From: Octopus vulgaris
Lineage: Eukaryota
Assembly: GCA_951406725.2 (NCBI GenBank)
Contig: OX597817.1
Span: forward strand, 164,548,001 to 164,612,000
DNA: 64,000 nucleotides
Direction: 5' to 3'
In this document: in pieces, positions 1 to 64,000 of the stretch
Numbering within the stretch: position 1 is the stretch's first letter
Layout of the letters: every line of letters starts with the position of its first letter
Program-made: the position numbers and the translations under genes
The notes under the pieces: generated by a model
Database searches by the model: none
Told to the model about the DNA's origin: nothing
Seen by the model: only the letters and a program-made list of their open reading frames with translations

Positions 1-820
1 TGGAGGGGATTAAATTTGTTCCCTGCATGCTCCCTATCTCCACTAATATCAGACTGGGTTTAAGCGATGTAATTAAGACCACATCACAGCAAATTTACAC
101 AACAGCCCTTTTTTTGTTATCACAGGCAAATAAGGGACACCCAAAGAGCAAGAGAAATAGTTTGTATTAATAAACAAACAGGAATCACTTCCCCTATGCT
201 TATATCTAAAGATAGGAAAATAAAGAATAGTTATAGAGATATTGTTGGGTACAGAATATAACTACCACCAGGCTGAGATAGATGAGGAAGCTACTTAAGA
301 TGATATCACTTTACAATACTAGTTGAGTAATAGCAAACAGCAGGAGAGGGTGGCCAAATCAGCTGCTGCGGTAGGGAACACATTGAGGTATAATACTACA
401 CCTATTCTTTAAGCCCATTTCTGCTAAAGGAATCATCACACACCATTGCACCCGGCTCCTATGTTATGTCAATAATCATTTACCTATTTATATATAGCTA
501 ACTATACCGATAGTTACATCTGGGTGAGTGGTGAGCCTAGTTTATCTTTACAGGTTGAATGCATATTATATTAGCTTGAATGTGTGTGTGTGTGTGTGCA
601 TCTGTGTGTGTTCAAGCTGAAAAACTTTACTAATTATTACTCTGAGATTCCCTTAACCAGTCATTAGACAAATGATCTGTCACGTGAAACTCAGAGTAAC
701 AGGGTGGAGTCTTTCAACTTAAAATATGTTTTACCTCTTGGCATTAAAGCATTGTTTTTTTCCATCCTGCTTTGCACTGACATGCTTACATCTCTTTCTC
801 CCATTCTATCTCTTTCTCTC

Positions 821-854
<34 letters not shown>

Positions 855-855
<1 letters not shown>

Positions 856-959
856 TTTATTTAAAAGTAGCAGAAATATAACAAAAGCTGTTACTCAGAG
901 TTTCACGTTCCCCTTCGTTGGACAGTTTTGTTATATATTTCTGCTGCTTTTAAATAAAG
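855..959 (-). mobile_element. Penelope-like terminal remnant: ~35-bp inverted repeat enclosing a decayed minimal hammerhead motif (888-925)
   Basis: Minus strand reads ctgt-CCAACGA-aggGGAAcgt-GAAA-ctctgag-TA-acag; outer arms ctttatttaaaagtagcagaaatataacaaaa / ttttgttatatatttctgctgcttttaaataaag; flanked by (TA)n. Confidence 0.6.
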
Positions 960-1029
960 CATATTACTCTACCTCTGGTATTTGAGTACTCTTTTTTCCA
1001 CCTTGTTTCACATTTATGTGCTTATTCCA

Positions 1030-1068
<39 letters not shown>

Positions 1069-1641
1069 TTTACATTTTGAGCCTACGCTCTTCCACAGAA
1101 AGAAACAAGGAGAGAAAAAAAAATGTGTGTAGTAGCTACCGATTATGCATCATCATTATCATCATGTAACTTCCATGATCCACACTAACACACACACTGA
1201 CACACACACACACACACACATATGCACACATTTACGACAGGCTTTTTCAGTTTCCATCTGGAAAATCTCCTCACAAGCCTTTATAAACCTCATGTTATAA
1301 AAGACACTTGCTCAAGTTGTCATGTAGTGGGACTGAATCCAAAACTATGCGACTGGATAGTGCACTTCTTAATCAGAAAGCCATGCCTGTCCTTATTTAC
1401 AGGGTTGGCCAAAAGTCACCTGACAGTAAATCAAAATCATTTAATTCCAAGATTGAAACAAAAACTTATTGGCGCTGGTGTAGTATGTGATCTACATTCC
1501 ACTGTGATCTACAGCAACTTAAAATCTAGACTTGTGATCTTCATTCAAAATTTTGTTATAAATTTCCAATTATAATTAGAAATGGATCAATAGCTCCATG
1601 TTTATCAAGGAGTTCATAGCATTGGAGAAATTCTATTGCAG

Positions 1642-1876
1642 TTAAGGTGGCGAGCCGGCAGAAACGTTAGCATGCCGGGCGAAATACTTAGCGATATTTC
1701 GTCTGTTTTTACGTTCTGAGTTCAAATTCCGCCGAGGTCGACTTTGCCTTTCATCCTTTCGGGGTCGATTAAATAAGTACCAGTTATGTACTGGGGTCAA
1801 TGTAATCGACTTAATCCATTTGTCTGTCCTTGTTTGTCCCCTCTATGTTTAGCCCCTTGTGAGTAATAAAGAAATA
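1642..1876 (+). mobile_element. tRNA-derived SINE family B (Meta-domain-like core)
   Basis: A/B-box-like head (tggcgagccgg...gagttcaaattcc); core gcctttcatcctttcggggtcgat..aagtacc; perfect 16-bp TSD agaaattctattgcag (1626-1641 and 1877-1892). Confidence 0.9.
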
Positions 1877-2351
1877 AGAAATTCTATTGCAGCTTCTTCA
1901 TCTCGAATAACCTGCATGTAAAATTCTTTTGCTCTCATCACAACTTCTTTCAATAGGCTTAAGACTAAGTGCTTAAATCATAATTTTTTTTTTTGGTTTA
2001 TATACTAAACCAACCAGAAGTCGAGTAAATAGACGAATTTTAAATGTAGATCAAAAAGTTGGTGTAGATCACAAACTATACCATTTGAACTAATGCAGAT
2101 CATAAGCTATACCAGAAACATGTATGTAGATCATATACTACACAGGTACCAAATTATCTGATACGAGACTTTGCTAATAATTAGACAAATGATGAAAAAA
2201 AATGGTGATTTTAACTCACATCATTCAATTATTAAACATTCATAATTGGAATGAATAATAAAAAAAATTGAATATTTAGTATTTATGGAATTTTGATTTA
2301 CTGTCCAGTGTATGTGTGTTTGTACATATATATATATATACATATATACAT

Positions 2352-2392
<41 letters not shown>

Positions 2393-2519
2393 AACTCATG
2401 TATATATATAAACACATGTATGTATGCACACACATATGTACATATATCAGACTCTACACACTTCTTACACTAGATTGTGCTGTGTCCCTTTGCTTTTATA
2501 CTACAAAATGCAGGGTGAG

Positions 2520-2551
<32 letters not shown>

Positions 2552-2844
2552 GAGAGAGAGAGATGTACTCTTTCTCTCTCTTTGTTTATATATCTGTTTC
2601 TCTACTTTATCCTTGGTACTTTTATACCATCACAACTACCACCACACCCATCTTCTTTTCTCTTTCCCCTCTTGTTTTTGCCTGCACCCCACCCCGCCCC
2701 ACTCTGACTGTCTGTCTGTCATCTTCAGTGAAATGACAAACTCTTGCCAACAACATCCATCTTATTAAGTCATCACTAAGTGGGATGAAATAACACTGCT
2801 GTTGTTGTTTCATCCCACCTCTCCTCTCACACCATCATTACTAC

Positions 2845-3240
2845 CCCCCACCACCACCACCATCACCAGTGCCACCACCACCACCACCAGTGCCACAACC
2901 ACCACCACCACCAACACCACCAGTGCCACCACCACCAGTGCCACCACCACAACCACCACCTCCACCACCAGTGCCACCACCACCAGTGCCACCACCACCA
3001 GTGCCACCACCACAACCACCACCTCCACCACCAGTGCCACCACCACCAGTGCCACCACCACCACCACCAGTGCCACCACCACCACCACCAGTGCCACCAC
3101 CACCACCACCAGTGCCACCACAACCACCACCACCACCACCAGTGCCACCACCACCACCAGTGCCACCACCACCAGTTCCACCACCACCGCCAACACCACT
3201 ACCATCACCACTGTTAATACCAGTGCCAACCTCATCACCA
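2845..3240. repeat. Compound (ACC)n trinucleotide array punctuated by AGTGCC
   Basis: Direct reading; produces spurious poly-T/P/V/W ORFs in several frames. Confidence 0.95.
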
Positions 3241-3649
3241 CTGAACAGAGGGAGCTGCTTGCATAGTTGCTATACCTGGTAGAAATAGCAGCCAAATCTC
3301 CTTCAAATTAAATCTGACCCCTTGGATAATTTAGTTTGAGGCATCCCTTAAAAATGCGATGGTCCCGGCTGGCTGGAATGCTTTTCATTATATATATATT
3401 TAATCAATCAAAATTGACCTGGAGTCAAACAACAAACATATATTGTTCCCATCACTATTGCAACACCAATATCACACTTATTTCTATACCATTGCCGATA
3501 TATGGCCACCACCTCTAATACAGCATTCCATCATGACCACCACATCTACAATGCTACTAACATAATTTAGCCATCATGACTATATTGCTAATTCTACACA
3601 ATTACAATCACCACTATAGCACCATCATTGCCACTACATGCCCTTCACT

Positions 3650-3900
3650 ACAACCGCCACCACCACCACCACCACCACCAACACTTCCACCACCACCACC
3701 ACCACCACCACCATTACCATTGCATCACTCTACCACCATCAAATACAATTATCACCACCGTCACATCAGCCGCTATCACCTTCACTGGATTACTTGTCAC
3801 TAGCACCACTATGCTGTCATTTACCATCACCACTACCACTACCACTACTACTACTACTACTGCTGCTCCTGCTGCTGCCGCTGCTGCTGCTGCTGCACCA
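3650..3900. repeat. (ACC)n, (ACT)n and (GCT)n microsatellite cluster
   Basis: Direct reading. Confidence 0.9.
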
Positions 3901-4061
3901 TCACCAAGCTGCAATGACCAGACCGTTATTACGTAACTGTCATTAGCATCATCAACGCATCAAAACCCTCATCATCATCCTTCTTCTAGCTATTTGGGTG
4001 TTCCTCTGTTCTACTTCCATTTCCCTCAATCTACTGCCACTGTCAACTTTACGATATATAT

Positions 4062-4128
<67 letters not shown>

Positions 4129-4132
4129 TACA

Positions 4133-4191
<59 letters not shown>

Positions 4192-4407
4192 TATATATTA
4201 TGATGATGATGATGATATACACACACACACACACATATATATTATATATATACACACACACACATATATATATTATATATATATATATATATAGGGTGTT
4301 CAGGCTAAATTTGATAGTTTACATAAATGGAGAAGAACATACAATATATCCCATATGTGTGTGTGTGTGTGTGTGTGTGCATGTATGTATGTATGTATAT
4401 ATATATA

Positions 4408-4964
4408 CAAGCAAAACGCCCCCATCCCATCCAATGGATGGTGCTGAATCATATCTGCTGAATAAAAAGCAATCAGTGTTTTCTTTTCATTAAAAAATAA
4501 TTAAGCATGCCTTTATTTCAATAAAATTTTTGGTTTTGTTAAACGAAGTTAAGGCAAAAAAAAAAAAACTTCTTGAGAAACCAAATAGTCTTTCCTTCTT
4601 TCATGCCAAGTTTAAAGAAAATATCTCTTTTGCATCTTACTTTTTTGGTCTCTTAAATATATTGCATTTTGTGGCATTATTTCAAGCCAACTGTCTTTTT
4701 TTGCACAAACTGCACGTGCATTTTTCTCGCATACGCATTGTATCAATTGCAACAGCTGGTGTACTTGTGCATACAAATGCATGTCCCCACGGCTTTATCA
4801 ATCGCATTCTCAACTGGAATCGATTTTTGTCATTTTTTCAAGACTTATACACGCCCTGATATCATCGGTATCTACATATCAAATTTGAGTGCAATCGGAT
4901 GGAGGATGCCCGAAATCCTAGAAGACACACACACAGACAGACAGAATGGATTTTATATAATAGA
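4408..4964 (-). mobile_element. Non-autonomous Helitron-like element
   Basis: Minus strand begins A|TCTATTATATAAAA, contains a (TGTC)/(TG) microsatellite, and ends with hairpin ccatccattggatgg followed by CTTG|T; no TSD. Confidence 0.6.
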
Positions 4965-4968
4965 TAAA

Positions 4969-5400
4969 CAGGGTAGTCAGGTTAAATTTGACAGTTTGCA
5001 TAAAAAGAAAAGAAAACAATATTCCATCCAAAAATCAAATTATTTTGTTAAATTAAAAACATCAGCTAGGTTGTGGCTGGGCGATAACAACTTACTCAAA
5101 GTAGCTGGCCTGAACTTTCACCACAATCTCAAGACGGCTCTGGAGACTGGTGCATACATTTCTCACTGTTTCCTTGAGAAGATCTTTGAACACCTCCTTG
5201 GCCTTGGTATTATAGGCAGAGCAGTGGGTGTCTTTTTCAATTATGCTCCATACATTGTAATGCATGTGACTATAATCAAAGAAATTAGGAGGCCAGAAAT
5301 TGGGGCTGGTAAAGTCATAGAAATTCTGGAATAAGCACTTCTGACTCTTTCCAGAGATATGGCAAGGAGCCAGAACCTACTGCCTTACATATGGTATTCC
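4969..5400 (-). pseudogene. Tc1/mariner (DD37D-like) transposase 3' remnant with terminal repeat
   Basis: Minus-strand translation gives LAPCHISGKSQK..NFYDFTSPNFWPPN..HYNVWSIIEK and CTSLQSRLEIVV; end motif cagggt..tcaggttaaatttgacagttt also occurs at ~4292 and ~5539. Confidence 0.7.
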
Positions 5401-5538
5401 AGCAGCAACCCTCCCTAGCTAGGGTTTGACCACAGTATCCAGTAGCTTCACAGGGCCCTGAAACAGCTGTAAGCTAGTGAAGTTCATAAGATATTCGTTC
5501 ATTCCTTTGTTATTTCATTTTCTTATTACTACTTACTT

Positions 5539-6100
5539 GGTGTTCAGGTTAAATTTGACAGTTTGCATAAAAGGAAAAGAAAACACAAAATTCCATCCAA
5601 AAATCAAATTATTTTGTTAAATTAAAAACATCAGCTAGATTATGACTGGGAGATAACAGTTTACTCAAAGTAGCTGGCCTGAACTTCCACCACAATCTCA
5701 AGACGGCTCTGGAGACTGGTGCATACATTTCTCACTGTGTCCTTAAGAAGATCTTTGAACATCTCCTTGATCTTGGCAATGAACTTGGCCTTGGTATTGA
5801 TTGGCTCGAATATTTTTTCACGTGCCACCAGCACAAGTGTCAGTAAGGTGATGCTGGTAGCAATCACGCTCGAATGGTGCTTTTTACGTGCTACAAGCAT
5901 GGAAGCCAGTCAGCTGTTCTAGCAATGATCACAATCGGATGGTGCTCTTAGTGCTCCACTTGCACGGATGCCAGTCATCGAATTTAATTTCGATTTCGAT
6001 TTCACTTACCTCAACAGGTCTTGGGTGTCTTTCTCAATTATGCTCCATACATTGTAATGCATGTGACTATAATCAATGAAATTAGGAGGTCAGAAATTGG
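5539..6100 (-). pseudogene. Second (duplicated) copy of the Tc1/mariner remnant, interrupted by an RTE 3'UTR fragment (~5805-6020)
   Basis: Near-identical to 4975-5305 on both sides of an insert containing ggtgctttttacgtgc repeats. Confidence 0.7.
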
Positions 6101-7025
6101 AGCGTATATTTATAAAATATATTATCTTTCTTGTATCTCCTTCTCCTCCTTGTGCACATGATGTGCAACATCTCTGCTTATGAAAACGAAATTCATTTTT
6201 CTTATAAATCCATAATTAAAAAAGTTCCTTTGTGTTATGTCGTTAGCTCGGTCATAACTCGTTCATTTTTCTATTCCCTCTATTACTAGTTTTCTGTTTG
6301 TTTGCATCTATTTGTTTCTGTCGCATGTTCTCCAATTTCGTTATGTTTTGGTGTTGGGTCAGGTTTTCGCATGCGATTTCGTGTTGTCCTTCCTGGCTTT
6401 CTTTCGTCCACCTCCCAATCTTAATATTTCAGGTCTTGTGATTGAGTTTTCGGTCATCAGGCTTTAGTTGGCATTTGGGAGCTAGCATGGAAAACGGACG
6501 CTAAATGATGATGATGATGATGATGATTAGTCATTAAAATTTGCAAAATTTGGGTATTTTAGCCAATCAGAAGCGAGTATGGAAACAGTTCTTTGCTTCC
6601 CAATGATATGGTTCCAGGTTCAGTCCCACAATGTGGTACCTTGATCAAATGTCTTCTACTTTAGCCTTGGGTTGACCAAAGCCTTGTGCGTGGATTTGGT
6701 AGACAAAATCGTATAGAAGCTTGTCATATATATGTATATGTGTGTGTGCATGGATGTGTGTGATCGTGTGTGTGTGTGAATGTCTCCTTGTTCAACATTG
6801 TGTGATAGTTATAAGCAAGCATCACAGTCATAAAAACAGCTCCTTTATTTTCAGTCTTTTGAAACATCAGTCTGGTAATGTGAAAATATCTTACTGGGAA
6901 ATAAGGAGAGCATCTGGCTGTAGAAAATCTGCCTCAACAAATTCTGTTTGACCCATGCAAGCATAAAAAACGGGCAGTAAAACGATGATGATTATTATCA
7001 TTTTTTATATGCAACACAAGCAGTA

Positions 7026-7510
7026 TTGTAAATCCTTGAGTATAATCTGCATTTTGTTCCCAAAATCCCTAGTGTGTACTATATACGAGGTTAAAAATGT
7101 AAAATATTTTCTAAGCAATGTCTGAGTCTCTATTTGCTGTCCGGCAATGTTTATTCAGACGCATTTTGTGATGTCAGGCGTGAAAATACCTTAAGCTAAG
7201 CCTGAAAGCAATGAAATCATAAAAGAATCATCTTGCAGTAAGCAACATTTACTAAAATAAAAGTATTCAGAACACAGAATATTATGTAACAAAAACAATT
7301 TGCAAACATATTTACATTCCCATATAACAGTTAAGAACATCACCATTATTGTATTACGCATGCGCGGAAGTGTTTGTTCGATTAGGTGCTGCTGGCTTAA
7401 TTACACACAACTCAAGTTAAAGAAGTGGTGCGTATTATACACAAGGTTTAGGTTTTTCAGAGGTACAGCCCCCCAAAAATCCCCTGTGTATTATACTCAA
7501 GGATTTATGG
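7026..7510. mobile_element. Tc1/mariner-superfamily (Tc2/pogo-like) MITE
   Basis: TIRs ta|ttgtaaatccttgagtataa ... ttatactcaaggatttatgg|ta with internal subterminal repeats; TA flanks. Confidence 0.65.
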
Positions 7511-8098
7511 TATTAGTTTAGAATAACAATCTGTGCATTATACACAATGCAGATATGCTACTAAAAGCCAAATTAACAATGGTATTCATTCTGCAAAATA
7601 AAAATATACAAAAATATATCAGTAACAGACGAAAATCGTCTAGCAGCGGTAGTGGGATTGCCAAGTGTACATTTATGCCTCCTTGTACTTCGTCAGTAAC
7701 AGGTACCTACAAAGCAACTGCTTAGTAAGACACTGATATAGGAAACCTCTGATGTATAATATGTAAATAAGGAATCCCAGTTTTCTGCAGCCACTGGATT
7801 TGTTGAGTGTATAAACAGCTTGCCTGCTTGTTTCTTGGGGATTTATCAAACTCTGATGAGAACCCAATAAAGTCAGAAAATCGATTAAATCTGTTCAAGA
7901 TTTTCCTCAGCCTACGGAGAAAGAGTTAAATTTGCCTTGTTTGTTTTCTATTGCTTAGGCTTACCGGTGAGTGAGCTAAATTATAAGGCACAAAAAGAAA
8001 ATGACTCTCCCCAGAACAACAGAATATTACATTATTACTATTCGTATATTATCATTTACTTTTGGTTTCTGTCAGCCTTTGGGATCAAGACGTCTATT

Positions 8099-8491
8099 GG
8101 ATCTTTTCGGTTTGAACGGCAGTTTTTAACATAATTCCTAGGTAAAAAAATGTTAAACTTCGTATACAGGTAGAATGTGTTCATAAAGCATCTTTTTCTC
8201 TTGGTTTTATTGAGAAAATTCTATAGTTTGTAAGATATTTGTTGTTTTTTTTCTTCAATTTCAACCAATCACTGACGTCTATTGAGGTAAAAAAAAACAT
8301 TCTGTGCCGTATGAATATGTCCCTCGTTTAAGAAACAGATTGGGTTTATTTACGTTTGCGAAGAAAAAAAGGTACCCTTCCCCCACCCCTAAAACATTGA
8401 AATGCAATAGATCGATACTAGGGTCATACTAAAGGGTGACAATTTCATATAACACAGCTAGAAAAAACTGCCGTTCAAACTGAAAAGATCC
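8099..8491. mobile_element. Merlin-like MITE, family GGATC (copy 1)
   Basis: TIR ggatcttttcggtttgaacggcagttttt; 8-bp TSD cgtctatt/catctatt. Confidence 0.85.
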
Positions 8492-8597
8492 CATCTATTT
8501 TAACTAGAAGTAAGAAGCAAGTTACAGAATTTCTCAGTGTATAATTTATTTATAACAAAATGACAGGTTAGCTTTCATTTTGGAATAACCGTCTGCA

Positions 8598-9654
8598 CCG
8601 TATTTTTCGACGTACAAGTTGACTTTTTCAGGCCAAAAATTCCAGTCAAGAAAGGTAGGTCGACTTACATACTGTAACAGCTTTGGAGGACCAAAAATTT
8701 CATATGAGATACAATGGGAATTGGAAAAATAGTAACGATGTTTAAATGTTTACACTTCATATCCACCATAACAGCATAACAATTTTAGTTACCTGATAAT
8801 TCTTTTTATATTCATATTGATGTGAGATTATAATCATAAATAAAGGCAAATATTAAAAATCAAACTTGATACAATTAAACATAATTTCAAATAGAATCTT
8901 GTTCCTTTTATTTCGGCACTTTCATTTTGTGAAATCTTCCATTCCCATCTGTTCTCTGTGCAAGCTCTGTTAAGCCCTATACTGACGATGTCCTAATTTC
9001 TCAATAAAAACCTGTGACCATAATCATACGACCATTTCTTCTTCAAGTGCGCCAAATAAAAAATAAAAACAAATACGTTTCTGGGATTATTCTTAATATA
9101 ATTTTATTCATCATAAATCAATGAGCAAAGCAATTTAATAATGTTATTCCAGGAGTGGCTGTGTGGTAAGTAGCTTGCTAACCAACCACATGGTTCCGGG
9201 TTCAGTCCCACTGCGTGGCATCTTGGGCAAGTGTCTTCTGCTATAGCCTCGGGCCGACCAATGCCTTGTGAGTGGATTTGGTAGACGGAAACTGAAAGAA
9301 GCCTGTCGTATATATGTATGTGTGTGTGTGTGTGTTTGTGTTTGTCCCCCTAGCATTGCTTGACAACCGATGCTGGTGTGTTTACGTCCCCGTCACTAAA
9401 CGGTTCGGCAAAAGAGACCGATAGAATAAGTACTGGGCTTACAAAGAATAAGTCCCGGGGTCGATTTGCTCGACTAAAGGCGGTGCTCCAGCATGGCCGC
9501 AGTCAAATGACTGAAACAAGTAAAAGAGTAAGATATATCAGGTTGAACAATATTCCAGAGAAAGTCGACTTATATGATGAGAATAGACTTAACCATTGAT
9601 TTTTTTTTTACCTCGACCTGCATATCACGTTGACTTGTATGTCAGAAATTGTGG
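8598..9654. mobile_element. Degenerate Tc2/pogo-like MITE interrupted by a SINE
   Basis: Ends ccgtatttttcgacgtacaagttgac / gttgacttgtatgtcagaaattgtgg; internal gtcgactta repeats. Confidence 0.5.
9150..9530 (+). mobile_element. tRNA-derived SINE family A
   Basis: Head gtggctgtgtggtaag...gggttcagtccc; CORE-like ttgggcaagtg; internal (TG)n; tail gactgaaacaagtaaaagag; many homologues in the window. Confidence 0.9.
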
Positions 9655-9940
9655 GACGAGGTAGAAATATGAGATATATGAGTTAAGCCTCCCTCTTGAA
9701 GTATAATAACAAATATGCAACAAGAGAAACTGCGTTTCTCTGCTTAGATATTAAAATGTGTTACGCGAGATTAGTTTTAAAGAATTGATCAAAAACTTTG
9801 TAATGAACAAAAACAAAAAAAAGGGAAAACTTAAAAAATATTAATGAAGTTATAAATATACAATAAAAGATATTATTTTTCCTCTTTTGGTCTATATGTA
9901 TCATCAAATGTTGTTTCTCATTTAAGGATGGAAACCAATG

Positions 9941-10344
9941 GGATCTTTTCGGTTTGAACGGCAGTTTTTTCTAGCAGTGTCAATCTGTAATTTTACCTAA
10001 TTATGACCCTGGTATCGATCTATTGCATTTCAATCTGTTTTAGGGTTAGGGTATCTTTTTTTCTTCAGAAATGTAAATAAACCCAATCTGTTTCTTAAAC
10101 GAGGGACCTATTCATACGGCACAGAATGTTTGTTTTTTTTACCTCAATAGACGTCATTGATTGGTTGAATTTGCAGAAATTGAAGAAAAAACAACAACAA
10201 ATATCTTACAAACTATAGAATTTTTTCAATAAAGCCAAGAGAAGAAGATGTTTTATAAACACATTCTACCAGTATACGAAGTTTAAAAGTGTTTAGTTAC
10301 GTGGAAATTATTTTAAAAAACTGTCGTTCAAACCGAAAGGATCC
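9941..10344. mobile_element. Merlin-like MITE, family GGATC (copy 2)
   Basis: Same TIRs; perfect 8-bp TSD aaccaatg; internal ttagggttaggg. Confidence 0.9.
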
Positions 10345-10430
10345 AACCAATGTAATAAAAAATGCTGTTTTATACAAATAATTCTTTCTAACGATATTTC
10401 TCTTTCGAATTTTTCTTCAAAAATTGACAT

Positions 10431-10842
10431 AGGCGCAGGAGTGGCTGTGTGGTAAGTAGCTTGCTAACCAACCACATGGTTCCGGGTTCAGTCCCACTGC
10501 GTGGCATCTTGAGCAAGTGTCTTCTACTATAGCCTCGGGCCGACCAATGCCTTGTGAGTGGATTTGGTAGACGGAAACTGAAAGAAGCCTGTCGTATATA
10601 TGTATATATATATATATGTGTGTGTATATGTTTGTGTGTCTGTGTTTGTCCCCCTAGCATTGCTTGACAACCGATGCTGGTGTGTTTACGTCCCCGTTAC
10701 TTAGCGGTTCGGCAAAACAGACCGATAGAATAAGTACTGGGCTTACAAAGAATAAGTCCCGGGGTCGATTTGCTCGACTAAAGGCGGTGCACCAGCATGG
10801 CCGCAGTCAAATGACTGAAACAAGTAAAAGAGTAAAAGAGTA
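10431..10842 (+). mobile_element. tRNA-derived SINE family A, full length
   Basis: Near-identical to 9150-9530 and 58032-58430. Confidence 0.9.
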
Positions 10843-10884
10843 TCCAATATTGATTTCTGTACAAAAATGGTTCTCAAAAAAGTT

Positions 10885-11293
10885 GGCGAAGTTTCGCATG
10901 TCGTAGCACAGATTTCCGTCGATTTCCGTAAAAAACTTTTATTTTTTTACATAAGTAATGAGAGCGAAAGAGACTAAGAGGAAGCGATTTTATGACGACA
11001 AGGTTTCACTTTGAAATCGGCCTGTGTGTGTTTGATGGGGTGTGGGAGACAGACAGTATGTTGTGTAAGTGAAGTGCTTCTGTTAGTGTGTGCGAAGAGA
11101 CAGAGTAATGTGTGAAAGAAAGAGATAACTGATTTTTTACTCGGTGTATGTGTATATGTATGTCTGCATGTATGTGTGTTTGTGTATGTATCTATGTATG
11201 TGTGTATGTGTATGTATGTATGGTCGATTCAGTGTAATTTTTTACTCGGTGTATGTGTATATGTATGTCTGCATGTATGTGTGTGTGTGTATG

Positions 11294-11335
<42 letters not shown>

Positions 11336-11411
11336 CATTACTTATGTAAAAAAATAAAAGTTTTTTACGGAAATCGACGGAAATCTGTGCTACTACAACC
11401 GAAACTATGCC
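10885..11411. mobile_element. Merlin-like MITE, long-TIR family (GGC...GCC)
   Basis: ~75-bp TIR including gtagcacagatttccgtcgatttccgtaaaaaacttttatt; perfect 8-bp TSD aaaaagtt; internal duplicated (TATG)/(TG) block. Confidence 0.85.
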
Positions 11412-11983
11412 AAAAAGTTTTGCATCTGTGTTTTCCTATCATAAGTTGAAAAAAAGAAAATGAATAAAAAAAAACAAAGACTCGAACCTTTACATTTTTT
11501 TTCCTGTTGCTCTAGTTAAAAGTGTAACAATTTACTTTCCTCAGTTATGTGTTAAACAATAGCTTATGCGCGCACACACTTTATAATTATGACGTTTGGC
11601 CTGGAAAGAAACTGAATTTCAAACTAATATTTTGTATTCAGTATTTGTGCTTTAATGTTTTGTTAAGTTAGACAATGGAAAGGTCAAAGGGTTGACATCT
11701 TTAGGTCTGCTTTGCGCACCACTTGGTTTTATACCGGCCTATATACAGACATAGACATGCAAGGCAGATAAACACACACACACACACACACTCACACATG
11801 CCTTATCTATAAGATTTTGAAGCAGCTTGACAAGTGCGATTCACGAAACTTCGGTCCTTGAGTCACTTTGTAAACTTTGCCGGTTAAAAAGAGACAAAAA
11901 ATTATATTGCGCGCGCGCGTATGTAAGTATGCATGTATGTATATATGTATGTATGTATGTACGTATATATGTATGTATGTACG

Positions 11984-12021
<38 letters not shown>

Positions 12022-12022
<1 letters not shown>

Positions 12023-12153
12023 GCTTACCAACCACATGGTTCCGGGTTCAGTCCCACTGCGTGGCACCTTTAGGCAAGTGTCTTCTACTATAGCCTCGGG
12101 CCGATCAAACCCTTGTGAGTGGATTTGGTAGACGGAAACTGAAAGAAGCCCGT

Positions 12154-12208
<55 letters not shown>

Positions 12209-12383
12209 CCCCACATCACTTGACAACCGATGCTGGTGTGTTTACGTCCCCGTAACTTAGGTGTTCGGCCAAAAGCGACCGATAGAATAAGTACTAGGCT
12301 TACAAAGAATAAATCGATTTTCTCTACTGAAGGCGGTGCTCCAGCATGGCCGCAGTCAAAATGACTGAAACAAGTAAAAGAGT
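12022..12383 (+). mobile_element. SINE family A, 5'-truncated, embedded in (TA)n
   Basis: Homology to 10431-10842. Confidence 0.85.
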
Positions 12384-12402
12384 ATATATATATATATAAT
12401 AT

Positions 12403-12454
<52 letters not shown>

Positions 12455-12690
12455 CATTTTGGATCTTGTTAAATTTCCAACCACTTCAAGTATTTCAAAT
12501 TTTCATCAGGTTATTTTCAAAAACGCAGTTTTGTACACTGATGGCGAAAATCGCATTAGTTTTTTCCTTATTTATTTAAAAAATTACATCAATGTAGAAA
12601 ATTAAAAAAGGGTGGGAGGGTGAAAATTTGATATATTTCAAGTGCTTGGAAGAAATTTAACGCTTTGAGTTTTATCTATTGTGTTTGTGC

Positions 12691-12734
<44 letters not shown>

Positions 12735-12823
12735 GTGTATATATATATTTATACATATATATATGTACACATATGCAGGTGCATACATATATATATAACA
12801 AAAATGTTATTTATATATATATA

Positions 12824-12870
<47 letters not shown>

Positions 12871-13020
12871 TGTACATGTATAACAAAATATTATATGTAT
12901 ATATATGTATATATATCGGAAGGTTTGGAGATGATGTACAGGTATTATATATTAGAAAAATTGAGGTAATCAGATCAGATGGTTCATATTTGTAGATATT
13001 TATTTATATATTACATTTTT

Positions 13021-13075
<55 letters not shown>

Positions 13076-13719
13076 ATGCATTCACACACATAGAAACACA
13101 TTCATGTACCTTCATATTAGTACACGTAAACGCACCTTAATTTGCTATTGAAATACGCCTGTTCTTGAGCGATATTGTGTAAATGATAGCCACGGTTTCT
13201 GAAACAGCATCGCTATTACACAACGTTTATTTCGATCCACATGTGTTGTTGGGGAAAGCCAGTCTTGAAATAGTGACAGGTATCTCGATGACATGCAGAA
13301 GGAATGTTACACACACAAAAAAAGAAAAGTGGGGAATGGTGGTCGGGGGTGGACGGGAGTAAGGAAGCCAGAATATTGGAAGGTTGTTAATTTAACATGA
13401 CCGTTAGTTAAAGGATCTTAATTTAACATCATTACCATCACCATCGTTATCATTATTCTCATCATATATCTTCATTAAAGTGGTCGCTCGACCTGCTAGA
13501 AATAGCGGTCAGAGCTTACCCTACAGCTTTATAAAAAAAATACAAAAACGAAGGTAACATTAGATAGTGTAGTCCAAATTACACTATTTCTGAATATATG
13601 GGGGTGCTCACGGCTGGAATATCTTTAAACTTAAGTTTGTTCGATCAAGACTGACCTAGGGCTATATGACAACGTTATCATCATCATCGTCGTGGTCGTA
13701 GTGCTCTTATAACAGGATA

Positions 13720-14113
13720 GGAAGAGGAGATACTATGGAGACTGACGGACAAAACAGGGCACACGGAGCAGAAAAGTGAGAAAAGGAGGAGATGGAAGGG
13801 TAGAAGCAGAATAAGGGAGCCGAGCAGGCGAAGGGGGAGGAGTATAATTAGTGAGAGAGAGAGAGAAAGAGAGAAAGAAAGAGGGGGAGAGAGAGTCTGT
13901 AAGATAGTTATAGCTACAGAGAGTGGTGTGTGTAAAAGCAGGCAGAGAAAGCTCAAGTTGGAGGAAAAATAATTTGCTGGAGAGAGAAAAAAAACACACG
14001 GATAAGGAAATCAATAGATAAAAAATATATAAAAACATCTAAGTCCATCGCCTTTTTTCGGTGTCTGAGGAATCATCTGTAACGTTTGTTTATTGTCAAG
14101 GGTGTGTGTAGAA
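13720..14113 (+). promoter_or_regulatory. Putative promoter/5'UTR of the HMGA-like gene: long purine (GA)-rich tract and TATA-like TATATAAA at 14026-14033
   Basis: Transposon-free, GA-rich stretch immediately upstream of the ATG; TATA-like motif ~90 bp before the start codon. Confidence 0.35.
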
Positions 14114-14203
14114 ATGGCAGATGTGGCAGCAGAACAGGCCAGCAGTGGCCACCAGCCAGAGAAAAGGAAGCGTGGACGACCTCGAAAACTTAAGACAGAT
14201 CAG
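14114..14203 (+). CDS. HMGA: HMGA-like AT-hook protein, coding exon 1 (MADVAAEQASSGHQPEKRKRGRPRKLKTDQ; AT-hook 1)
   Basis: ATG at 14114 in gaaATGG context; canonical AT-hook KRKRGRPRK; donor CAG|gtcaga at 14204, phase 0; resembles exon 1 of vertebrate HMGA2 (KRGRGRPRK). Confidence 0.85.
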
Positions 14204-17200
14204 GTCAGACACATTTTAATAGTTTTCATTGCTTTTTACTATAACTTTGTTGTTGAGTGGATTCCCTTTTCTAGTTTTATTATACTGTTGCTTTTACCTA
14301 AGCTCGTTGTGTTTATTTTTCATATGTATTTTAAAAAAAATTCATCTTCGATTCTTTTTCTTTCCATACTCCCGCCAAAATTATCCACAAGTGTGTGTGT
14401 TTGTAACTAATGTGAGTTAGTAAGGGTGTGCATGTTTGTCTATGTGTGATCTACAATAAGTAAACTATTGAAATTTCAAGTCAGCAAACTTATTGTCGAG
14501 TGCCAACTATTTATACCTACTTTATCTGTTCTATATTTTTAATTATTTATTAGCTAAACGTGCCCGTCGTTATAGTCTTTCTTATCTCCATTCCAACCAC
14601 GAGGATATCACAATTTTTAATACGAATAATCTTACTTGAAATAAAAGAAACTTTCCTATGTTACTTAACTACAGCACTTAGCTTTTCTAACATGAGACCC
14701 CAAAAAAAGTAAAGTCCTTTCTCTCACTGTATCTTACCTACTTATTTCATTTTTGTTCTGCCTCTCATTTTCTATTTCTCTATCTTTCTTTTTGTTTCTT
14801 TTATTTCCTTTTATGTATCTTCTTACCTTTACTTTCTCCCTCTCTTTCCTTCTGTTTCTCTCTCCCCCTTTTATTTCGTTTTCTCTCTATATATATCTCC
14901 ACCTCTCTCACTTACCCGTCAATAATATTTACATTTCCTCCTTCCCCTGACACCTCTTTCTCTTACTATTTCGTTTTTTCCACCCTCTCATCTTCAATTA
15001 TTTTATCTTTCCTATCCCGTCTCTCTCTTTTCTCCCCCTCTCTTCCTCACATTCTTTCTCTCTATTATCTTTCTCTATCTTGTTTTTCTTTTTCTTGTCT
15101 CCCTCTCCTCCCTTACAGATTTTCTATTAAGTCTTTCATCTTTCCATTCTCCCATTCATCTCTCAAGTTACGTACATTTTACATCCAATAATGGTCAAGT
15201 TTTCTGTCTAATAAAACTAACCGAGGTCCGACGAAATTAGTGATGGTCAATGTTGGCGAGGACAGTTAATAAAATTCATAAAGATATACGAATTTGGTCT
15301 GTCATGTGGAGAAAAGGGGAATTTTCATGTTAACTTTTACAGGTGAAGTCTAACGTTTAACTTTAATAATTCAATTATACACCACAGCTTATTGACCATA
15401 CACCTGTATTTCAGCCACTGACCGTAATTTTTCAATTAAAGATTCGTTCAGTTTCCTGTCAGTTACAACTCAGAACTTATGAATGAGTAAATGCAACTTA
15501 CATGTTATTTCTCTTGATAATCCTCAGGTTTTATGCAATGCAACATACTATATATATATATATATACACGCGCGCGTGCATGACGTGCGTGCTCAACCTG
15601 CTAGATATAGCAGCCAGATCCCTTTTAAATCACTGCTGTCTTAATAAAAGGACGTTGGATAACGTGATCTTGGGTTCCCTGCATAAGACAAGATGGTCAT
15701 CACTGGAGTGCCTTTCATCAGGTCTGTTCTGTCAGAGTAGATCTGGGATAATAAAAAACAATATATATATGTATATATATATTTATATTACTATAAACAT
15801 CACGTGTTTATAATATACAGCGCACACAATCAGTGTACACTGCGTGTATGATATATACATTAGTTTGTTTTAAATAGCTGCATTGTCTATTAAGTATGGT
15901 GGCATGGTGGAATTGGTTTTTATGTTTGACCAGTGACTATTACAGCCAATTGCCACTGCTTCTGTGCAGCCAGAGCTGCTTGATCAGCGGAGAAATTAGG
16001 GTCTGCCATGCTAGTTGTAGTAATATAGTCTGGCTGACCAGCACGGCTTTGATTGCCTGGAGACTGACTGACCAATATTTATTTCTTCTACTACCATGTT
16101 GTTCTAGCGGAGACTGCCATGCGCTGCTGTTATGGAAACTGACTGACTGACCATCATCTATTGACTGCTTCTTTTGCCATTGGCTGACCATTATTTCTTC
16201 CACTACCATTTTATAATTATAGAGTCTGGCTGACCGGCACAGTGTTCAATATCACGTTCCTTGCTGAAGTAAGAAACTAGCTGACAACCTCATCTTCTCT
16301 ACCCACCCATGCTTACTGCAGGCAATGGTGGTCAGTGAATTGCTTGACCAGCAATAGTGGTTGTTGTACTGGCTACTCCACCTGTCGTTCTCATCAGTTA
16401 AATATGATAAAACTAATGACAGAAATAGCTAAAATCTAATACAAGCTTGAAAATATAAAATTTGTTTTCAAGGTGGAATAGTATTAAATAGTAAAGGAAT
16501 TTCTGATTGTCACAATTCTCTGTAGGAATTCTTCTCATATTTAAAATTCTTGTTCCACATGGAATATATTTAGATTAGCTTACCTATAATGGTAAAAAGC
16601 AACTCAAGCCATATGTATTGAGAAAGTAGGTATTTGGTAACAATTTTATTCAAAGTAGGTTAGTGTAGAATTCAGGTATTGGTGCTGTGTAAGGGTAGAG
16701 TTAATCTTTCTAATAGTGTGTGTGTGTGTAGCTATGAGCATATTTTCTCCTGAGTTGCATACAAGGATCAAATAGCAGCCATTATGTGACTACTAAAATA
16801 TAATTACTGACTTAATAATGAATTTTTGGTGTAAATTAATTAGTATAAGAAATATAATTGTCTTAATGTATAACATATGTGTATCTGAATATATGTATAT
16901 GTCTATAAAAGTATGTATAAATACATTTATATGCATGTGTGTGTGTGTGTAAATATGTATGTATATACACATTTAAATATGTATGTATATACACACATAT
17001 TTAAATATGTATGTAAATATGTGTAAATATGTATGTATATACACACACACCACACATATATATGCATATGTAGCTATATGTTTATAAGTGGATATATTAT
17101 TTTTAAGCTTAATGTTTATTCTGTCAGTCTCTTTTTGCCAAACCTATAAGTTACATGGCTGTAAACAAATCAACATTGTCGAGCAGTGGGAAGGACAAAC

Positions 17201-17235
17201 ACAAAGACACATAAATATATACATATTTATATATC

Positions 17236-17266
<31 letters not shown>

Positions 17267-18380
17267 GACAGGCTTTCAGTTTCCATCAAATAAATCTACT
17301 TACAAGGCCTGAAGTGGGACTGAACCCAAGACTCCATGTTTAGGAAGCAAGTTTCTTATTTCTTTATTGCCCATAAAGGGCTAAACATAGAGGGGACAAA
17401 CAAGGGATTAAGTCGATTACATTGACCCCAGTGAGTAACTAGTACTTAAATTATCGACCCCGAAATGATGTAAAGCAAAATCGACCTCAGCAGAATTTGA
17501 ACTAGGAAGATGAAATACTAGGTAGATGAAATACTGCTAAGCATTTCACCCCGTGTGCTAACATTTCTTACCACACAACCATGCTTGCACCTATCGGAAA
17601 ATAGTGCCACTCTTATGTTGTATATACATCATTTTATGTCCCCTTTGCATGCTTGTCATTGCGTTCGCAAAAGAGTAATGATACTAATGTTTCATGTAGA
17701 GTCATGATGTTGGTGTTTCATGTTGACATTGTCTCTGATTGCTCTGCACTTTCAGAGACCTTGTGAAGGAAACATCCATTACTTAAAAAAACAGTGAAAG
17801 GTAGGGGGCAAGAAGATTACCCAGCCATAAAATCCTACCTCAACTATCTTCCTGTCTAACCCATGCTCACATGGAAAAACAGCCATGAAACAAAAGAACA
17901 GTGTATGTGTGAATATATTTGAATGCATCTATATATGTGTGTTTATGTAATATATATACATATATAGGCGCAGGCATGGCTGTGTGGTAAGAAGTTTGCG
18001 TGCTGGTAGAAACGTTAGCATGCCGGGCGAAATGCTTAGCGGTTCTGAGTTCAAATTCCACTGAGGTTGACTTTGCCTTTCATCCTTTCGGGGGTCGATT
18101 AAATAAGTACCAGTTACACACTGGGGTCGATGTAATTGACTTAATCCGTTTGTCTGTCCTTGTTTGTCCCCTCTGTGTATAGCCCCCTTGTGGGTAGTAA
18201 AGAAATAGGTATTTCATCTGCTGCTACGTTCTGAGTTCAAATTCCACCGAGGTCGACTTTGCCTTTCATCCTTTCGGGGTCGATTAAATAAGTACCAGTT
18301 ACGCACTGGGGTTGATACAATCGACTTAATCCGTTTGTCTGTCCTTCTTTGTTCCCTCTGTGTTCTGTGTTTAGCCCCTT

Positions 18381-20786
18381 CATCATCATCATCATCATTT
18401 AGCGTCCGTTTTCCATGCTAGCATGGGTTGGACGGTTCAACTGTGGTCTGTGAAGCCAGAAGGCTTCATCAGGCCCAGTCAGATCTGGCAGTGTTTCTAC
18501 GGCTGGATGCCCTTCCAAACGCCAACCACTCCGTGAGTGTAGTGGGTGCTTTTTACGTGCCACCCGCACAGGTGCCAGACAGAGCTGGCAAACGGCCACG
18601 AATGGATGGTGCTTTTACGTGCCACCGGCGAAGCTGGCAACGGACACGAACGGATGGTGCTTTTACGTACCACCAGCACGGAGGCCAGGCGAGGCTGGCT
18701 ACGGACACGAGCGGATGGTGCTTTTACGTGCCACTGGCACGAGGGCCAGGCAAGGCTGGCAACTGACACGAACGGATGGTGCTTTTACGTGCCACCGGCA
18801 CGGGGGCCAGGCGTGGCTGGTTACGGACATGAGCGGATGGTGCTTTTGGCAACGGATACGAACGGATGGTGCTTTTACGTGCCACCGGCATGGAGGCCAG
18901 ATGGGGCGGCGCCGGCAATGACTACGATCGGATGGTTCGCTTAACCACAGCTGCAATTTCCACTGATGTTGATCGACCTCAATTTTGGTTCTGCTTTCTG
19001 ATATCTGATTTGATTTTGTTTGATTTTGATTTTGACTGTTCTCACTGGTCTTGCTGGGTCTTCTCACGCACAGCATACTTCCATAGGTCTCGGTCTCTAG
19101 TCATTTCCTTGGTGAGACCTAAAGTTCGAAGGTCGTGCTTCACCACCTCGTCCCAGGTTTTCGTGGGTCTACCTCTTCCACAGGTCCCCTCAACTGCCAG
19201 GGTGTGGCACTTTTTCACACACCTATCTTCATCCATTCTCGCCACATGACCATACCAGCGCAATCGTCTCTCTTGCACACAACAACTGATGCTTCTTAGG
19301 TCCAACTTTTCTCTCAAGGTACTTACACTCTGTTGATTATGAACACTGACATTACGCATCCAACGGAGCATACTAGCTTCATTTCTTGCGAGCTTACGCA
19401 AATCCTCAGCAGTCACAGCCCAAGTTTCACTACCATGTAGCATGGCTGTACGTACACATGCATCATACAGTCTGCCTTTTACTTTGAGCGAGAGGCCTTT
19501 TGTCACCAGCAGGGGTAAGAGCTCTCTAAACTTTGCCCAGGCTATTCTTACTTTAGCAGTTACACTTTTAGCACACCTGCCCTGACTTGGTCACCTAGGT
19601 AGCGGAAGCTATCAACTACTTCTAGTTTTTCTCCCTGGAACGTGGTAGAAGTTGGTCTCTGCATATTTTCCGAGTTTATTGCTCCTGAGCATCTGCCACA
19701 GATAAAAACTATTTTCCTAGTTAGTCTTCCTTTGACATTACTACATCTCTTATGTGTCCATAGCTTACATTTGGTGCATCTTATAGAGTTTCTACCTACG
19801 CCTTTTCTACAGATCGAGCAGGGCCATCTACCTGAAGGCGTTTGTGATTGGTCTACCTTCCTACTTATTAGGACTTTGGTTTTGGCTAGGTTGATTCTAA
19901 GGCCCTTTGATTCTAAACCTTGCTTCCACACCTGAAACTTCTCCTCCAGTTCTGATAGTGACTCAGCAATTAGAGCAAGGTCATCAGCATAGAGGAGCTC
20001 CCTAGGGCATCCAGTCTTGAATTCCTCCGTTATTGCCTGGAGGACTATGATAAATAGGAGGGGACTGAGGACTGAACCTTGGTGGACCCCAACCTCTACC
20101 CTGAATTCTTCACTGAACTCGATGCCAACCTTCACTTTACTAGCAGCGTCTCTGTACATGGCTTGTACAGCTCTCACTAACCATTCATCTATCCCTAGTT
20201 TCCTCATTGACCACCAGATAAGGGATCGGGGGACCCTGTCGAAGGCTTTCTCCATATCAACAAAAGCCAGGTATAGGGGTTTGTCTTTGGCTAGGTATTT
20301 CTCCTGCAGCTGTCTTACCAGGAAAATAGCATCAGTAGTACTTTTCCTTGGCACGAACCCAAACTGCATCTGATCTAATCTAACTCTCTCTCTAATTAGT
20401 TGGGCTATAACCCTCTCCGTAACCTTCATTACCTGATCCAGCACCTTGATACCCCTGTAGTTATTTGTATCTAGGGCGTCACCTTTACCTTTGTAGCAGT
20501 TGACTATTATGCTGCTACACCAGTCATTGGGTATGACTCCTTCGTGTATCACCTGGTTAACTATACGGGTGACTAGGCTATAGCCGACACTACCAGATAT
20601 TTTGAGCATCTCTGCAGTGATTCCTGATGGGCCTGGGGCTTTCCCTGTTTTCATGCTTGTAATTGCCTTAACTACTAAGGAGCTGTCAACTCGGATTGCT
20701 GGTCCCTCTGTTGGGTCAACATTTGGCAGACTCTCTTTATCCCATTCATTTTCCTCATTCAGCAACCTTTCATAGTGGCGTCTCCA
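18381..20786 (-). mobile_element. 5'-truncated RTE-clade LINE: RT domain, PHD-type zinc finger, C-terminus, repeat-containing 3'UTR and (ATG)n tail
   Basis: ORF 19560-20828 has RT motifs (KAPGPSGI, NYRGI, QFGF, FVDMEKAFD, GVHQGSVLSP, YADD, FRYLG). After a frameshift near 19580 it continues into ORF 19042-19506 (RLRWYGHV, GRPTKTW, DRDLWK). Tail is (CAT)n on + at 18381. Confidence 0.95.
18541..18940 (-). repeat. ~61-bp tandem repeat (about 7 units) in the RTE 3'UTR
   Basis: Recurring core cggatggtgcttttacgtgccaccggca at ~18601, 18649, 18710, 18771, 18832 and 18861. Confidence 0.9.
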
Positions 20787-21440
20787 CTTGTGGGCAGTAA
20801 AGAAATAAGAAGCTTGCTTCCCAACCACATGGTTCTGAGTTCAGTCCCACTGTGTAGCACCTTGGGCCAACCAAAGCCTTGTGAGTGGATTTGGTAGACA
20901 GAAAATTAAAAGAAGCCTGTTGTGTATATATGTATATCTGTGTGTGTGCATTTATTTCCTCGTAACTTAGCGGTTCAGCATGGCTGCAGTCAAATGACTG
21001 AAGCAAAAGATTAAGATATATAATCAAAAATAGCACTTAACTCCTGTGATAGGAGTTGTACATATTTAAGAACACTTTGACTCAGCCCTACATTACTCAG
21101 TTTCAGAGGTGGTGATGAGTGACTACGGCATCAGATGTATGGATCAGAGTAAGGTCAATATAAGGGTGGTTTCGAAGTGAGAATATTTGGTAATTTCATT
21201 TATTAGTTCTTACTTAAGCCCTTTGCTCCCTAATCGAACATAATCCATTGACAACTTTTCTCCCTTATTCTTGACTTAGCGGTCTTTTCTGCTTCTCTTA
21301 TGTTGGATCCCTGCTTTTCAGCTCTGCCATGTACGAGAATGATGTATGTTGTTGTTTAACCCAAGGTTAATTTTGATTGATTAGATCTATAATGGAAAGC
21401 ATTCCAGCCAGCCAGCCAGCTAGGACCATTGCATATTTAA

Positions 21441-21659
21441 CCCTCTAGCATTCTGATTAATTTATCAAATGTAATGTTTATGTATCCATATTTTAAAAAA
21501 TTAATCACATATTATCTTTTAGCTTCAAGATTTTGAAGATGTAATCATTTAATTTTAGAATGACATTGTAGGGTAGGTGTGAGAGACTGGATCTGGCCAG
21601 TTTGAACATAAAACAGGTAGACCATTTGGGCCGAATATGGTCGGTAAAATGTTAAAAGG
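21441..21659. mobile_element. piggyBac-type MITE, family P2
   Basis: TTAA|CCCT...AAGG|TTAA ends; homologues at ~23985-24236, ~31035-32142, 52960-53400 and ~53712-54250. Confidence 0.7.
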
Positions 21660-22329
21660 TTAAGGGGTGTCTCAAACTAAATTATCCAATGTCAGGTTTG
21701 ACTTAATGGAGATTGGCTGCTATTTCTACCAGGTATAGTAATCTGGTTAGTTTTGAATTATCATTGATTCTTCTGTAACTTTGCTCTTTTTTCTTCTTAG
21801 TATGGGAAGTAGTCCTTATTAACCTGGTGTCTATCCTTTGACCTGTTCAGAATAGGAGGCCTAACCAGCAGATTGTGCTCTGCTAGCATAGCTCCCAAGG
21901 TTATTGAAGCACACAAGCTATCACACCTCAAGAAGGAGTGGATCATATGGTTGATATGTCCGTTCTGGTCACATACATAGTTTGATAAAAAAAAAGTATA
22001 ACAAATATTTGTATTTATGCTTTCACTTAATAGAGAAGACAGTGGAGTGGTACTAGTCAGTTGGCAGACTAGGATTTGACAACTTAGCAGCATCACCCAG
22101 TGGTGGGTGGAATACAAGTTGGTCCATGTGGCAAGGTAACCGGCCTTTTAGTGTCAGGTTACATACCACATGGTGTGTCATGGATAACTGTGTGTGGTGT
22201 ATTTGTAGCTGGGTACTGGTAGGCCATATTGAGGGTACACAGAAAAGAAATAATTTCACTGAAGGCAAGCAGAGATTGTTTTCCCTGTAACTGTGCATCT
22301 GCCAGCTAGGCTTAAGGTGGTTTTTCAGA

Positions 22330-22840
22330 GGCATCAGTGGCCAATGGTTTGAAATTCATAAATAGGATCTATCTTTGGTGATGGTATTATAATAGATCAG
22401 TTTTCCAATTGATTGATTCTGCTGGTTGTTGCAGTATATGTTGTGAGTAAAGCAAGGTTCTGTCAAGGATGCTGCGTGTGATGTTGGGAAAGACATTTCT
22501 TTGACTCTTGAGTCTCTAGATAAAGTACGAGAGGGAGATGGTGATTTTCTTGTCTTTACACCTGAATGAGTGCATATGTTGTGTAAATCATTCTTTGAAA
22601 TCATTGGTTGTTATGCTTACTCATGTAGTACCTTATGATGCCATCAGATTGCATGAAGGTAGCTCTGTGGACCATAGCCTTTGAGAGGCAAGTACTCCTT
22701 GTGGGCAGTTGCCTTGGCAGTTACAGGCTGGACATTGTGTGGCTGTGTTTCCATTATAGTGTGTAATGTTGGAAGTGATTTTATCTAAGCATGAATAACT
22801 AACCTAAACATTATGGGCATTAAAGAGTTTATGAAAATTG
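22330..22840 (-). pseudogene. Penelope-like element remnant: RT/EN linker and GIY-YIG endonuclease
   Basis: Minus-strand translation NFHKLFNAHNV*VSYSCLDKITSNITHYN...PACNCQGNCP..CLSKAMVHRA...DFKE*FTQHMHSF matches the Penelope pattern HKIFNRNTVKVSYSC...CNC..CP..CL..VVY.A...FK.R..H..SF. Confidence 0.75.
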
Positions 22841-22845
22841 TAATC

Positions 22846-22930
22846 TAAGTAGGGGCTAAACTACAATAACTTATCTGAGTAGGGGCTGAACTACCATAAC
22901 TTATCTAAATAGGGGCTAAACTACCATGAC
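22846..22930. repeat. 30-bp tandem repeat, ~3 copies
   Basis: taagtaggggctaaactacaataacttatc units at 22846, 22876 and 22906, at the 5' break of the Penelope remnant. Confidence 0.85.
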
Positions 22931-23476
22931 ATATTAAGCAACTACCTACCACAAAGAGCTCCTTTACAAAACATTCCCTACATAAAAAAAATAAGATTAC
23001 ATGAACAGGAGAACTACTAAAGAATTTATGGGGACAGTGAAGACTAACAGAGATAACAAAGAAAGAATGAAAATACACTAGATAAACAACAAGCATTCCA
23101 CCTTCAGTTGCCTAAGCAAATATTTTCATGTTTTTTATACCAAATGGTAGCACCATTCTGTCTGACAGTGTCAGCTATGTTCAGATATTATTTTAATACT
23201 GTTTAGGATTACACAAGTATAATTTGTACATGAGACAAAACAAAAATTAAAAACGAAACATAAACACCATACCTGGATGAAAAATGTAGACAGCAGAAAA
23301 AACACTAGGCCCCAGGATGCCATAGTACAAGTGACTTACACAGCAGAAATGGAAGTAATGATAGAGGAGAAAGAGCCAGCCCACAAGTAGAAGGGAGAAC
23401 AGTGGGAGAGAAACAGCACTTGTCTATCAAAGAGAAAGAAGGAAGGAGAATAACTGACAATAACACATCTAATTAA

Positions 23477-23696
23477 CCCATTCATTACTGTATTTATTTT
23501 GAGATGCTCTGTGTTTCTTTCAATTACTTTAAATATAACAAAGAATTTAGTAAAATAACTCAGTTATCATTCAGCTAGTGTTAGGAACATAAATTGTGAC
23601 TAAGGTTTGGTGGAAGATTTTAATTAAAATCTTATGAAAACAAGACATTTATACTCAGAGTCAGAGCCAGTTTCAGCCAGGTTAGTAACGAATGAG
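23477..23696. mobile_element. piggyBac-type MITE, family P1
   Basis: TTAA flanks, CCC-type TIR; homologous to 50769-51354, 59022-59230 and 62090-62332. Confidence 0.8.
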
Positions 23697-24239
23697 TTAA
23701 CGGTGTGTGGGGACTCTTTGTAGCATCCAACAAGCACAAAAGTAAATATAACAATGGTAATTTGTACCAACTTCTCCATGGTGTACCTTAAACTATATTT
23801 AATAATTCTGTAAATTTAAATATACTGTAACTCATTTTGTCTGCATATCTTTTTTATTATATTCCAATTTCATATATTTGTCATTAACCACAAAATTTAA
23901 TTTGCAACTCAGATGCATGCTTGAAATAGCGCCAAATTTCTTCAAAATATCTCTGTGCATACCTGGGTCACAATTGCAGTATTTAATCCTTTAACATTTA
24001 AACCGGCCATATCCAGCCCAAATGATCTACCTGTTTTATGTTCAAACTCTATCAAATGCAATGATCATTTATCTATATTGTTTGGAATTAATCATGCATT
24101 ATCTTGTAGCTTTGAGATTTCAATGAAGTGATTGTTTACTTCTTAGAATGACATTGTAGGGAAGGTGTGAGGGACTGACTGTGAGCAGTTTGAACATAAA
24201 AAGTTTGAATATTTTGGCTGGTTATGGCTAGTTAAAATA

Positions 24240-24805
24240 TTGGGTTGTCCGGAAAGTTCGTGCCAATTTATAGTAGCTTACTTTTCGACGTATTTTAGAA
24301 CATGGTTGAGTCCATAAAATAGGATTTGACTACACCTCCATTTAGAGCACAGTTTAAGCTATATTTTCATGGAAGAAGTTTTATGTTCCTATAACCTGTA
24401 TTAATTCTGTAACCCTTTAAATTGGAAGATAAGAAAGTTCATTTTTGGCACTTGATGCTTTGGGAACCAGACAAAAATTGCTGCAGCTTGGCTGGGATGT
24501 GTTACCCCACCCTCCATATTCACCATATATTGCTCCTTTGGATTTCCACTTATTCAGGTCTCTGCAGAATAGTCTAAATGGTAAAAATTTCATTTCCTTG
24601 GATGACATAAAAAGATATCTTGATGAATTCCTTGCCATGAAACCACCTCAATTCTGGGAAGAGGGTATTTTCAAGTTAAAGGAAAGATAGAAACGCATTG
24701 TGCAACAAAATGGTTCATATTTGGTTGATTAAAAATGTAATGGCCAGTATTTATCGGCCTTTTTCTTTCCTTTAAAAATCGGCACGAACTTTCAGGACAA
24801 CCCAA
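24240..24805 (+). mobile_element. Internally deleted mariner element with transposase C-terminus
   Basis: TIRs ttgggttgtccggaaagttcgtgcc / ggcacgaactttcaggacaacccaa, TA TSD; ORF LGWDVLPHPPYSPYIAPLDFHLFRSLQNSL...FWEEGIFKL (DD34D mariner YSPDLAP motif). Confidence 0.92.
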
Positions 24806-25480
24806 TACAAAAGGATTAAGGCCTTTCCCACTCAGGTTTTGTCGGTTTTGAATTGTCATCGATTTTCTGTAACCTTTCTTTTTTCTAGGTAGATGTGTTG
24901 GCCCTATGTAAAACCAATTTTTACCTCTGGGAAAAGGTGGTCCATATTAGTTTAGCCTTTATCCTTTGACCTGTCCAGCATGGTAGGCCCTACCAGGAGC
25001 TTGTGCTCCACTGGCATGGCTCAGGGTTACTGAAGCACACATGCCACCACGTTGCAAAAAGGACTGGACCTTGTGAAATTTACTACTGTATCTTTGTTTA
25101 ATCATTTGATATATCACATGATACACCTTTTCTATAAGCACATCAAAGTTTTAAGTTATTCTTCTATACATAGATTATCTCTCTGGAAAAAAAATGCTGC
25201 AACTCAATCTATCTAGAATGCAACTAGATGCATAAGGCATTTCTGCTACTTTAAAATCAAAAACATTAATTGTAGTAGAAGTATTAGTTACCATCAAATA
25301 CCCCAACCATAGTTGCTGAACCTAACCTATCATTTTTGTATACGGGCATTATAAGCATTGCTGTGTTAGTTCAGAAGATAGCGGCAAATTCTGAATTAAA
25401 ACCTTCCACCAAACCTTAGTCAAAATTTATGTTCCTAACACTAGCTTAATGATAACTAAGTTATTTTACTAAGTTCTTTG

Positions 25481-25892
25481 GGATCTTTTTGGTTTGAACG
25501 GCAGTTTTTTCTAGCGGTGTCATATGAAATTGTCACCCATAATTATGACCCTAGAATCGATCTATTGCATTTCAATCTCTTTTAGGGTTAGGGGTGGGGG
25601 AAGGGTATCTTTTTTTCTTCACAAATGTAAATAAACCCAATCTGTTTCTTAAATGAGGGACATATTCATACGGCACAGAATGCTTTTTAACTCAATAGAC
25701 ATCACTGATTGGTTGAAATTGCAGAAATTGAAGAAAAAAAAAACAGCAAATATCTTACAAACTATAGAATTTTCTCAATAAAGCCAAGAGAAAAAGATGT
25801 TTTATAAACACATTCTACCAGTATACGAAGTTTAACATTTTTTAGTTACCTAGAAATTATGTTAAAAACTGCCGTTCAAACCGAAAAGATCC
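25481..25892. mobile_element. Merlin-like MITE, family GGATC (copy 3), inserted into a P1 piggyBac-type MITE
   Basis: TIRs as above; TSD gttctttg/attctttg; P1 sequence on both sides; internal ttagggttaggggtgggg. Confidence 0.88.
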
Positions 25893-26136
25893 ATTCTTTG
25901 TTATATTTAAAATCAATTGAAAAGAACACTGAGCATTACAACAGAAATATGGTAACAAAAGGGTTAAACAAGTGAGTTGTTGATTACTGCCATTTGCTGC
26001 TGTAATATTTAAATAATTCCTCTTTTTAGCATCAGGGCCACCTTAGCTTTCTTCTAAATCCCTAGGTTAAATTTTACAAGTAAGTATTGTAAATGAAGTT
26101 TTGTGCATAGAATGTTTGTTGTTGTTGGACTCTCGT

Positions 26137-26515
26137 TCATCATCATCATCATCATTATCATCGTTTAACGTTCACTTTCCATGCTAGCATGGGTTGGACG
26201 ATTTGACTGAGGACTGGTGAACCAGATGGCTGCACCAGGCTCCAATCTTGATCTGGCAGAGTTTCTACAGCTGGATGCCCTTCCTAACACCAACCACTCC
26301 GAGAGTGTAGTGAAGCTTTTACATGCCACCGGCATGAGGGCCAGTCACGCAGTACTGGCAATGGCCATGCACAAATGGTGTTTCCTATGTGCCACCTGCA
26401 CAGGAGCCAGCCCAGCGGCACTGGCAATGACCTCGCTCGAATGTTTTTTCACGTACCGCCGGCACAAGTGCCAGTAAGGCGATGCTGGTAATGATCACAC
26501 TCGAATGGTGCTTGT
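26137..26515 (-). mobile_element. RTE 3'-end stub (3'UTR repeats plus ATG tail)
   Basis: (CAT)n-gtttaacg..ttccatgctagcatgggttggacg, homologous to 18381-18600. Other minus-strand stubs at ~27610-27997, 29252-29425, 38983-39150, 41120-41480 and 63472-63945. Confidence 0.88.
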
Positions 26516-26569
26516 TTCAACAAATGAGGTTCCAACAAGATACAACTGCACAGTGTTTTTGGTTCAAAG

Positions 26570-26777
26570 ATTTGTTGCATCCTTTCCTGTAGGAATTCCA
26601 GCCTAGCTGGTACTTGCAGATTCTGTTGCAAACATTGTAGTGGTAGTCTTCATCATTTGTGGGTTGATTTGACTTGACTTTATGCTCTGCTCTTTCCTCC
26701 TTCAGGGTGTTGATCCTGGCTGCCTCAAACTTGGAGATGGCTTGGTAGCAAGAACTTCTCCACTGAGCTCTGTTTAG
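26570..26777 (-). pseudogene. C-terminal fragment of a second RTE-type LINE (decayed C2H2 finger)
   Basis: Minus translation LNRAQWRSSCYQAISKFEAARINTLKEERAEHK...NVCNRICKYQLGWNSYRKGC fits the RTE C-terminal pattern DRxxWR..FE..R...CxRxCxSRIGLxSH. Confidence 0.65.
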
Positions 26778-26789
26778 TCATTCCAAATA

Positions 26790-27167
26790 TTTACATTGAG
26801 TGAAGTACATCAACATCAAAATGAAAATCAAATGGAAATTGTAGTTGTGATACCCGTGCTGGTGGCACGTAAAAGGCACCATCTGAATGTGGCTGATGCT
26901 AGTGCCACCTTGACTGGCTTCCGTAGCGGTGGCATGTAAAAAGCACCAACCGATAGTGGCCATTGCCAGCCTCCTCTGGCTCCTGTGCCGGTGGCACGTA
27001 AAAAGCATCCACTACACTCGCGGAGTGGTTGGCGTTAGGAAGGGCATCCAGCTGTAGAAACACTGCCAGATCAGACTGGTGCCTGGTGCAGCCTCCTGGC
27101 TTCCCAGACCCCAGTCGAACCACCCATGATAGCATGGAAAGCAGACGTTACACAATGATGATGATGA
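26790..27167 (+). mobile_element. RTE 3'-end stub, plus orientation
   Basis: Reverse complement of the 26137 stub type. Other plus-strand stubs at ~37815-37975, 39190-39352, 44968-45110, 50190-50485 and 55870-56330. Confidence 0.88.
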
Positions 27168-28719
27168 TCTGTGACAGAATCCAAATCTCCAGTGTATCAA
27201 TATTGATAGAATTTTAGTTAGAGACATCCTATATTTTGAGTTCTTATGCAGTCTAGACATAAAAAAAACATTTCAAATAAAAATTAAATATATTTAAAAT
27301 GCTCTTTTACTTGGTTCACTCATAAAGCCAAAGCAATTTTGAGATCCCCCACCTGAACAAAAATAAATATTGGTGAATATTTATTTTAGCATTTAATATG
27401 TTTGGTATATTTTTTTGATTTGGAAGAGTGACACTTAGGACATAAAAATGTATATTTACTAGTATAAAACCCACATCATCACTTGGCTGTGTGGTTAGGG
27501 CATAAATATGTGATACTTATATGTGATGCCTTGGGCAAGTCACTTCTGTAGCTCTGGGCTGACCAAAGCCTTGTGAGTAGATATGGTAGACAGAAACTAA
27601 TAGAAGCCCATCATCATCATCATCGTTTAACGTCCGCTTTCCATGCTAGCATGGGTTGGACGATTTGACTGAGGACTGGCGAACCAGATGGCTGCACCAG
27701 GCTCCAATCTTGATCTGGCAGAGTTTCTATGGTTGGATGTCCTTCCTAACGCCAACCACTCCGAGAGTGTAGTGGGTGCTTTTATGTGTCACCAGCACGA
27801 GGGCCAGTCGGGTGGTACTGGCAACGGCCATGCTCAAATGGTGTTTTTTACGTTCAACCTGCACAGGAGCCAGTCCAGCGGTACTGGCAACAACCTCGCT
27901 TGAATGTTTTTTCACATGCCACCAGCACAAGTGCCAGTAAGGTGACACTGGTAACGATCACGCTCGAATGGTGCTTTTTACGTGCCACAGGCACGGAAAA
28001 TACGTAAAAAAAAATTGTGTATGTTAGCTGTCCACTGAAATGAATGAGGCATGAACAGTGTGAAAGAGAATATTTTGGTCATCTGTTGTAGAACCTGAAA
28101 CTAGCGTACACCAAAAATCAAGTTCTTTAATGTTATTACTGAATGTTAAACACACTAACTTCGAAGTTTTTTACGAAGAATATAAATAGCTGATCAAATT
28201 AAGTTTAATGTAACTTACTTTCTGCACAGATAAAATTATGCAAAATATTAGAAAAGTGTGAAATTTGATTGAAATTATTGCCCTCATCATATATGTATAT
28301 ATGTGTATATGTGTGTTTGTGTCTCCATATCTGGACATAATGGTAGTTAGAAACAAGTGACTCTGTGAAAGCATATCTGGTTATGGGGAAATATTAACTT
28401 GCTTGGAAACATGTGGAAGTTGGTGACAGGAATGATTTCTAGCCATGAAAAAAAAACTGCCTCAATAAATCCCTTTTGATCCATGCAAGTATGGAAAAGT
28501 GGATGTTAACACAATTATGGAAATAATGACAGTGACAGCAGCAGCAGCAATGATGGTGGTGGTGGTGGTGGTGGTGGTGGTGGTGGTGGTGGTGGGGAGG
28601 AAGAGGAAGAGGGGTTTGTTTTAATCCTTCATAGCAAAATAGGTTGTGTTGAAAGATTGATGCCTTCTTTGAGAGGATGTCGAATCAAAAAAAAAAACTT
28701 TCAGAAATTCTATTTCTAA

Positions 28720-29250
28720 AATCAATCAGAACTGGGGAAGAATATTTGTCTTGTTCTTTGACTTCTAAAGTAGCCATGCATTCATTCCAGTTAACATTAA
28801 AGAAGTAAATGTTTCTGTTGCATCCTTGTTCTGTAACTAAGCATTCTCTGATCCAATTAATCCCTTCACCCCCCTCAAAGAAACTAATGTTTCTCAGCAA
28901 CTGTTTGGACATAGTCATGTTTTTACTGAGAAAGTCATTTTGTTGAAGCCAATAGTTGGAGAGTCATTTGTTACCAAGTCGAGCACAATATCGTCATTGT
29001 ATCATTATTACAAGTTTAGTGATTGTTGAAGCAATCTCAATGATTCCTTTTGTTGTCTTTTTCAATGTGACACTTTGGTAAAAGGACATTTTGAAAGCCT
29101 ATTTTCTCAACTAGTTCCTTCTGCACAAATACTAATTACAGATTGGCAGATGAGATCTAAGCCTTCAAATACATTTCTTTTATTGATCAGCCTTATCACA
29201 GTTTGTCTTCTGCTACCATAATTGGTTTCAACAGTTGTGAAGCTTTTCCC
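28720..29250 (-). pseudogene. Possible highly decayed Helitron PIF1-helicase remnant
   Basis: Only scattered minus-strand peptides resemble the helicase (..SQLLK..GSRRQTVI.., LRLGND, WIRE); many stops and frameshifts. Confidence 0.3.
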
Positions 29251-29423
29251 TTCATCATCATCATCATCATCATCATTGTTTAACGTCTGTTTTCCGTGCT
29301 AGCACGGGTTGGACGGTTCAACCGGGGTTTGGGAAGCCAGGAGGCTGCACCAGGCTCCAGTCTGATCTGGCAGTATTTCTACAGCTGGATGCCTAACGCC
29401 AACCACTCTGAGTGTAGTAGGTG

Positions 29424-29460
<37 letters not shown>

Positions 29461-32400
29461 TTAATTTTTCTTAAAGAAACACTCAGTGCCTCTTCCCCTA
29501 CCTCACCCACCCATCACCTACCAGCCTTCAAAGAGCTAAAATCTCCCAATCTTTCACTTTTGTCTGATGTTTCCCACTTGCGTAGAATTGTACTGAAATA
29601 GCAGACATAAAAAATATCAGCCCACCACCACAAAATCTAGCATGCTAGAAACAACAGGTAAACAACATTATTTCTGAAGAAACTTCCTTGCTTACCAAAA
29701 AGCTAAAAGTGAAACATTGGGAGTGTGTAGCTTTTTGGAAGTGGTGAGCTGATGCGTTAAATTCTTAGATTCATACTCTGTTTGTTCTCCATGGATTACC
29801 AAGAATAAAAATTTGAAAAAAGTGAAAAATGAATTTGGTGTGGAGAGGGAGAAAATTAAAATATTGAGGACGTGTTTTGTGGGTGAAATCCTAATCTCCT
29901 TCATCACAAACATAGGAATTGGAAGAAATTTAGGTAAAAAATGAAGTGGGGGGCAGAAATGTCACCTCGGACATGCTAGAAAGAAGAGGTAAAGGACAGG
30001 ATTTCTGGGGAAACTTCCTTTTAAGTTTATATCGAAGATCAGGTTAATACACTCATCTCAAACAAAAATTACACTATAGAAAAAGAACATTTAAATTGGA
30101 TTTGAGCTGTAAATTTGCGCATGCACAGTGCATGAATTAACATAATTCGCACAAAAGTTTTACCTAGAGTGTGTGTATGCATGTGTCAAAGGAAGTTATT
30201 TTATGGGATTCTCTTGTTTGAAGAAGCAAAGTTGTCGACTCGACATATATGGGACAATATAGCTGTTCATTAATTTCTGTAAAATTGTTTTAATTTCTGT
30301 ATGCTTTGAAGAGAGCAGAAATTGAAAGAGAGGATAAAGTGAAAAGGCAACATTTGCTTTGGAGAGAAGAAAGTAAAAGAGAGGAGAAAGTGTAAGATGT
30401 ATATGTATATGAAATGGACATGTGTGTGTGTGAGAGAGAAAGAGAGAGTGAGTGAGTGAGTGAAGGTGTGTGTTGTGATGTATGATTTTTTTTGCATGTG
30501 TGTGTAAGTGGCACTCACTCGCTCTCTCTCTCACACACACATTAGCTTACGTATGTAAATTATTGAAAAATCAGAGGCTGCTGTGGTTGTCTGAGAAAAG
30601 ATCCCTTTCTAGGTGTAGAGTGTTAAAAACTCAGACAAAATCTTCCCAGAGGTAACTGTGAGAATGACAGGGACATGTTTCATCATTTTTACAGTTTGCC
30701 AATACCACGCGTCTCTAGAAGTAGCTAGCCTAGCAGCCTCTTTGCAAAACCAATGAATTGTTCATTTGCTGTTTCTAAATACTTCCGACTGACCAAGATG
30801 ATTACATCTTAGAAGTGACCCGAGTGCATGGTATTGACTAGCCACAAAAACAGTGAAATACGCATTTGTCACTTTATGGACGCTTCTGGGATGATTTCAT
30901 TTTGTCTAGCTCTTATGTATATTGTGTTTATAACACACTGTGTCTCTAAAGGTATCTTTCTTGAGATGATCACTGCAGCCTCTGACTTTTCAATAATATA
31001 CATACATTAAGAATGTCACAAAGATAAAGATTTTAACCCTTTAGCATTTAAACCAGCCACATCAGACCCAAATCACTCAACCATGGTGGTGGTTGAATAT
31101 ATATATATTCTTAAGTCCACCATTTCGTCAATTGCAGCAGCTTCCAAGCTTCACCACTAATTCAGTTCTCAACTAAATTGCAAACTGTTAACAGTTTTAA
31201 AGAGGACACCTCCTTGGCTACACTTTGGCATAAATAGTTTGAGATTTGGTTCAGTAGAAAAAAAAGTTACATCAAAATATCTGCAACCTCAAGAGGGGCA
31301 GTAAGGCAGATATTCATCTTCAGTTAACATAAACTTTTTAAATTTTAAATTAAAAGTATACCTTTCTTAGGCTTAAATGATAGAAAAATGTATGAGGAAT
31401 TCAGAATCGCTAGTCGCATTAAACAAAAGGTTAGTAGAAAAAGAGTTATGTAGTAAAATGTTGCGAAATTTCATGTCATTAAGTAAGGAAATAAGGGAGT
31501 AACGCTTCAGCAATAAGGATAAAGAATATATTTCTAAAATGAATATTTACTTTCTAAGGTGGTGAGCTGGCAGAAACATTAGCGTGCCAGGCGAAATGCT
31601 TAGCGGTATTTCGTCTGTCCTTACGTTTTTGAGTTTGAATTTCACCGAGGTCGACTTTGATGTACAGATTATTTAATTAAATTTTTTTTAACTAAACACT
31701 TTCAATCTTCCGATATTGGTAGAATATGTCACATAGAACTTACAAATTCGCTGAACAGTTTTGTATAATAAATTTAAAAGATGAGAACTGTAAAGAGTGA
31801 TAAATTAGAACTGGCATTCTTTGCTGCAATATTTTTAGTAAAAAGTTTCTTATTTTTTACTATACTTTTAATGGTGTAATAATTTGTCCTGTAGGTTTAC
31901 AATCTTAAGAATATGACTTTTCATGCTTGCATTTTTCCATGTAATATTATACATGCTTTATGTTCAAACAGGGCAGACGTGGTCTTTCATACCTATCCTG
32001 TTATGTAATTCAGAAAACTAAACACTCACATCATAAAAATATCAAAATTACAACATTAATGCATGATTAATTCGAAACATCAAAACAATGTGAATTAATA
32101 AGCATTACATTTGATAAAGTAATCTGAATGCTAAAGGGTTAATCTAGAGCTGCTTCGCATTCATAATTTGGATTTTGTTTATGCTGGAACATAAACAAGA
32201 TCTTTTGGATCTTTTTTTCTATTTTTTCAGTTGTGAGTTTATAGATTTAGGCATATTTAGAGTTTCTTCATCTTTTACTTTTACTTTCATTCCTTTCTTC
32301 ACAAAATCACATTGAGTTCTTATTTGTCCTCTTTTCAAACAATTCATCCAATGGTCAGATGAATTGCCTTCAGAATCATTAGAATCATCATTTGTTAAGT

Positions 32401-32875
32401 TACTCTTTTTCTACTTTGTGAATGTGGAATACAAAAAAAGCTGTGAGTATATTTGATAGATGGAAACTGAAAGAAGCCCATCATGTATGTGTGTGTGTGT
32501 ATTGTGTGTTGTCTTGATATTATGTGGTAGTTGCAAACAAGCATTGCTCATTTCCAATCTTCTGTGCAAAACATGTTAGGCCATGGAGAAATGTTACCTT
32601 ACTTGGAAGGTGAAGATTGCTGACAGGATGAGCAACCAGGCATAGAAAATCTGCCTCGACAAATTTTATATGACCCATGCAAGCATGGAAAAGTGGACAT
32701 TAAAGTAATGAGGAGGTGGTGAAGGTGGTAGTGGTGGAAAGAAGAGTGCAATGTCAACAGTATTAAAGTTTTTTTTGTCCCAAAACCTCATGTGTATTCA
32801 AATTTTTCTTAAAAAGAAAAAAAAAACATTATCATACAAGATCAGTTCCTTCTGACTCATCACAGTATTTCATGA

Positions 32876-33167
32876 TGTTCTTGAGCAAAACACTTCATTT
32901 CACATTGCTCCAATTCACTCAGCTAGCAAAAATGAGTCATCCTCTGACAGACCAGTGTCCCATTCAGACAGGGAATATATATGCCATGAAACCAGGAAAT
33001 CAGCCCTTGTGACTCGGTATAACTCAAGAAGGTAACTTTACTTTTACTATTACTAGTATACTACTATTACTGGCACTACTTAAATACAGAGGTTCCGTTT
33101 AAAAACAGAAGTCCCTATGCATCTACGTAATGATGTTTTTACAGTGCACACTTGTTATGGTTAGTTT
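32876..33167. repeat. Inverted duplication of 33974-34265
   Basis: ~292-bp near-identical reverse complement covering part of a SINE, the TSD and the right end of the MITE. Confidence 0.9.
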
Positions 33168-33462
33168 ATTGCCCTTTTCTTTGGCCCACAGAGTACTTGA
33201 TTCAGATGCACATTTGTTGTCATGTCTTGGATCTATGTTAAAGAAAGCCGATAATTTCCTTTGTGACATAAGGTCCTTAAATATCACTCACATAACATTA
33301 ACAATGGTGCAGATATTGCCAATTCCACGTATGAGAATTTAGACCCTCACAACTGTTCTAGGCATAACAACCCTGATGGAGCCATAACTAAATATTTGAA
33401 AGTAACAATGAATGTAAAACTACTATTAACAATACCAGTGTATATTTGTATACTAGTAATAG

Positions 33463-34069
33463 GGTACTGCTTAAATACAGAGGTCCCTTAATGGTACTAC
33501 TTACATACAGAGGTCCCAACTGTGTGGACGTGTAATGACACCTTAAAACTAACTCCCAAAACTAACCCTAACCCTGACTCTAAAACTTAACCCTAAAAAT
33601 TAACACCGTAAACTAACCCTAAAAACTAACCTTAAAAATTAACCCTAAAAACTAACCCTGGAAACTAACCCTAAAACTAACTCCCAAAACTAACCTTAAC
33701 CCTGACCCTAAAACCTAACCCTAAAAATTAACCCTGTAAACTAACCCTAAAAACTAACCCTAAGAACTAATCCTAACCCTGACCCTAAAAACTAACCCTG
33801 AAAACTAACCCTAAAAACTAACCCTAAAACTAACTCCCAAAACTAACCTTAACCCTGACCCTAAAACCTAACCCTAAAAATTAACCCTGTAAACTAACCT
33901 TAAAACTAACCCTAAAAACTAACCCTGACCCTAAGAACTAACCCTGAAAACTAACCCAGAAAACTAACCCTAAAAACTAACCGTAATGAGTGTGCACTGT
34001 AAAAACATCATTACGTAGATGCATCAGGACTTCTGTATTTAAACGGAACCTCTGTATTTAAGTAGTGCC
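33463..34069. mobile_element. Merlin-like MITE (GGYAC ends) carrying a ~440-bp telomere-like repeat array
   Basis: TIRs ggtactgcttaaatacagagg / cctctgtatttaagtagtgcc; perfect 8-bp TSD agtaatag (33455-33462 and 34070-34077). Confidence 0.85.
33541..33985. repeat. Degenerate telomere-like array (CCCTAA / AAAACTAACCCT units) with higher-order repetition
   Basis: Direct reading; block aactcccaaaactaaccttaaccctgaccctaaaacctaacc recurs at ~33551, 33680 and 33832. Confidence 0.92.
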
Positions 34070-34097
34070 AGTAATAGTAGTATACTAGTAATAGTAA

Positions 34098-34350
34098 AAG
34101 TAAAGATACCATCTTGAGTTATACCGAGTCACAAGGGCTGATTTCCTGGTTTCATGGCATATATATTCCCTGTCTGAATGAGACACTAGTCTGTCGCAGG
34201 ATGACTCATTTTTGCTAGTTGAGTGGAATGGAGCAATGTGATATGAAGTGTTTTGCTCAGGAACACAATGCGTCACCCAGTCCAAGAATTGAAACTACAA
34301 CCTTACGATCATGAGTCTAACACCCTAACCACTAGACCACATGCTTCCAC
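34098..34350 (-). mobile_element. tRNA-derived SINE family C
   Basis: Minus head gtggaagcatgtggtctagtggttagggtg...; homologues at 34575-34830 (-) and 53779-54080 (+). Confidence 0.8.
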
Positions 34351-34574
34351 TGTACTAGTAATACAAACTATCATACATTTAGCACATATGCCATTAATAC
34401 CAATGATAATAATTTGAGTCCCTGTATCATTAATAATAATAATTATGGTATGAATTGTTCTAACTATGCCAACTGTCTCCATTGTAATAACGATGATGGT
34501 AATTAATTGATTCTTATCAAAGAATTAATAATCATACTAACTATACTAACCTTGGCACAGCTAATAATAAATAT

Positions 34575-34830
34575 AAAATAAATGTTCCTTCTTGAGCCAT
34601 GCCAGGCTCATAAGGGCTGGTTTCCCGGTTTCAGTGGTGTAGAAATTCCCCACCTGGACGGGACGCCTGTCCATCGCAAGATTACTCATTTTTGCCAGCT
34701 GAGTGGACTGGAGCAACGTGAAATGAAGTGTTTTGCTCAAGAACACAACGCATTGCCTGGTCCAGGAATCGAAACCACAACCTTACGATCATGCGTTCAA
34801 CACCCTAACCACTAAGCCACACACCTCCAC
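34575..34830 (-). mobile_element. tRNA-derived SINE family C
   Basis: Minus head gtggaggtgtgtggcttagtggttagggtg..gtggtttcgattcc; TSD-like acagctaataat on both sides. Confidence 0.82.
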
Positions 34831-35003
34831 ATACAGCTAATAATGCATCACCCATATTCTGTGAGGAGAAGACATGCAGTTTCAGAGTACATAGTAGTCT
34901 CTTTGAGGAACAATTGCTTACATTATAATGTTTATAAATGTACCTTTACCACCACATTGACCCACTCTGCCAGAATTTTTATTGGTGGAACATTTGAACT
35001 GTT

Positions 35004-35390
35004 TACTCTTTTACTTGTTTCAGTCATTTGACTGTGGCCATGCTGGAGCACCGCCTTTAATTGAGCAACTCGACCCCAGGACTTATTCTTTTTTGTAAGC
35101 CTAGTACTTATTCTATCGGTCACTTTTGCCGAACCGCTAAGTTACGGAGATGTTGGGGGGACAAACACACACACAACCATACACGCACACACACACACAA
35201 CCATACACACAAACACACATATATATACGATAGGCTTCTTTCAGTTTCCATCTACCAAATCGACTCACAAGGCTTTGGTTGCCCAAGGCTATAGTAGAAG
35301 ACACTTGCCCAAGGTGCCATACAGTGGGACTGAACCCGGAACCATGTGGTTGGTAAGCAAGCTACTTACCACACAGCCACTCCTGTGCCT
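35004..35390 (-). mobile_element. SINE family A
   Basis: Reverse complement of 10431-10842. Further copies at ~36873-37790, 37977-38760, 43750-44184 (-) and 57447-57893 (-). Confidence 0.88.
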
Positions 35391-37052
35391 GTTTCTCCGG
35401 TATTGCTAGAAAACAATTTACCTCCCTGACCACCTACATCCACTACTTCAAAGTTGAGAGTATTCCATACGCGAGAAACCAATAACCTTGTAATTCATGT
35501 TGCTGTGAGTCCTTAAATATATTACATGACTGAATGAGGCCTCCCTCTTTAAATGCTTCTCTGATGTAATTATGTGCAGACATAAATACTACAAAACGTT
35601 CTCTTGTTACCATAAATTTTTCTGTTCTACTAATTTGCCCTTCACTATAATACTTCCACCTTAATAACTGTACTCCTGTACCACTGAATTAGCCACACTA
35701 AGGGTTTTCTCATCTTTCCCCTTCTCCTCCCCCTCTTACCAATACATCTTGTATCTCCTACTCCCACTATCTCATTTTACTAACCTGTGTTGCCGCTGAT
35801 ACTCCACTAGTGTCTTTATAATTTTTTTTTTTTCTTATCTCCACGACTGACCTTGATTTATTGTATACTATGCACCTGCTCTATGATCGCGCCTACTACA
35901 ATAATCTTTTATCTCCCACTATTAATCTTTCCTTCCACAGACACTGGTCTCCCTTTGAGCTAGTCTACTTCCCTTGTTTTTATTGCCTCTTATATTTCTC
36001 TTTTTTTTTTTTCTTGATTCTATTAACTGATATTTTTCATTACTAATTCTACCTGAAGCAACTCCACCAATCTCTTCCCTTCCAATCTTTTCCTCAATGT
36101 TCCTGTCTTTACTATCCCACTCAACCCCTTGTATTTAGTTTCCCATTGACCCTATTTATAAAAACTACACTATTTGTTGCCAGAGTTTTCTGATGAGACT
36201 AACTGGAGTCCTCATCTTGAATCTTTTAAAATCCATGTTAATTCATAACCTACTATATTATTGGACCTTATTACATAATATATAGTCGTGGCACCAGTCA
36301 TTGTTTATTTGAAACAGCTGTAAAGATAAGACTTACATCATTCATTTGTTTGTTTACACAACTTTCCATGTAAATACATTTTTGTGCCTACTTTTGTTTA
36401 TGTTTTTAAATTCTTCTGTACCTTCTTGACAAAGATTGGTTTCTTATAGCCAACGTCTTACGCTGGTGTAAGCTGCCCTGAATGAAAGAATTAAAGTTCA
36501 AGTTTTGGATTTATCTGAACGCTACTTAGGGACTTTCTGTACCAAGCTTACTTTAGCATTTGCCCTTCCAAGGTCAACAACAATTTTAGGCATTACTGAC
36601 ATTGATATACTAACTTACTATACCCACCACCATAAGAGTACAAAAATTATGGGTGACTATGTGTCTAGGTTATGAACCAATATTTACATCTAATTCATTT
36701 TTAAGCACTTTCAGAATCTCTGATCATTATTAAGTATCTCTTTGCTGTAGGTGTACATAATACCAGACTGGACTCAAAATAAGGATCTTATTTCTGAAGT
36801 AATGGTAGTAACATTCTTATATATGATGTCTCTGTTGTATTATAATAACAATGTTAGCTGCTGAAGCTAAAGAGAGGTGTGGCTGTGTGGTAAGAAGCTT
36901 GCTTCTCAACCACATAGTTCCGGGTTCAGTCCCACTGCGTGGCACCTTGGGCAAGTGTCTTCTACTATAACCTTAGGCTGACCAAAGCCTCGTGGGTGGA
37001 TTTGGTTGACGTAAATTGAAAGAAGCTCATTGTGTGTATGTATATATATATA

Positions 37053-37101
<49 letters not shown>

Positions 37102-37379
37102 ACGTATAATAAATCTTGTGTGTACAGCTTGATGTATGACTTGTTGATTTTAGAACTCCACATAGAATGTCATCATCCAGGCCTGCTTCCAGGCCACAGC
37201 ATCACATCACTACACACACGTGTGCGTGCAAACACCTGCTCTCTCTCTGACTGTCTGTCTGTCTCTCTTCCCTCTTTCATTTTGACAACTGCCTTCTCTA
37301 TATGTATCTTTTTCTAACCCAACCACACACGCACACATAAAATGTTTCATTGTTAAATCTAACACACACACCCATGCAC

Positions 37380-37421
<42 letters not shown>

Positions 37422-37529
37422 CTCTCTCCCTTTCTCACTCACTTTTGCATTTCTCTTCCAAACCTATTTTATTAAACCTACACATACACACAAATGCAAA
37501 ATGTCCACACACACACACATGTATATATA

Positions 37530-37565
<36 letters not shown>

Positions 37566-38104
37566 TGTGTGTGTCTGTTTGTCCCCCTACCATTGTTTGA
37601 CAACCGATGCTGGTATGATTATGTCCTGGTAACTTAGCAGGTCAGCAAAAGACCGACAGAATAAGTGCTGGGCTTACTAAGAATAAGTCCTGGGGTTGAT
37701 TTCTTCAACTAAACCCTTTAAGGCAGTGCTCCAGCATGGCTACAGTCAAATGACTGAAACAAGTAAAAGAATAAAAGAATTAAAAAATTAAAAAATAACA
37801 AAAGATTTAAATTACTGAGTGAGTGGTTGGCGTTAGGAAGGGCATCCAGCTGTAGAAACATTGCCAGATAAGACTGGAGCCTGGTGCAGCCTTCTGGCTT
37901 CCCAGATCCCCGGTCGAACCGTCCAACCCATGCTGGCATGGAGAATGGATGTTAAACAACAATGATGATGATGATGGCATGACTGTGTGGTAAGAAATTT
38001 GCTTCCCACCCACATGGTTTCAGGTTCACTCCCACTGCATGGAACCTTGGGCTGACCGAAGCCTTGTGAATGGATTTGGTAGACAGAAATTGAAAGAATA
38101 ATGC

Positions 38105-38517
38105 TGCGAGCTGGCAGAAACGTTAGCACGCCGGGTGAAATGCTTAGCGGTATTTCGTCTGCCGTTACGTTGTGAGTTCAAATTCCGCCGAGGTCGACTT
38201 TGCCTTTCATCCTTTTGGGGTCGATAAATTAAGTACCAGTTAAGCACTGGGGTCGATATAATCGACTTAATACCTATGTCTGTCCATGTTTGTCCCCTCT
38301 ATGTTCAGCCCCTTGTGGGTAATAAAGAAATAGGTATTTCGTCTGCCGCTACGTTCTGAGTTCAAATTCCGCCGAAGTCGACTTTGCCTTTCATCCTTTC
38401 GGGGTTGATTAAATATGTACCATTTATGCACTGGAGTCAATACAATCGACTCGATCCCTTTGTCTGTCCTTGTTTGTCCCCTCTGTGTATAGCCCCTTGT
38501 GGGTAGTAAGGAAATAA
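38105..38517 (+). mobile_element. Dimeric SINE family B inserted into a SINE A
   Basis: Two tandem units joined at aaagaaata|ggtatttcgtctgcc; TSD gaaattgaaagaa. Confidence 0.85.
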
Positions 38518-39151
38518 GAAATTGAAAGAAGTGCATGTGTGTGTGTTTTTGTGTCTCTGTCTCCCACTATTGTCTGACATCTGGTGTTAGTATGTTTATG
38601 TCCCCATAACTTAGCAGTTCGGCAAAAGAGACTGATAGAATACCAGGCTTAATATATAAAAAATAAGTACTGAGGTTGATTTATTCAACTAAATTTTCTT
38701 CAAGATAGTGTTCCAGCATGGCCACAGTCTAAAGCAGAAACCAGTAAAGGATAAAAGATTTAGATATATTTTACATGATTCAGTTACTGCCTTGACTTTA
38801 TTTTGAGGTATTGGAGTTCTTCAAATGCTGTAGTCCTCGTTGCAACTCTTGTGTGAATCTTGATGTCTAGGCCTCTTTTTTTAATATGGAACTTTATGAC
38901 TAGGTTCTTGTCAAGTTAGTTTTGGAAATCAAATGATATATGATGATGACAACTGCGACAATGATGGATATATATATATATATCATCATCGTTTAACGTC
39001 CGTTTTCCATGCTGGAATGGGTTGGACGGTTTGACTGGGATCTGGGAAGCCAGGATGCTGCACCAAGCTCCAGTCTGATCTGGCAGCTGAATGCCCTTCC
39101 TAACGCCAACCACTCCATGAGTGTAGTGGGTGCTTTTTACATGCCACTGGC

Positions 39152-39182
<31 letters not shown>

Positions 39183-39479
39183 AGGGCATGATGTTAGGAA
39201 GGGCATCCAGCTGTAGAAATTTTGCCAGATCAGATTGAGCCTGGTGCAGCCTTCTGACTCACCAGTCCTCAGTCACATAGTCCAACCCATGCTGGCATGG
39301 GTTGGACGATGTGACTGGAAAGCAGATGTTAAACGATGAAGATAATGATGATGTCTAGAGAATGACTCTGTTTCTTGTTTTAAGATTGAACCAGATCTGA
39401 CTTGTTTCATAAAAATAAAGACTCCCCGACTTTTGTTGACGCTGTATTCTATAACATTGATTCTTTATGATATTTCCAG

Positions 39480-39548
39480 TCTGAAGAACCAAAACCGAAG
39501 AGAGCACGGGGTCGACCGAAAGGAAGTAAAAACAAGAAACCTTCTAAG
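39480..39548 (+). CDS. HMGA: HMGA-like protein, coding exon 2 ([23 protein letters not shown]; AT-hook 2)
   Basis: Not in the ORF track. Acceptor tatttccag| and donor AAG|gttggt; 69 nt, phase 0/0. Peptide closely matches the HMGA2 second hook [20 protein letters not shown] (recalled). Confidence 0.9.
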
Positions 39549-39611
39549 GTTGGTGCAAATTCTTTAAAATGTCGCATGTCACGTCTGAAATGTTGTGTGC
39601 CATACCATATC

Positions 39612-39752
39612 TGAAATTTTGTGTGTCCTATTTGAAATTTTGTGTGTCCTATTTGAAATTTTGTGTGTCCTATTTGACATTTTGTGTGTCCTATTTGAAA
39701 TTTTGTGTGTCCTATTTGACATTCTGTGTGTTCTAATTGAAATTTTGTGTGT
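39612..39752. repeat. 21-bp minisatellite (gaaattttgtgtgtcctattt) x ~6.5
   Basis: Units start at 39613, 39634, 39655 and so on; begins ~65 bp after the exon 2 donor. Confidence 0.92.
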
Positions 39753-40113
39753 TTATCTGCATGATTAATTGGTGTTTGCTTTGTATTTCATAGGATCTCT
39801 TTGAAAAACAAGTTAGTTCCATTGCTTTTGATTTTTGCATATTTGACACCTAATGGAGTCAGATTACACTGCAATGATTATATCCATAATCACATTGATC
39901 ATGTTGCCTATTTTGGTTTCAATCTTATTTATATTTATTTCATTGAATGATGTCACAATGTTTGCAATGTTTGATTTGTGCCTTGTAAATATTGTTGAAG
40001 AAGCCAGCAATAATTTTAAAATAGCTAGAATATCAATGGAAGTTGTTGTTTAAGTCCTGACCAAAGATATTCCAGCCATGACATCTTGTCTTTTGATCAG
40101 ACAGTGAATCTAG

Positions 40114-40940
40114 AACTACATTATATCCAATGAATCCTTCCTTTCCTAAAACAAATGGGGCATTTTTTTAGGGAGATTCAGCTGCTATTTCTAGTCTGTT
40201 GAATGAACACATAGAAGAGGCTCCTTTTTTGTTGATGAAAATGTAATGTAGAGATGGAGATGAGCCAGTATGGATGCTGTTCCTTCTATAAAAGACAATA
40301 AGTATTTGTCTTACTGGGAAACACGGTGTGTTGAGTTACTCCTTACCCTTAAAATTTTAAACTGGTTAATAGTCCTAATTGTGTTTAAAACTACATTATA
40401 TCCAATGAATCCTTCCTTTCCTAAAACAAATGGGGCATTTTTTTAGGGAGATTCAGCTGCTATTTCTAGTCTGTTGAATGAACACATAGAAGAGGCTCCT
40501 TTTTTGTTGATGAAAATGTAATGTAGAGATGGAGATGAGCCAGTATGGATGCTGTTCCTTCTATAAAAGACAATAAGTATTTGTCTTGCTGGGAAACACG
40601 GTGTGTTGAGTTACTCCTTACCCTTAAAATTTTAAACTGGTTAATAGTCCTAATTGTGTTTAAAACTACATTATATCCAATGAATCCTTCCTTTCCTAAA
40701 ACAAATGGGGTATTTTTTTAGGGAGATTCAGCTGCTATTTCTAGTCTGTTGAATGAACACATAGAAGAGGCTCCTTTTTTGTTGATGAAAATGTAATGTA
40801 GAGATGGAGATGAGCCAGTATGGATGCTGTTCCTTCTATAAAAGACAATAAGTATTTGTCTTACTGGGAAACACGGTGTGTTGAGTTACTCCTTACCCTT
40901 AAAATTTTAAACTGGTTAATAGTCCTAATTGTGTTTAAAA
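40114..40940. repeat. 275-bp tandem triplication
   Basis: aactacattatatccaatg at 40114, 40389 and 40664; copies differ by about 1-2 substitutions. Confidence 0.95.
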
Positions 40941-42312
40941 AGTGTTTGTGTGTTTGATGTATGTGTTTGACAGTCTTCTGTTAAAGGTTGGTGTTCATTA
41001 TGTATTTGATTAAAGCTGTACCTGATGAAATGTTTGACTGAAGTTGTGTTGAAAGATGTGTTTGATTATGATGGTGGTAGTGGTGGTGCTGTTCGTAGAA
41101 TCATTTAAGGGACTGAAATCATCATCATCATCGTTTAACGTCCGTTTTCCATGCTAGCATGGGTTGGATGGTTTGACTGGGGTTTGGGAAACCAGGAGGC
41201 TGCACCAGGCTCCAGTCTGATCTGGCAGAGTTTCTACAGCTGGATGCCCTTCCTAACGCCAACCACTCCGTGAGTGTAGTGGGTGCTTTTTACGTTCCAC
41301 CGGCATGGGCCAAAGGAGGCTGGCAAACAGCCACGATCGGTTGGTGTTTTTACGTGTCACCGACACGGATGCCAGTCAGGCGGCGCTGGTATCTGCCATG
41401 TTCGGACGGTGCTTTTTATGTGTCACCGCGACGGGTATCTTAACTACAATTTCCATTTGATTTTTATTTTGATGTTGGTGCTGACATACTTGACTCAATA
41501 GGTCTCCTCAAGAACAGCGGGTCACTCTACGATCCAAGGTTAGCACAGCAGGCCATCCTGCAAGCCATGAACTCACTTCATTTGTGAGGTCTGAAATATA
41601 TATAGTTATTGACTAAGGGTAAAATATTAAATACAAGTTATGTGTTCAATATATATTATGATTACTAATCATCATCATTATCATCAACAAGTAAGAAAAA
41701 ATATCATCATTATGTTATGATCATTGTCAATCTCATTCTATTCTACATTTGGGTACTTTTATCTATATATTTAGCTTGCTTGCCAATCATGTGGTTTTGG
41801 GTTCAGTCCCACTGCATACACCTTGGGCAATTGCCTTCTAAAGCCTTGGATCAACCAAAGCATCGTGAGTGAATGAGGTTGAGGGAAACTGAAAGAAGCC
41901 CACCATGTGTGTGTGTATGTATCCTTTCTAGTTATCGTGATGGTTGTAAATGAGCATCATTGTTATATAAGTGAGGTTATTTGTTTCCAGTCTTCTATGA
42001 AATGTGTAGCTATGAGAAAATATTAGCCTTGCTTGGAAACAGGCTCTATAGTTGGCACTTGGAAGGGGATCTGGCCATAGAAAAATCTGCTTCAACAAAT
42101 TCCATCTCATTCATACAAGCATAGAAAAGTGAGGCATTAATTGATGATGATGATGGTGATGATGATGATGATGATGATGGACTGCATCTATCACAAAGGC
42201 AACACTATGAAAGTGTGATAACTAAGATGAAGGCCTTGCAGTTTGATACCTATGCTAATGAATAATGCATACTGGGTAAATAATTATTGAAAGATGGTGC
42301 AAATGGTTAGAG

Positions 42313-42513
42313 CAGTGGTTTTCAACCAGGGTTCCGCGAATACAGTCCAAGGGTTCCGCAAGAAGTTACAAAACTGCTAAAATCGGCAGTAATTTTTAAT
42401 TCTCCTGTGCAGATATGTGTGCATAAGACTATTAAATTATTGCACAGGGGTTCCTCGAGCCAGTGGAATGTTTCCTTGGGGTTCCGCTCCAGCCAAAAGT
42501 TTGAAAAGCACTG
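42313..42513. mobile_element. hAT-type MITE
   Basis: TIRs cagtggttttcaa / ttgaaaagcactg; perfect 8-bp TSD ggttagag; internal gggttcc repeats. Confidence 0.9.
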
Positions 42514-43238
42514 GGTTAGAGTACAACAAGAACAGCTTGAGTAAAAGAGAACGTAGATCTGATAAGATGGGGCTTCACATATGAAAAATATATTGAAGAC
42601 TCATTCAGCACACACCATCATGGGAACATAGAGATGGTGTTGGTGGTGGTGGTGGTGGTGGTGGTGGTAGTGGATATAGTGATCAAGCGAGGCTGTGGAT
42701 GTGGGTATATTCTTTGTGTTGCATTTGATGTGTATGAAATGCGTTTCTGGTGTGTTACTTTTATCTGTCTTTTACAATTAATAGCAGGCAAGGCTTTTGT
42801 AGTTCAGCTCGCTTTGAACCTGGAACCATATGGTTCCAGGTTTGATACCATTGCACAGAAAATTGCAAAGTGTCTTCTGTTATAGATTGCCTGAGGTTGG
42901 CCAATGTTCTATGAATAAAATTTTTTATGTGTGTGTGTATCAGTATGAAGTGAATTAAAAATAATGTATCAAATACAAACACCTTGTAGGAGCCATACCT
43001 ACCTGAGTTATTTATCTTTCTTCATACCAAAAAAGACAAACAAAAACAAAACAATGAGTTACCTTTTATTTAAAGGAAATAATGAAGAAAATAAACACTC
43101 TTGAAAGTGATGCTCCAAGAGGGCTGTAGTATCTATGGCTGATACCAGTAAAAAAAATATAAGAAAATTTGGTGTATGGATGTTTGGGTGGAAACTGTCC
43201 TTGTCTGTTAACATGACAGTGGTACTGACATGCATACG

Positions 43239-43279
<41 letters not shown>

Positions 43280-43967
43280 CTGGAGACAAATCATGTACAT
43301 ATGACAAATATGCTAGTCATAAGATATAAATTAGTTTACATATTTAAAAAATTTAATCACTGAAGTTAATTAGTCAGGGTATTGATTATGTATAATAAAA
43401 TTTTCAATAGAAGAAAAAAATTGATTATCTATAAACTTTTTAATGAAATACTATAAATTCTGACTTGAAACAGCTTAACTAGCAACACATACTGATTCTT
43501 TTCTAAATTGTTATCAACTTTTGAAATACAGGTCTCAAGTCTTGGCACAAGGCCAGCAGTTTTGGGGTGGGGATAAGTTGATTACATCAACCCTGGTACT
43601 CAACTGGTACTTATTTTATCAACCCCTGATACGTCGAAAGGCGAAGTTGACCTTAGCAGCATTTGAACTCAGAGCGTAACAATGAACAAGCATTTTGCTT
43701 GGCTTGCTAACAATTCTGCAAGTTTGCCACCTTCAAATTTTGAAATATTTACTCTTTTACTTGCTTCAGTCATTTGACTGTGGCCATGCTGCAGCACCGC
43801 CTTTAGTTGAGCAAATCGATCTAGGACTTATTCTTTGTAAGCCTAGTACTTATTCTATCAGTCTCTTTTGCTGAACTGCTAAGTTACAGTGATGTAAACA
43901 CACCAGCATCGGTTGTCAAGCGATGTTAGGGGGACAAACATATACACACACACATACGCATACATAC

Positions 43968-44018
<51 letters not shown>

Positions 44019-45597
44019 TACAACGGGCTTCTTTCAGTTTCTGTCTACCAAATCCACTCACAAGGCTTTGGTCGGCCCGAGGCTATAGTAGAAGACACTT
44101 GCCCTAGGTGCCATGCAGTGGGACTGAACCCGGAATCATATGGTTGGCAAACAAGTTACTTACCACATACCCACTCCTATGCCTATGTTATTGTTAGCAA
44201 ATACTTTATAAATTGTTAGATAATGGATACAGACTTTAAAGTGGCTATTGTGAGTTAACCACTACAGATTTTGAAATGGCTATTATTAACTAGTCATTAC
44301 AGATCTTAAAGTAGTCCAGGGTCTATACTGAAATATATTTGACTCCTGTGAAAGACATTATCTACTTGTGTTGTAAATGGTAGCTACACAGTTGATTTGA
44401 TCTATATATTTAACCCTTTCGTTACCTTTTTCTCATGCCTTATTTTCAATGAATTTTGAAAATAACGAATTATTTAGAAAAATAACTGTCTTATTTAAGC
44501 TGGTGTTAGGCAGTGAATTGGCAGAATTGTTGGCATGCCAGGCAAAATTTTTATTGGCATTTTGTCTGTCTTTGTGTTCTGAGTTCATATTGTGCTAGGG
44601 TTGACTTTACATTTGACCTTTCGATAAAATGAGTACCAATTTATCACTGGGGCCTTTGTAACTCACTTATCCCCTCACCTGAAATTACTAGCCATGTGCT
44701 TAAATTTGAAACCATTATTAAGATGGTGTGAAGGTGGAAAGCTGACAGAATCTTAGTACATCAGGCAAAATGCTTTGCAATATTTTTTCTGGTTTTACAT
44801 TTTGGGTTTAAATTCTACCAAAGTTGATTCTGCTTTTTATCCTTCCAGAGTCAATAAGATAGGTACCAGTTGAGCTGAGTGGTGGATATAATCAACTAGC
44901 TTTTCCCCCTAAAATTTCAGACCTTGTGCCTACAGTAGAAAAAATTATTAAGCTAGTGTTTAGAACATTGGTATTAGGAAGAGCATCCAGCTGTAGAAAC
45001 TCTACCAGATCAAGATTGGAGCCTGGTGCAGCCATCTGGTTCGCTAGCCCTCAGTCAAAATCGTCCAACTCATGCTAGCATGGAAAGCGGACCTTAAACG
45101 ATGATGATGAATGTTTAGAACATAATTTAATGTGAACTTTTGATGGAAGGCTTTGATTTAGATCATTTTTAAACAAGAGGTTATTGTAGAACTAGGAGCA
45201 GTCATGGGTGGGTTGGTATCAGAAGAATTAATAAAACATCAGTACAACTATTAATAGTTATCGCCAAGCTAATATGGCAGTCCATGAATATAGGATGAAA
45301 GCTGCCGTTGATTAGCTCCAAGAGGCCATCGCCTCTAGCTAGCTATGTGACACACAAACCTGTGTCCATGGACTGCCATATTAGCTTGGCAATAACTATT
45401 AATGTCCAGTACTGCTGCCGTAGTCTCCTTTAGAGAGACTTAGAAATAGTAATATTTCTATCAGTACAACTATGATTACTGATAGATCCATTAATACTGA
45501 TATCAGTTACTGGAATTTATTTATTAACTGTTGATAACTAGATCATTATTTGTCATGGACCTACTATTGTCTTCTTCTCACCACATAATATATTCAA

Positions 45598-45996
45598 CTA
45601 GCAGTATCGCCCGGCGTTGCTCGGGTTTGTAAGGGAAATAACTATATAAGCATTTTTAGAGAGTTATAGCCAAAAAATAGCAAAAAAAATGCATTAAAAA
45701 TGGGGAAAAAATGATGGTAAATTTTTTTTAAAATCGTCGACTCATCGTAGACATTTTTAGAGAGTTACTTCCCTTATATAATAGCGAAAAAATGCGTTAA
45801 AATGGGAAAAAAATGATGGTAAATTTTTTTTAAATCGTAGACTCATCGTAGACGTGCGCTAATACCCAGAAGGGCTCGATATGAATCACGACTATAAGAT
45901 ACCCGGTTTTGGTTAAACTGCACCGCAAAATGTGGGAGTAGTTAGGAATCTAAATCGTAGGAGACAGACACACAACTTCTCTTTTATATATAAAGA
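45598..45996 (-). mobile_element. Non-autonomous Helitron
   Basis: Minus strand A|TCTTTATATATAAAAG ... hairpin cccgagcaacgccggg ... CTAG|T; no TSD. Confidence 0.88.
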
Positions 45997-46030
45997 TTAC
46001 CCTTTTGATGCTCTCTGCATTAAATATGTT

Positions 46031-46791
46031 GGATCTTTTCCTTTTGAACGGCACTTTTCAACACAATTTCTAGTTTACTAAACACTTGTAAACTTCGTAT
46101 ACTGGTAGAATGTGTTTATAAAACATCATTTTTTCTTGGCTTTATTGAGAAAATTCTATATGTTGTAACATATTTCGTCTTTAATTTCGAGCATTTCGGT
46201 AATTTTAACCAATCGCTGGAGTCCATTTAGGTAAATAATATTCTGTGCATAATGAATATGTCCCTCCTTTAAGAAACAGATTGGGTTTATTTACATTTGT
46301 GAAGAAAAAAAGATACCCTTCCCCCACCCCTAACCCTAACTCTCACCCTAAATCTAAAATAGATTGAAATGCAATAGATCGATACTAAGGTTATAATTAT
46401 GGGTGAAAATTTCATACGACACCGCTACGGAAAATGGGATTTTTTTCTAGCGGTGTCAAATGAAAATGTCACCCATAATTATGGCCCTAGTATCGATCTA
46501 TTGCATTTCAATCTATTTTAGATTTAGGGTTAGGGGTTGGAAGGGTATCTTTTTTCTTCACAAATGTAAATAAACCCAATCTGTTTCTTAAAGGAGGGAC
46601 ATATTCATTATGCACTGAAATTACCGAAATGCTCGAAATTAAAGACAAAATATCTTACAACCTATAGAATTTTCTCAATAAAGCCAAGAAAAATGATGTT
46701 TTATAAACACATTCTACCAGTATACGAAGTTTAAAACTTTTTAGTTGCCTAGAAATTATGTTACAAAGTGCCGTTCAAAAGGAAAAGATCT
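46031..46791. mobile_element. Palindromic (head-to-head) dimer of the GGATC Merlin-like MITE
   Basis: Two inverted near-complete units meeting at ~46435; a single 8-bp TSD aatatgtt flanks the whole structure. Confidence 0.88.
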
Positions 46792-47231
46792 AATATGTTA
46801 ATACTAACTCAACTACTGTAAATACACCACTCTGAGATCTATATAATGATTACAGTACACACACTCACACACATACATGCAGGGTGACCAAAAATTTGCT
46901 CAACCATTTAATACATACAAATATATTAAATGGTAGCTTCAGTTTTGGGCCACCTGTGTGTATGTGTATGTTTGTACACATATACATATATATATATATA
47001 CATACATAAATTTATATATATATATATATATATGCAGATGCCTGACCAGCAAGGGGAAGCGGCTGACCTCCCTTGTTCGAAGGTTATAATGGACACAGGC
47101 TCGTGTGTCACATAGCTAGCTAGAGGCGATGGCCTCTTGGAGCTAATCAATGGCAGCATTCGTCCTATATTTCTGGACTGCCATATTAGCTTGGCGATAA
47201 CTGTTGATATATATATATATATACACATACA

Positions 47232-47449
47232 CGAAGGGCTGCTGAAAAGTTCCTGGCTTTGGGTAAAAGAAAATAAATGAGGATCAGTTACTTATGATTT
47301 TATTCAACAAATCCCCCTCTCAGATACACACACATATTGCAATGGTCCTTCAGTTTTTCTAAGCCCTGTAAAAGAACACAGAAGATTGGGCCTCCAACCA
47401 GACCTTTCATAATACCCTTAAAGCCAGGAACTTTTCAGCTCCTTCTCCT
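47232..47449. mobile_element. mariner-derived MITE
   Basis: TIRs gctgaaaagttcctggcttt / aaagccaggaacttttcagc. Confidence 0.75.
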
Positions 47450-47456
47450 GTGCATG

Positions 47457-47488
<32 letters not shown>

Positions 47489-47691
47489 TGTATGTATGTA
47501 TGTATGTATGTATGTATGTATGTATGTATGTATGTATAATACACACACATACACATACACATACACACACACATATTCCTATAAATCTAATTCATTGACA
47601 GCCTTGTTTAATTTGTTCTCCAAAAGCTACACTTATTTTTCCATTTGTGGTAAATCTGTTTTTTCTCTTTTTTGTCTTCGTTTCTCTTCAG

Positions 47692-49275
47692 TTTCAGGAA
47701 ATTTTGAGGCCTGTAAAGTACAAGGCATTGCTTAAGGTTCAGAAAAACAAAACTGTTTCTAAGAAGTCTCTACATAAATGGTCAAAAAGAATGATTCATG
47801 ATCTTCAGGCAAATCCTACCCAACTCCAAAACGTTCAAACTGATAGTTCAAATAACCCTAATAGAGTAAATAATAAATTTGCCAATTCAAAAAACAACGG
47901 TTTGAAGAAAATGAAGAATTCTGTGATGCCTCAAAATTCGTCTAAATGTAAGACCAATCAAGGTTCGGTTATTTCTAATCACAGTAAGAAAAGACCTGAA
48001 GTCACTGTCCCAAGAAAAATTAAAACATCAATGAACAGCAAATGTCAAGTAGATAAGAAACGTGACCCGACAAAAATGAATTCTAAATCTATACATTTTC
48101 CAAACAACAATCAGGGTCAGAGAATCCTATCCAGTCCTAAGAACTCTGCCATAACGAAGCAGCTTCAAACTCCTGTTAATTACAGAAGGAAAAGTTGTGG
48201 GTTATGTGATCAATCATCAGTTCGTAGACATAAAGCTACATCCAAACGCTTTTGCAGTGACCCATCGTCATACAAATGCAGCCGGTCGTTACCAACTCTG
48301 AGGAGATCTCAACGGATAAGAACTATTTGTGATAAATTTTCAAATTCAACCATCAGTAGTGAAAACTCGCCACCATCTTCTGCAGTTTATTATTCTTCGC
48401 CTGGATTTTTAGTGCCATTACGAAGGCGCCGGTCTTCTAAAACTGCTCATTCCACTCAGACACAGCTTCGGAATGTTTCTCAACCCTGTTCTTCACATCA
48501 TTCCCCTGCTGCTGTTAATAGCACTACTAGTCTTTCCTCTCATACCACTGGTACTACTACCACTACTATTACTACTACTACTACTACCACAGGTCTTTCT
48601 TCTCCTGCCGCTGCACCTCCTTCTTCTACTGCTTCTTCCCCTCCATCTTCTGTATTGTCTGCTTCTACTAACAATTTGCATCACCTCTCTTCTTTACCAC
48701 AATCTATACCCAAGGATTTTCCATTTGAGTGCCAAGCTGGTGGTTTCACACCAGCTAATCAGTCTAAAGACATGACAGATGCTGTGCACATAGTTAGACC
48801 TTGCGGTCAACTTTCTCCTAACAACTGTTCAATGAAAATGTTGAAGTGTCACCGGTTGCGCCACATGGCACCAGGATCAGGAGATGTGGCAGCAACTAGC
48901 GTAGTTTGCAGACACCACTGTTCTGCTGCAAGACACTTGGACAACAAATGTCATAACATGCATATGAATACACAACCATGCCTTCCAAACATCAGATCAG
49001 CTGTTCAAGTGGCTGCTTCTATGATTTCGTCAAGAATTACCGACAAGAGCGTCAGCATCTATAACCATTCTTTAGGAAAACAATCTGGAAGTGTGTGCCA
49101 ATCTTACGAACAACTCAATATTGTACTGAGTCCATTTGAAAAACAGATTTTCGAACTGCACCGACAAGAACATGAACAAAGAATGGCAATGGAAGAAGAG
49201 CGGCATCAAATGAAAATGGATCTCATGCGATTGAAGAAAAAGGCTTTAGAGAGTAAACTAAAACTAAAGAATTAA
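47692..49275 (+). CDS. Large terminal coding exon (~527 aa): Lys/Asn/Ser-rich basic region, Ser/Thr low-complexity tract, Cys/His-rich segment, C-terminal coiled coil; probably spliced to the AT-hook exons
   Basis: Uninterrupted 1.6-kb ORF in AT-rich DNA; long polypyrimidine tract ending ttcag|tttcag| (two phase-0 acceptors, 47692 and 47698); stop TAA at 49273-49275. Linkage to exon 2 is inferred from phase and strand. Confidence 0.75.
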   Translation, partial: FQEILRPVKYKALLKVQKNKTVSKKSLHKWSKRMIHDLQANPTQLQNVQTDSSNNPNRVNNKFANSKNNGLKKMKNSVMPQNSSKCKTNQGSVISNHSKKRPEVTVPRKIKTSMNSKCQVDKKRDPTKMNSKSIHFPNNNQGQRILSSPKNSAITKQLQTPVNYRRKSCGLCDQSSVRRHKATSKRFCSDPSSYKCSRSLPTLRRSQRIRTICDKFSNSTISSENSPPSSAVYYSSPGFLVPLRRRRSSKTAHSTQTQLRNVSQPCSSHHSPAAVNSTTSLSSHTTGTTTTTITTTTTTTGLSSPAAAPPSSTASSPPSSVLSASTNNLHHLSSLPQSIPKDFPFECQAGGFTPANQSKDMTDAVHIVRPCGQLSPNNCSMKMLKCHRLRHMAPGSGDVAATSVVCRHHCSAARHLDNKCHNMHMNTQPCLPNIRSAVQVAASMISSRITDKSVSIYNHSLGKQSGSVCQSYEQLNIVLSPFEKQIFELHRQEHEQRMAMEEERHQMKMDLMRLKKKALESKLKLKN

Positions 49276-50768
49276 TCTATGCAATTCTGTTGTAGAACTA
49301 CAGCAAAGGGGCTTGAAAAAGAATTTACTGGCATGTTTTTTAATTAAGTACCTGTCTGTGTGTATGTGTGTGTGCATACTTGTGGATGTTAGTCTGTGTG
49401 TGTTTACATGTTTATAATATTTAGTATATGTGAATTGTTTCTGTTTGTTAATGTTTTACTAATCTGGTATTAACTAATTACAGTATTCTCTCCACTCATT
49501 AATACTAATTTCTTTTCATCAACTCACATCACTAATATGATTTATATTTCATTCGTCTGTTATCACTTTCATCTCTTATTGTAAATTCATTCTCTTCACT
49601 GTTTCTCTTGGGTTTTACAGTGTAAAGGTAATAAGCTTTCTATTTAGTTTATGTCATTTCCAGTTGATTTGAATTCTCTCATCTATGTTAACCCAGAAAA
49701 CTGTTTCAAATGCTAGTGTTTATTTTTGTTGTTGCTGTTACTAGTGCCAGTCCAACCCTAATGGAACAGACTTATAATCAAAGATGTTCCAGCTGTGACC
49801 ACTGCATCTTATTATATATTCAGACAGTGTATCTACGGCTATATTCCCATGTATCCTTCCTTTTTAAGATCGGTAGGGTGTGACTTGAGAGATATTTGGC
49901 TGGCATTTCTTGCAGGCTGAGCGATCATGTAAAGGCTCTTATATTGTCTTGATAATGATAATAAGAATGTTTTATTTCTTTTGTAGCTAATCTATCTATC
50001 TCTACACAGCAGTCGCAATATACTGCACAATCTTGTTATCCAAACATTTTACTGATGTCATGTCAAAAAGGTCATTTTACCTTCTTTTGGTAAAATAGTA
50101 ATTAGTTTTTACAATGAGATAGGGTGCTAGTCTAGTGCTGGGGTTGATATATTTGGCTAAATCCATCCTCTAAATATCAGCCTAAAAAACATTCAAGTAA
50201 AGTCGTTGCCAGTACCACTGGCCTGGCCCATGTGCAGGTGGCACATAAAAAGCACCATTTGAGCGTGGCCGCTGCCAGTACTGCCTGACTGGCTCTCGTG
50301 CCAGTGGCACATAAAAGCACTCACTACACTCAGAGTGGTTGGCGTTAGGAAGGGCATCCAGCTGTAGAAACTCTGCCGGATCAAATTGGAGCCTGGTGCA
50401 GCCATCTGGTTCGCCAGACCTCAGTCAAATTGTCCAACCCATGCTAGCATGGAAAGCGGATGTTAAACGATGATGATGATGATGAACTGTCACGAACAAA
50501 ACTACAGACAGTTGTCTCACAAAAGATTTGTGATTCTGAGCCATATAAAAGACTTGTGATATGATGTCTCACAAAAGACTTGGAGTATAGTGTTTTGTAA
50601 AAAGATTCATGATATGACACTATACAGAAGACTTTTAGTAGTGTGTTGTACCAAAGACTTGAGATATGTTCCTTACAAAAGACTTGTGACATAGTAACAA
50701 AGATTATTGATTTGGACTAGAGATACAGTACCATATAAAAGACCATGATTGGGTTATAGAAAGTTTAA

Positions 50769-51354
50769 CCCTTTCGTTACCAACCTGGCTGAAACCGGCT
50801 CTGGCTCTTAGTACACATGTCTTGTTTTCATAAGTTTTGAATTAAAATCTTCCATCAAACCTTAGTCACAATTTATGTCCCCAACACTAGCTTAATGATA
50901 ACTAAGTTATTTTACTAAATTCTTTGTTATATTTAAAACTAGCAGTATCGCCTGGCGTTGCTCGGGTTTGTAAGCATTTTTAGAGAGTTATAGCCAAAAA
51001 ATAGCAAAAAAATGCACAAAAAATGGGAAAAAAATTATGGTAAATTTTTTTTTAAATCGTTGACTCATCGTAGACATTTTTAGAGAGTTACTTCCCTTAT
51101 ATAATAGCGAAAAAATGCGTTAAAATGGAAAAAATGATGGTAAATTATTTTTAAAATCGTAGACTCATCATAGACGCACGCTAATACCCAGAAGGGCTCG
51201 ATATGAATCATGACTATAAGATACACTGCACCACAAAATGTGGGAGTAGTTAGAAATCTAAATCGTAGGAGACAGACACACAACTTGACTTTTATATATA
51301 AAGATAATTGGAAGGAATACAGAGCATCTCAAAATAAATACAGTAACGAAAGGG
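50769..51354. mobile_element. piggyBac-type MITE P1 containing a Helitron insertion
   Basis: TTAA|ccctttcgttac ... gtaacgaaaggg|TTAA. Confidence 0.88.
50939..51304 (-). mobile_element. Non-autonomous Helitron (same family as 45598-45996)
   Basis: Inserted between A and T of the host MITE (atttaaaa|taattg) without a TSD; TC...CTAG ends. Confidence 0.9.
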
Positions 51355-51995
51355 TTAAACATCAGTCACGACCAACCGTACCACAGCCTTCTTGGTCTTA
51401 TCTTTATCCGATAGACAAACTGTTGGATAACTTTCTCTGTTTCTGTGCCTCTTGTGCTTTCTGTTGTCTTGTTCTCTTGCTTAAGCTATTAATTTTGTTC
51501 TGCTGCTTAAAGTCTGTGCATTGCTGTTTACGTTTGCATGTGTGTGCACCTGCTCATATATACGCACCAAATGCAGTGTTCACGCTCACGCTTTTGTTTT
51601 GTTGCTTACAGTCTATACGATGCTGTTCACTGTTGCATGTGTGTGCATGTACTCGCGTATACATACCACATGCAATGCTCATACTTACACATATAACAAC
51701 CTCCACAGATGCATGCATACATCCACTGCACATATACACATACATATGCACACACACACACACACACACTCAATCAAATACAAACATATTTTGACTCTTA
51801 TTTTTTTTTCGTGAGTAGATGCCTTTTCTGTGTTTTTTGTGAGTAGATGCCTTTAGTATGTGTGAATTGTTTCTGTTTGTTCATGTTTTACTAATCTGGT
51901 ATTAACTAATTACAGTATTCTCTCTACTCACAAAAAAAGGCATCTACTCACAAAAAACACAGAGAACACATTCATGCATTTACTTACATGCCTAA

Positions 51996-52039
<44 letters not shown>

Positions 52040-52159
52040 TTGTTTTGTTGTTTTTAGAGCATTAAAGTTTCGCTCAGTTTTCTAAAATGTTATCTTTATC
52101 ATGTTTCATGAACTGGAAAGTGTTGTTGACCACACCCTTGCCATTAGGTCGCCTAAAAG

Positions 52160-52875
52160 GATCTACCCACGAACTAATCATATTCTCATCATAACTTCAG
52201 AGGCATCTACTCACAAATTAAGTCATATAGCCTGAAGGGTGTCTACCCATGATGTGGCCTTCCTTTTACTTTTAAACAGCTGAGTAGTGTTCTGCCTATG
52301 ATCAACTCTCACTGTTAATTACATAAAGAAGAGGATTTGATGTTAAAATTTAATTGAACTACCCATGAACTAATCATACTCTCATCATAGCTCCAGAGGC
52401 TTCTACGCACAAATTAACCACAAATCAAGTCATATAGCCTGAAGGGTGTCTACCCATGATGTGGCCCTCCTTTTACTTTTAAACAGCTGAGTAGTGTTCT
52501 GCCTATGATCAACTCTCACTGTTAATTACATAAAGAAGAAGATTTGATGTTAAGATTTAATTGAACTACCCATGAACTAATCATACTCTCATCATAGCTC
52601 CAGAATCATCTACTCACAAATTAACCACAAATCAAGTCATATAGCCTGAAGGGTGTCTACCCATGATGTGGCCATACTTTTACTTTTAAATAGTTGATTA
52701 GAGTTCTGCCTGTGAACTTTAATGTAGAATGAGTGTCTGCCTAAGAATTCACAACATCACTATTAAAGAACTCCAAGGGTGTCTGCTCAGGAGTTCATTG
52801 TTAAACTCTACAGGGGATGATCAACTCTGTTAATTACATAAAGAAGAGGATTTGATGTTAAGATTTAATTGACTA
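52160..52875. repeat. Degenerate ~200-bp tandem repeat, about 3 copies
   Basis: tcatatagcctgaagggtgtctacccatgatgtggcc at ~52223, 52430 and 52637. Confidence 0.85.
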
Positions 52876-52959
52876 ATGTCAAACAACTGTTACAATGATA
52901 CTAGTACTCCAGTGCTCTTCTGCAGTCCCTAAAAAGAATATTAGAGGTCTTTTATATAA

Positions 52960-53400
52960 CACATTAGCATTTAACCCTTTAGTGTTCAGATTACTCTGTT
53001 AAGTGTAATACTTTTTCACTCGAATTGTTTTGAATTAATCCTGGATCATCTTACAGCTTTGAGGTTTCAATTATGTGATTACTTATTTTTAGAGTGGCAT
53101 TGTAGGTTAGGTGTGAGAGGCTAGACATCGCCAGTTTGAATATAAAACATGTAGAATATATTGGGCCAGATTTGGCCAGTTTAAACACTAAAGGGTTAAA
53201 CCAGCCATATCTGACTTAAATATTCAACTTGAATATGTTAAATCTGGCCAAATCTGACCTGTCATACCTATCCTACAGTGTAATTTTAAAAATAAGTCAG
53301 ATCATTGAAATATCAAAGCTACAAGATAATGCATGATTAATTCAAAACAATGTGAATAAATAAGCATTACATTTGACAGAGTAATCTGAATGCTAAAGGG
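52960..53400. mobile_element. P2 piggyBac-type MITE with a second, inverted P2 copy (52975-53195) nested in its internal TTAA
   Basis: Host reads ..attagcat|TTAA|accagccatatc..; inner copy bounded by TTAA|ccctttagtg ... cactaaaggg|TTAA. Confidence 0.75.
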
Positions 53401-53778
53401 TTATACCAATGTTCTTTGATGAACAATGATTTAGATAGTTCTCTTTCTATATAATAAACAACAAATTTCACAGGAACATACTCATGTTCCAACAATTTTT
53501 ACCAAAATATATTTTAAACCTTTTTATGTTAGATTTTGCTAATCCCTGATAGAGTTAATTGCTAATTCTTTGAAGCAGAATTACACAAGGTTAGTTTTAT
53601 ATTCAGAAGATACCATACTCCTGAATTTCGTCTCTAATACAGTGAATTGTGTTAAAATGCATTCACTTTACTTCAACAAGCATCAGTATTGCTTCTGAAA
53701 GGAATATTTCTTTAACCATTTAGCCATATCAGACCCAAATATTCAACCTGTTTTATATTTCAAACTGGAATATAAATA

Positions 53779-54080
53779 GTGGAGGCACATGGCCTAGTGG
53801 TTAGAGCAGCGGACTCACGGTCGAGGGATCATGGGTTCGAATCTCAGACCAGGTGATGCGTGTGTTTCTGAGCAAAACACCTAAGTTCCATGTGGCTCTG
53901 GCAGAAGGTAATGGCGAACTTCTGCTGACTCTTTCGCCACAACTCCTTCCTACTCTTTCCTCCTGCATCTTGCAGCTCACCTGCAATGGACCAGCGTCTC
54001 ATCCAGGTGGGGAAGCTATATGCCAAGGAAACCGGAAAACTGGCCCTTATGAACCAAGCATGGCTCGAGAAGGAACAAAC
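53779..54080 (+). mobile_element. tRNA-derived SINE (family C-related) inserted into a P2 MITE
   Basis: Head ggcacatggcctagtggttagagcagcggactc..gggttcgaatctc (A/B boxes); TSD-like ttcaaactgg. Confidence 0.8.
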
Positions 54081-56354
54081 ATGTTCAAACTGGTCAGATC
54101 CTGCCTCTATACCTACCCTACAATTCATTCTAAAAAATAAACAATCACATCATTGAAATTTCAAAGCTACAAATATGTTATATTCAATTTTGAAGATACA
54201 AGATGATATGTTCAAAACAATGTGAATAAATTATTCTTACATTTAACTGAAAGATTTAATATAATTACACTGTTAATTGTATCTTGGACTTCCAAGCCTT
54301 TTCTTTCAAAATTGTCAAATGTTTACCTGCTGTTAGAGTAACTGGTATTATTTTAGTAAGACAAGAATAAACATCAAAGTTCTTTCTGCTTTTATAAACA
54401 CCAAATACTCTTGTTCCTTTAGAAGCTCCTTTACCCCTGTGCCTTTATCTGTACAAATACTCCTTTATTTATTCTGCAGACACCAACACTCCTCTATTCT
54501 TATAGACATCAATATTTTTACATTAACTGTTAACAGAAAACACCTTTATCTCTATAGACTGACGATTATACTTTCATGTCTCTGCTGTACTCCTCTAGCC
54601 ATAGATACTTGTATTCCTGTATTCACTGGTACTTGGTACATTTGAGTTTCCACTGGTACCTGTACTCCTGTCTCCACAAACATCTTTATGCTTGTTTTCA
54701 TAGGCATCTGTACTTCAGTATTTTCTGGTACCATTTCCACTGTACTTGTGTATCTCCATTGACACCTGGACTGTCTTTGATATATCTTCTTGTATCTCTT
54801 CAAAGACACGTCTCCACCTATATTTGCCCTTTTGTCACCAGCCTCTTATGCCCTGTTGATACTTCTACACATCTATCTCCATGGTCACTAGTACTTTCTT
54901 TTCTCTATAAAGCAACTGCACTCCATTCTTTAAAATACTGCCTTCCACTTCTATTTGATGGCAAAAGATGAAGTGTTGTTGGAAGAGGACCACCAAACCA
55001 TCCTCAAGCCATTCCCATAAACCCATTATCATTTTTCTTTTATTGGAACAAGGATTGTGAAATAGCTGAGAATATCAGTCTTAGTAGTCCATAAAAGTCA
55101 TATCACAAGAATTCTACCTCCCAACAACACATTCCATTTTCAAATGTTCCAGTTGTCTTCAAAGAATTTTTCTTACAAAATTGAAATAAAATTATTTTTA
55201 AACTCAAAATGAATAAAATTGTAAAATTTTCCCTTCATATTTTGTTTTTAACAAAAAAAAAAAAAAAATATTGTATTTGCTTTTTATATTGTTTTCTGTT
55301 GTTTTTATTGTTGATGTATGGCTATCCTGTCATTTTTCAGGCATTGTATATACCCTGGAGTACATTATCCAATGAGTTTCTTTTCTTATAACAGTTAAAA
55401 CTTGTTAATCACTAGTGTGGTTAAGAAGTTTGTAGTTTCAGCCCCGCTGCATGCCACTATTCTGAGGGCCTTGTTGGATGGAAACTAAAAGAAAAACCCA
55501 TTGTATTCATGTGTGTGTCCTTCTCTTGACATCATGTGATTGTTGTAAATGAATGTCATCCATTTCCAATTTTCTGTAGAAATATGTTTGGGCATGATGA
55601 AATATTACCTTGCTTGAAGACAGGTAAGGGCTGGTAACAGGAAAGGCATCCAGTTGTAGAAAATTTACCTCAGTAAACTTCATCCAACCTATACAAACAG
55701 GAAAATGGACTTTAAAAAAAAATGATGATGATGGTTATGATGACTAGATTGGTTTCAGTTGTATTTGGCTGCTTGCTGCTGTTGCTATAATCTGTCTGGC
55801 TACAATTTACAAATTCATAGCCCCATGGATTTGTAAATCGATTTGAAATTGAACCAAATCCTATGACTGTCACCCGGCTGTTGCCAGTGCCGCTGGACTG
55901 ACTCCTGTGCAGGTGGCAAGTAAAGAAACACCGTTTCGACCCTGTGCTTGAGATCTATTGAGTCAAGTACATCAACATCAAAAATCAATGGAAATTGTAG
56001 TTGTGATCCCTGTGCTGGTGGCATGTAAAAAGCACCATCCGAACGTGACCAATGCCAGCGCCACCTTGACTGGCTTCTGTTCTGGTGGCACGTAAAAAGC
56101 ATCAACTGATCGTAACCATTACCAGCCTCGCCTGACACCTGTACTGGTGGCACATAAAAGGCACCCACTACACTCACGGAGTGGTTGGTGTTAGGAAGGG
56201 CATCCAGCTGTAGAAACACTGCCTGATCAGACTGGAGCCTGGTGCAGCCTTCTGGCTTCCCAAACCCTGGTCGAACCGTCCAACCCATGCTAGCATAGAA
56301 AACGAACGTTAAACGACGATGATGATGATGTTGATTTGAAGTGACAGACTACTT

Positions 56355-57420
56355 CAGGATAAGCTGGTAGAATCATTGGTGCATTGTACGAAATGTTTAG
56401 TGGCATTTCATCCAGCATTTATGTTCTGAGGTAGACTTTCATTCTAATGGGGTTCATAAAATAAGTACACCTTGAGCACTGTTCAGTGTAATTGACTTCC
56501 CCCTCCCCTTCAAAAGTGCTCACTTTGTGCCTTATTCTCAAAGAAATATTATTATTCACTTAAGGCAGCGAGCTGGCAGAAACGTTAGCATGCTGGGTGA
56601 AATGCTTAGTGGTATTTCGTCTGTCTTTACGTTCTGAGTTCAAATTCCGCCAAGGTCAACTTTGCCTTTCATCCTTTCGGGGTCGATAAATTAAGTACCA
56701 GTTACGCACTGGGGTCGATATAATTGGCTTAATCCGTTTTTCTGTCCTTGTTTGTCCCCTCTATGTTTAGCCCCTTATGGGCAGTAAAGAAATAAGGAAT
56801 ATTATTTATTCACTTAATTAGAAGGTGGTGAGCTGGCAGAATCATTTGCACACCAGGAAAAATGATTAATGGCATTTTGTCAGTCTTTACATTCTGAGTT
56901 CAAATTCTGCCAAGGTAGACTTTGCCTTTCATCTTTTCGGAGTCGATAAAGTAAGTACCAGTTGAACACTAGGGTTGATGTAATCGACTTAACCCTTCCC
57001 ACGAAATTGCTGGCCTTGTGTCAAAATTTGAAATCAATATTCGATTTCTTTAAGGCAGCAAGCTGGCAGAATCGTTAGCACACCAGGCAAAAGACTTAGC
57101 AGCATTTCGTCTGTTTTTACATTCTGAGTTCAAATTCCACTGAGGTCAACTTTGCTTTTCATCTTTTCAGGGTTGATAAAATAAGTACCAGTTGAATGCT
57201 AGGGTTGATGTCATTGGTTTACCCCCAACCCTCGAAATTACTGGCCTTGTGCCAAAATTTGAACCATTATTATTCACGTAAGCATTGGAATCAGGGTAAT
57301 TGATTTGCTTCCTCCCTTAAAATTGCTGGCACTGTGCCAGAATTTGTAATTATTATTATTAGGTGATGGATGGCAGTATCTTTAGTGTATTAGACAAAAT
57401 GCTAAATGGTATTTCTTCTA
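56355..57420 (+). mobile_element. Head-to-tail cluster of SINE family B copies
   Basis: Repeated gagctggcagaa..gagttcaaattc..gcctttcatc units at ~56360, 56565, 56825, 57055 and 57360; more remnants to ~58560. Confidence 0.8.
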
Positions 57421-58031
57421 GCACTTTATGTTGAAATCCATCCAAGCTCTCTTTTACTTGTTTCAGTCATGTGACTGTGGCCATGCTGGAGCACCGCCTT
57501 TAGTCGAGCAAATCGCCCCCCAGGACTCATTCTTTGTAAGTCTACTACTTATTCTATCGGTCATTTTTGCTGACTCCAGGACTCATTCGTTGTAAGCCTA
57601 GTACTTATTCTATCGGTCATTTTTGCTGAACCGCTAAGTTACAGGGACGTAAACACACCAGCATCAGTTATCAAGTGATGTTGAGGAGACAAACACACAC
57701 ACACGCACATATATATATATACATATACACGACGGGCTTCTTTCAGTTTCTGTCTACCAAATCCACTCACAAGGCTTTGGTCGGCCCGAGGCTATAGTAA
57801 AAGACACTTACCCAAGGTGCCATGCAGTGGGACTGAACCCAGAAGCATGTGGTTGGTAAGCAAGCTACTTACAGTCACACAGTCACTCCTGCTCCAACTT
57901 TTCTTTCGTCTTTTTAATGTTGATAAAATAGTGCCTGTCAAGTGCTGGAGCTTGATGTAGTTGACTAACCCCTGCCCTTAAACTTGCAGGTTTTGTGCCA
58001 AAATTTGAAACCATTATTAAAGAAATGTAAA

Positions 58032-58430
58032 AGGCGCAGGAGTGGCTGTGTGGTAAGTAGCTTGTTTATCAACCACATGGTTCCAGGTTCAGGCCCACTG
58101 TGTGGCATCTTGGGCAAGTGTCTTCTGCTATAGCCTCGGGCCGACCAATGCCTTGTGAGTGGATTTGGTAGGCGGAATCTGAAAGAAGCCCGTCATATAT
58201 ATGTATGTGTGGGTGTGCGTGTTTGTGTTTCTGTGTTTGTCCCTAGCATTGCTTGACAACCGATGCTGGCGTGTTTACGTCCCCGTCACTTAGCAGTTCG
58301 GCAAAAGAGACCAATAGAATAAGTACTGGGCTTACAAAGAATAAGTCCTGGGGTCGATTTGCTCGACTAAAGGCGGTACTCCAGCATGGCCGCAGTCAAA
58401 TGACTGAAACAAGTAAAAGAGTAAAGAGTA
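58032..58430 (+). mobile_element. SINE family A, full length
   Basis: Homology to 10431-10842. Confidence 0.9.
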
Positions 58431-59021
58431 GTTGATTGGCAAACTTGATAAAGCACCAGACGAGAATACCTTGTGGATTGAGTTACCCCCCTTTATGTTC
58501 TGAGTTCAAATCTTTTTGGAGTTGAAAAATTGGTATCATTCAAGCAGTCAGATCAATTTGATCAGCTATACTGTATCATCGTTTTTTATCCATTTTTCAT
58601 GCTGGCATGGGTTGGGTGGTTTAGTAGGATCCGGTGTAGGGTTGTGCTTAGCTCCAATGTTAGCTTTGATGTGGTTTGTATGGCTTGATGCCCTTCCTGA
58701 TACCAACTGCCTTACAGTGTGTACTAGTTTCTCTTTTTTTGTACCACCAGCACTCATGAGGTTGCCAAGTAAATTGCAAGATGTAATGGAATGGAAAAGG
58801 GGGGAAAACGTCCCCTTGATTAGATTGTGGTGGTGGTGGTGGTGGAGGGTGGCATTAGGGAGTGAGATGTGGCTTTATACCAGATGGTGAGGAGCTGAAT
58901 TGTAATAGAAGAATCACAAGTGTCTTGCTGTAGAAGAGATACATAGTTACTCCATATTATATAAGGGTAAGTAGCTCCCCTGAAAAATTTCTGGGTGTTG
59001 TATCCATTTTAGAAATATTAA

Positions 59022-59230
59022 CCCTTTCATTACTGTATTTATTTTGAGATACTCAATTATTTTAGATATAACAAAGAATTTAGTAAAAGAACTTAGTTAT
59101 CATTAAGCTAGTGTTAGGAACATTAATCGTGACTAAGGTTTGGTGAGAGATTTTAATTCAAAACTTATGTAAACAAGACATTTGTACTACAGAGCCAGAG
59201 CCGGTTTCAGCCGGGTTGGTAATGAAAGGG
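59022..59230. mobile_element. piggyBac-type MITE P1
   Basis: TTAA|ccctttcattac ... gtaatgaaaggg|TTAA. Confidence 0.85.
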
Positions 59231-59531
59231 TTAAAGAAATGCAAATTCTTGTAATGTCCAAGAGAAATAGAATGCAATCATAGATGTTTAAATCTATAAT
59301 TCTATTCTTTGATGTTGAAATGAAGGATGCTCTATTTGATACGGTCAATGTTTTGAATAAGTCTTATCTCTGACAAATGAATCCAATATATCTTCATTTA
59401 TTGTGGTTTCAAGTTTAGTCCTACTGCATCACAACTTTGGCAAGTGTCTTCCACTATACTCCCAGGCTGATTGATGACTTGTGAGTGAATTTGACAGACA
59501 AACTGTAAGGAAGGCCTTCACATGCACTCAC

Positions 59532-59571
<40 letters not shown>

Positions 59572-59759
59572 CATATATGTACATACCTACATATGGAGCA
59601 CATATTTATATATATGCATATATACATATATGTAGGTATGTATATATGCATATATTTATATATTATTTATATTATATGATTGAACGCCACGCATCCTTTT
59701 CCAAGTATGTATATATATATATAGACACATATACATGTACACTCACATATATACACACA

Positions 59760-60123
59760 CTAGCAGTATCGCCCGGCGTTGCTCGGGTTTGTAAGGGAAA
59801 TAACTATATAGCAATTTTAGAGAGTTATAGCCAAAAAATGATGGTAAATTTTTTTTTGAGAGTTAAAAAAAGTCGAGTTGCGTCCCCTAGACGGTCTGTG
59901 GTTTGGGTTTCTCATTCTCGACCCCATGTCGAATTTATCGATTTTTTTCAGAACTGGGGTAACTTTTCAAAATTTTCGCTGCGTTAGGTTTGAATTATGA
60001 CATTGGGCTATGTGTGCGTCAAGTTTCATCAGAATCGGTTGAAAGCCGTGATCAGGGTGAGGGTACAACCAAACAGACACACAGAAACACACACAGACAA
60101 ACTGCCGTTTATATAGAGAGAGA
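59760..60123 (-). mobile_element. Chimeric non-autonomous Helitron
   Basis: Same 3' end (hairpin plus CTAG) as 45598 and 50939 for ~95 bp, then a different body; minus-strand start A|TCTCTCTCTATATAAA. Confidence 0.8.
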
Positions 60124-60547
60124 TATATGTATATATACATTCATATGTGTGTATGTCTTTGGGTTTGTTTACATCCCTATCATTTAGCAGTTCAGCAAAA
60201 GAGACTGAGAGAATAAGTACCTGGTTTGATTTGTTTGACTAAACCCTTCAAGGTGATGCCCCAGCATGGCCACAGTCCAGTAACCGAAACAAAAGATTAA
60301 GAGAATAATTTAAGTGCCGCACACACACACACACACACAGATTGTAAGTTACAAGTGGTCATTGTTGTCTGTGGAAAGAAATGCCAGTCACCCTCTACTT
60401 GAATGTTGTTAATGGCATAAAGATAAACAACTGTTCTTACCATTGCAGCTGTATCCTTAGTCAATTCTGGTAAAGTGAGATTTTTTAACCAATTACCTTC
60501 TATGATTAGTTTGCTTGATCAGAACCGACTGAGGTTACACAGCAATA

Positions 60548-60955
60548 AGGTGGCGAGCTGGCAGAAACGTTAGCAGGCCGGGCAAAATGTGTAGCCGTAT
60601 ATTTCGTCTGCCGATACGTTCTGAGTTCAAATTCCGTCGAGGCTGACTTTACCTTTCATCCTTTCAGGGTCGATTAAATAAGTACCAGCTACGCACTGGG
60701 GTCGATATAATTGACTTAATCCATCTGTCTGTCCTCTCTGTGTTTAGCCTCTTGTGGGTAGTAAAGAAATAGGTATTTCGTCTGCCGATACGTTCTGAGT
60801 TCAAAATCTGCCGAGGTCGACTTTGCCTTTCATCCTTTCGGAGTCGATTAAATAAGTACCAGTTACACACGGGTCGATATAATCGACTCAATCCATTTGT
60901 CTATCCTTGTTTGTCCTCTCTGTGTTTAGCCCCTTGTGGGTAGTAAAGAAGTAGG
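60548..60955 (+). mobile_element. Dimeric SINE family B
   Basis: Same dimer junction as at 18208 and 38333; TSD-like aggttacacagcaata/aggttacgcagcaata. Confidence 0.85.
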
Positions 60956-62089
60956 TTACGCAGCAATAGATCCACAGCTATAGGTGGCTGGTTGTTGATA
61001 TTGTTTAACCTAGTGGTGCATTGACGTACAGCTGTCCAACTTCTTCCTAAGCAAACTAAAACCAGACTGAAAATTATTGAAAGTGGGGATCTAAGATTAC
61101 TTAGTGTCGAGAAGCTGATATCCCTGCACAAAGTATATCCACTGCAATAAAAATATAAAAGCAACATCGTTTCAGGTGTGATATAAACTTACTTTTTCAT
61201 ATTGTAAAAGTAGCAAAATAATGGGGTAACTAGATTAAGTTTTATTTGGAAGTAAAGTTGTTTTGAATTTGCAGTAGAGAGAGATTTGTGTTTGTGGTGA
61301 TTTGGTGTGAGGGAGTAGAGAGCCACTAAGAATGGGGCCTGGGAGACAAGGGGGCAGAAGTCTGAAAAAGTTTGGGAACCACTGGTTTTAACTTTTACAT
61401 TAACCTGTTTGTTAAACAATATACATTGACCACATGGTTCATTTAATTTTGAAAATAATCGAGAATTTTTAATCTTGTCCTAAAACAGCATTCACCCGGG
61501 ATGGGTTGAGCTGGCTTCATTCATCCTCAGTGCTGCATCTCTCTCAAACGCTAACCAGGCCTGCCAATTTGAGGCTAATGACCGCGTAATCTCCAACCAC
61601 TCTTTATTTCAGCGGTGAATGCCGTAGACATGGGGGCCTAGGTTGGGTTTCAGATCAGCCTTGACTGTCATCAGCCAGGTTTTTTGTTGTCCACCACATT
61701 GTTTTTGCCAACCCTGAAGGGGAGCTGGGGCAATTTTTAATGATTTGGTAAAAATCATTATCTTTTCAGTATTAAGCCAGGGAAAACTGAGCTAGCAGAA
61801 ATGTTCCATGCTGGACAAAATGGTCAGCAGAATTTCTTCTTGTTTTCTGTTTGAATTCAAATGCTACTGAGGTCGACTTTGCCTTTCATTCTTTCTGGGT
61901 CATTACAATAAGTACCAGTTGAACACTGGGATCATCGTAATCAACTAAGCCCTTCTCCCTAAAATTGTTGGCTTTATGCCACAATTTGAAACCATTATGA
62001 AGCCAGAACATAAAGAGCTGGAAGAAATACTGTTAAGCTTTTTGTCTGATGCACTAAACGTAGCAAGAGTTTCTGATGGACGGTTTTAA

Positions 62090-62332
62090 CCCTTTCAGTA
62101 CCAACCCGGCTGAAACCGGCTCTGGCTCTGAGTACAAACGTCTTGTTTTCATAAGTTTTGAATTAAAATCTTCCACCAAACCTTAGTCACAATTTATGTT
62201 CCTAACACTAGCTTAATGATACTCTTTTACTTGTTTCAGTCATTTGACTGTGATTTTACTAAATTCTTTGTTATATTTAAAGTATTTGAAAGAAACACAG
62301 AGCATCTCAAAATAAACACAGTAACAAAAGGG
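62090..62332. mobile_element. piggyBac-type MITE P1
   Basis: TTAA|ccctttc ... aaaaggg|TTAA; carries a short inserted SINE A tail fragment at ~62221-62251. Confidence 0.85.
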
Positions 62333-62519
62333 TTAAATAAGATTTGAGCACAAGCAATCACTGAAGATTTGGTATCTAAAGAGTTAATCCCAGATCAGTT
62401 CTGATTGAGCAGAACTAAGCTGAGATTGGAAGTTCCTGTGGGTCAATCTACTGATGGTCGCAGATCAAATCTGTGGCTGGTACAAAGTCTCAGGTAGGCT
62501 GCGCTATAAAAGCAAAGAG

Positions 62520-62940
62520 ACAGGCCTGGAAAATGGTGGAAGCAGAAAATTATAGCAGGTAACTAGAAGAGCAGCTAGGCATCAGGTTTACATAGCAAAA
62601 AGAATAGCAGAAGGTAAGAGATTTGGAAATGTTCTAAAGTATGAGGTGTTCAGGATTGTAAGGCAGTGTATCAGTGAGAATTGTGTGTGAATGGATAATG
62701 GTATGCTTGCACTTAATGACTCGGAGAAGAAAGAGGCATGGAAGTGCCACTATGAAAGGTTAGTAGATGTAAAAAAATGCATGGGAAAAGGGGAGTCTTT
62801 CAAATATCAAACCAATTGAGGAGCCAACCATCAGAGTTGATAGTATTATAGATAAGGCAATCAAGGATAAAACAGGGAAAGTCCCTGGTCCATCAGGAAT
62901 CACTGCTGAGATGATTAAAATATCTGGCAGTATAGGATTA
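62520..62940 (+). pseudogene. Old degenerate RTE ORF2 fragment (region upstream of RT)
   Basis: ..AWKCHYERL..KTGKVPGPSGITAEMIKISG, homologous to 20580-20786. Confidence 0.75.
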
Positions 62941-63471
62941 TATACTGTTATATAATCCTATACTGAAACAAGTAAAAGATAAAATAATGTGTCAATTGAG
63001 GATATATATAGGCAATGAAACTATTTAATGATTACTAAAGATTTTGTTACTGTTCTGTCAGCATGGCATGAGTGTGAGAGCCAAGAATTTGAGGTGTTGA
63101 AGTGACTGAGGACGATTACTTCAGAGGTGGGTGAAATGAGGGAGATGTCTGACACAGGAAGAGATATAGTTAAAGAGTTATTGGTGGTTTGAGGTGTTTG
63201 GAGAATCTGAGTAGGGAGACTTGAACCACATTAACTGGACATGGGATGTGATTAGAAGGGAAGATGAAATCTACATATTTGCAGACACTGGTTTTTTAGA
63301 GCTAAGTTTCAGTAATAAATGTAGATGAATGGCAGAGACGGACTATAGATTGGAGTTGAGTAATTTGTACTTCAGAGAGGAACAAGACATGCATATGGCG
63401 TAGTGGTTAAGAGCGTGACCTATTAATCCCAAGATTCCGAGTTCGATTCCAGGCAGTGACCTCTTTATCTT

Positions 63472-63945
63472 CATCATCATTTAATGTCCACTTTCCATGC
63501 TAGCATGGGTTGGATGATTTGACTGAGGACTGGCGAACCAGATGGCTGCACCAGGCTCCAATCTTGATCTGGCAGAGTTCCTATGGCTGGATGTCCTTCC
63601 TAACGCCAACCACTCCGAGAGTGTGGTGGGTGCTTTAACGTGCCACGAGAGCCAGTCAGGTGGTACTGGCAATGGCCATGCTCAAATGGTGTTTTTTTTT
63701 TTATGTGCCACCTGCACAGGAGGCAGTCCAGTGGCACTGGCAACGATCTCATTCAAATGTTTTTATCACATGCCACCAGCACAATTGCCAGTAAGGCGAT
63801 GCTGGTAATGATCATGCTCGACTGGTGCTTTTTACATGCCACAGGCACGGAATCCAGTTAGCTGCTCTGGCAACGATCACACTCGGATGGTGCTCTAAGT
63901 GCTCCACTAGCCTGGATGCTAGTCATGGAATTTGATTTCAATTTC
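63472..63945 (-). mobile_element. RTE 3'-end stub inserted in a tRNA-headed SINE (head at ~63390-63460)
   Basis: Stub homologous to 27610-27997; flanking head tggcgtagtggttaagagc..gagttcgattcc resumes after 63946 (tgacct duplicated). Confidence 0.8.
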
Positions 63946-64000
63946 GATGACCTGAATAATGATAATAATAACACCGAGAAACACCTTAGGAATGAGAACC

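Follow-up and report, generated by a model that had tools for sequence, protein, structure and literature searches.

An octopus HMGA gene whose AT-hook exons are spliced either to an acidic tail or to a conserved 527-codon last exon

Introduction

HMGA proteins are small and acidic-tailed, the canonical form having ~100 aa, three AT-hooks and an acidic tail, and forms in which the hooks carry a foreign tail have been known chiefly from tumours or as short variants that lack conservation. A preliminary description of the window (the whole 64,000-nucleotide stretch of Octopus vulgaris DNA analysed here, contig OX597817.1, positions 164,548,001 to 164,612,000) proposed a gene in which two HMGA-like hook exons run into a 527-aa terminal exon in place of hook 3 and the acidic tail. 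Is this a natural, lineage-specific hook fusion, or is it an alternative-last-exon isoform of an ordinary HMGA gene whose canonical exons lie beyond 64 kb, and what might such a protein do?

Results

Structure of the gene and its splice joins

The three proposed exons were found where they had been placed, all in phase 0, and their join gives a predicted product of 580 aa.

14114..14203, + strand: coding part of exon 1, 30 codons with one RGRP hook (AT-hook 1) and a GT donor
39480..39548, + strand: exon 2, 23 codons with one RGRP hook (AT-hook 2), bounded by AG and GT
47692..49275, + strand: alternative last exon, 527 codons plus stop, with a basic first half, an S/T/P-rich middle and a helical end
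49276..50200, + strand: 3' UTR of the long form, reaching at least to 50200, the limit of the stretch compared, in contigs of X3, X7 and X15

The gene has RGRP-core hooks, one per exon, as in the HMGA family. Compared with hooks 1-2 of an HMGA2-type protein from a vertebrate, exons 1 and 2 show 59% identity across 49 aa, which bears out the HMGA2 likeness first noticed by eye, and exon 1 matches the Pfam AT_hook family with an E value of 0.0057 and 16.8 bits, slightly below the cut-off of 17.4. Downstream of the long exon, ATTAAA first occurs at 50841 and AATAAA at 51333.

Joins were read from contigs of the four public runs that hold the long exon (X1, X3, X7 and X15); these runs are unlabelled or carry an 'RNA?' guess and were chosen because the long exon is present in them, while X22, where exon 2 has no cover, and the uncovered intron stretches were excluded as evidence. 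A run search listed no run containing the long exon that is on record as RNA. Both predicted junctions are present: 14203 to 39480 in three of the four runs (X1, X3 and X15) and 39548 to 47692 in all four, with GT-AG boundaries. A single 2046-nt contig in X7 spans the latter junction, with 386 letters upstream, and reaches 49347; this run alone passes a rule of 31 letters on both sides, the overlaps into exon 2 being 30 letters in X1, X3 and X15. Of the two acceptors originally considered, 47692 is the one used in contigs, and 47698 has no join among those listed. A genome search gave no intron-less copy of the gene, so the contig joins are best read as RNA. The joined protein is also identical at 575 of 580 positions to an Octopus sinensis RefSeq model (XP_029635809.1, 580 aa), and this match together with the GT-AG boundaries is more than chance would give. 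We regard the exon structure of the fusion gene as close to certain.

Two entries in databases, P0001 with 508 aa and P0005 with 147 aa (UniRef, O. bimaculoides), start inside the long exon, as might be expected of a nested gene that has a start of its own and is joined to the hooks only incidentally. This is hardly credible, since contigs reach the exon from exon 2 in all four runs and since fused models exist in two species. In three runs, moreover, the contig includes only 30 letters of exon 2 before it breaks off, and we infer that a gene caller given such a contig would take an internal Met for the start, which is how P0001 begins.

Short forms and other partners of exon 2

All isoforms diverge at the exon 2 donor, which has four partners: 47692, 53976, a 33-nt exon (72887) and an acidic-tail exon (84531). 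Extended coordinates carry the window numbering past 64000, and C4 positions are those of G000:C4.

39549..64000, + strand: long intron of the short form as far as the window reaches, continuing beyond it
53976..54169, + strand: repeat-derived cryptic exon, a partner of exon 2 in X1 only, its end inferred from the length of the contig
G000:C4:164620887-164620919 (extended 72887-72919), + strand: 33-nt in-frame exon, 11 aa
G000:C4:164632531-164632629 (extended 84531-84629), + strand: acidic-tail last exon, 32 codons plus stop, 20.5 kb past the end of the window

Exon 2 is joined directly to the acidic-tail exon in X1 and X15, and this exon was also recovered by protein search (E 3e-11). The 33-nt exon comes from a mixed consensus in X3 and the 53976 exon from a mixed consensus of two contigs; in each case all 30 letters were reproduced, with the agreement of 0.63 and 0.58, respectively. 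Eleven further stretches similar to 53976..54169 lie within 264 kb. The exon 2 donor is promiscuous, then, in that it also takes a repeat-derived exon.

The resulting short proteins have 85 aa or, with the 33-nt exon, 96 aa, and like other HMGA proteins they are small and end in an acidic last exon. The 96-aa join is identical at 93 of 96 positions to the O. bimaculoides RefSeq model P0006, which RefSeq names 'HMGI-C isoform X2', and the independent gene models include XP_014783342.1 (96 aa). As first described, the window holds neither a third hook nor an acidic exon. The suggestion that both might lie downstream was right for the acidic exon but not for the hook: no third AT-hook exon was found in the window plus 200 kb (264 kb), where the other RGRP matches were rejected as retrotransposon frames or antisense reads. 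The three-hook layout of the family was thus not found, exon 2 joining the acidic exon directly. A gastropod relative, a Babylonia protein, has two hooks as well, and since no hook 3 was found in the short form either, its loss is not part of the fusion. The long exon stands in for the acidic tail, as had been proposed, and for the 33-nt exon, but not for a hook 3.

Contig depth of the long versus the acidic branch was 151.5 versus 6.7 in X15 and 10.4 versus 46.7 in X1, which is only a hint of tissue switching between the branches, depth being a poor measure and the runs having been picked for the long exon.

Conservation of the long form

A counterpart exists in Argonauta as a 566-aa gene model (GAB1598210.1). 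Identity of the orthologous long-exon sequence is 72% for P0001 and 43% for P0002 (Argonauta), and at 43% identity the frame is still open over more than 500 codons, so the exon is conserved as an open reading frame in related octopods. Identity to Argonauta is highest in the last 60 aa, at 46/60 versus 36/120 in aa 81-200, and this, like the open frame, speaks for selection. Among variant sites, 10 of 17 were silent versus 5.3 expected (P 0.017), which points the same way, a value that becomes P 0.068 without four A>G sites that may reflect RNA editing. Both of the initial readings are accordingly true at once: the long form is a natural hook fusion, conserved and with a gene model in Argonauta, and it is an alternative-last-exon isoform, exon 2 also joining the acidic and 33-nt exons beyond 64 kb.

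The long exon has a single full copy in the genome. No homologue outside octopods was present among 7992, 22 and 13 scored candidates, and phmmer against 1.84 billion representatives gave none beyond octopods for the long exon, its 17 matches (query included) being three octopod models on the exon or the short form and otherwise hooks only; these searches were word-limited and used single sequences, and they do not imply absence from squid or cuttlefish. No Pfam family passes for the long exon, the ESM Atlas has no usable match to the whole protein and only leads below 0.9 for the tail, and the best match in a PDB sequence search is an HMG-I hook peptide (E 0.07). The RefSeq and GenBank models are named as the kinase DYRK2. 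We reject this identity: with E values allowed up to 1, Pfam gave no kinase for either P0021 or P0002, and none of the three PDB sequences matched within this limit is a kinase. The sequence is already in databases, its being an HMGA isoform appears undescribed, and the present assignment corrects a misleading annotation.

This conservation also bears on whether the added protein matters. The main role of the long exon could be that of a splicing and poly(A) sink, reducing the amount of short HMGA or giving it a different 3' UTR, and for this one may cite the four partners of the exon 2 donor and the description of six human HMGA2 variants with other 3' ends, one of them escaping miRNA control (PMC7038092). 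A sink, however, needs neither a 500-codon frame kept to Argonauta nor the tail identity seen there, and we consider it highly unlikely. Escape from let-7 was rejected, the seed being absent from 49276-54000 and from the 9.7 kb after the acidic exon.

Composition, motifs and the terminal helix

The long form has 99 K+R versus 33 D+E, the 85-aa form 22 versus 18. With a pI of 10.4, no acidic tail and a length well away from ~100 aa, the long form departs from canonical HMGA, and over its first 250 residues the exon keeps a steady charge of +8 to +9 per 50 aa. The protein is predicted to be disordered and basic, with three conserved spots.

48181..48213, + strand: 11-residue CxxC block (aa 217-227), identical in the window, P0021, P0001 and P0002
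48301..48315, + strand: RRSxR motif (aa 257-261), a candidate nucleosome acidic-patch anchor of the HMGN/Dsup type
49093..49272, + strand: conserved C-terminal 60 aa with a helix at 534-579, the sole confidently predicted element and a likely coiled coil

The CxxC block has no other genome match better than E 3.5. RRSxR is present in all three full-length orthologues, as RRSQR or RRSLR, and arises in 1.3-1.8% of 20,000 shuffles of each orthologue; it is short, and like the CxxC block it was chosen after inspection. The C-terminal 60 aa are identical at 58/60 positions to P0001 and, as noted, at 46/60 to Argonauta. Two structure models are of low confidence overall (pLDDT 37 and 36); in the AlphaFold2 model, made from an alignment of only five sequences, a block of pLDDT 80-97 covers residues 531-580. 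Hydrophobic residues occupy only 50% of the a/d heptad positions in the helix. Besides a partial duplicate, the tail matches just one further place in the genome, the last exon of a gene on C30 (the C30 gene) that has several exons and a Cys/His-rich region; the match is reciprocal (E 0.0013 and 0.0027), and its score was reached by 0 of 3000 heptad-keeping shuffles.

Discussion

We find that an octopus HMGA gene is spliced either to an acidic tail, giving 85 or 96 aa, or to a 527-codon exon within the same intron, giving 580 aa, a six-fold longer product with a basic tail, and that the long form is on balance likely to be a scaffold of AT-rich chromatin. The way in which it would do this is more tentative, somewhat short of an even chance in our judgement, and is modelled on HMGA biology. 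By analogy the hooks would bind AT-rich minor grooves and hook 2 would provide nuclear import, hook 2 of HMGA2 being described as a nuclear signal (PMC1874589). The acidic tail of HMGA is described as a probable modulator of DNA binding (PMC11291832), and replacing it with ~250 strongly basic residues would be expected to raise DNA affinity. The long form may thus act as a basic, multivalent scaffold that holds AT-rich chromatin together and does not loosen it, with RRSxR predicted to dock at the acidic patch of H2A-H2B and the helix at the end of the protein predicted to pair with itself or with a partner bearing the same kind of helix. The switch would lie in the choice of last exon and poly(A) site, in a ratio that may vary by tissue or species. 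The boldest version, a two-state octopod chromatin switch from a 9-kDa HMGA to a 64-kDa polymer-forming bridge (hooks, HMGN-type anchor and coiled coil) gained by exon capture, a domesticated and conserved counterpart of HMGA2 tumour fusions, is speculative and as a whole doubtful.

Since conservation is concentrated in the last 60 aa, the sole part predicted to fold, the long form might instead be tethered by its hooks to AT-rich sites and there recruit a single partner through the helix, be it a transcription factor or a co-regulator, with the middle only a spacer. That the genome's nearest tail ends a multi-exon gene with a Cys/His-rich region would suit such a recruiter, as would tumour fusions of HMGA2 that place foreign C termini on hooks (PMC11291832). 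A mere spacer does not account for the conserved CxxC block and RRSxR motif in mid-protein or for the steady positive charge of the first half of the exon, and we find this distinctly unlikely compared with a scaffold.

As to origin, another nuclear-factor gene, one related to the C30 gene, is the likely source of the tail, its last exon having been captured. A C-terminal helix is a feature of Myb/SANT (MSANTD) genes, and the exon could alternatively be what is left of a Myb/SANT transposon gene of the Harbinger type that became trapped in intron 2, like PGBD3 in CSB. Matches to the helix at two of six Myb_DNA-bind_5 loci are on the sense strand and have a similar pattern; they are the best two of 2210 frames near these loci, and their scores were reached by 15 and 151 of 3000 heptad shuffles. 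The matches are nevertheless sub-threshold (E 0.12-0.43), and with the Argonauta tail the counts rise to 395 and 337 of 3000. Neither a Myb nor a transposase domain is found in the exon, and no Myb/SANT trihelix domain is found in the exon or the joined protein, the family being present six times elsewhere in the genome. No inverted repeat pair surrounds the exon in 44000-54000, and the single full copy also speaks against a transposon. As an account of origin only, this is unlikely.

CSB-PGBD3 is similar in that a large intronic sequence serves as an alternative 3' terminal exon and a conserved fusion exists beside the normal protein, but its exon is described as a recognisable transposase (PMC2268245), whereas no transposon domain or end was found for the octopus exon. 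What the octopus protein shares with HMGN and Dsup is RRSxR in a basic and disordered context (RRSAR in HMGN and RRSSR in Dsup, PMC12487698), and the likeness amounts to these five residues; according to the same source, AlphaFold 3 fails on the HMGN2-nucleosome complex. HMGA1c, which arises through alternative splicing, and zebrafish Hmga1b also have two conserved hooks and no acidic tail, but the long conserved exon of the octopus has no equivalent in the account given of them (bioRxiv 10.1101/241927).

Fusions of HMGA2 in benign tumours likewise combine N-terminal hooks with a foreign C terminus and lose the acidic tail and the usual 3' UTR (PMC11291832). The octopus form, in contrast, comes from regular splicing of an intact gene that keeps its short form, and it is conserved and involves no rearrangement. 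It persists alongside the normal protein from Octopus to Argonauta, so that the effect of a foreign tail on AT-hook function can be studied in a natural setting, and it is a candidate for a lineage-specific chromatin factor among animals whose genomes are large and repeat-rich.

Vertebrate HMGA2 resembles the octopus gene in having one hook per exon, an 11-aa exon before the acidic last exon and alternative last exons drawn from the long intron after the hooks, as described in PMC11291832 and PMC7038092. The octopus gene differs in having two hooks and not three, in that the alternative exon follows hook 2, and in having no let-7 seed in the stretches searched. Six two-hook HMGA models with short unrelated tails were noted in vertebrate databases, and these add 37-68 aa after hook 2, whereas the octopus adds 527 aa that are conserved between genera.

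Results

In contig C4 of the 2.8-Gb genome, which protein matches assign to Octopus, the three exons of the preliminary description were confirmed, all in phase 0 and with a joined product of 580 aa. In assembled contigs from public sequencing runs (X numbers), the last base of exon 2 is a branch point with four downstream partners, and the contigs of X1, X3, and X15 stop there.

Exons of the gene (extended coordinates run on past the end of the window)
14114-14203, phase 0: exon 1, one RGRP hook
39480-39548, phase 0: exon 2, one RGRP hook
47692-49275, phase 0: open frame of the long exon, partner 1 of exon 2
Extended 84531, 20.5 kb beyond the window: partner 2, coding for 32 aa that end in an acidic stretch (X1, X15)
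Extended 72887: partner 3, 33-nt in-frame exon (X3)
53976: partner 4, repeat-derived exon (X1)

This is one gene with competing last exons and two protein classes. The 33-nt and 53976 exons were deduced from consensus lines mixing two contigs, and the predicted mixtures reproduced each of the 30 letters as well as the two agreement values. The acidic exon is also spliced directly to exon 2 (X1, X15). With the 33-nt and acidic exons, exons 1 and 2 encode 96 aa, of which 93 are shared with O. bimaculoides XP_014783342.1, "HMGI-C isoform X2." For the long join, 575 of 580 positions agree with O. sinensis XP_029635809.1, a model annotated as "probable serine/threonine-protein kinase dyrk2"; the long join is real, and databases already contain its sequence, misnamed. 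No kinase domain is present in Pfam.

Exons 1 and 2 share 59% identity over 49 aa with hooks 1 and 2 of a vertebrate HMGA2-type protein. The suggestion of an alternative-last-exon HMGA isoform with third-hook and acidic exons beyond 64 kb held for the acidic exon, whereas no third hook was found in the 264 kb scanned (window plus flanking sequence). A Babylonia protein has the two-hook plan too. Since a genome search with the short-form protein, scoring the best candidates only, gave three exons at this locus and one weak match elsewhere, this is probably the sole HMGA gene of the genome.

The long exon is present in 20 of 24 listed runs, with RNA status on record for none, and joins were checked in five, all as contigs (long exon, X1, X3, X7, and X15; exon 2, X1, X3, X15, and X22). 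In all four runs on the long exon, a contig begins to fit at 47690, reflecting two letters common to the exon 2 end and the long-exon acceptor, and among the loose ends listed, those from X7 and X15 correspond to the last letters of exon 2. The X7 contig (2046 nt, 386 letters ahead of the 47692 join, extending to 49347) has a length that would agree with exons 1 and 2 plus a leader of ~230 nt. It firmly bridges the proposed junction from exon 2 to 47692; in X1, X3, and X15 the overlap into exon 2 is 30 letters, one fewer than the bridging rule, because contigs break there. The proposed junction 14203>39480 was seen in X1, X3, and X15, and no X22 contig fitted on exon 2. As genome searches gave no intron-less copy, spliced RNA is the best reading of the contig joins. 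These joins speak against the rival reading of the long exon as a separate nested gene.

Another rival makes the long exon a regulatory sink, against which stands the conservation of its frame. Relatives of the long exon show 72% (a 508-aa octopod protein) and 43% (Argonauta hians, GAB1598210.1) identity over 96-98% of the length, and the same two hooks open the Argonauta protein, bearing out a natural hook fusion kept as an open frame in related octopods. The Argonauta protein shares 36/120 residues in aa 81-200 versus 46/60 in aa 521-580. Protein searches, of limited sensitivity, gave no relatives beyond octopods. All 17 coding differences listed between contigs and window, with 48546-48595 left out as repeat, comprise 10 silent and 7 replacing changes, against 5.3 silent expected with transition bias included (P 0.017; pN/pS 0.32); without four A>G sites, where editing is possible, P is 0.068. 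Two A>G differences, at 48216 and 48706 (Ile to Val), occur in X1 only and are alleles or RNA editing.

With 99 K+R against 33 D+E, the long form has a pI of 10.4, and every 50 aa of the stretch 54-303 carry a charge of +8 to +9. AlphaFold2 on a five-row alignment gave a mean pLDDT of 37 and a sole confident helix at 534-579. Conserved spots are an 11-residue CxxC block, RRSxR at 257-261, and the C-terminal tail. RRSxR, present in 3/3 orthologues and reached in 1.3-1.8% of shuffles, is shared with the acidic-patch anchors of HMGN (RRSAR) and Dsup (RRSSR) (PMC12487698), a likeness of five residues spotted post hoc.

Beyond a partial duplicate on C16, the tail's only other genome match is the last-exon end of a multi-exon gene on C30 (G000:C30:5514123-5520232, minus strand; loci L031 and L043), which has a Cys/His-rich region over two exons. 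The match (E 0.0013 one way and 0.0027 the other; 44% identity over 48 aa) was reached by 0/3000 heptad-keeping shuffles with the Octopus or Argonauta tail, and the last-exon helix of the C30 gene is the nearest relative of the long tail. Pfam gave nothing significant for the C30 gene, and folding one of its exons from the single sequence yielded no confident model. On the opposite strand, 14 kb away, a frame of 316 codons encodes two AT-hooks plus an acidic region (G000:C30:5499695-5500642, plus strand; L035), so that hook and tail relatives are neighbours on C30 too, which may be chance. The C16 duplicate (L002:1236-1934) is 699 bp, 98.3% identical to window 48842-49540 (the long exon's end and the start of its UTR), with 12 differences, 3 replacing, and is flanked by an AT microsatellite and a repeat.

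A possible likeness of the long-form tail to the C-terminal tails of Myb/SANT proteins was tested in 30-kb stretches next to six PF13873 loci. Two sense-strand matches emerged, both below threshold and weak versus shuffles. The Myb-like domain that defines Harbinger-derived MSANTD genes (PMC9392472) is absent from the long form in Pfam. In all six of these Myb_DNA-bind_5 genes (L056-L061), the domain is followed by an extended linker of low complexity.

Discussion

Human HMGA2 has an 11-aa exon ahead of its acidic exon, as the octopus 33-nt exon is, and variants drawn from its long intron, like the octopus long exon (PMC11291832, PMC7038092). HMGA1c is a known HMGA form without the acidic tail (10.1101/241927), CSB-PGBD3 is a known exon trap (PMC2268245), and HMGA tumour fusions are likewise known. 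Six vertebrate two-hook models have 37-68 aa after hook 2, in contrast to 529 and 515 in octopods. A literature search on HMGA or AT-hooks in octopus or cephalopod chromatin, with subscription journals mostly outside it, found nothing relevant, and the evolution section of one HMGA review (PMC7013770) does not treat molluscs; within that scope, the long form appears undescribed as an HMGA isoform. The let-7 route of human HMGA2 had no support in a seed scan of 49276-54000 and 9.7 kb after the acidic exon.

By analogy with HMGA biology, the hooks would bind AT-rich DNA, and hook 2, the nuclear signal of HMGA2 (PMC1874589), would double as one here. The acidic tail is thought to tune DNA binding (PMC11291832), so its exchange for a long basic region would make chromatin contact stronger and wider. 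RRSxR is predicted to add nucleosome contact, and the terminal helix would pair with itself or a partner, completing a bridge. The long form could instead be a simple tether for one partner.

Several repeats accompany the gene. Intron 1 holds reverse-transcriptase-like retrotransposon frames (19042-20840, minus strand; family judged by eye), and motif scans can mistake an RGRP string of this family for an AT-hook. At 33541-33986 and 40114-40940 lie a degenerate 13-bp telomere-like array and a 275-bp unit present three times at 99% identity. Long self-complementary elements at 46023-46800 and 52972-53403, 80% and 76% palindromic, are probably MITE-like.

What the first reader, a model, noticed from the sequence alone, without database searches (positions are those of the whole stretch)
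33463..34069. DNA transposon that carries a ~440-bp telomere-like array as its cargo
Seen: TIRs, GG...CC ends and an exact 8-bp TSD (agtaatag) enclose a CCCTAA/AAAACTAACCCT array with higher-order structure. Known: GG termini with 8-9-bp TSDs characterise Merlin/IS1016 elements, and TTAGGG is the usual molluscan telomere repeat. Inference: this interstitial telomere-like sequence was delivered by transposition, not by chromosome fusion. It could recruit telomere-repeat-binding Myb proteins or form G-quadruplexes inside a gene.
Basis: partly seen in the sequence, partly recalled or inferred. Interest (0 to 1): 0.7.

Follow-up and report, generated by a model that had tools for sequence, protein, structure and literature searches.

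The report
Mini-transposon with telomere-like repeat array
A small, gene-less DNA transposon in an intron of an octopus-like animal's gene contains about 34 copies of a 13-base unit that includes the telomere motif; this is probably a short motif of the transposon that multiplied, not a piece of captured telomere.

Summary
The 607-bp element (33463-34069) is real: GG...CC ends, a 25-bp TIR (22/25) and an exact 8-bp TSD. It lies in the 25-kb intron after the first coding exon of an HMGA-like gene.

The array is not decayed telomere. It is a 13-bp minisatellite with 0 perfect TTAGGG dimers and three higher-order blocks.

(1) A 292-bp inverted duplication (17 mismatches) of the right TIR plus flank lies about 300 bp upstream, so the insertion is old. 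(2) Two more GG/8-bp-TSD families occur in the window. One shares the 12-mer TTTTAGGGTTAG, as does an autonomous Ptychodera Merlin family in a published supplement.

Best reading: a Merlin-type MITE whose internal telomere-like motif was amplified in tandem. Tandem repeats inside Merlins are known (32 of 70 Repbase entries). No second copy, empty site or transposase could be reached, so Merlin versus Mutator is open, as is whether the full array transposed. Fusion is disfavoured. The G4 case is weak; TRF binding is plausible (13 half-sites) but untested.

The parts
33455..33462 (+). Left 8-bp target site duplication; overlaps an 11-mer (33451-33461) that also flanks the neighbouring SINE-like repeat
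33463..33487 (+). Left TIR, GG start, 22/25 to the right TIR
33493..33517 (+). Second, tandem copy of the TIR (30-bp period); likely extra transposase-binding site (inferred)
   Evidence: (D4)
33518..33540 (+). Left subterminal region; its 7-mer GTAATGA aligns with the inverted copy in the right end
33541..33986 (+). 13-bp minisatellite (C-rich on +), 34.4 copies; three higher-order blocks of 128, 153 and 155 bp differing by 3.4-7.8%; 13 TRF-type half-sites on the minus strand
33987..34044 (-). Right subterminal region with a second, shorter copy of the TIR core
   Evidence: (D10, I6)
34045..34069 (-). Right TIR, CC end
34070..34077 (+). Right 8-bp target site duplication
34094..34352 (-). SINE-like interspersed repeat (label inferred and recalled; ARAGORN and Rfam gave no support) with an 11-bp TSD at 34083-34093 and 34353-34363; the element sits at its tail
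32876..33167 (+). Inverted duplication of 33974-34265 (196 bp of flank plus 96 bp of element right end, including an orphan TIR at 33072-33096); 17 mismatches of 292, no indels, no TSD
14204..39479 (+). Host intron, between the first two coding exons (14114-14203 and about 39480-39548) of an HMGA-like AT-hook gene whose last exon ends at 49275

Best explanation
A non-autonomous cut-and-paste MITE of Merlin type, now old and probably inert. Step 1 (inferred): it derives from an element whose subterminal region held one or two copies of a T-run + TAGGGTTAG motif. Step 2 (sequence shows the result; mechanism inferred): slippage and unequal exchange amplified a 13-bp unit around this motif, then duplicated roughly 130-150-bp blocks. 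Step 3 (shown by TIRs and TSD; enzyme inferred): a transposase supplied in trans inserted it at the tail of a SINE-like repeat in the intron, duplicating 8 bp. Step 4 (order shown; mechanism inferred): later a replication or repair template switch copied the right end plus flank in inverted orientation about 300 bp upstream; the copy stops about 10 bp into the array. How much of the array travelled with the element and how much grew in place is unresolved. The most likely function is none: neutral intronic junk that incidentally presents TRF-type half-sites.
For: TIR, TSD and their nulls. Period 13 dominates over period 6, with 0 hexamer dimers. De novo scan: of 173 non-independent GG..CC inverted pairs, 5 have an 8-bp TSD with at most 1 mismatch, 0 have a 7-bp TSD and 1 has a 9-bp TSD, so GG/8-bp elements recur here as three families. 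All 11 window copies of TTTTAGGGTTAG lie in such elements, 9 in the array and 2 in family B; 6 of 20000 dinucleotide shuffles of one B copy contain it. The same 12-mer occurs 40 times in the S2 Appendix of PMC8101967. It lies about 0.5 kb 5' of the ORF in 6 of the 7 distinct Ptychodera contigs listed with a DDE_Tnp_IS1595 domain, and 20 of the 21 ends shown for that family start with GG. 32 of 70 Repbase Merlins have tandem repeats (hand count). Merlins are abundant in octopus: 191 sequences in O. bimaculoides and 18 families in O. vulgaris.
Against: There is only one full copy; no other family member or empty orthologous site was reachable (0 hits, all prokaryotic or phage collections). No transposase links this TIR to Merlin. 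The shared 12-mer was picked after seeing the data, rests on three families, and family C (10885-11411) lacks it. Family B and the focal element share nothing but this motif, so convergence is possible. One of 4 B copies keeps only a single hexamer. Block divergence (3.4-7.8%) does not differ from the post-insertion duplication's 5.8% (Fisher p 0.36-0.66), so the timing of array growth is not shown. The TSD lies in low-complexity sequence with a 17-bp tandem duplication.
Confidence: 0.6

Rival explanations
1. One reading: the element captured real telomeric DNA (for example by telomerase action at a break inside the element) and spreads it as cargo; the 13-mer is a modified telomere tract.
For: Each canonical unit contains TTAGGGTTAG (11 copies). 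Short 6-bp units are interspersed. TTAGGG is the only telomere motif reported for a cephalopod. Transposition of telomeric repeats is listed as a possible ITS route in a review (PMC6410037). A 7-mer occurs on both sides of the array.
Against: 0 perfect dimers in 446 bp, only 23% of bases in exact hexamers, and lag 13 far above lag 6. The same 12-mer occurs singly in other elements. The flanking 7-mer is also a subterminal motif of the ends, and it differs in the inverted duplicate.
Confidence: 0.15
2. The element is a MITE of another superfamily (Mutator/MULE, less likely hAT or P), with the same story for the array.
For: [quoted passage not shown] O. vulgaris has 21 recently active Mutator and 21 hAT families against 2 Merlin. 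This element has duplicated TIR cores.
Against: Both ends are GG. The TIR is short (25 bp), whereas 12 of 14 Aedes MULE TIRs exceed 100 bp. All 5 intact GG..CC elements recovered here, plus foldback copy B4, have 8-bp TSDs rather than a mix of 8 and 9. The right TIR matches the Ptychodera Merlin end at 9 of the first 12 bases (by eye; weak).
Confidence: 0.2
3. The array grew entirely in place after a short MITE inserted, so it was never mobile cargo.
For: Blocks 2 and 3 are identical over their first 70 bp and differ by 3.4% overall, below the 5.8% of the post-insertion duplication.
Against: The difference is not significant (p=0.36), and array homogenisation confounds it. Block 1 differs from the others by 7-8%. 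The duplicate already includes the first array bases.
Confidence: 0.3
4. Relic of a chromosome fusion, or a chance arrangement with no transposition.
For: Coleoid genomes were extensively reshuffled (PMC13282606 introduction). The TSD lies in low-complexity DNA.
Against: Single orientation with no head-to-head junction. The array is enclosed by TIRs and an 8-bp TSD with nulls of 0 of 100 shuffles and 8 of 63372 positions. It sits inside an intron whose exons are colinear with an Argonauta protein.
Confidence: 0.03

Closest known systems
Merlin/IS1016 superfamily, non-autonomous members with internal tandem repeats (Lopes et al. 2021, PMC8101967; Feschotte 2004 cited through it, not read)
   Same: GG termini, 8-bp TSD, TIR in the 24-462 bp range, subterminal and internal tandem repeats (32 of 70 Repbase entries), abundant in octopus.
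   Different: No transposase link was shown here. The array fills 73% of the element and is built on the telomere motif; 'telomer' occurs 0 times in that paper's main text.
Ptychodera flava Merlin family (S2 Appendix of PMC8101967)
   Same: GG-starting end; the same T-run + TAGGGTTAG 12-mer inside the element.
   Different: Autonomous, with the motif as a single hexamer dimer about 0.5 kb upstream of the ORF and no long array. Its TSD was not checked because only about 400 letters per record are readable.
Tandem-repeat-bearing MITE-like elements of molluscs (DTC84 and Pearl-like; PMC3879986, abstract only)
   Same: Non-autonomous cassette around an ordered array of repeat variants.
   Different: DTC84 has an AA putative TSD, up to five core repeats and a microsatellite; no telomere motif is mentioned in the abstract.
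Oxytricha telomere-bearing elements, TBE (PMC4724952, passages); Tetrahymena Tel-1 (recalled)
   Same: DNA transposons that carry their host's telomeric motif.
   Different: TBEs are Tc1/mariner elements with an ANT TSD and three ORFs, and the telomeric repeat forms the very tip of the TIR. Here the motif is internal and amplified.
Short interstitial telomeric sequences (PMC6410037, passages)
   Same: Telomere motif at an internal chromosomal site, associated with mobile elements.
   Different: s-ITSs are runs of 2-25 TTAGGG hexamers; this array has no hexamer dimer and is bounded by TIRs and a TSD.

Membership tests
Merlin superfamily | Terminal 5'-GG on both TIRs | tested here: met
Merlin superfamily | 8- or 9-bp TSD | tested here: met
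   Exact 8 bp, one copy only, low-complexity context
Merlin superfamily | TIR of 24-462 bp | tested here: met
   25 bp, 22/25; range from PMC8101967
Merlin superfamily | Own or partner transposase with a DDE_Tnp_IS1595 domain | not testable with these tools
   None in 277 of 277 scanned window ORFs (277 of 341 stop-to-stop frames of 55 aa or more; 64 low-complexity frames dropped). No eukaryotic genome collection was available to find a partner.
Merlin superfamily | Multiple copies with different TSD sequences | not testable with these tools
   One full copy plus one duplicated end in 64 kb. Family B shows this (4 copies, 4 different 8-bp TSDs) but is a different family.
Mutator/MULE non-autonomous element | 8-9-bp TSD | tested here: met
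Mutator/MULE non-autonomous element | Usually long TIRs (over 100 bp) with subterminal repeats | tested here: inconclusive
   The TIR is 25 bp, with patchy similarity to about 60-76 bp and a duplicated core; 2 of 14 Aedes families have TIRs under 60 bp.
Mutator/MULE non-autonomous element | MULE-type transposase partner | not testable with these tools
   As for Merlin
Interstitial telomeric sequence (s-ITS) | Run of tandem TTAGGG hexamers | tested here: not met
   0 dimers; 17 isolated hexamers
Telomere-fusion relic | Head-to-head inverted telomeric arrays | tested here: not met
   The array has a single orientation
TBE-type telomere-bearing transposon | Telomeric repeat at the TIR tip, 3-bp ANT TSD | tested here: not met

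The most novel reading that the evidence does not exclude
The T-run + TAGGGTTAG motif is a recurrent, functional cis-element of Merlin transposons from hemichordates to octopods. It recruits the host's TRF/shelterin, either to shield the transposon's cut ends from the DNA-damage response or to open its promoter. MITEs such as this one amplify it into arrays of more than a dozen TRF half-sites and scatter shelterin docking sites and fork-stalling fragile spots through genes; the inverted duplication that ends at the array's edge would be a scar of such stalling.
Probability: 0.12. Interest if true: 0.75.

Novelty: new variant of a known kind. Interest (0 to 1): 0.36.

Why it matters
Probably modest: one more tandem-repeat-carrying MITE in a genome full of them. 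The point of interest is that the same telomere-like 12-mer turns up in three otherwise unrelated GG-ended elements (two in this window, one in a hemichordate Merlin). I found no paper remarking on this (and the main text of PMC8101967). If it holds genome-wide, such elements would give an origin for dispersed telomere-probe signal that needs neither fusion nor telomerase, would caution against reading such signal as fusion scars in rearranged cephalopod karyotypes, and would make it directly testable whether transposons exploit shelterin.

Tried and rejected
Searches for other copies: the TIR pattern and an array pattern in genome contigs gave 0 loci each; blastn of the element against plasmids and phages gave no match. 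These collections are prokaryotic or phage, so the blanks say nothing about the animal genome. The metagenome and viral contig collections stayed unchecked.

Transposase in the window: none in 277 ORFs; the only above-cutoff Pfam hit was a LINE reverse transcriptase at 19563-20840. ARAGORN found 0 genes and Rfam gave only two sub-threshold matches.

Octopus repeat library: the one readable supplement of PMC13282606 holds counts, not sequences. Octopus Merlin entries in PMC8101967 are proteins without flanks, so they could not be linked to this TIR.

Rejected: (a) 33072-34069 as a larger element with near-perfect 96-bp TIRs, because its flanks are inverted copies rather than a direct TSD. (b) The inverted copy as a retrotransposed read-through of the SINE: there is no TSD (the longest shared word at its junctions is 5 bp) and it lies implausibly close. 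(c) The inverted copy as alternative transposition: its junctions are not at a TIR tip. (d) Strong G4: 0 canonical matches, 11 only when loops up to 12 nt are allowed, 15 of 30 loops are 10 nt, and 8 of 422 windows reach G4Hunter 1.2. (e) Dating array growth by block divergence: inconclusive.

No structure or complex prediction was run, since no protein belongs to the finding.

Full report
OBSERVATION. The element runs 33463-34069 (607 bp), begins GG and ends CC. Its 25-bp TIRs match at 22 positions. The TIR pattern occurs 4 times in the window and in 0 of 100 shuffles: both ends, a tandem second copy at 33493, and an orphan at 33072. The flanks share an exact 8-mer, the only length from 4 to 15 that matches. 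Chance 8-mer identity across a 607-bp gap is 8 of 63372 positions, and none of 44 cut points in the local empty-site sequence would mimic a TSD. One caveat: the site is low-complexity and holds a 17-bp tandem duplication, so the same 8-mer recurs at 34087.

THE ARRAY. 33541-33986 is 34.4 copies of a 13-bp unit. It has 17 exact TTAGGG hexamers covering 23% of its bases and no two in tandem. Identity is 0.71 at lag 13 and 0.47 at lag 6. Three higher-order blocks start at 33547, 33675 and 33828 and differ by 7.0, 3.4 and 7.8%. This is a minisatellite whose unit contains the telomere motif, not an eroded telomere tract.

HOST. Exons at 14114-14203, about 39480-39548 and up to 49275 match one Argonauta hians protein, with AT-hook motifs in the first two. 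The element therefore lies in a 25-kb intron of an HMGA-like gene in what is probably an octopod (inferred; the species was not determined). The gene is on the + strand, so the pre-mRNA carries the C-rich strand.

MISSED: LOCAL HISTORY. A 259-bp interspersed repeat (34094-34352, minus strand) has an 11-bp TSD, and a third copy of that 11-mer overlaps the element's left TSD. I call it SINE-like from its anatomy and from recall; two searches gave no database support. The element most likely inserted at its tail. A gap-free inverted duplication (32876-33167 of 33974-34265; 17 of 292 mismatches, 11 of 196 in flank and 6 of 96 in element) spans the element-flank junction, so it postdates the insertion. 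It has no TSD and its junctions are not at TIR tips, so a replication or repair template switch is the likeliest cause (inference). It ends about 10 bp into the array. With the calibration quoted in PMC13282606 (distance 0.09 for 25 My), 5.8% between two copies is very roughly 8 My, a minimum age. It is the longest of 142 inverted pairs of 40 bp or more within 3 kb in the window and folds as a long RNA stem.

MISSED: SISTER FAMILIES. A de novo scan found 173 non-independent GG..CC inverted pairs (at least 17 of 22 matches, 80-6000 bp apart). Five have an 8-bp TSD with at most one mismatch, none a 7-bp TSD and one a 9-bp TSD. The five are the focal element, family B (8099-8491, 9941-10344, 25481-25892) and family C (10885-11411). 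A fourth, foldback B copy (46031-46791) was missed by the scan because its right end is CT, but it has an exact 8-bp TSD. All 4 perfect TTAGGG dimers outside the array lie in 3 of the 4 B copies. All 11 window copies of TTTTAGGGTTAG lie in the array (9) or in family B (2), and 6 of 20000 shuffles of one B copy contain it. The motif was chosen after the fact, and B counts as one event. Family C carries a GTAT-type microsatellite instead. B and the focal element share only this motif.

RELATED SEQUENCE ELSEWHERE. No eukaryotic DNA collection was available, and the prokaryotic and phage searches were blank. In the supplement of Lopes et al. (PMC8101967) the same 12-mer occurs 40 times. The places I viewed (places 21-40 in full) are all one Ptychodera flava family. 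In 6 of the 7 distinct contigs listed with a DDE_Tnp_IS1595 ORF it lies about 0.5 kb upstream of that ORF, and 20 of the 21 ends shown start GG. Only about 400 letters per record are readable, so absence in other taxa is uninformative and that family's TSD is unchecked; two alignment files of the supplement were unreadable. The paper's S1 Table lists tandem repeats in 32 of 70 Repbase Merlins (hand count), and the paper proposes that Merlins spread proto-satellites.

MECHANISM. Shown: TIRs, TSD, array structure, intronic site, and that the duplication postdates the insertion. Inferred: mobilisation in trans by a Merlin-type transposase; origin of the array by tandem amplification of the element's own motif; template switching for the duplication. 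Unresolved: whether the full array moved with the element (block divergence against duplication divergence, p 0.36-0.66), and Merlin versus MULE. Aedes MULEs have 8-9-bp TSDs and subterminal repeats, and O. vulgaris has more recently active Mutator and hAT families than Merlin (21, 21 and 2).

FUNCTIONAL CLAIMS. Human TRF1 dimers need two YTAGGGTTR sites at any spacing (PMC3241663), and the array has 13. Molluscs are among the invertebrates with a single TRF-like gene, though telomere binding by invertebrate shelterin is unproven (PMC8653790). TTAGGG in octopods rests on one FISH study with poor metaphases. Binding is therefore plausible and untested. G4 support is weak, and the G-rich strand is the template strand, which does not favour co-transcriptional G4 (established knowledge). 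The most likely effect on the gene is none.

LITERATURE SEEN. PMC8101967: passages, section 10 part 1, S1 Table part 1, S2 Appendix part 22 and supplement searches. PMC13282606: first third of the text and one supplement search. PMC3879986: abstract. PMC6410037, PMC13218726, PMC6160780, PMC4724952, PMC3241663, PMC8653790, PMC6947457 and PMC5225508: passages only. Feschotte 2004 was not read; Tel-1 and hAT/P termini are recalled. Searches for a telomere motif in Merlins or MITEs listed no paper whose title or abstract start describes it. The library covers only open-access papers, and Repbase/Dfam entries were not searchable, so the family may already be catalogued.

VERDICT. A real element, mostly well observed, with 'telomere cargo' overstated. 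It is a variant of a known kind (tandem-repeat-bearing Merlin-type MITE). The one lead worth following is the recurrence of the motif across GG-ended families. Interest 0.36.

Noticed in passing
window 8099-8491, 9941-10344, 25481-25892, 46031-46791: Family B: a roughly 400-bp GG-ended MITE with 8-bp TSDs in 4 of 4 copies (2 exact, 2 with one mismatch); 3 of 4 carry a TTAGGG dimer; the last copy is a 761-bp foldback made of two arms.
   Followed up: yes
window 10885-11411: Family C: 527-bp GG..CC element with roughly 76-bp TIRs, an exact 8-bp TSD and an internal GTAT-type microsatellite with a 105-bp duplication; no telomere motif.
   Followed up: partly
window 14114-49275: HMGA-like gene: two small AT-hook exons joined, in the Argonauta homologue, to a roughly 520-codon last exon with no Pfam match and a predicted coiled-coil-like C-terminus (by eye); the database name 'dyrk2 kinase' looks like a low-complexity mislabel.
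   Followed up: partly
window 32876-33167 / 33974-34265: The 292-bp inverted pair would form a long dsRNA stem in the pre-mRNA, a candidate A-to-I editing substrate.
   Followed up: partly
window 19045-20840 (-): Broken LINE with a reverse transcriptase domain (E 1e-30) and a weak PHD-like zinc finger match in the same frame.
   Followed up: no
window 34569-34832 (-): A second SINE-like copy (78% to the first) with a 12-bp TSD at 34557-34568 and 34833-34844.
   Followed up: partly
window 23474-25967: Around the family B copy at 25481, short flank segments recur inverted at about 23511-23625, suggesting another local inverted rearrangement at a MITE.
   Followed up: no
window 40114-40940 and 52212-52715: Young tandem duplications: 275 bp x 3 (99%) and 207 bp x 2.4 (94%).
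   Followed up: no
PMC8101967 S1 Table: Aplysia Merlin-1_Aplcal has a period-6 array of 39.5 copies whose unit is not given; worth checking for the telomere motif.
   Followed up: no
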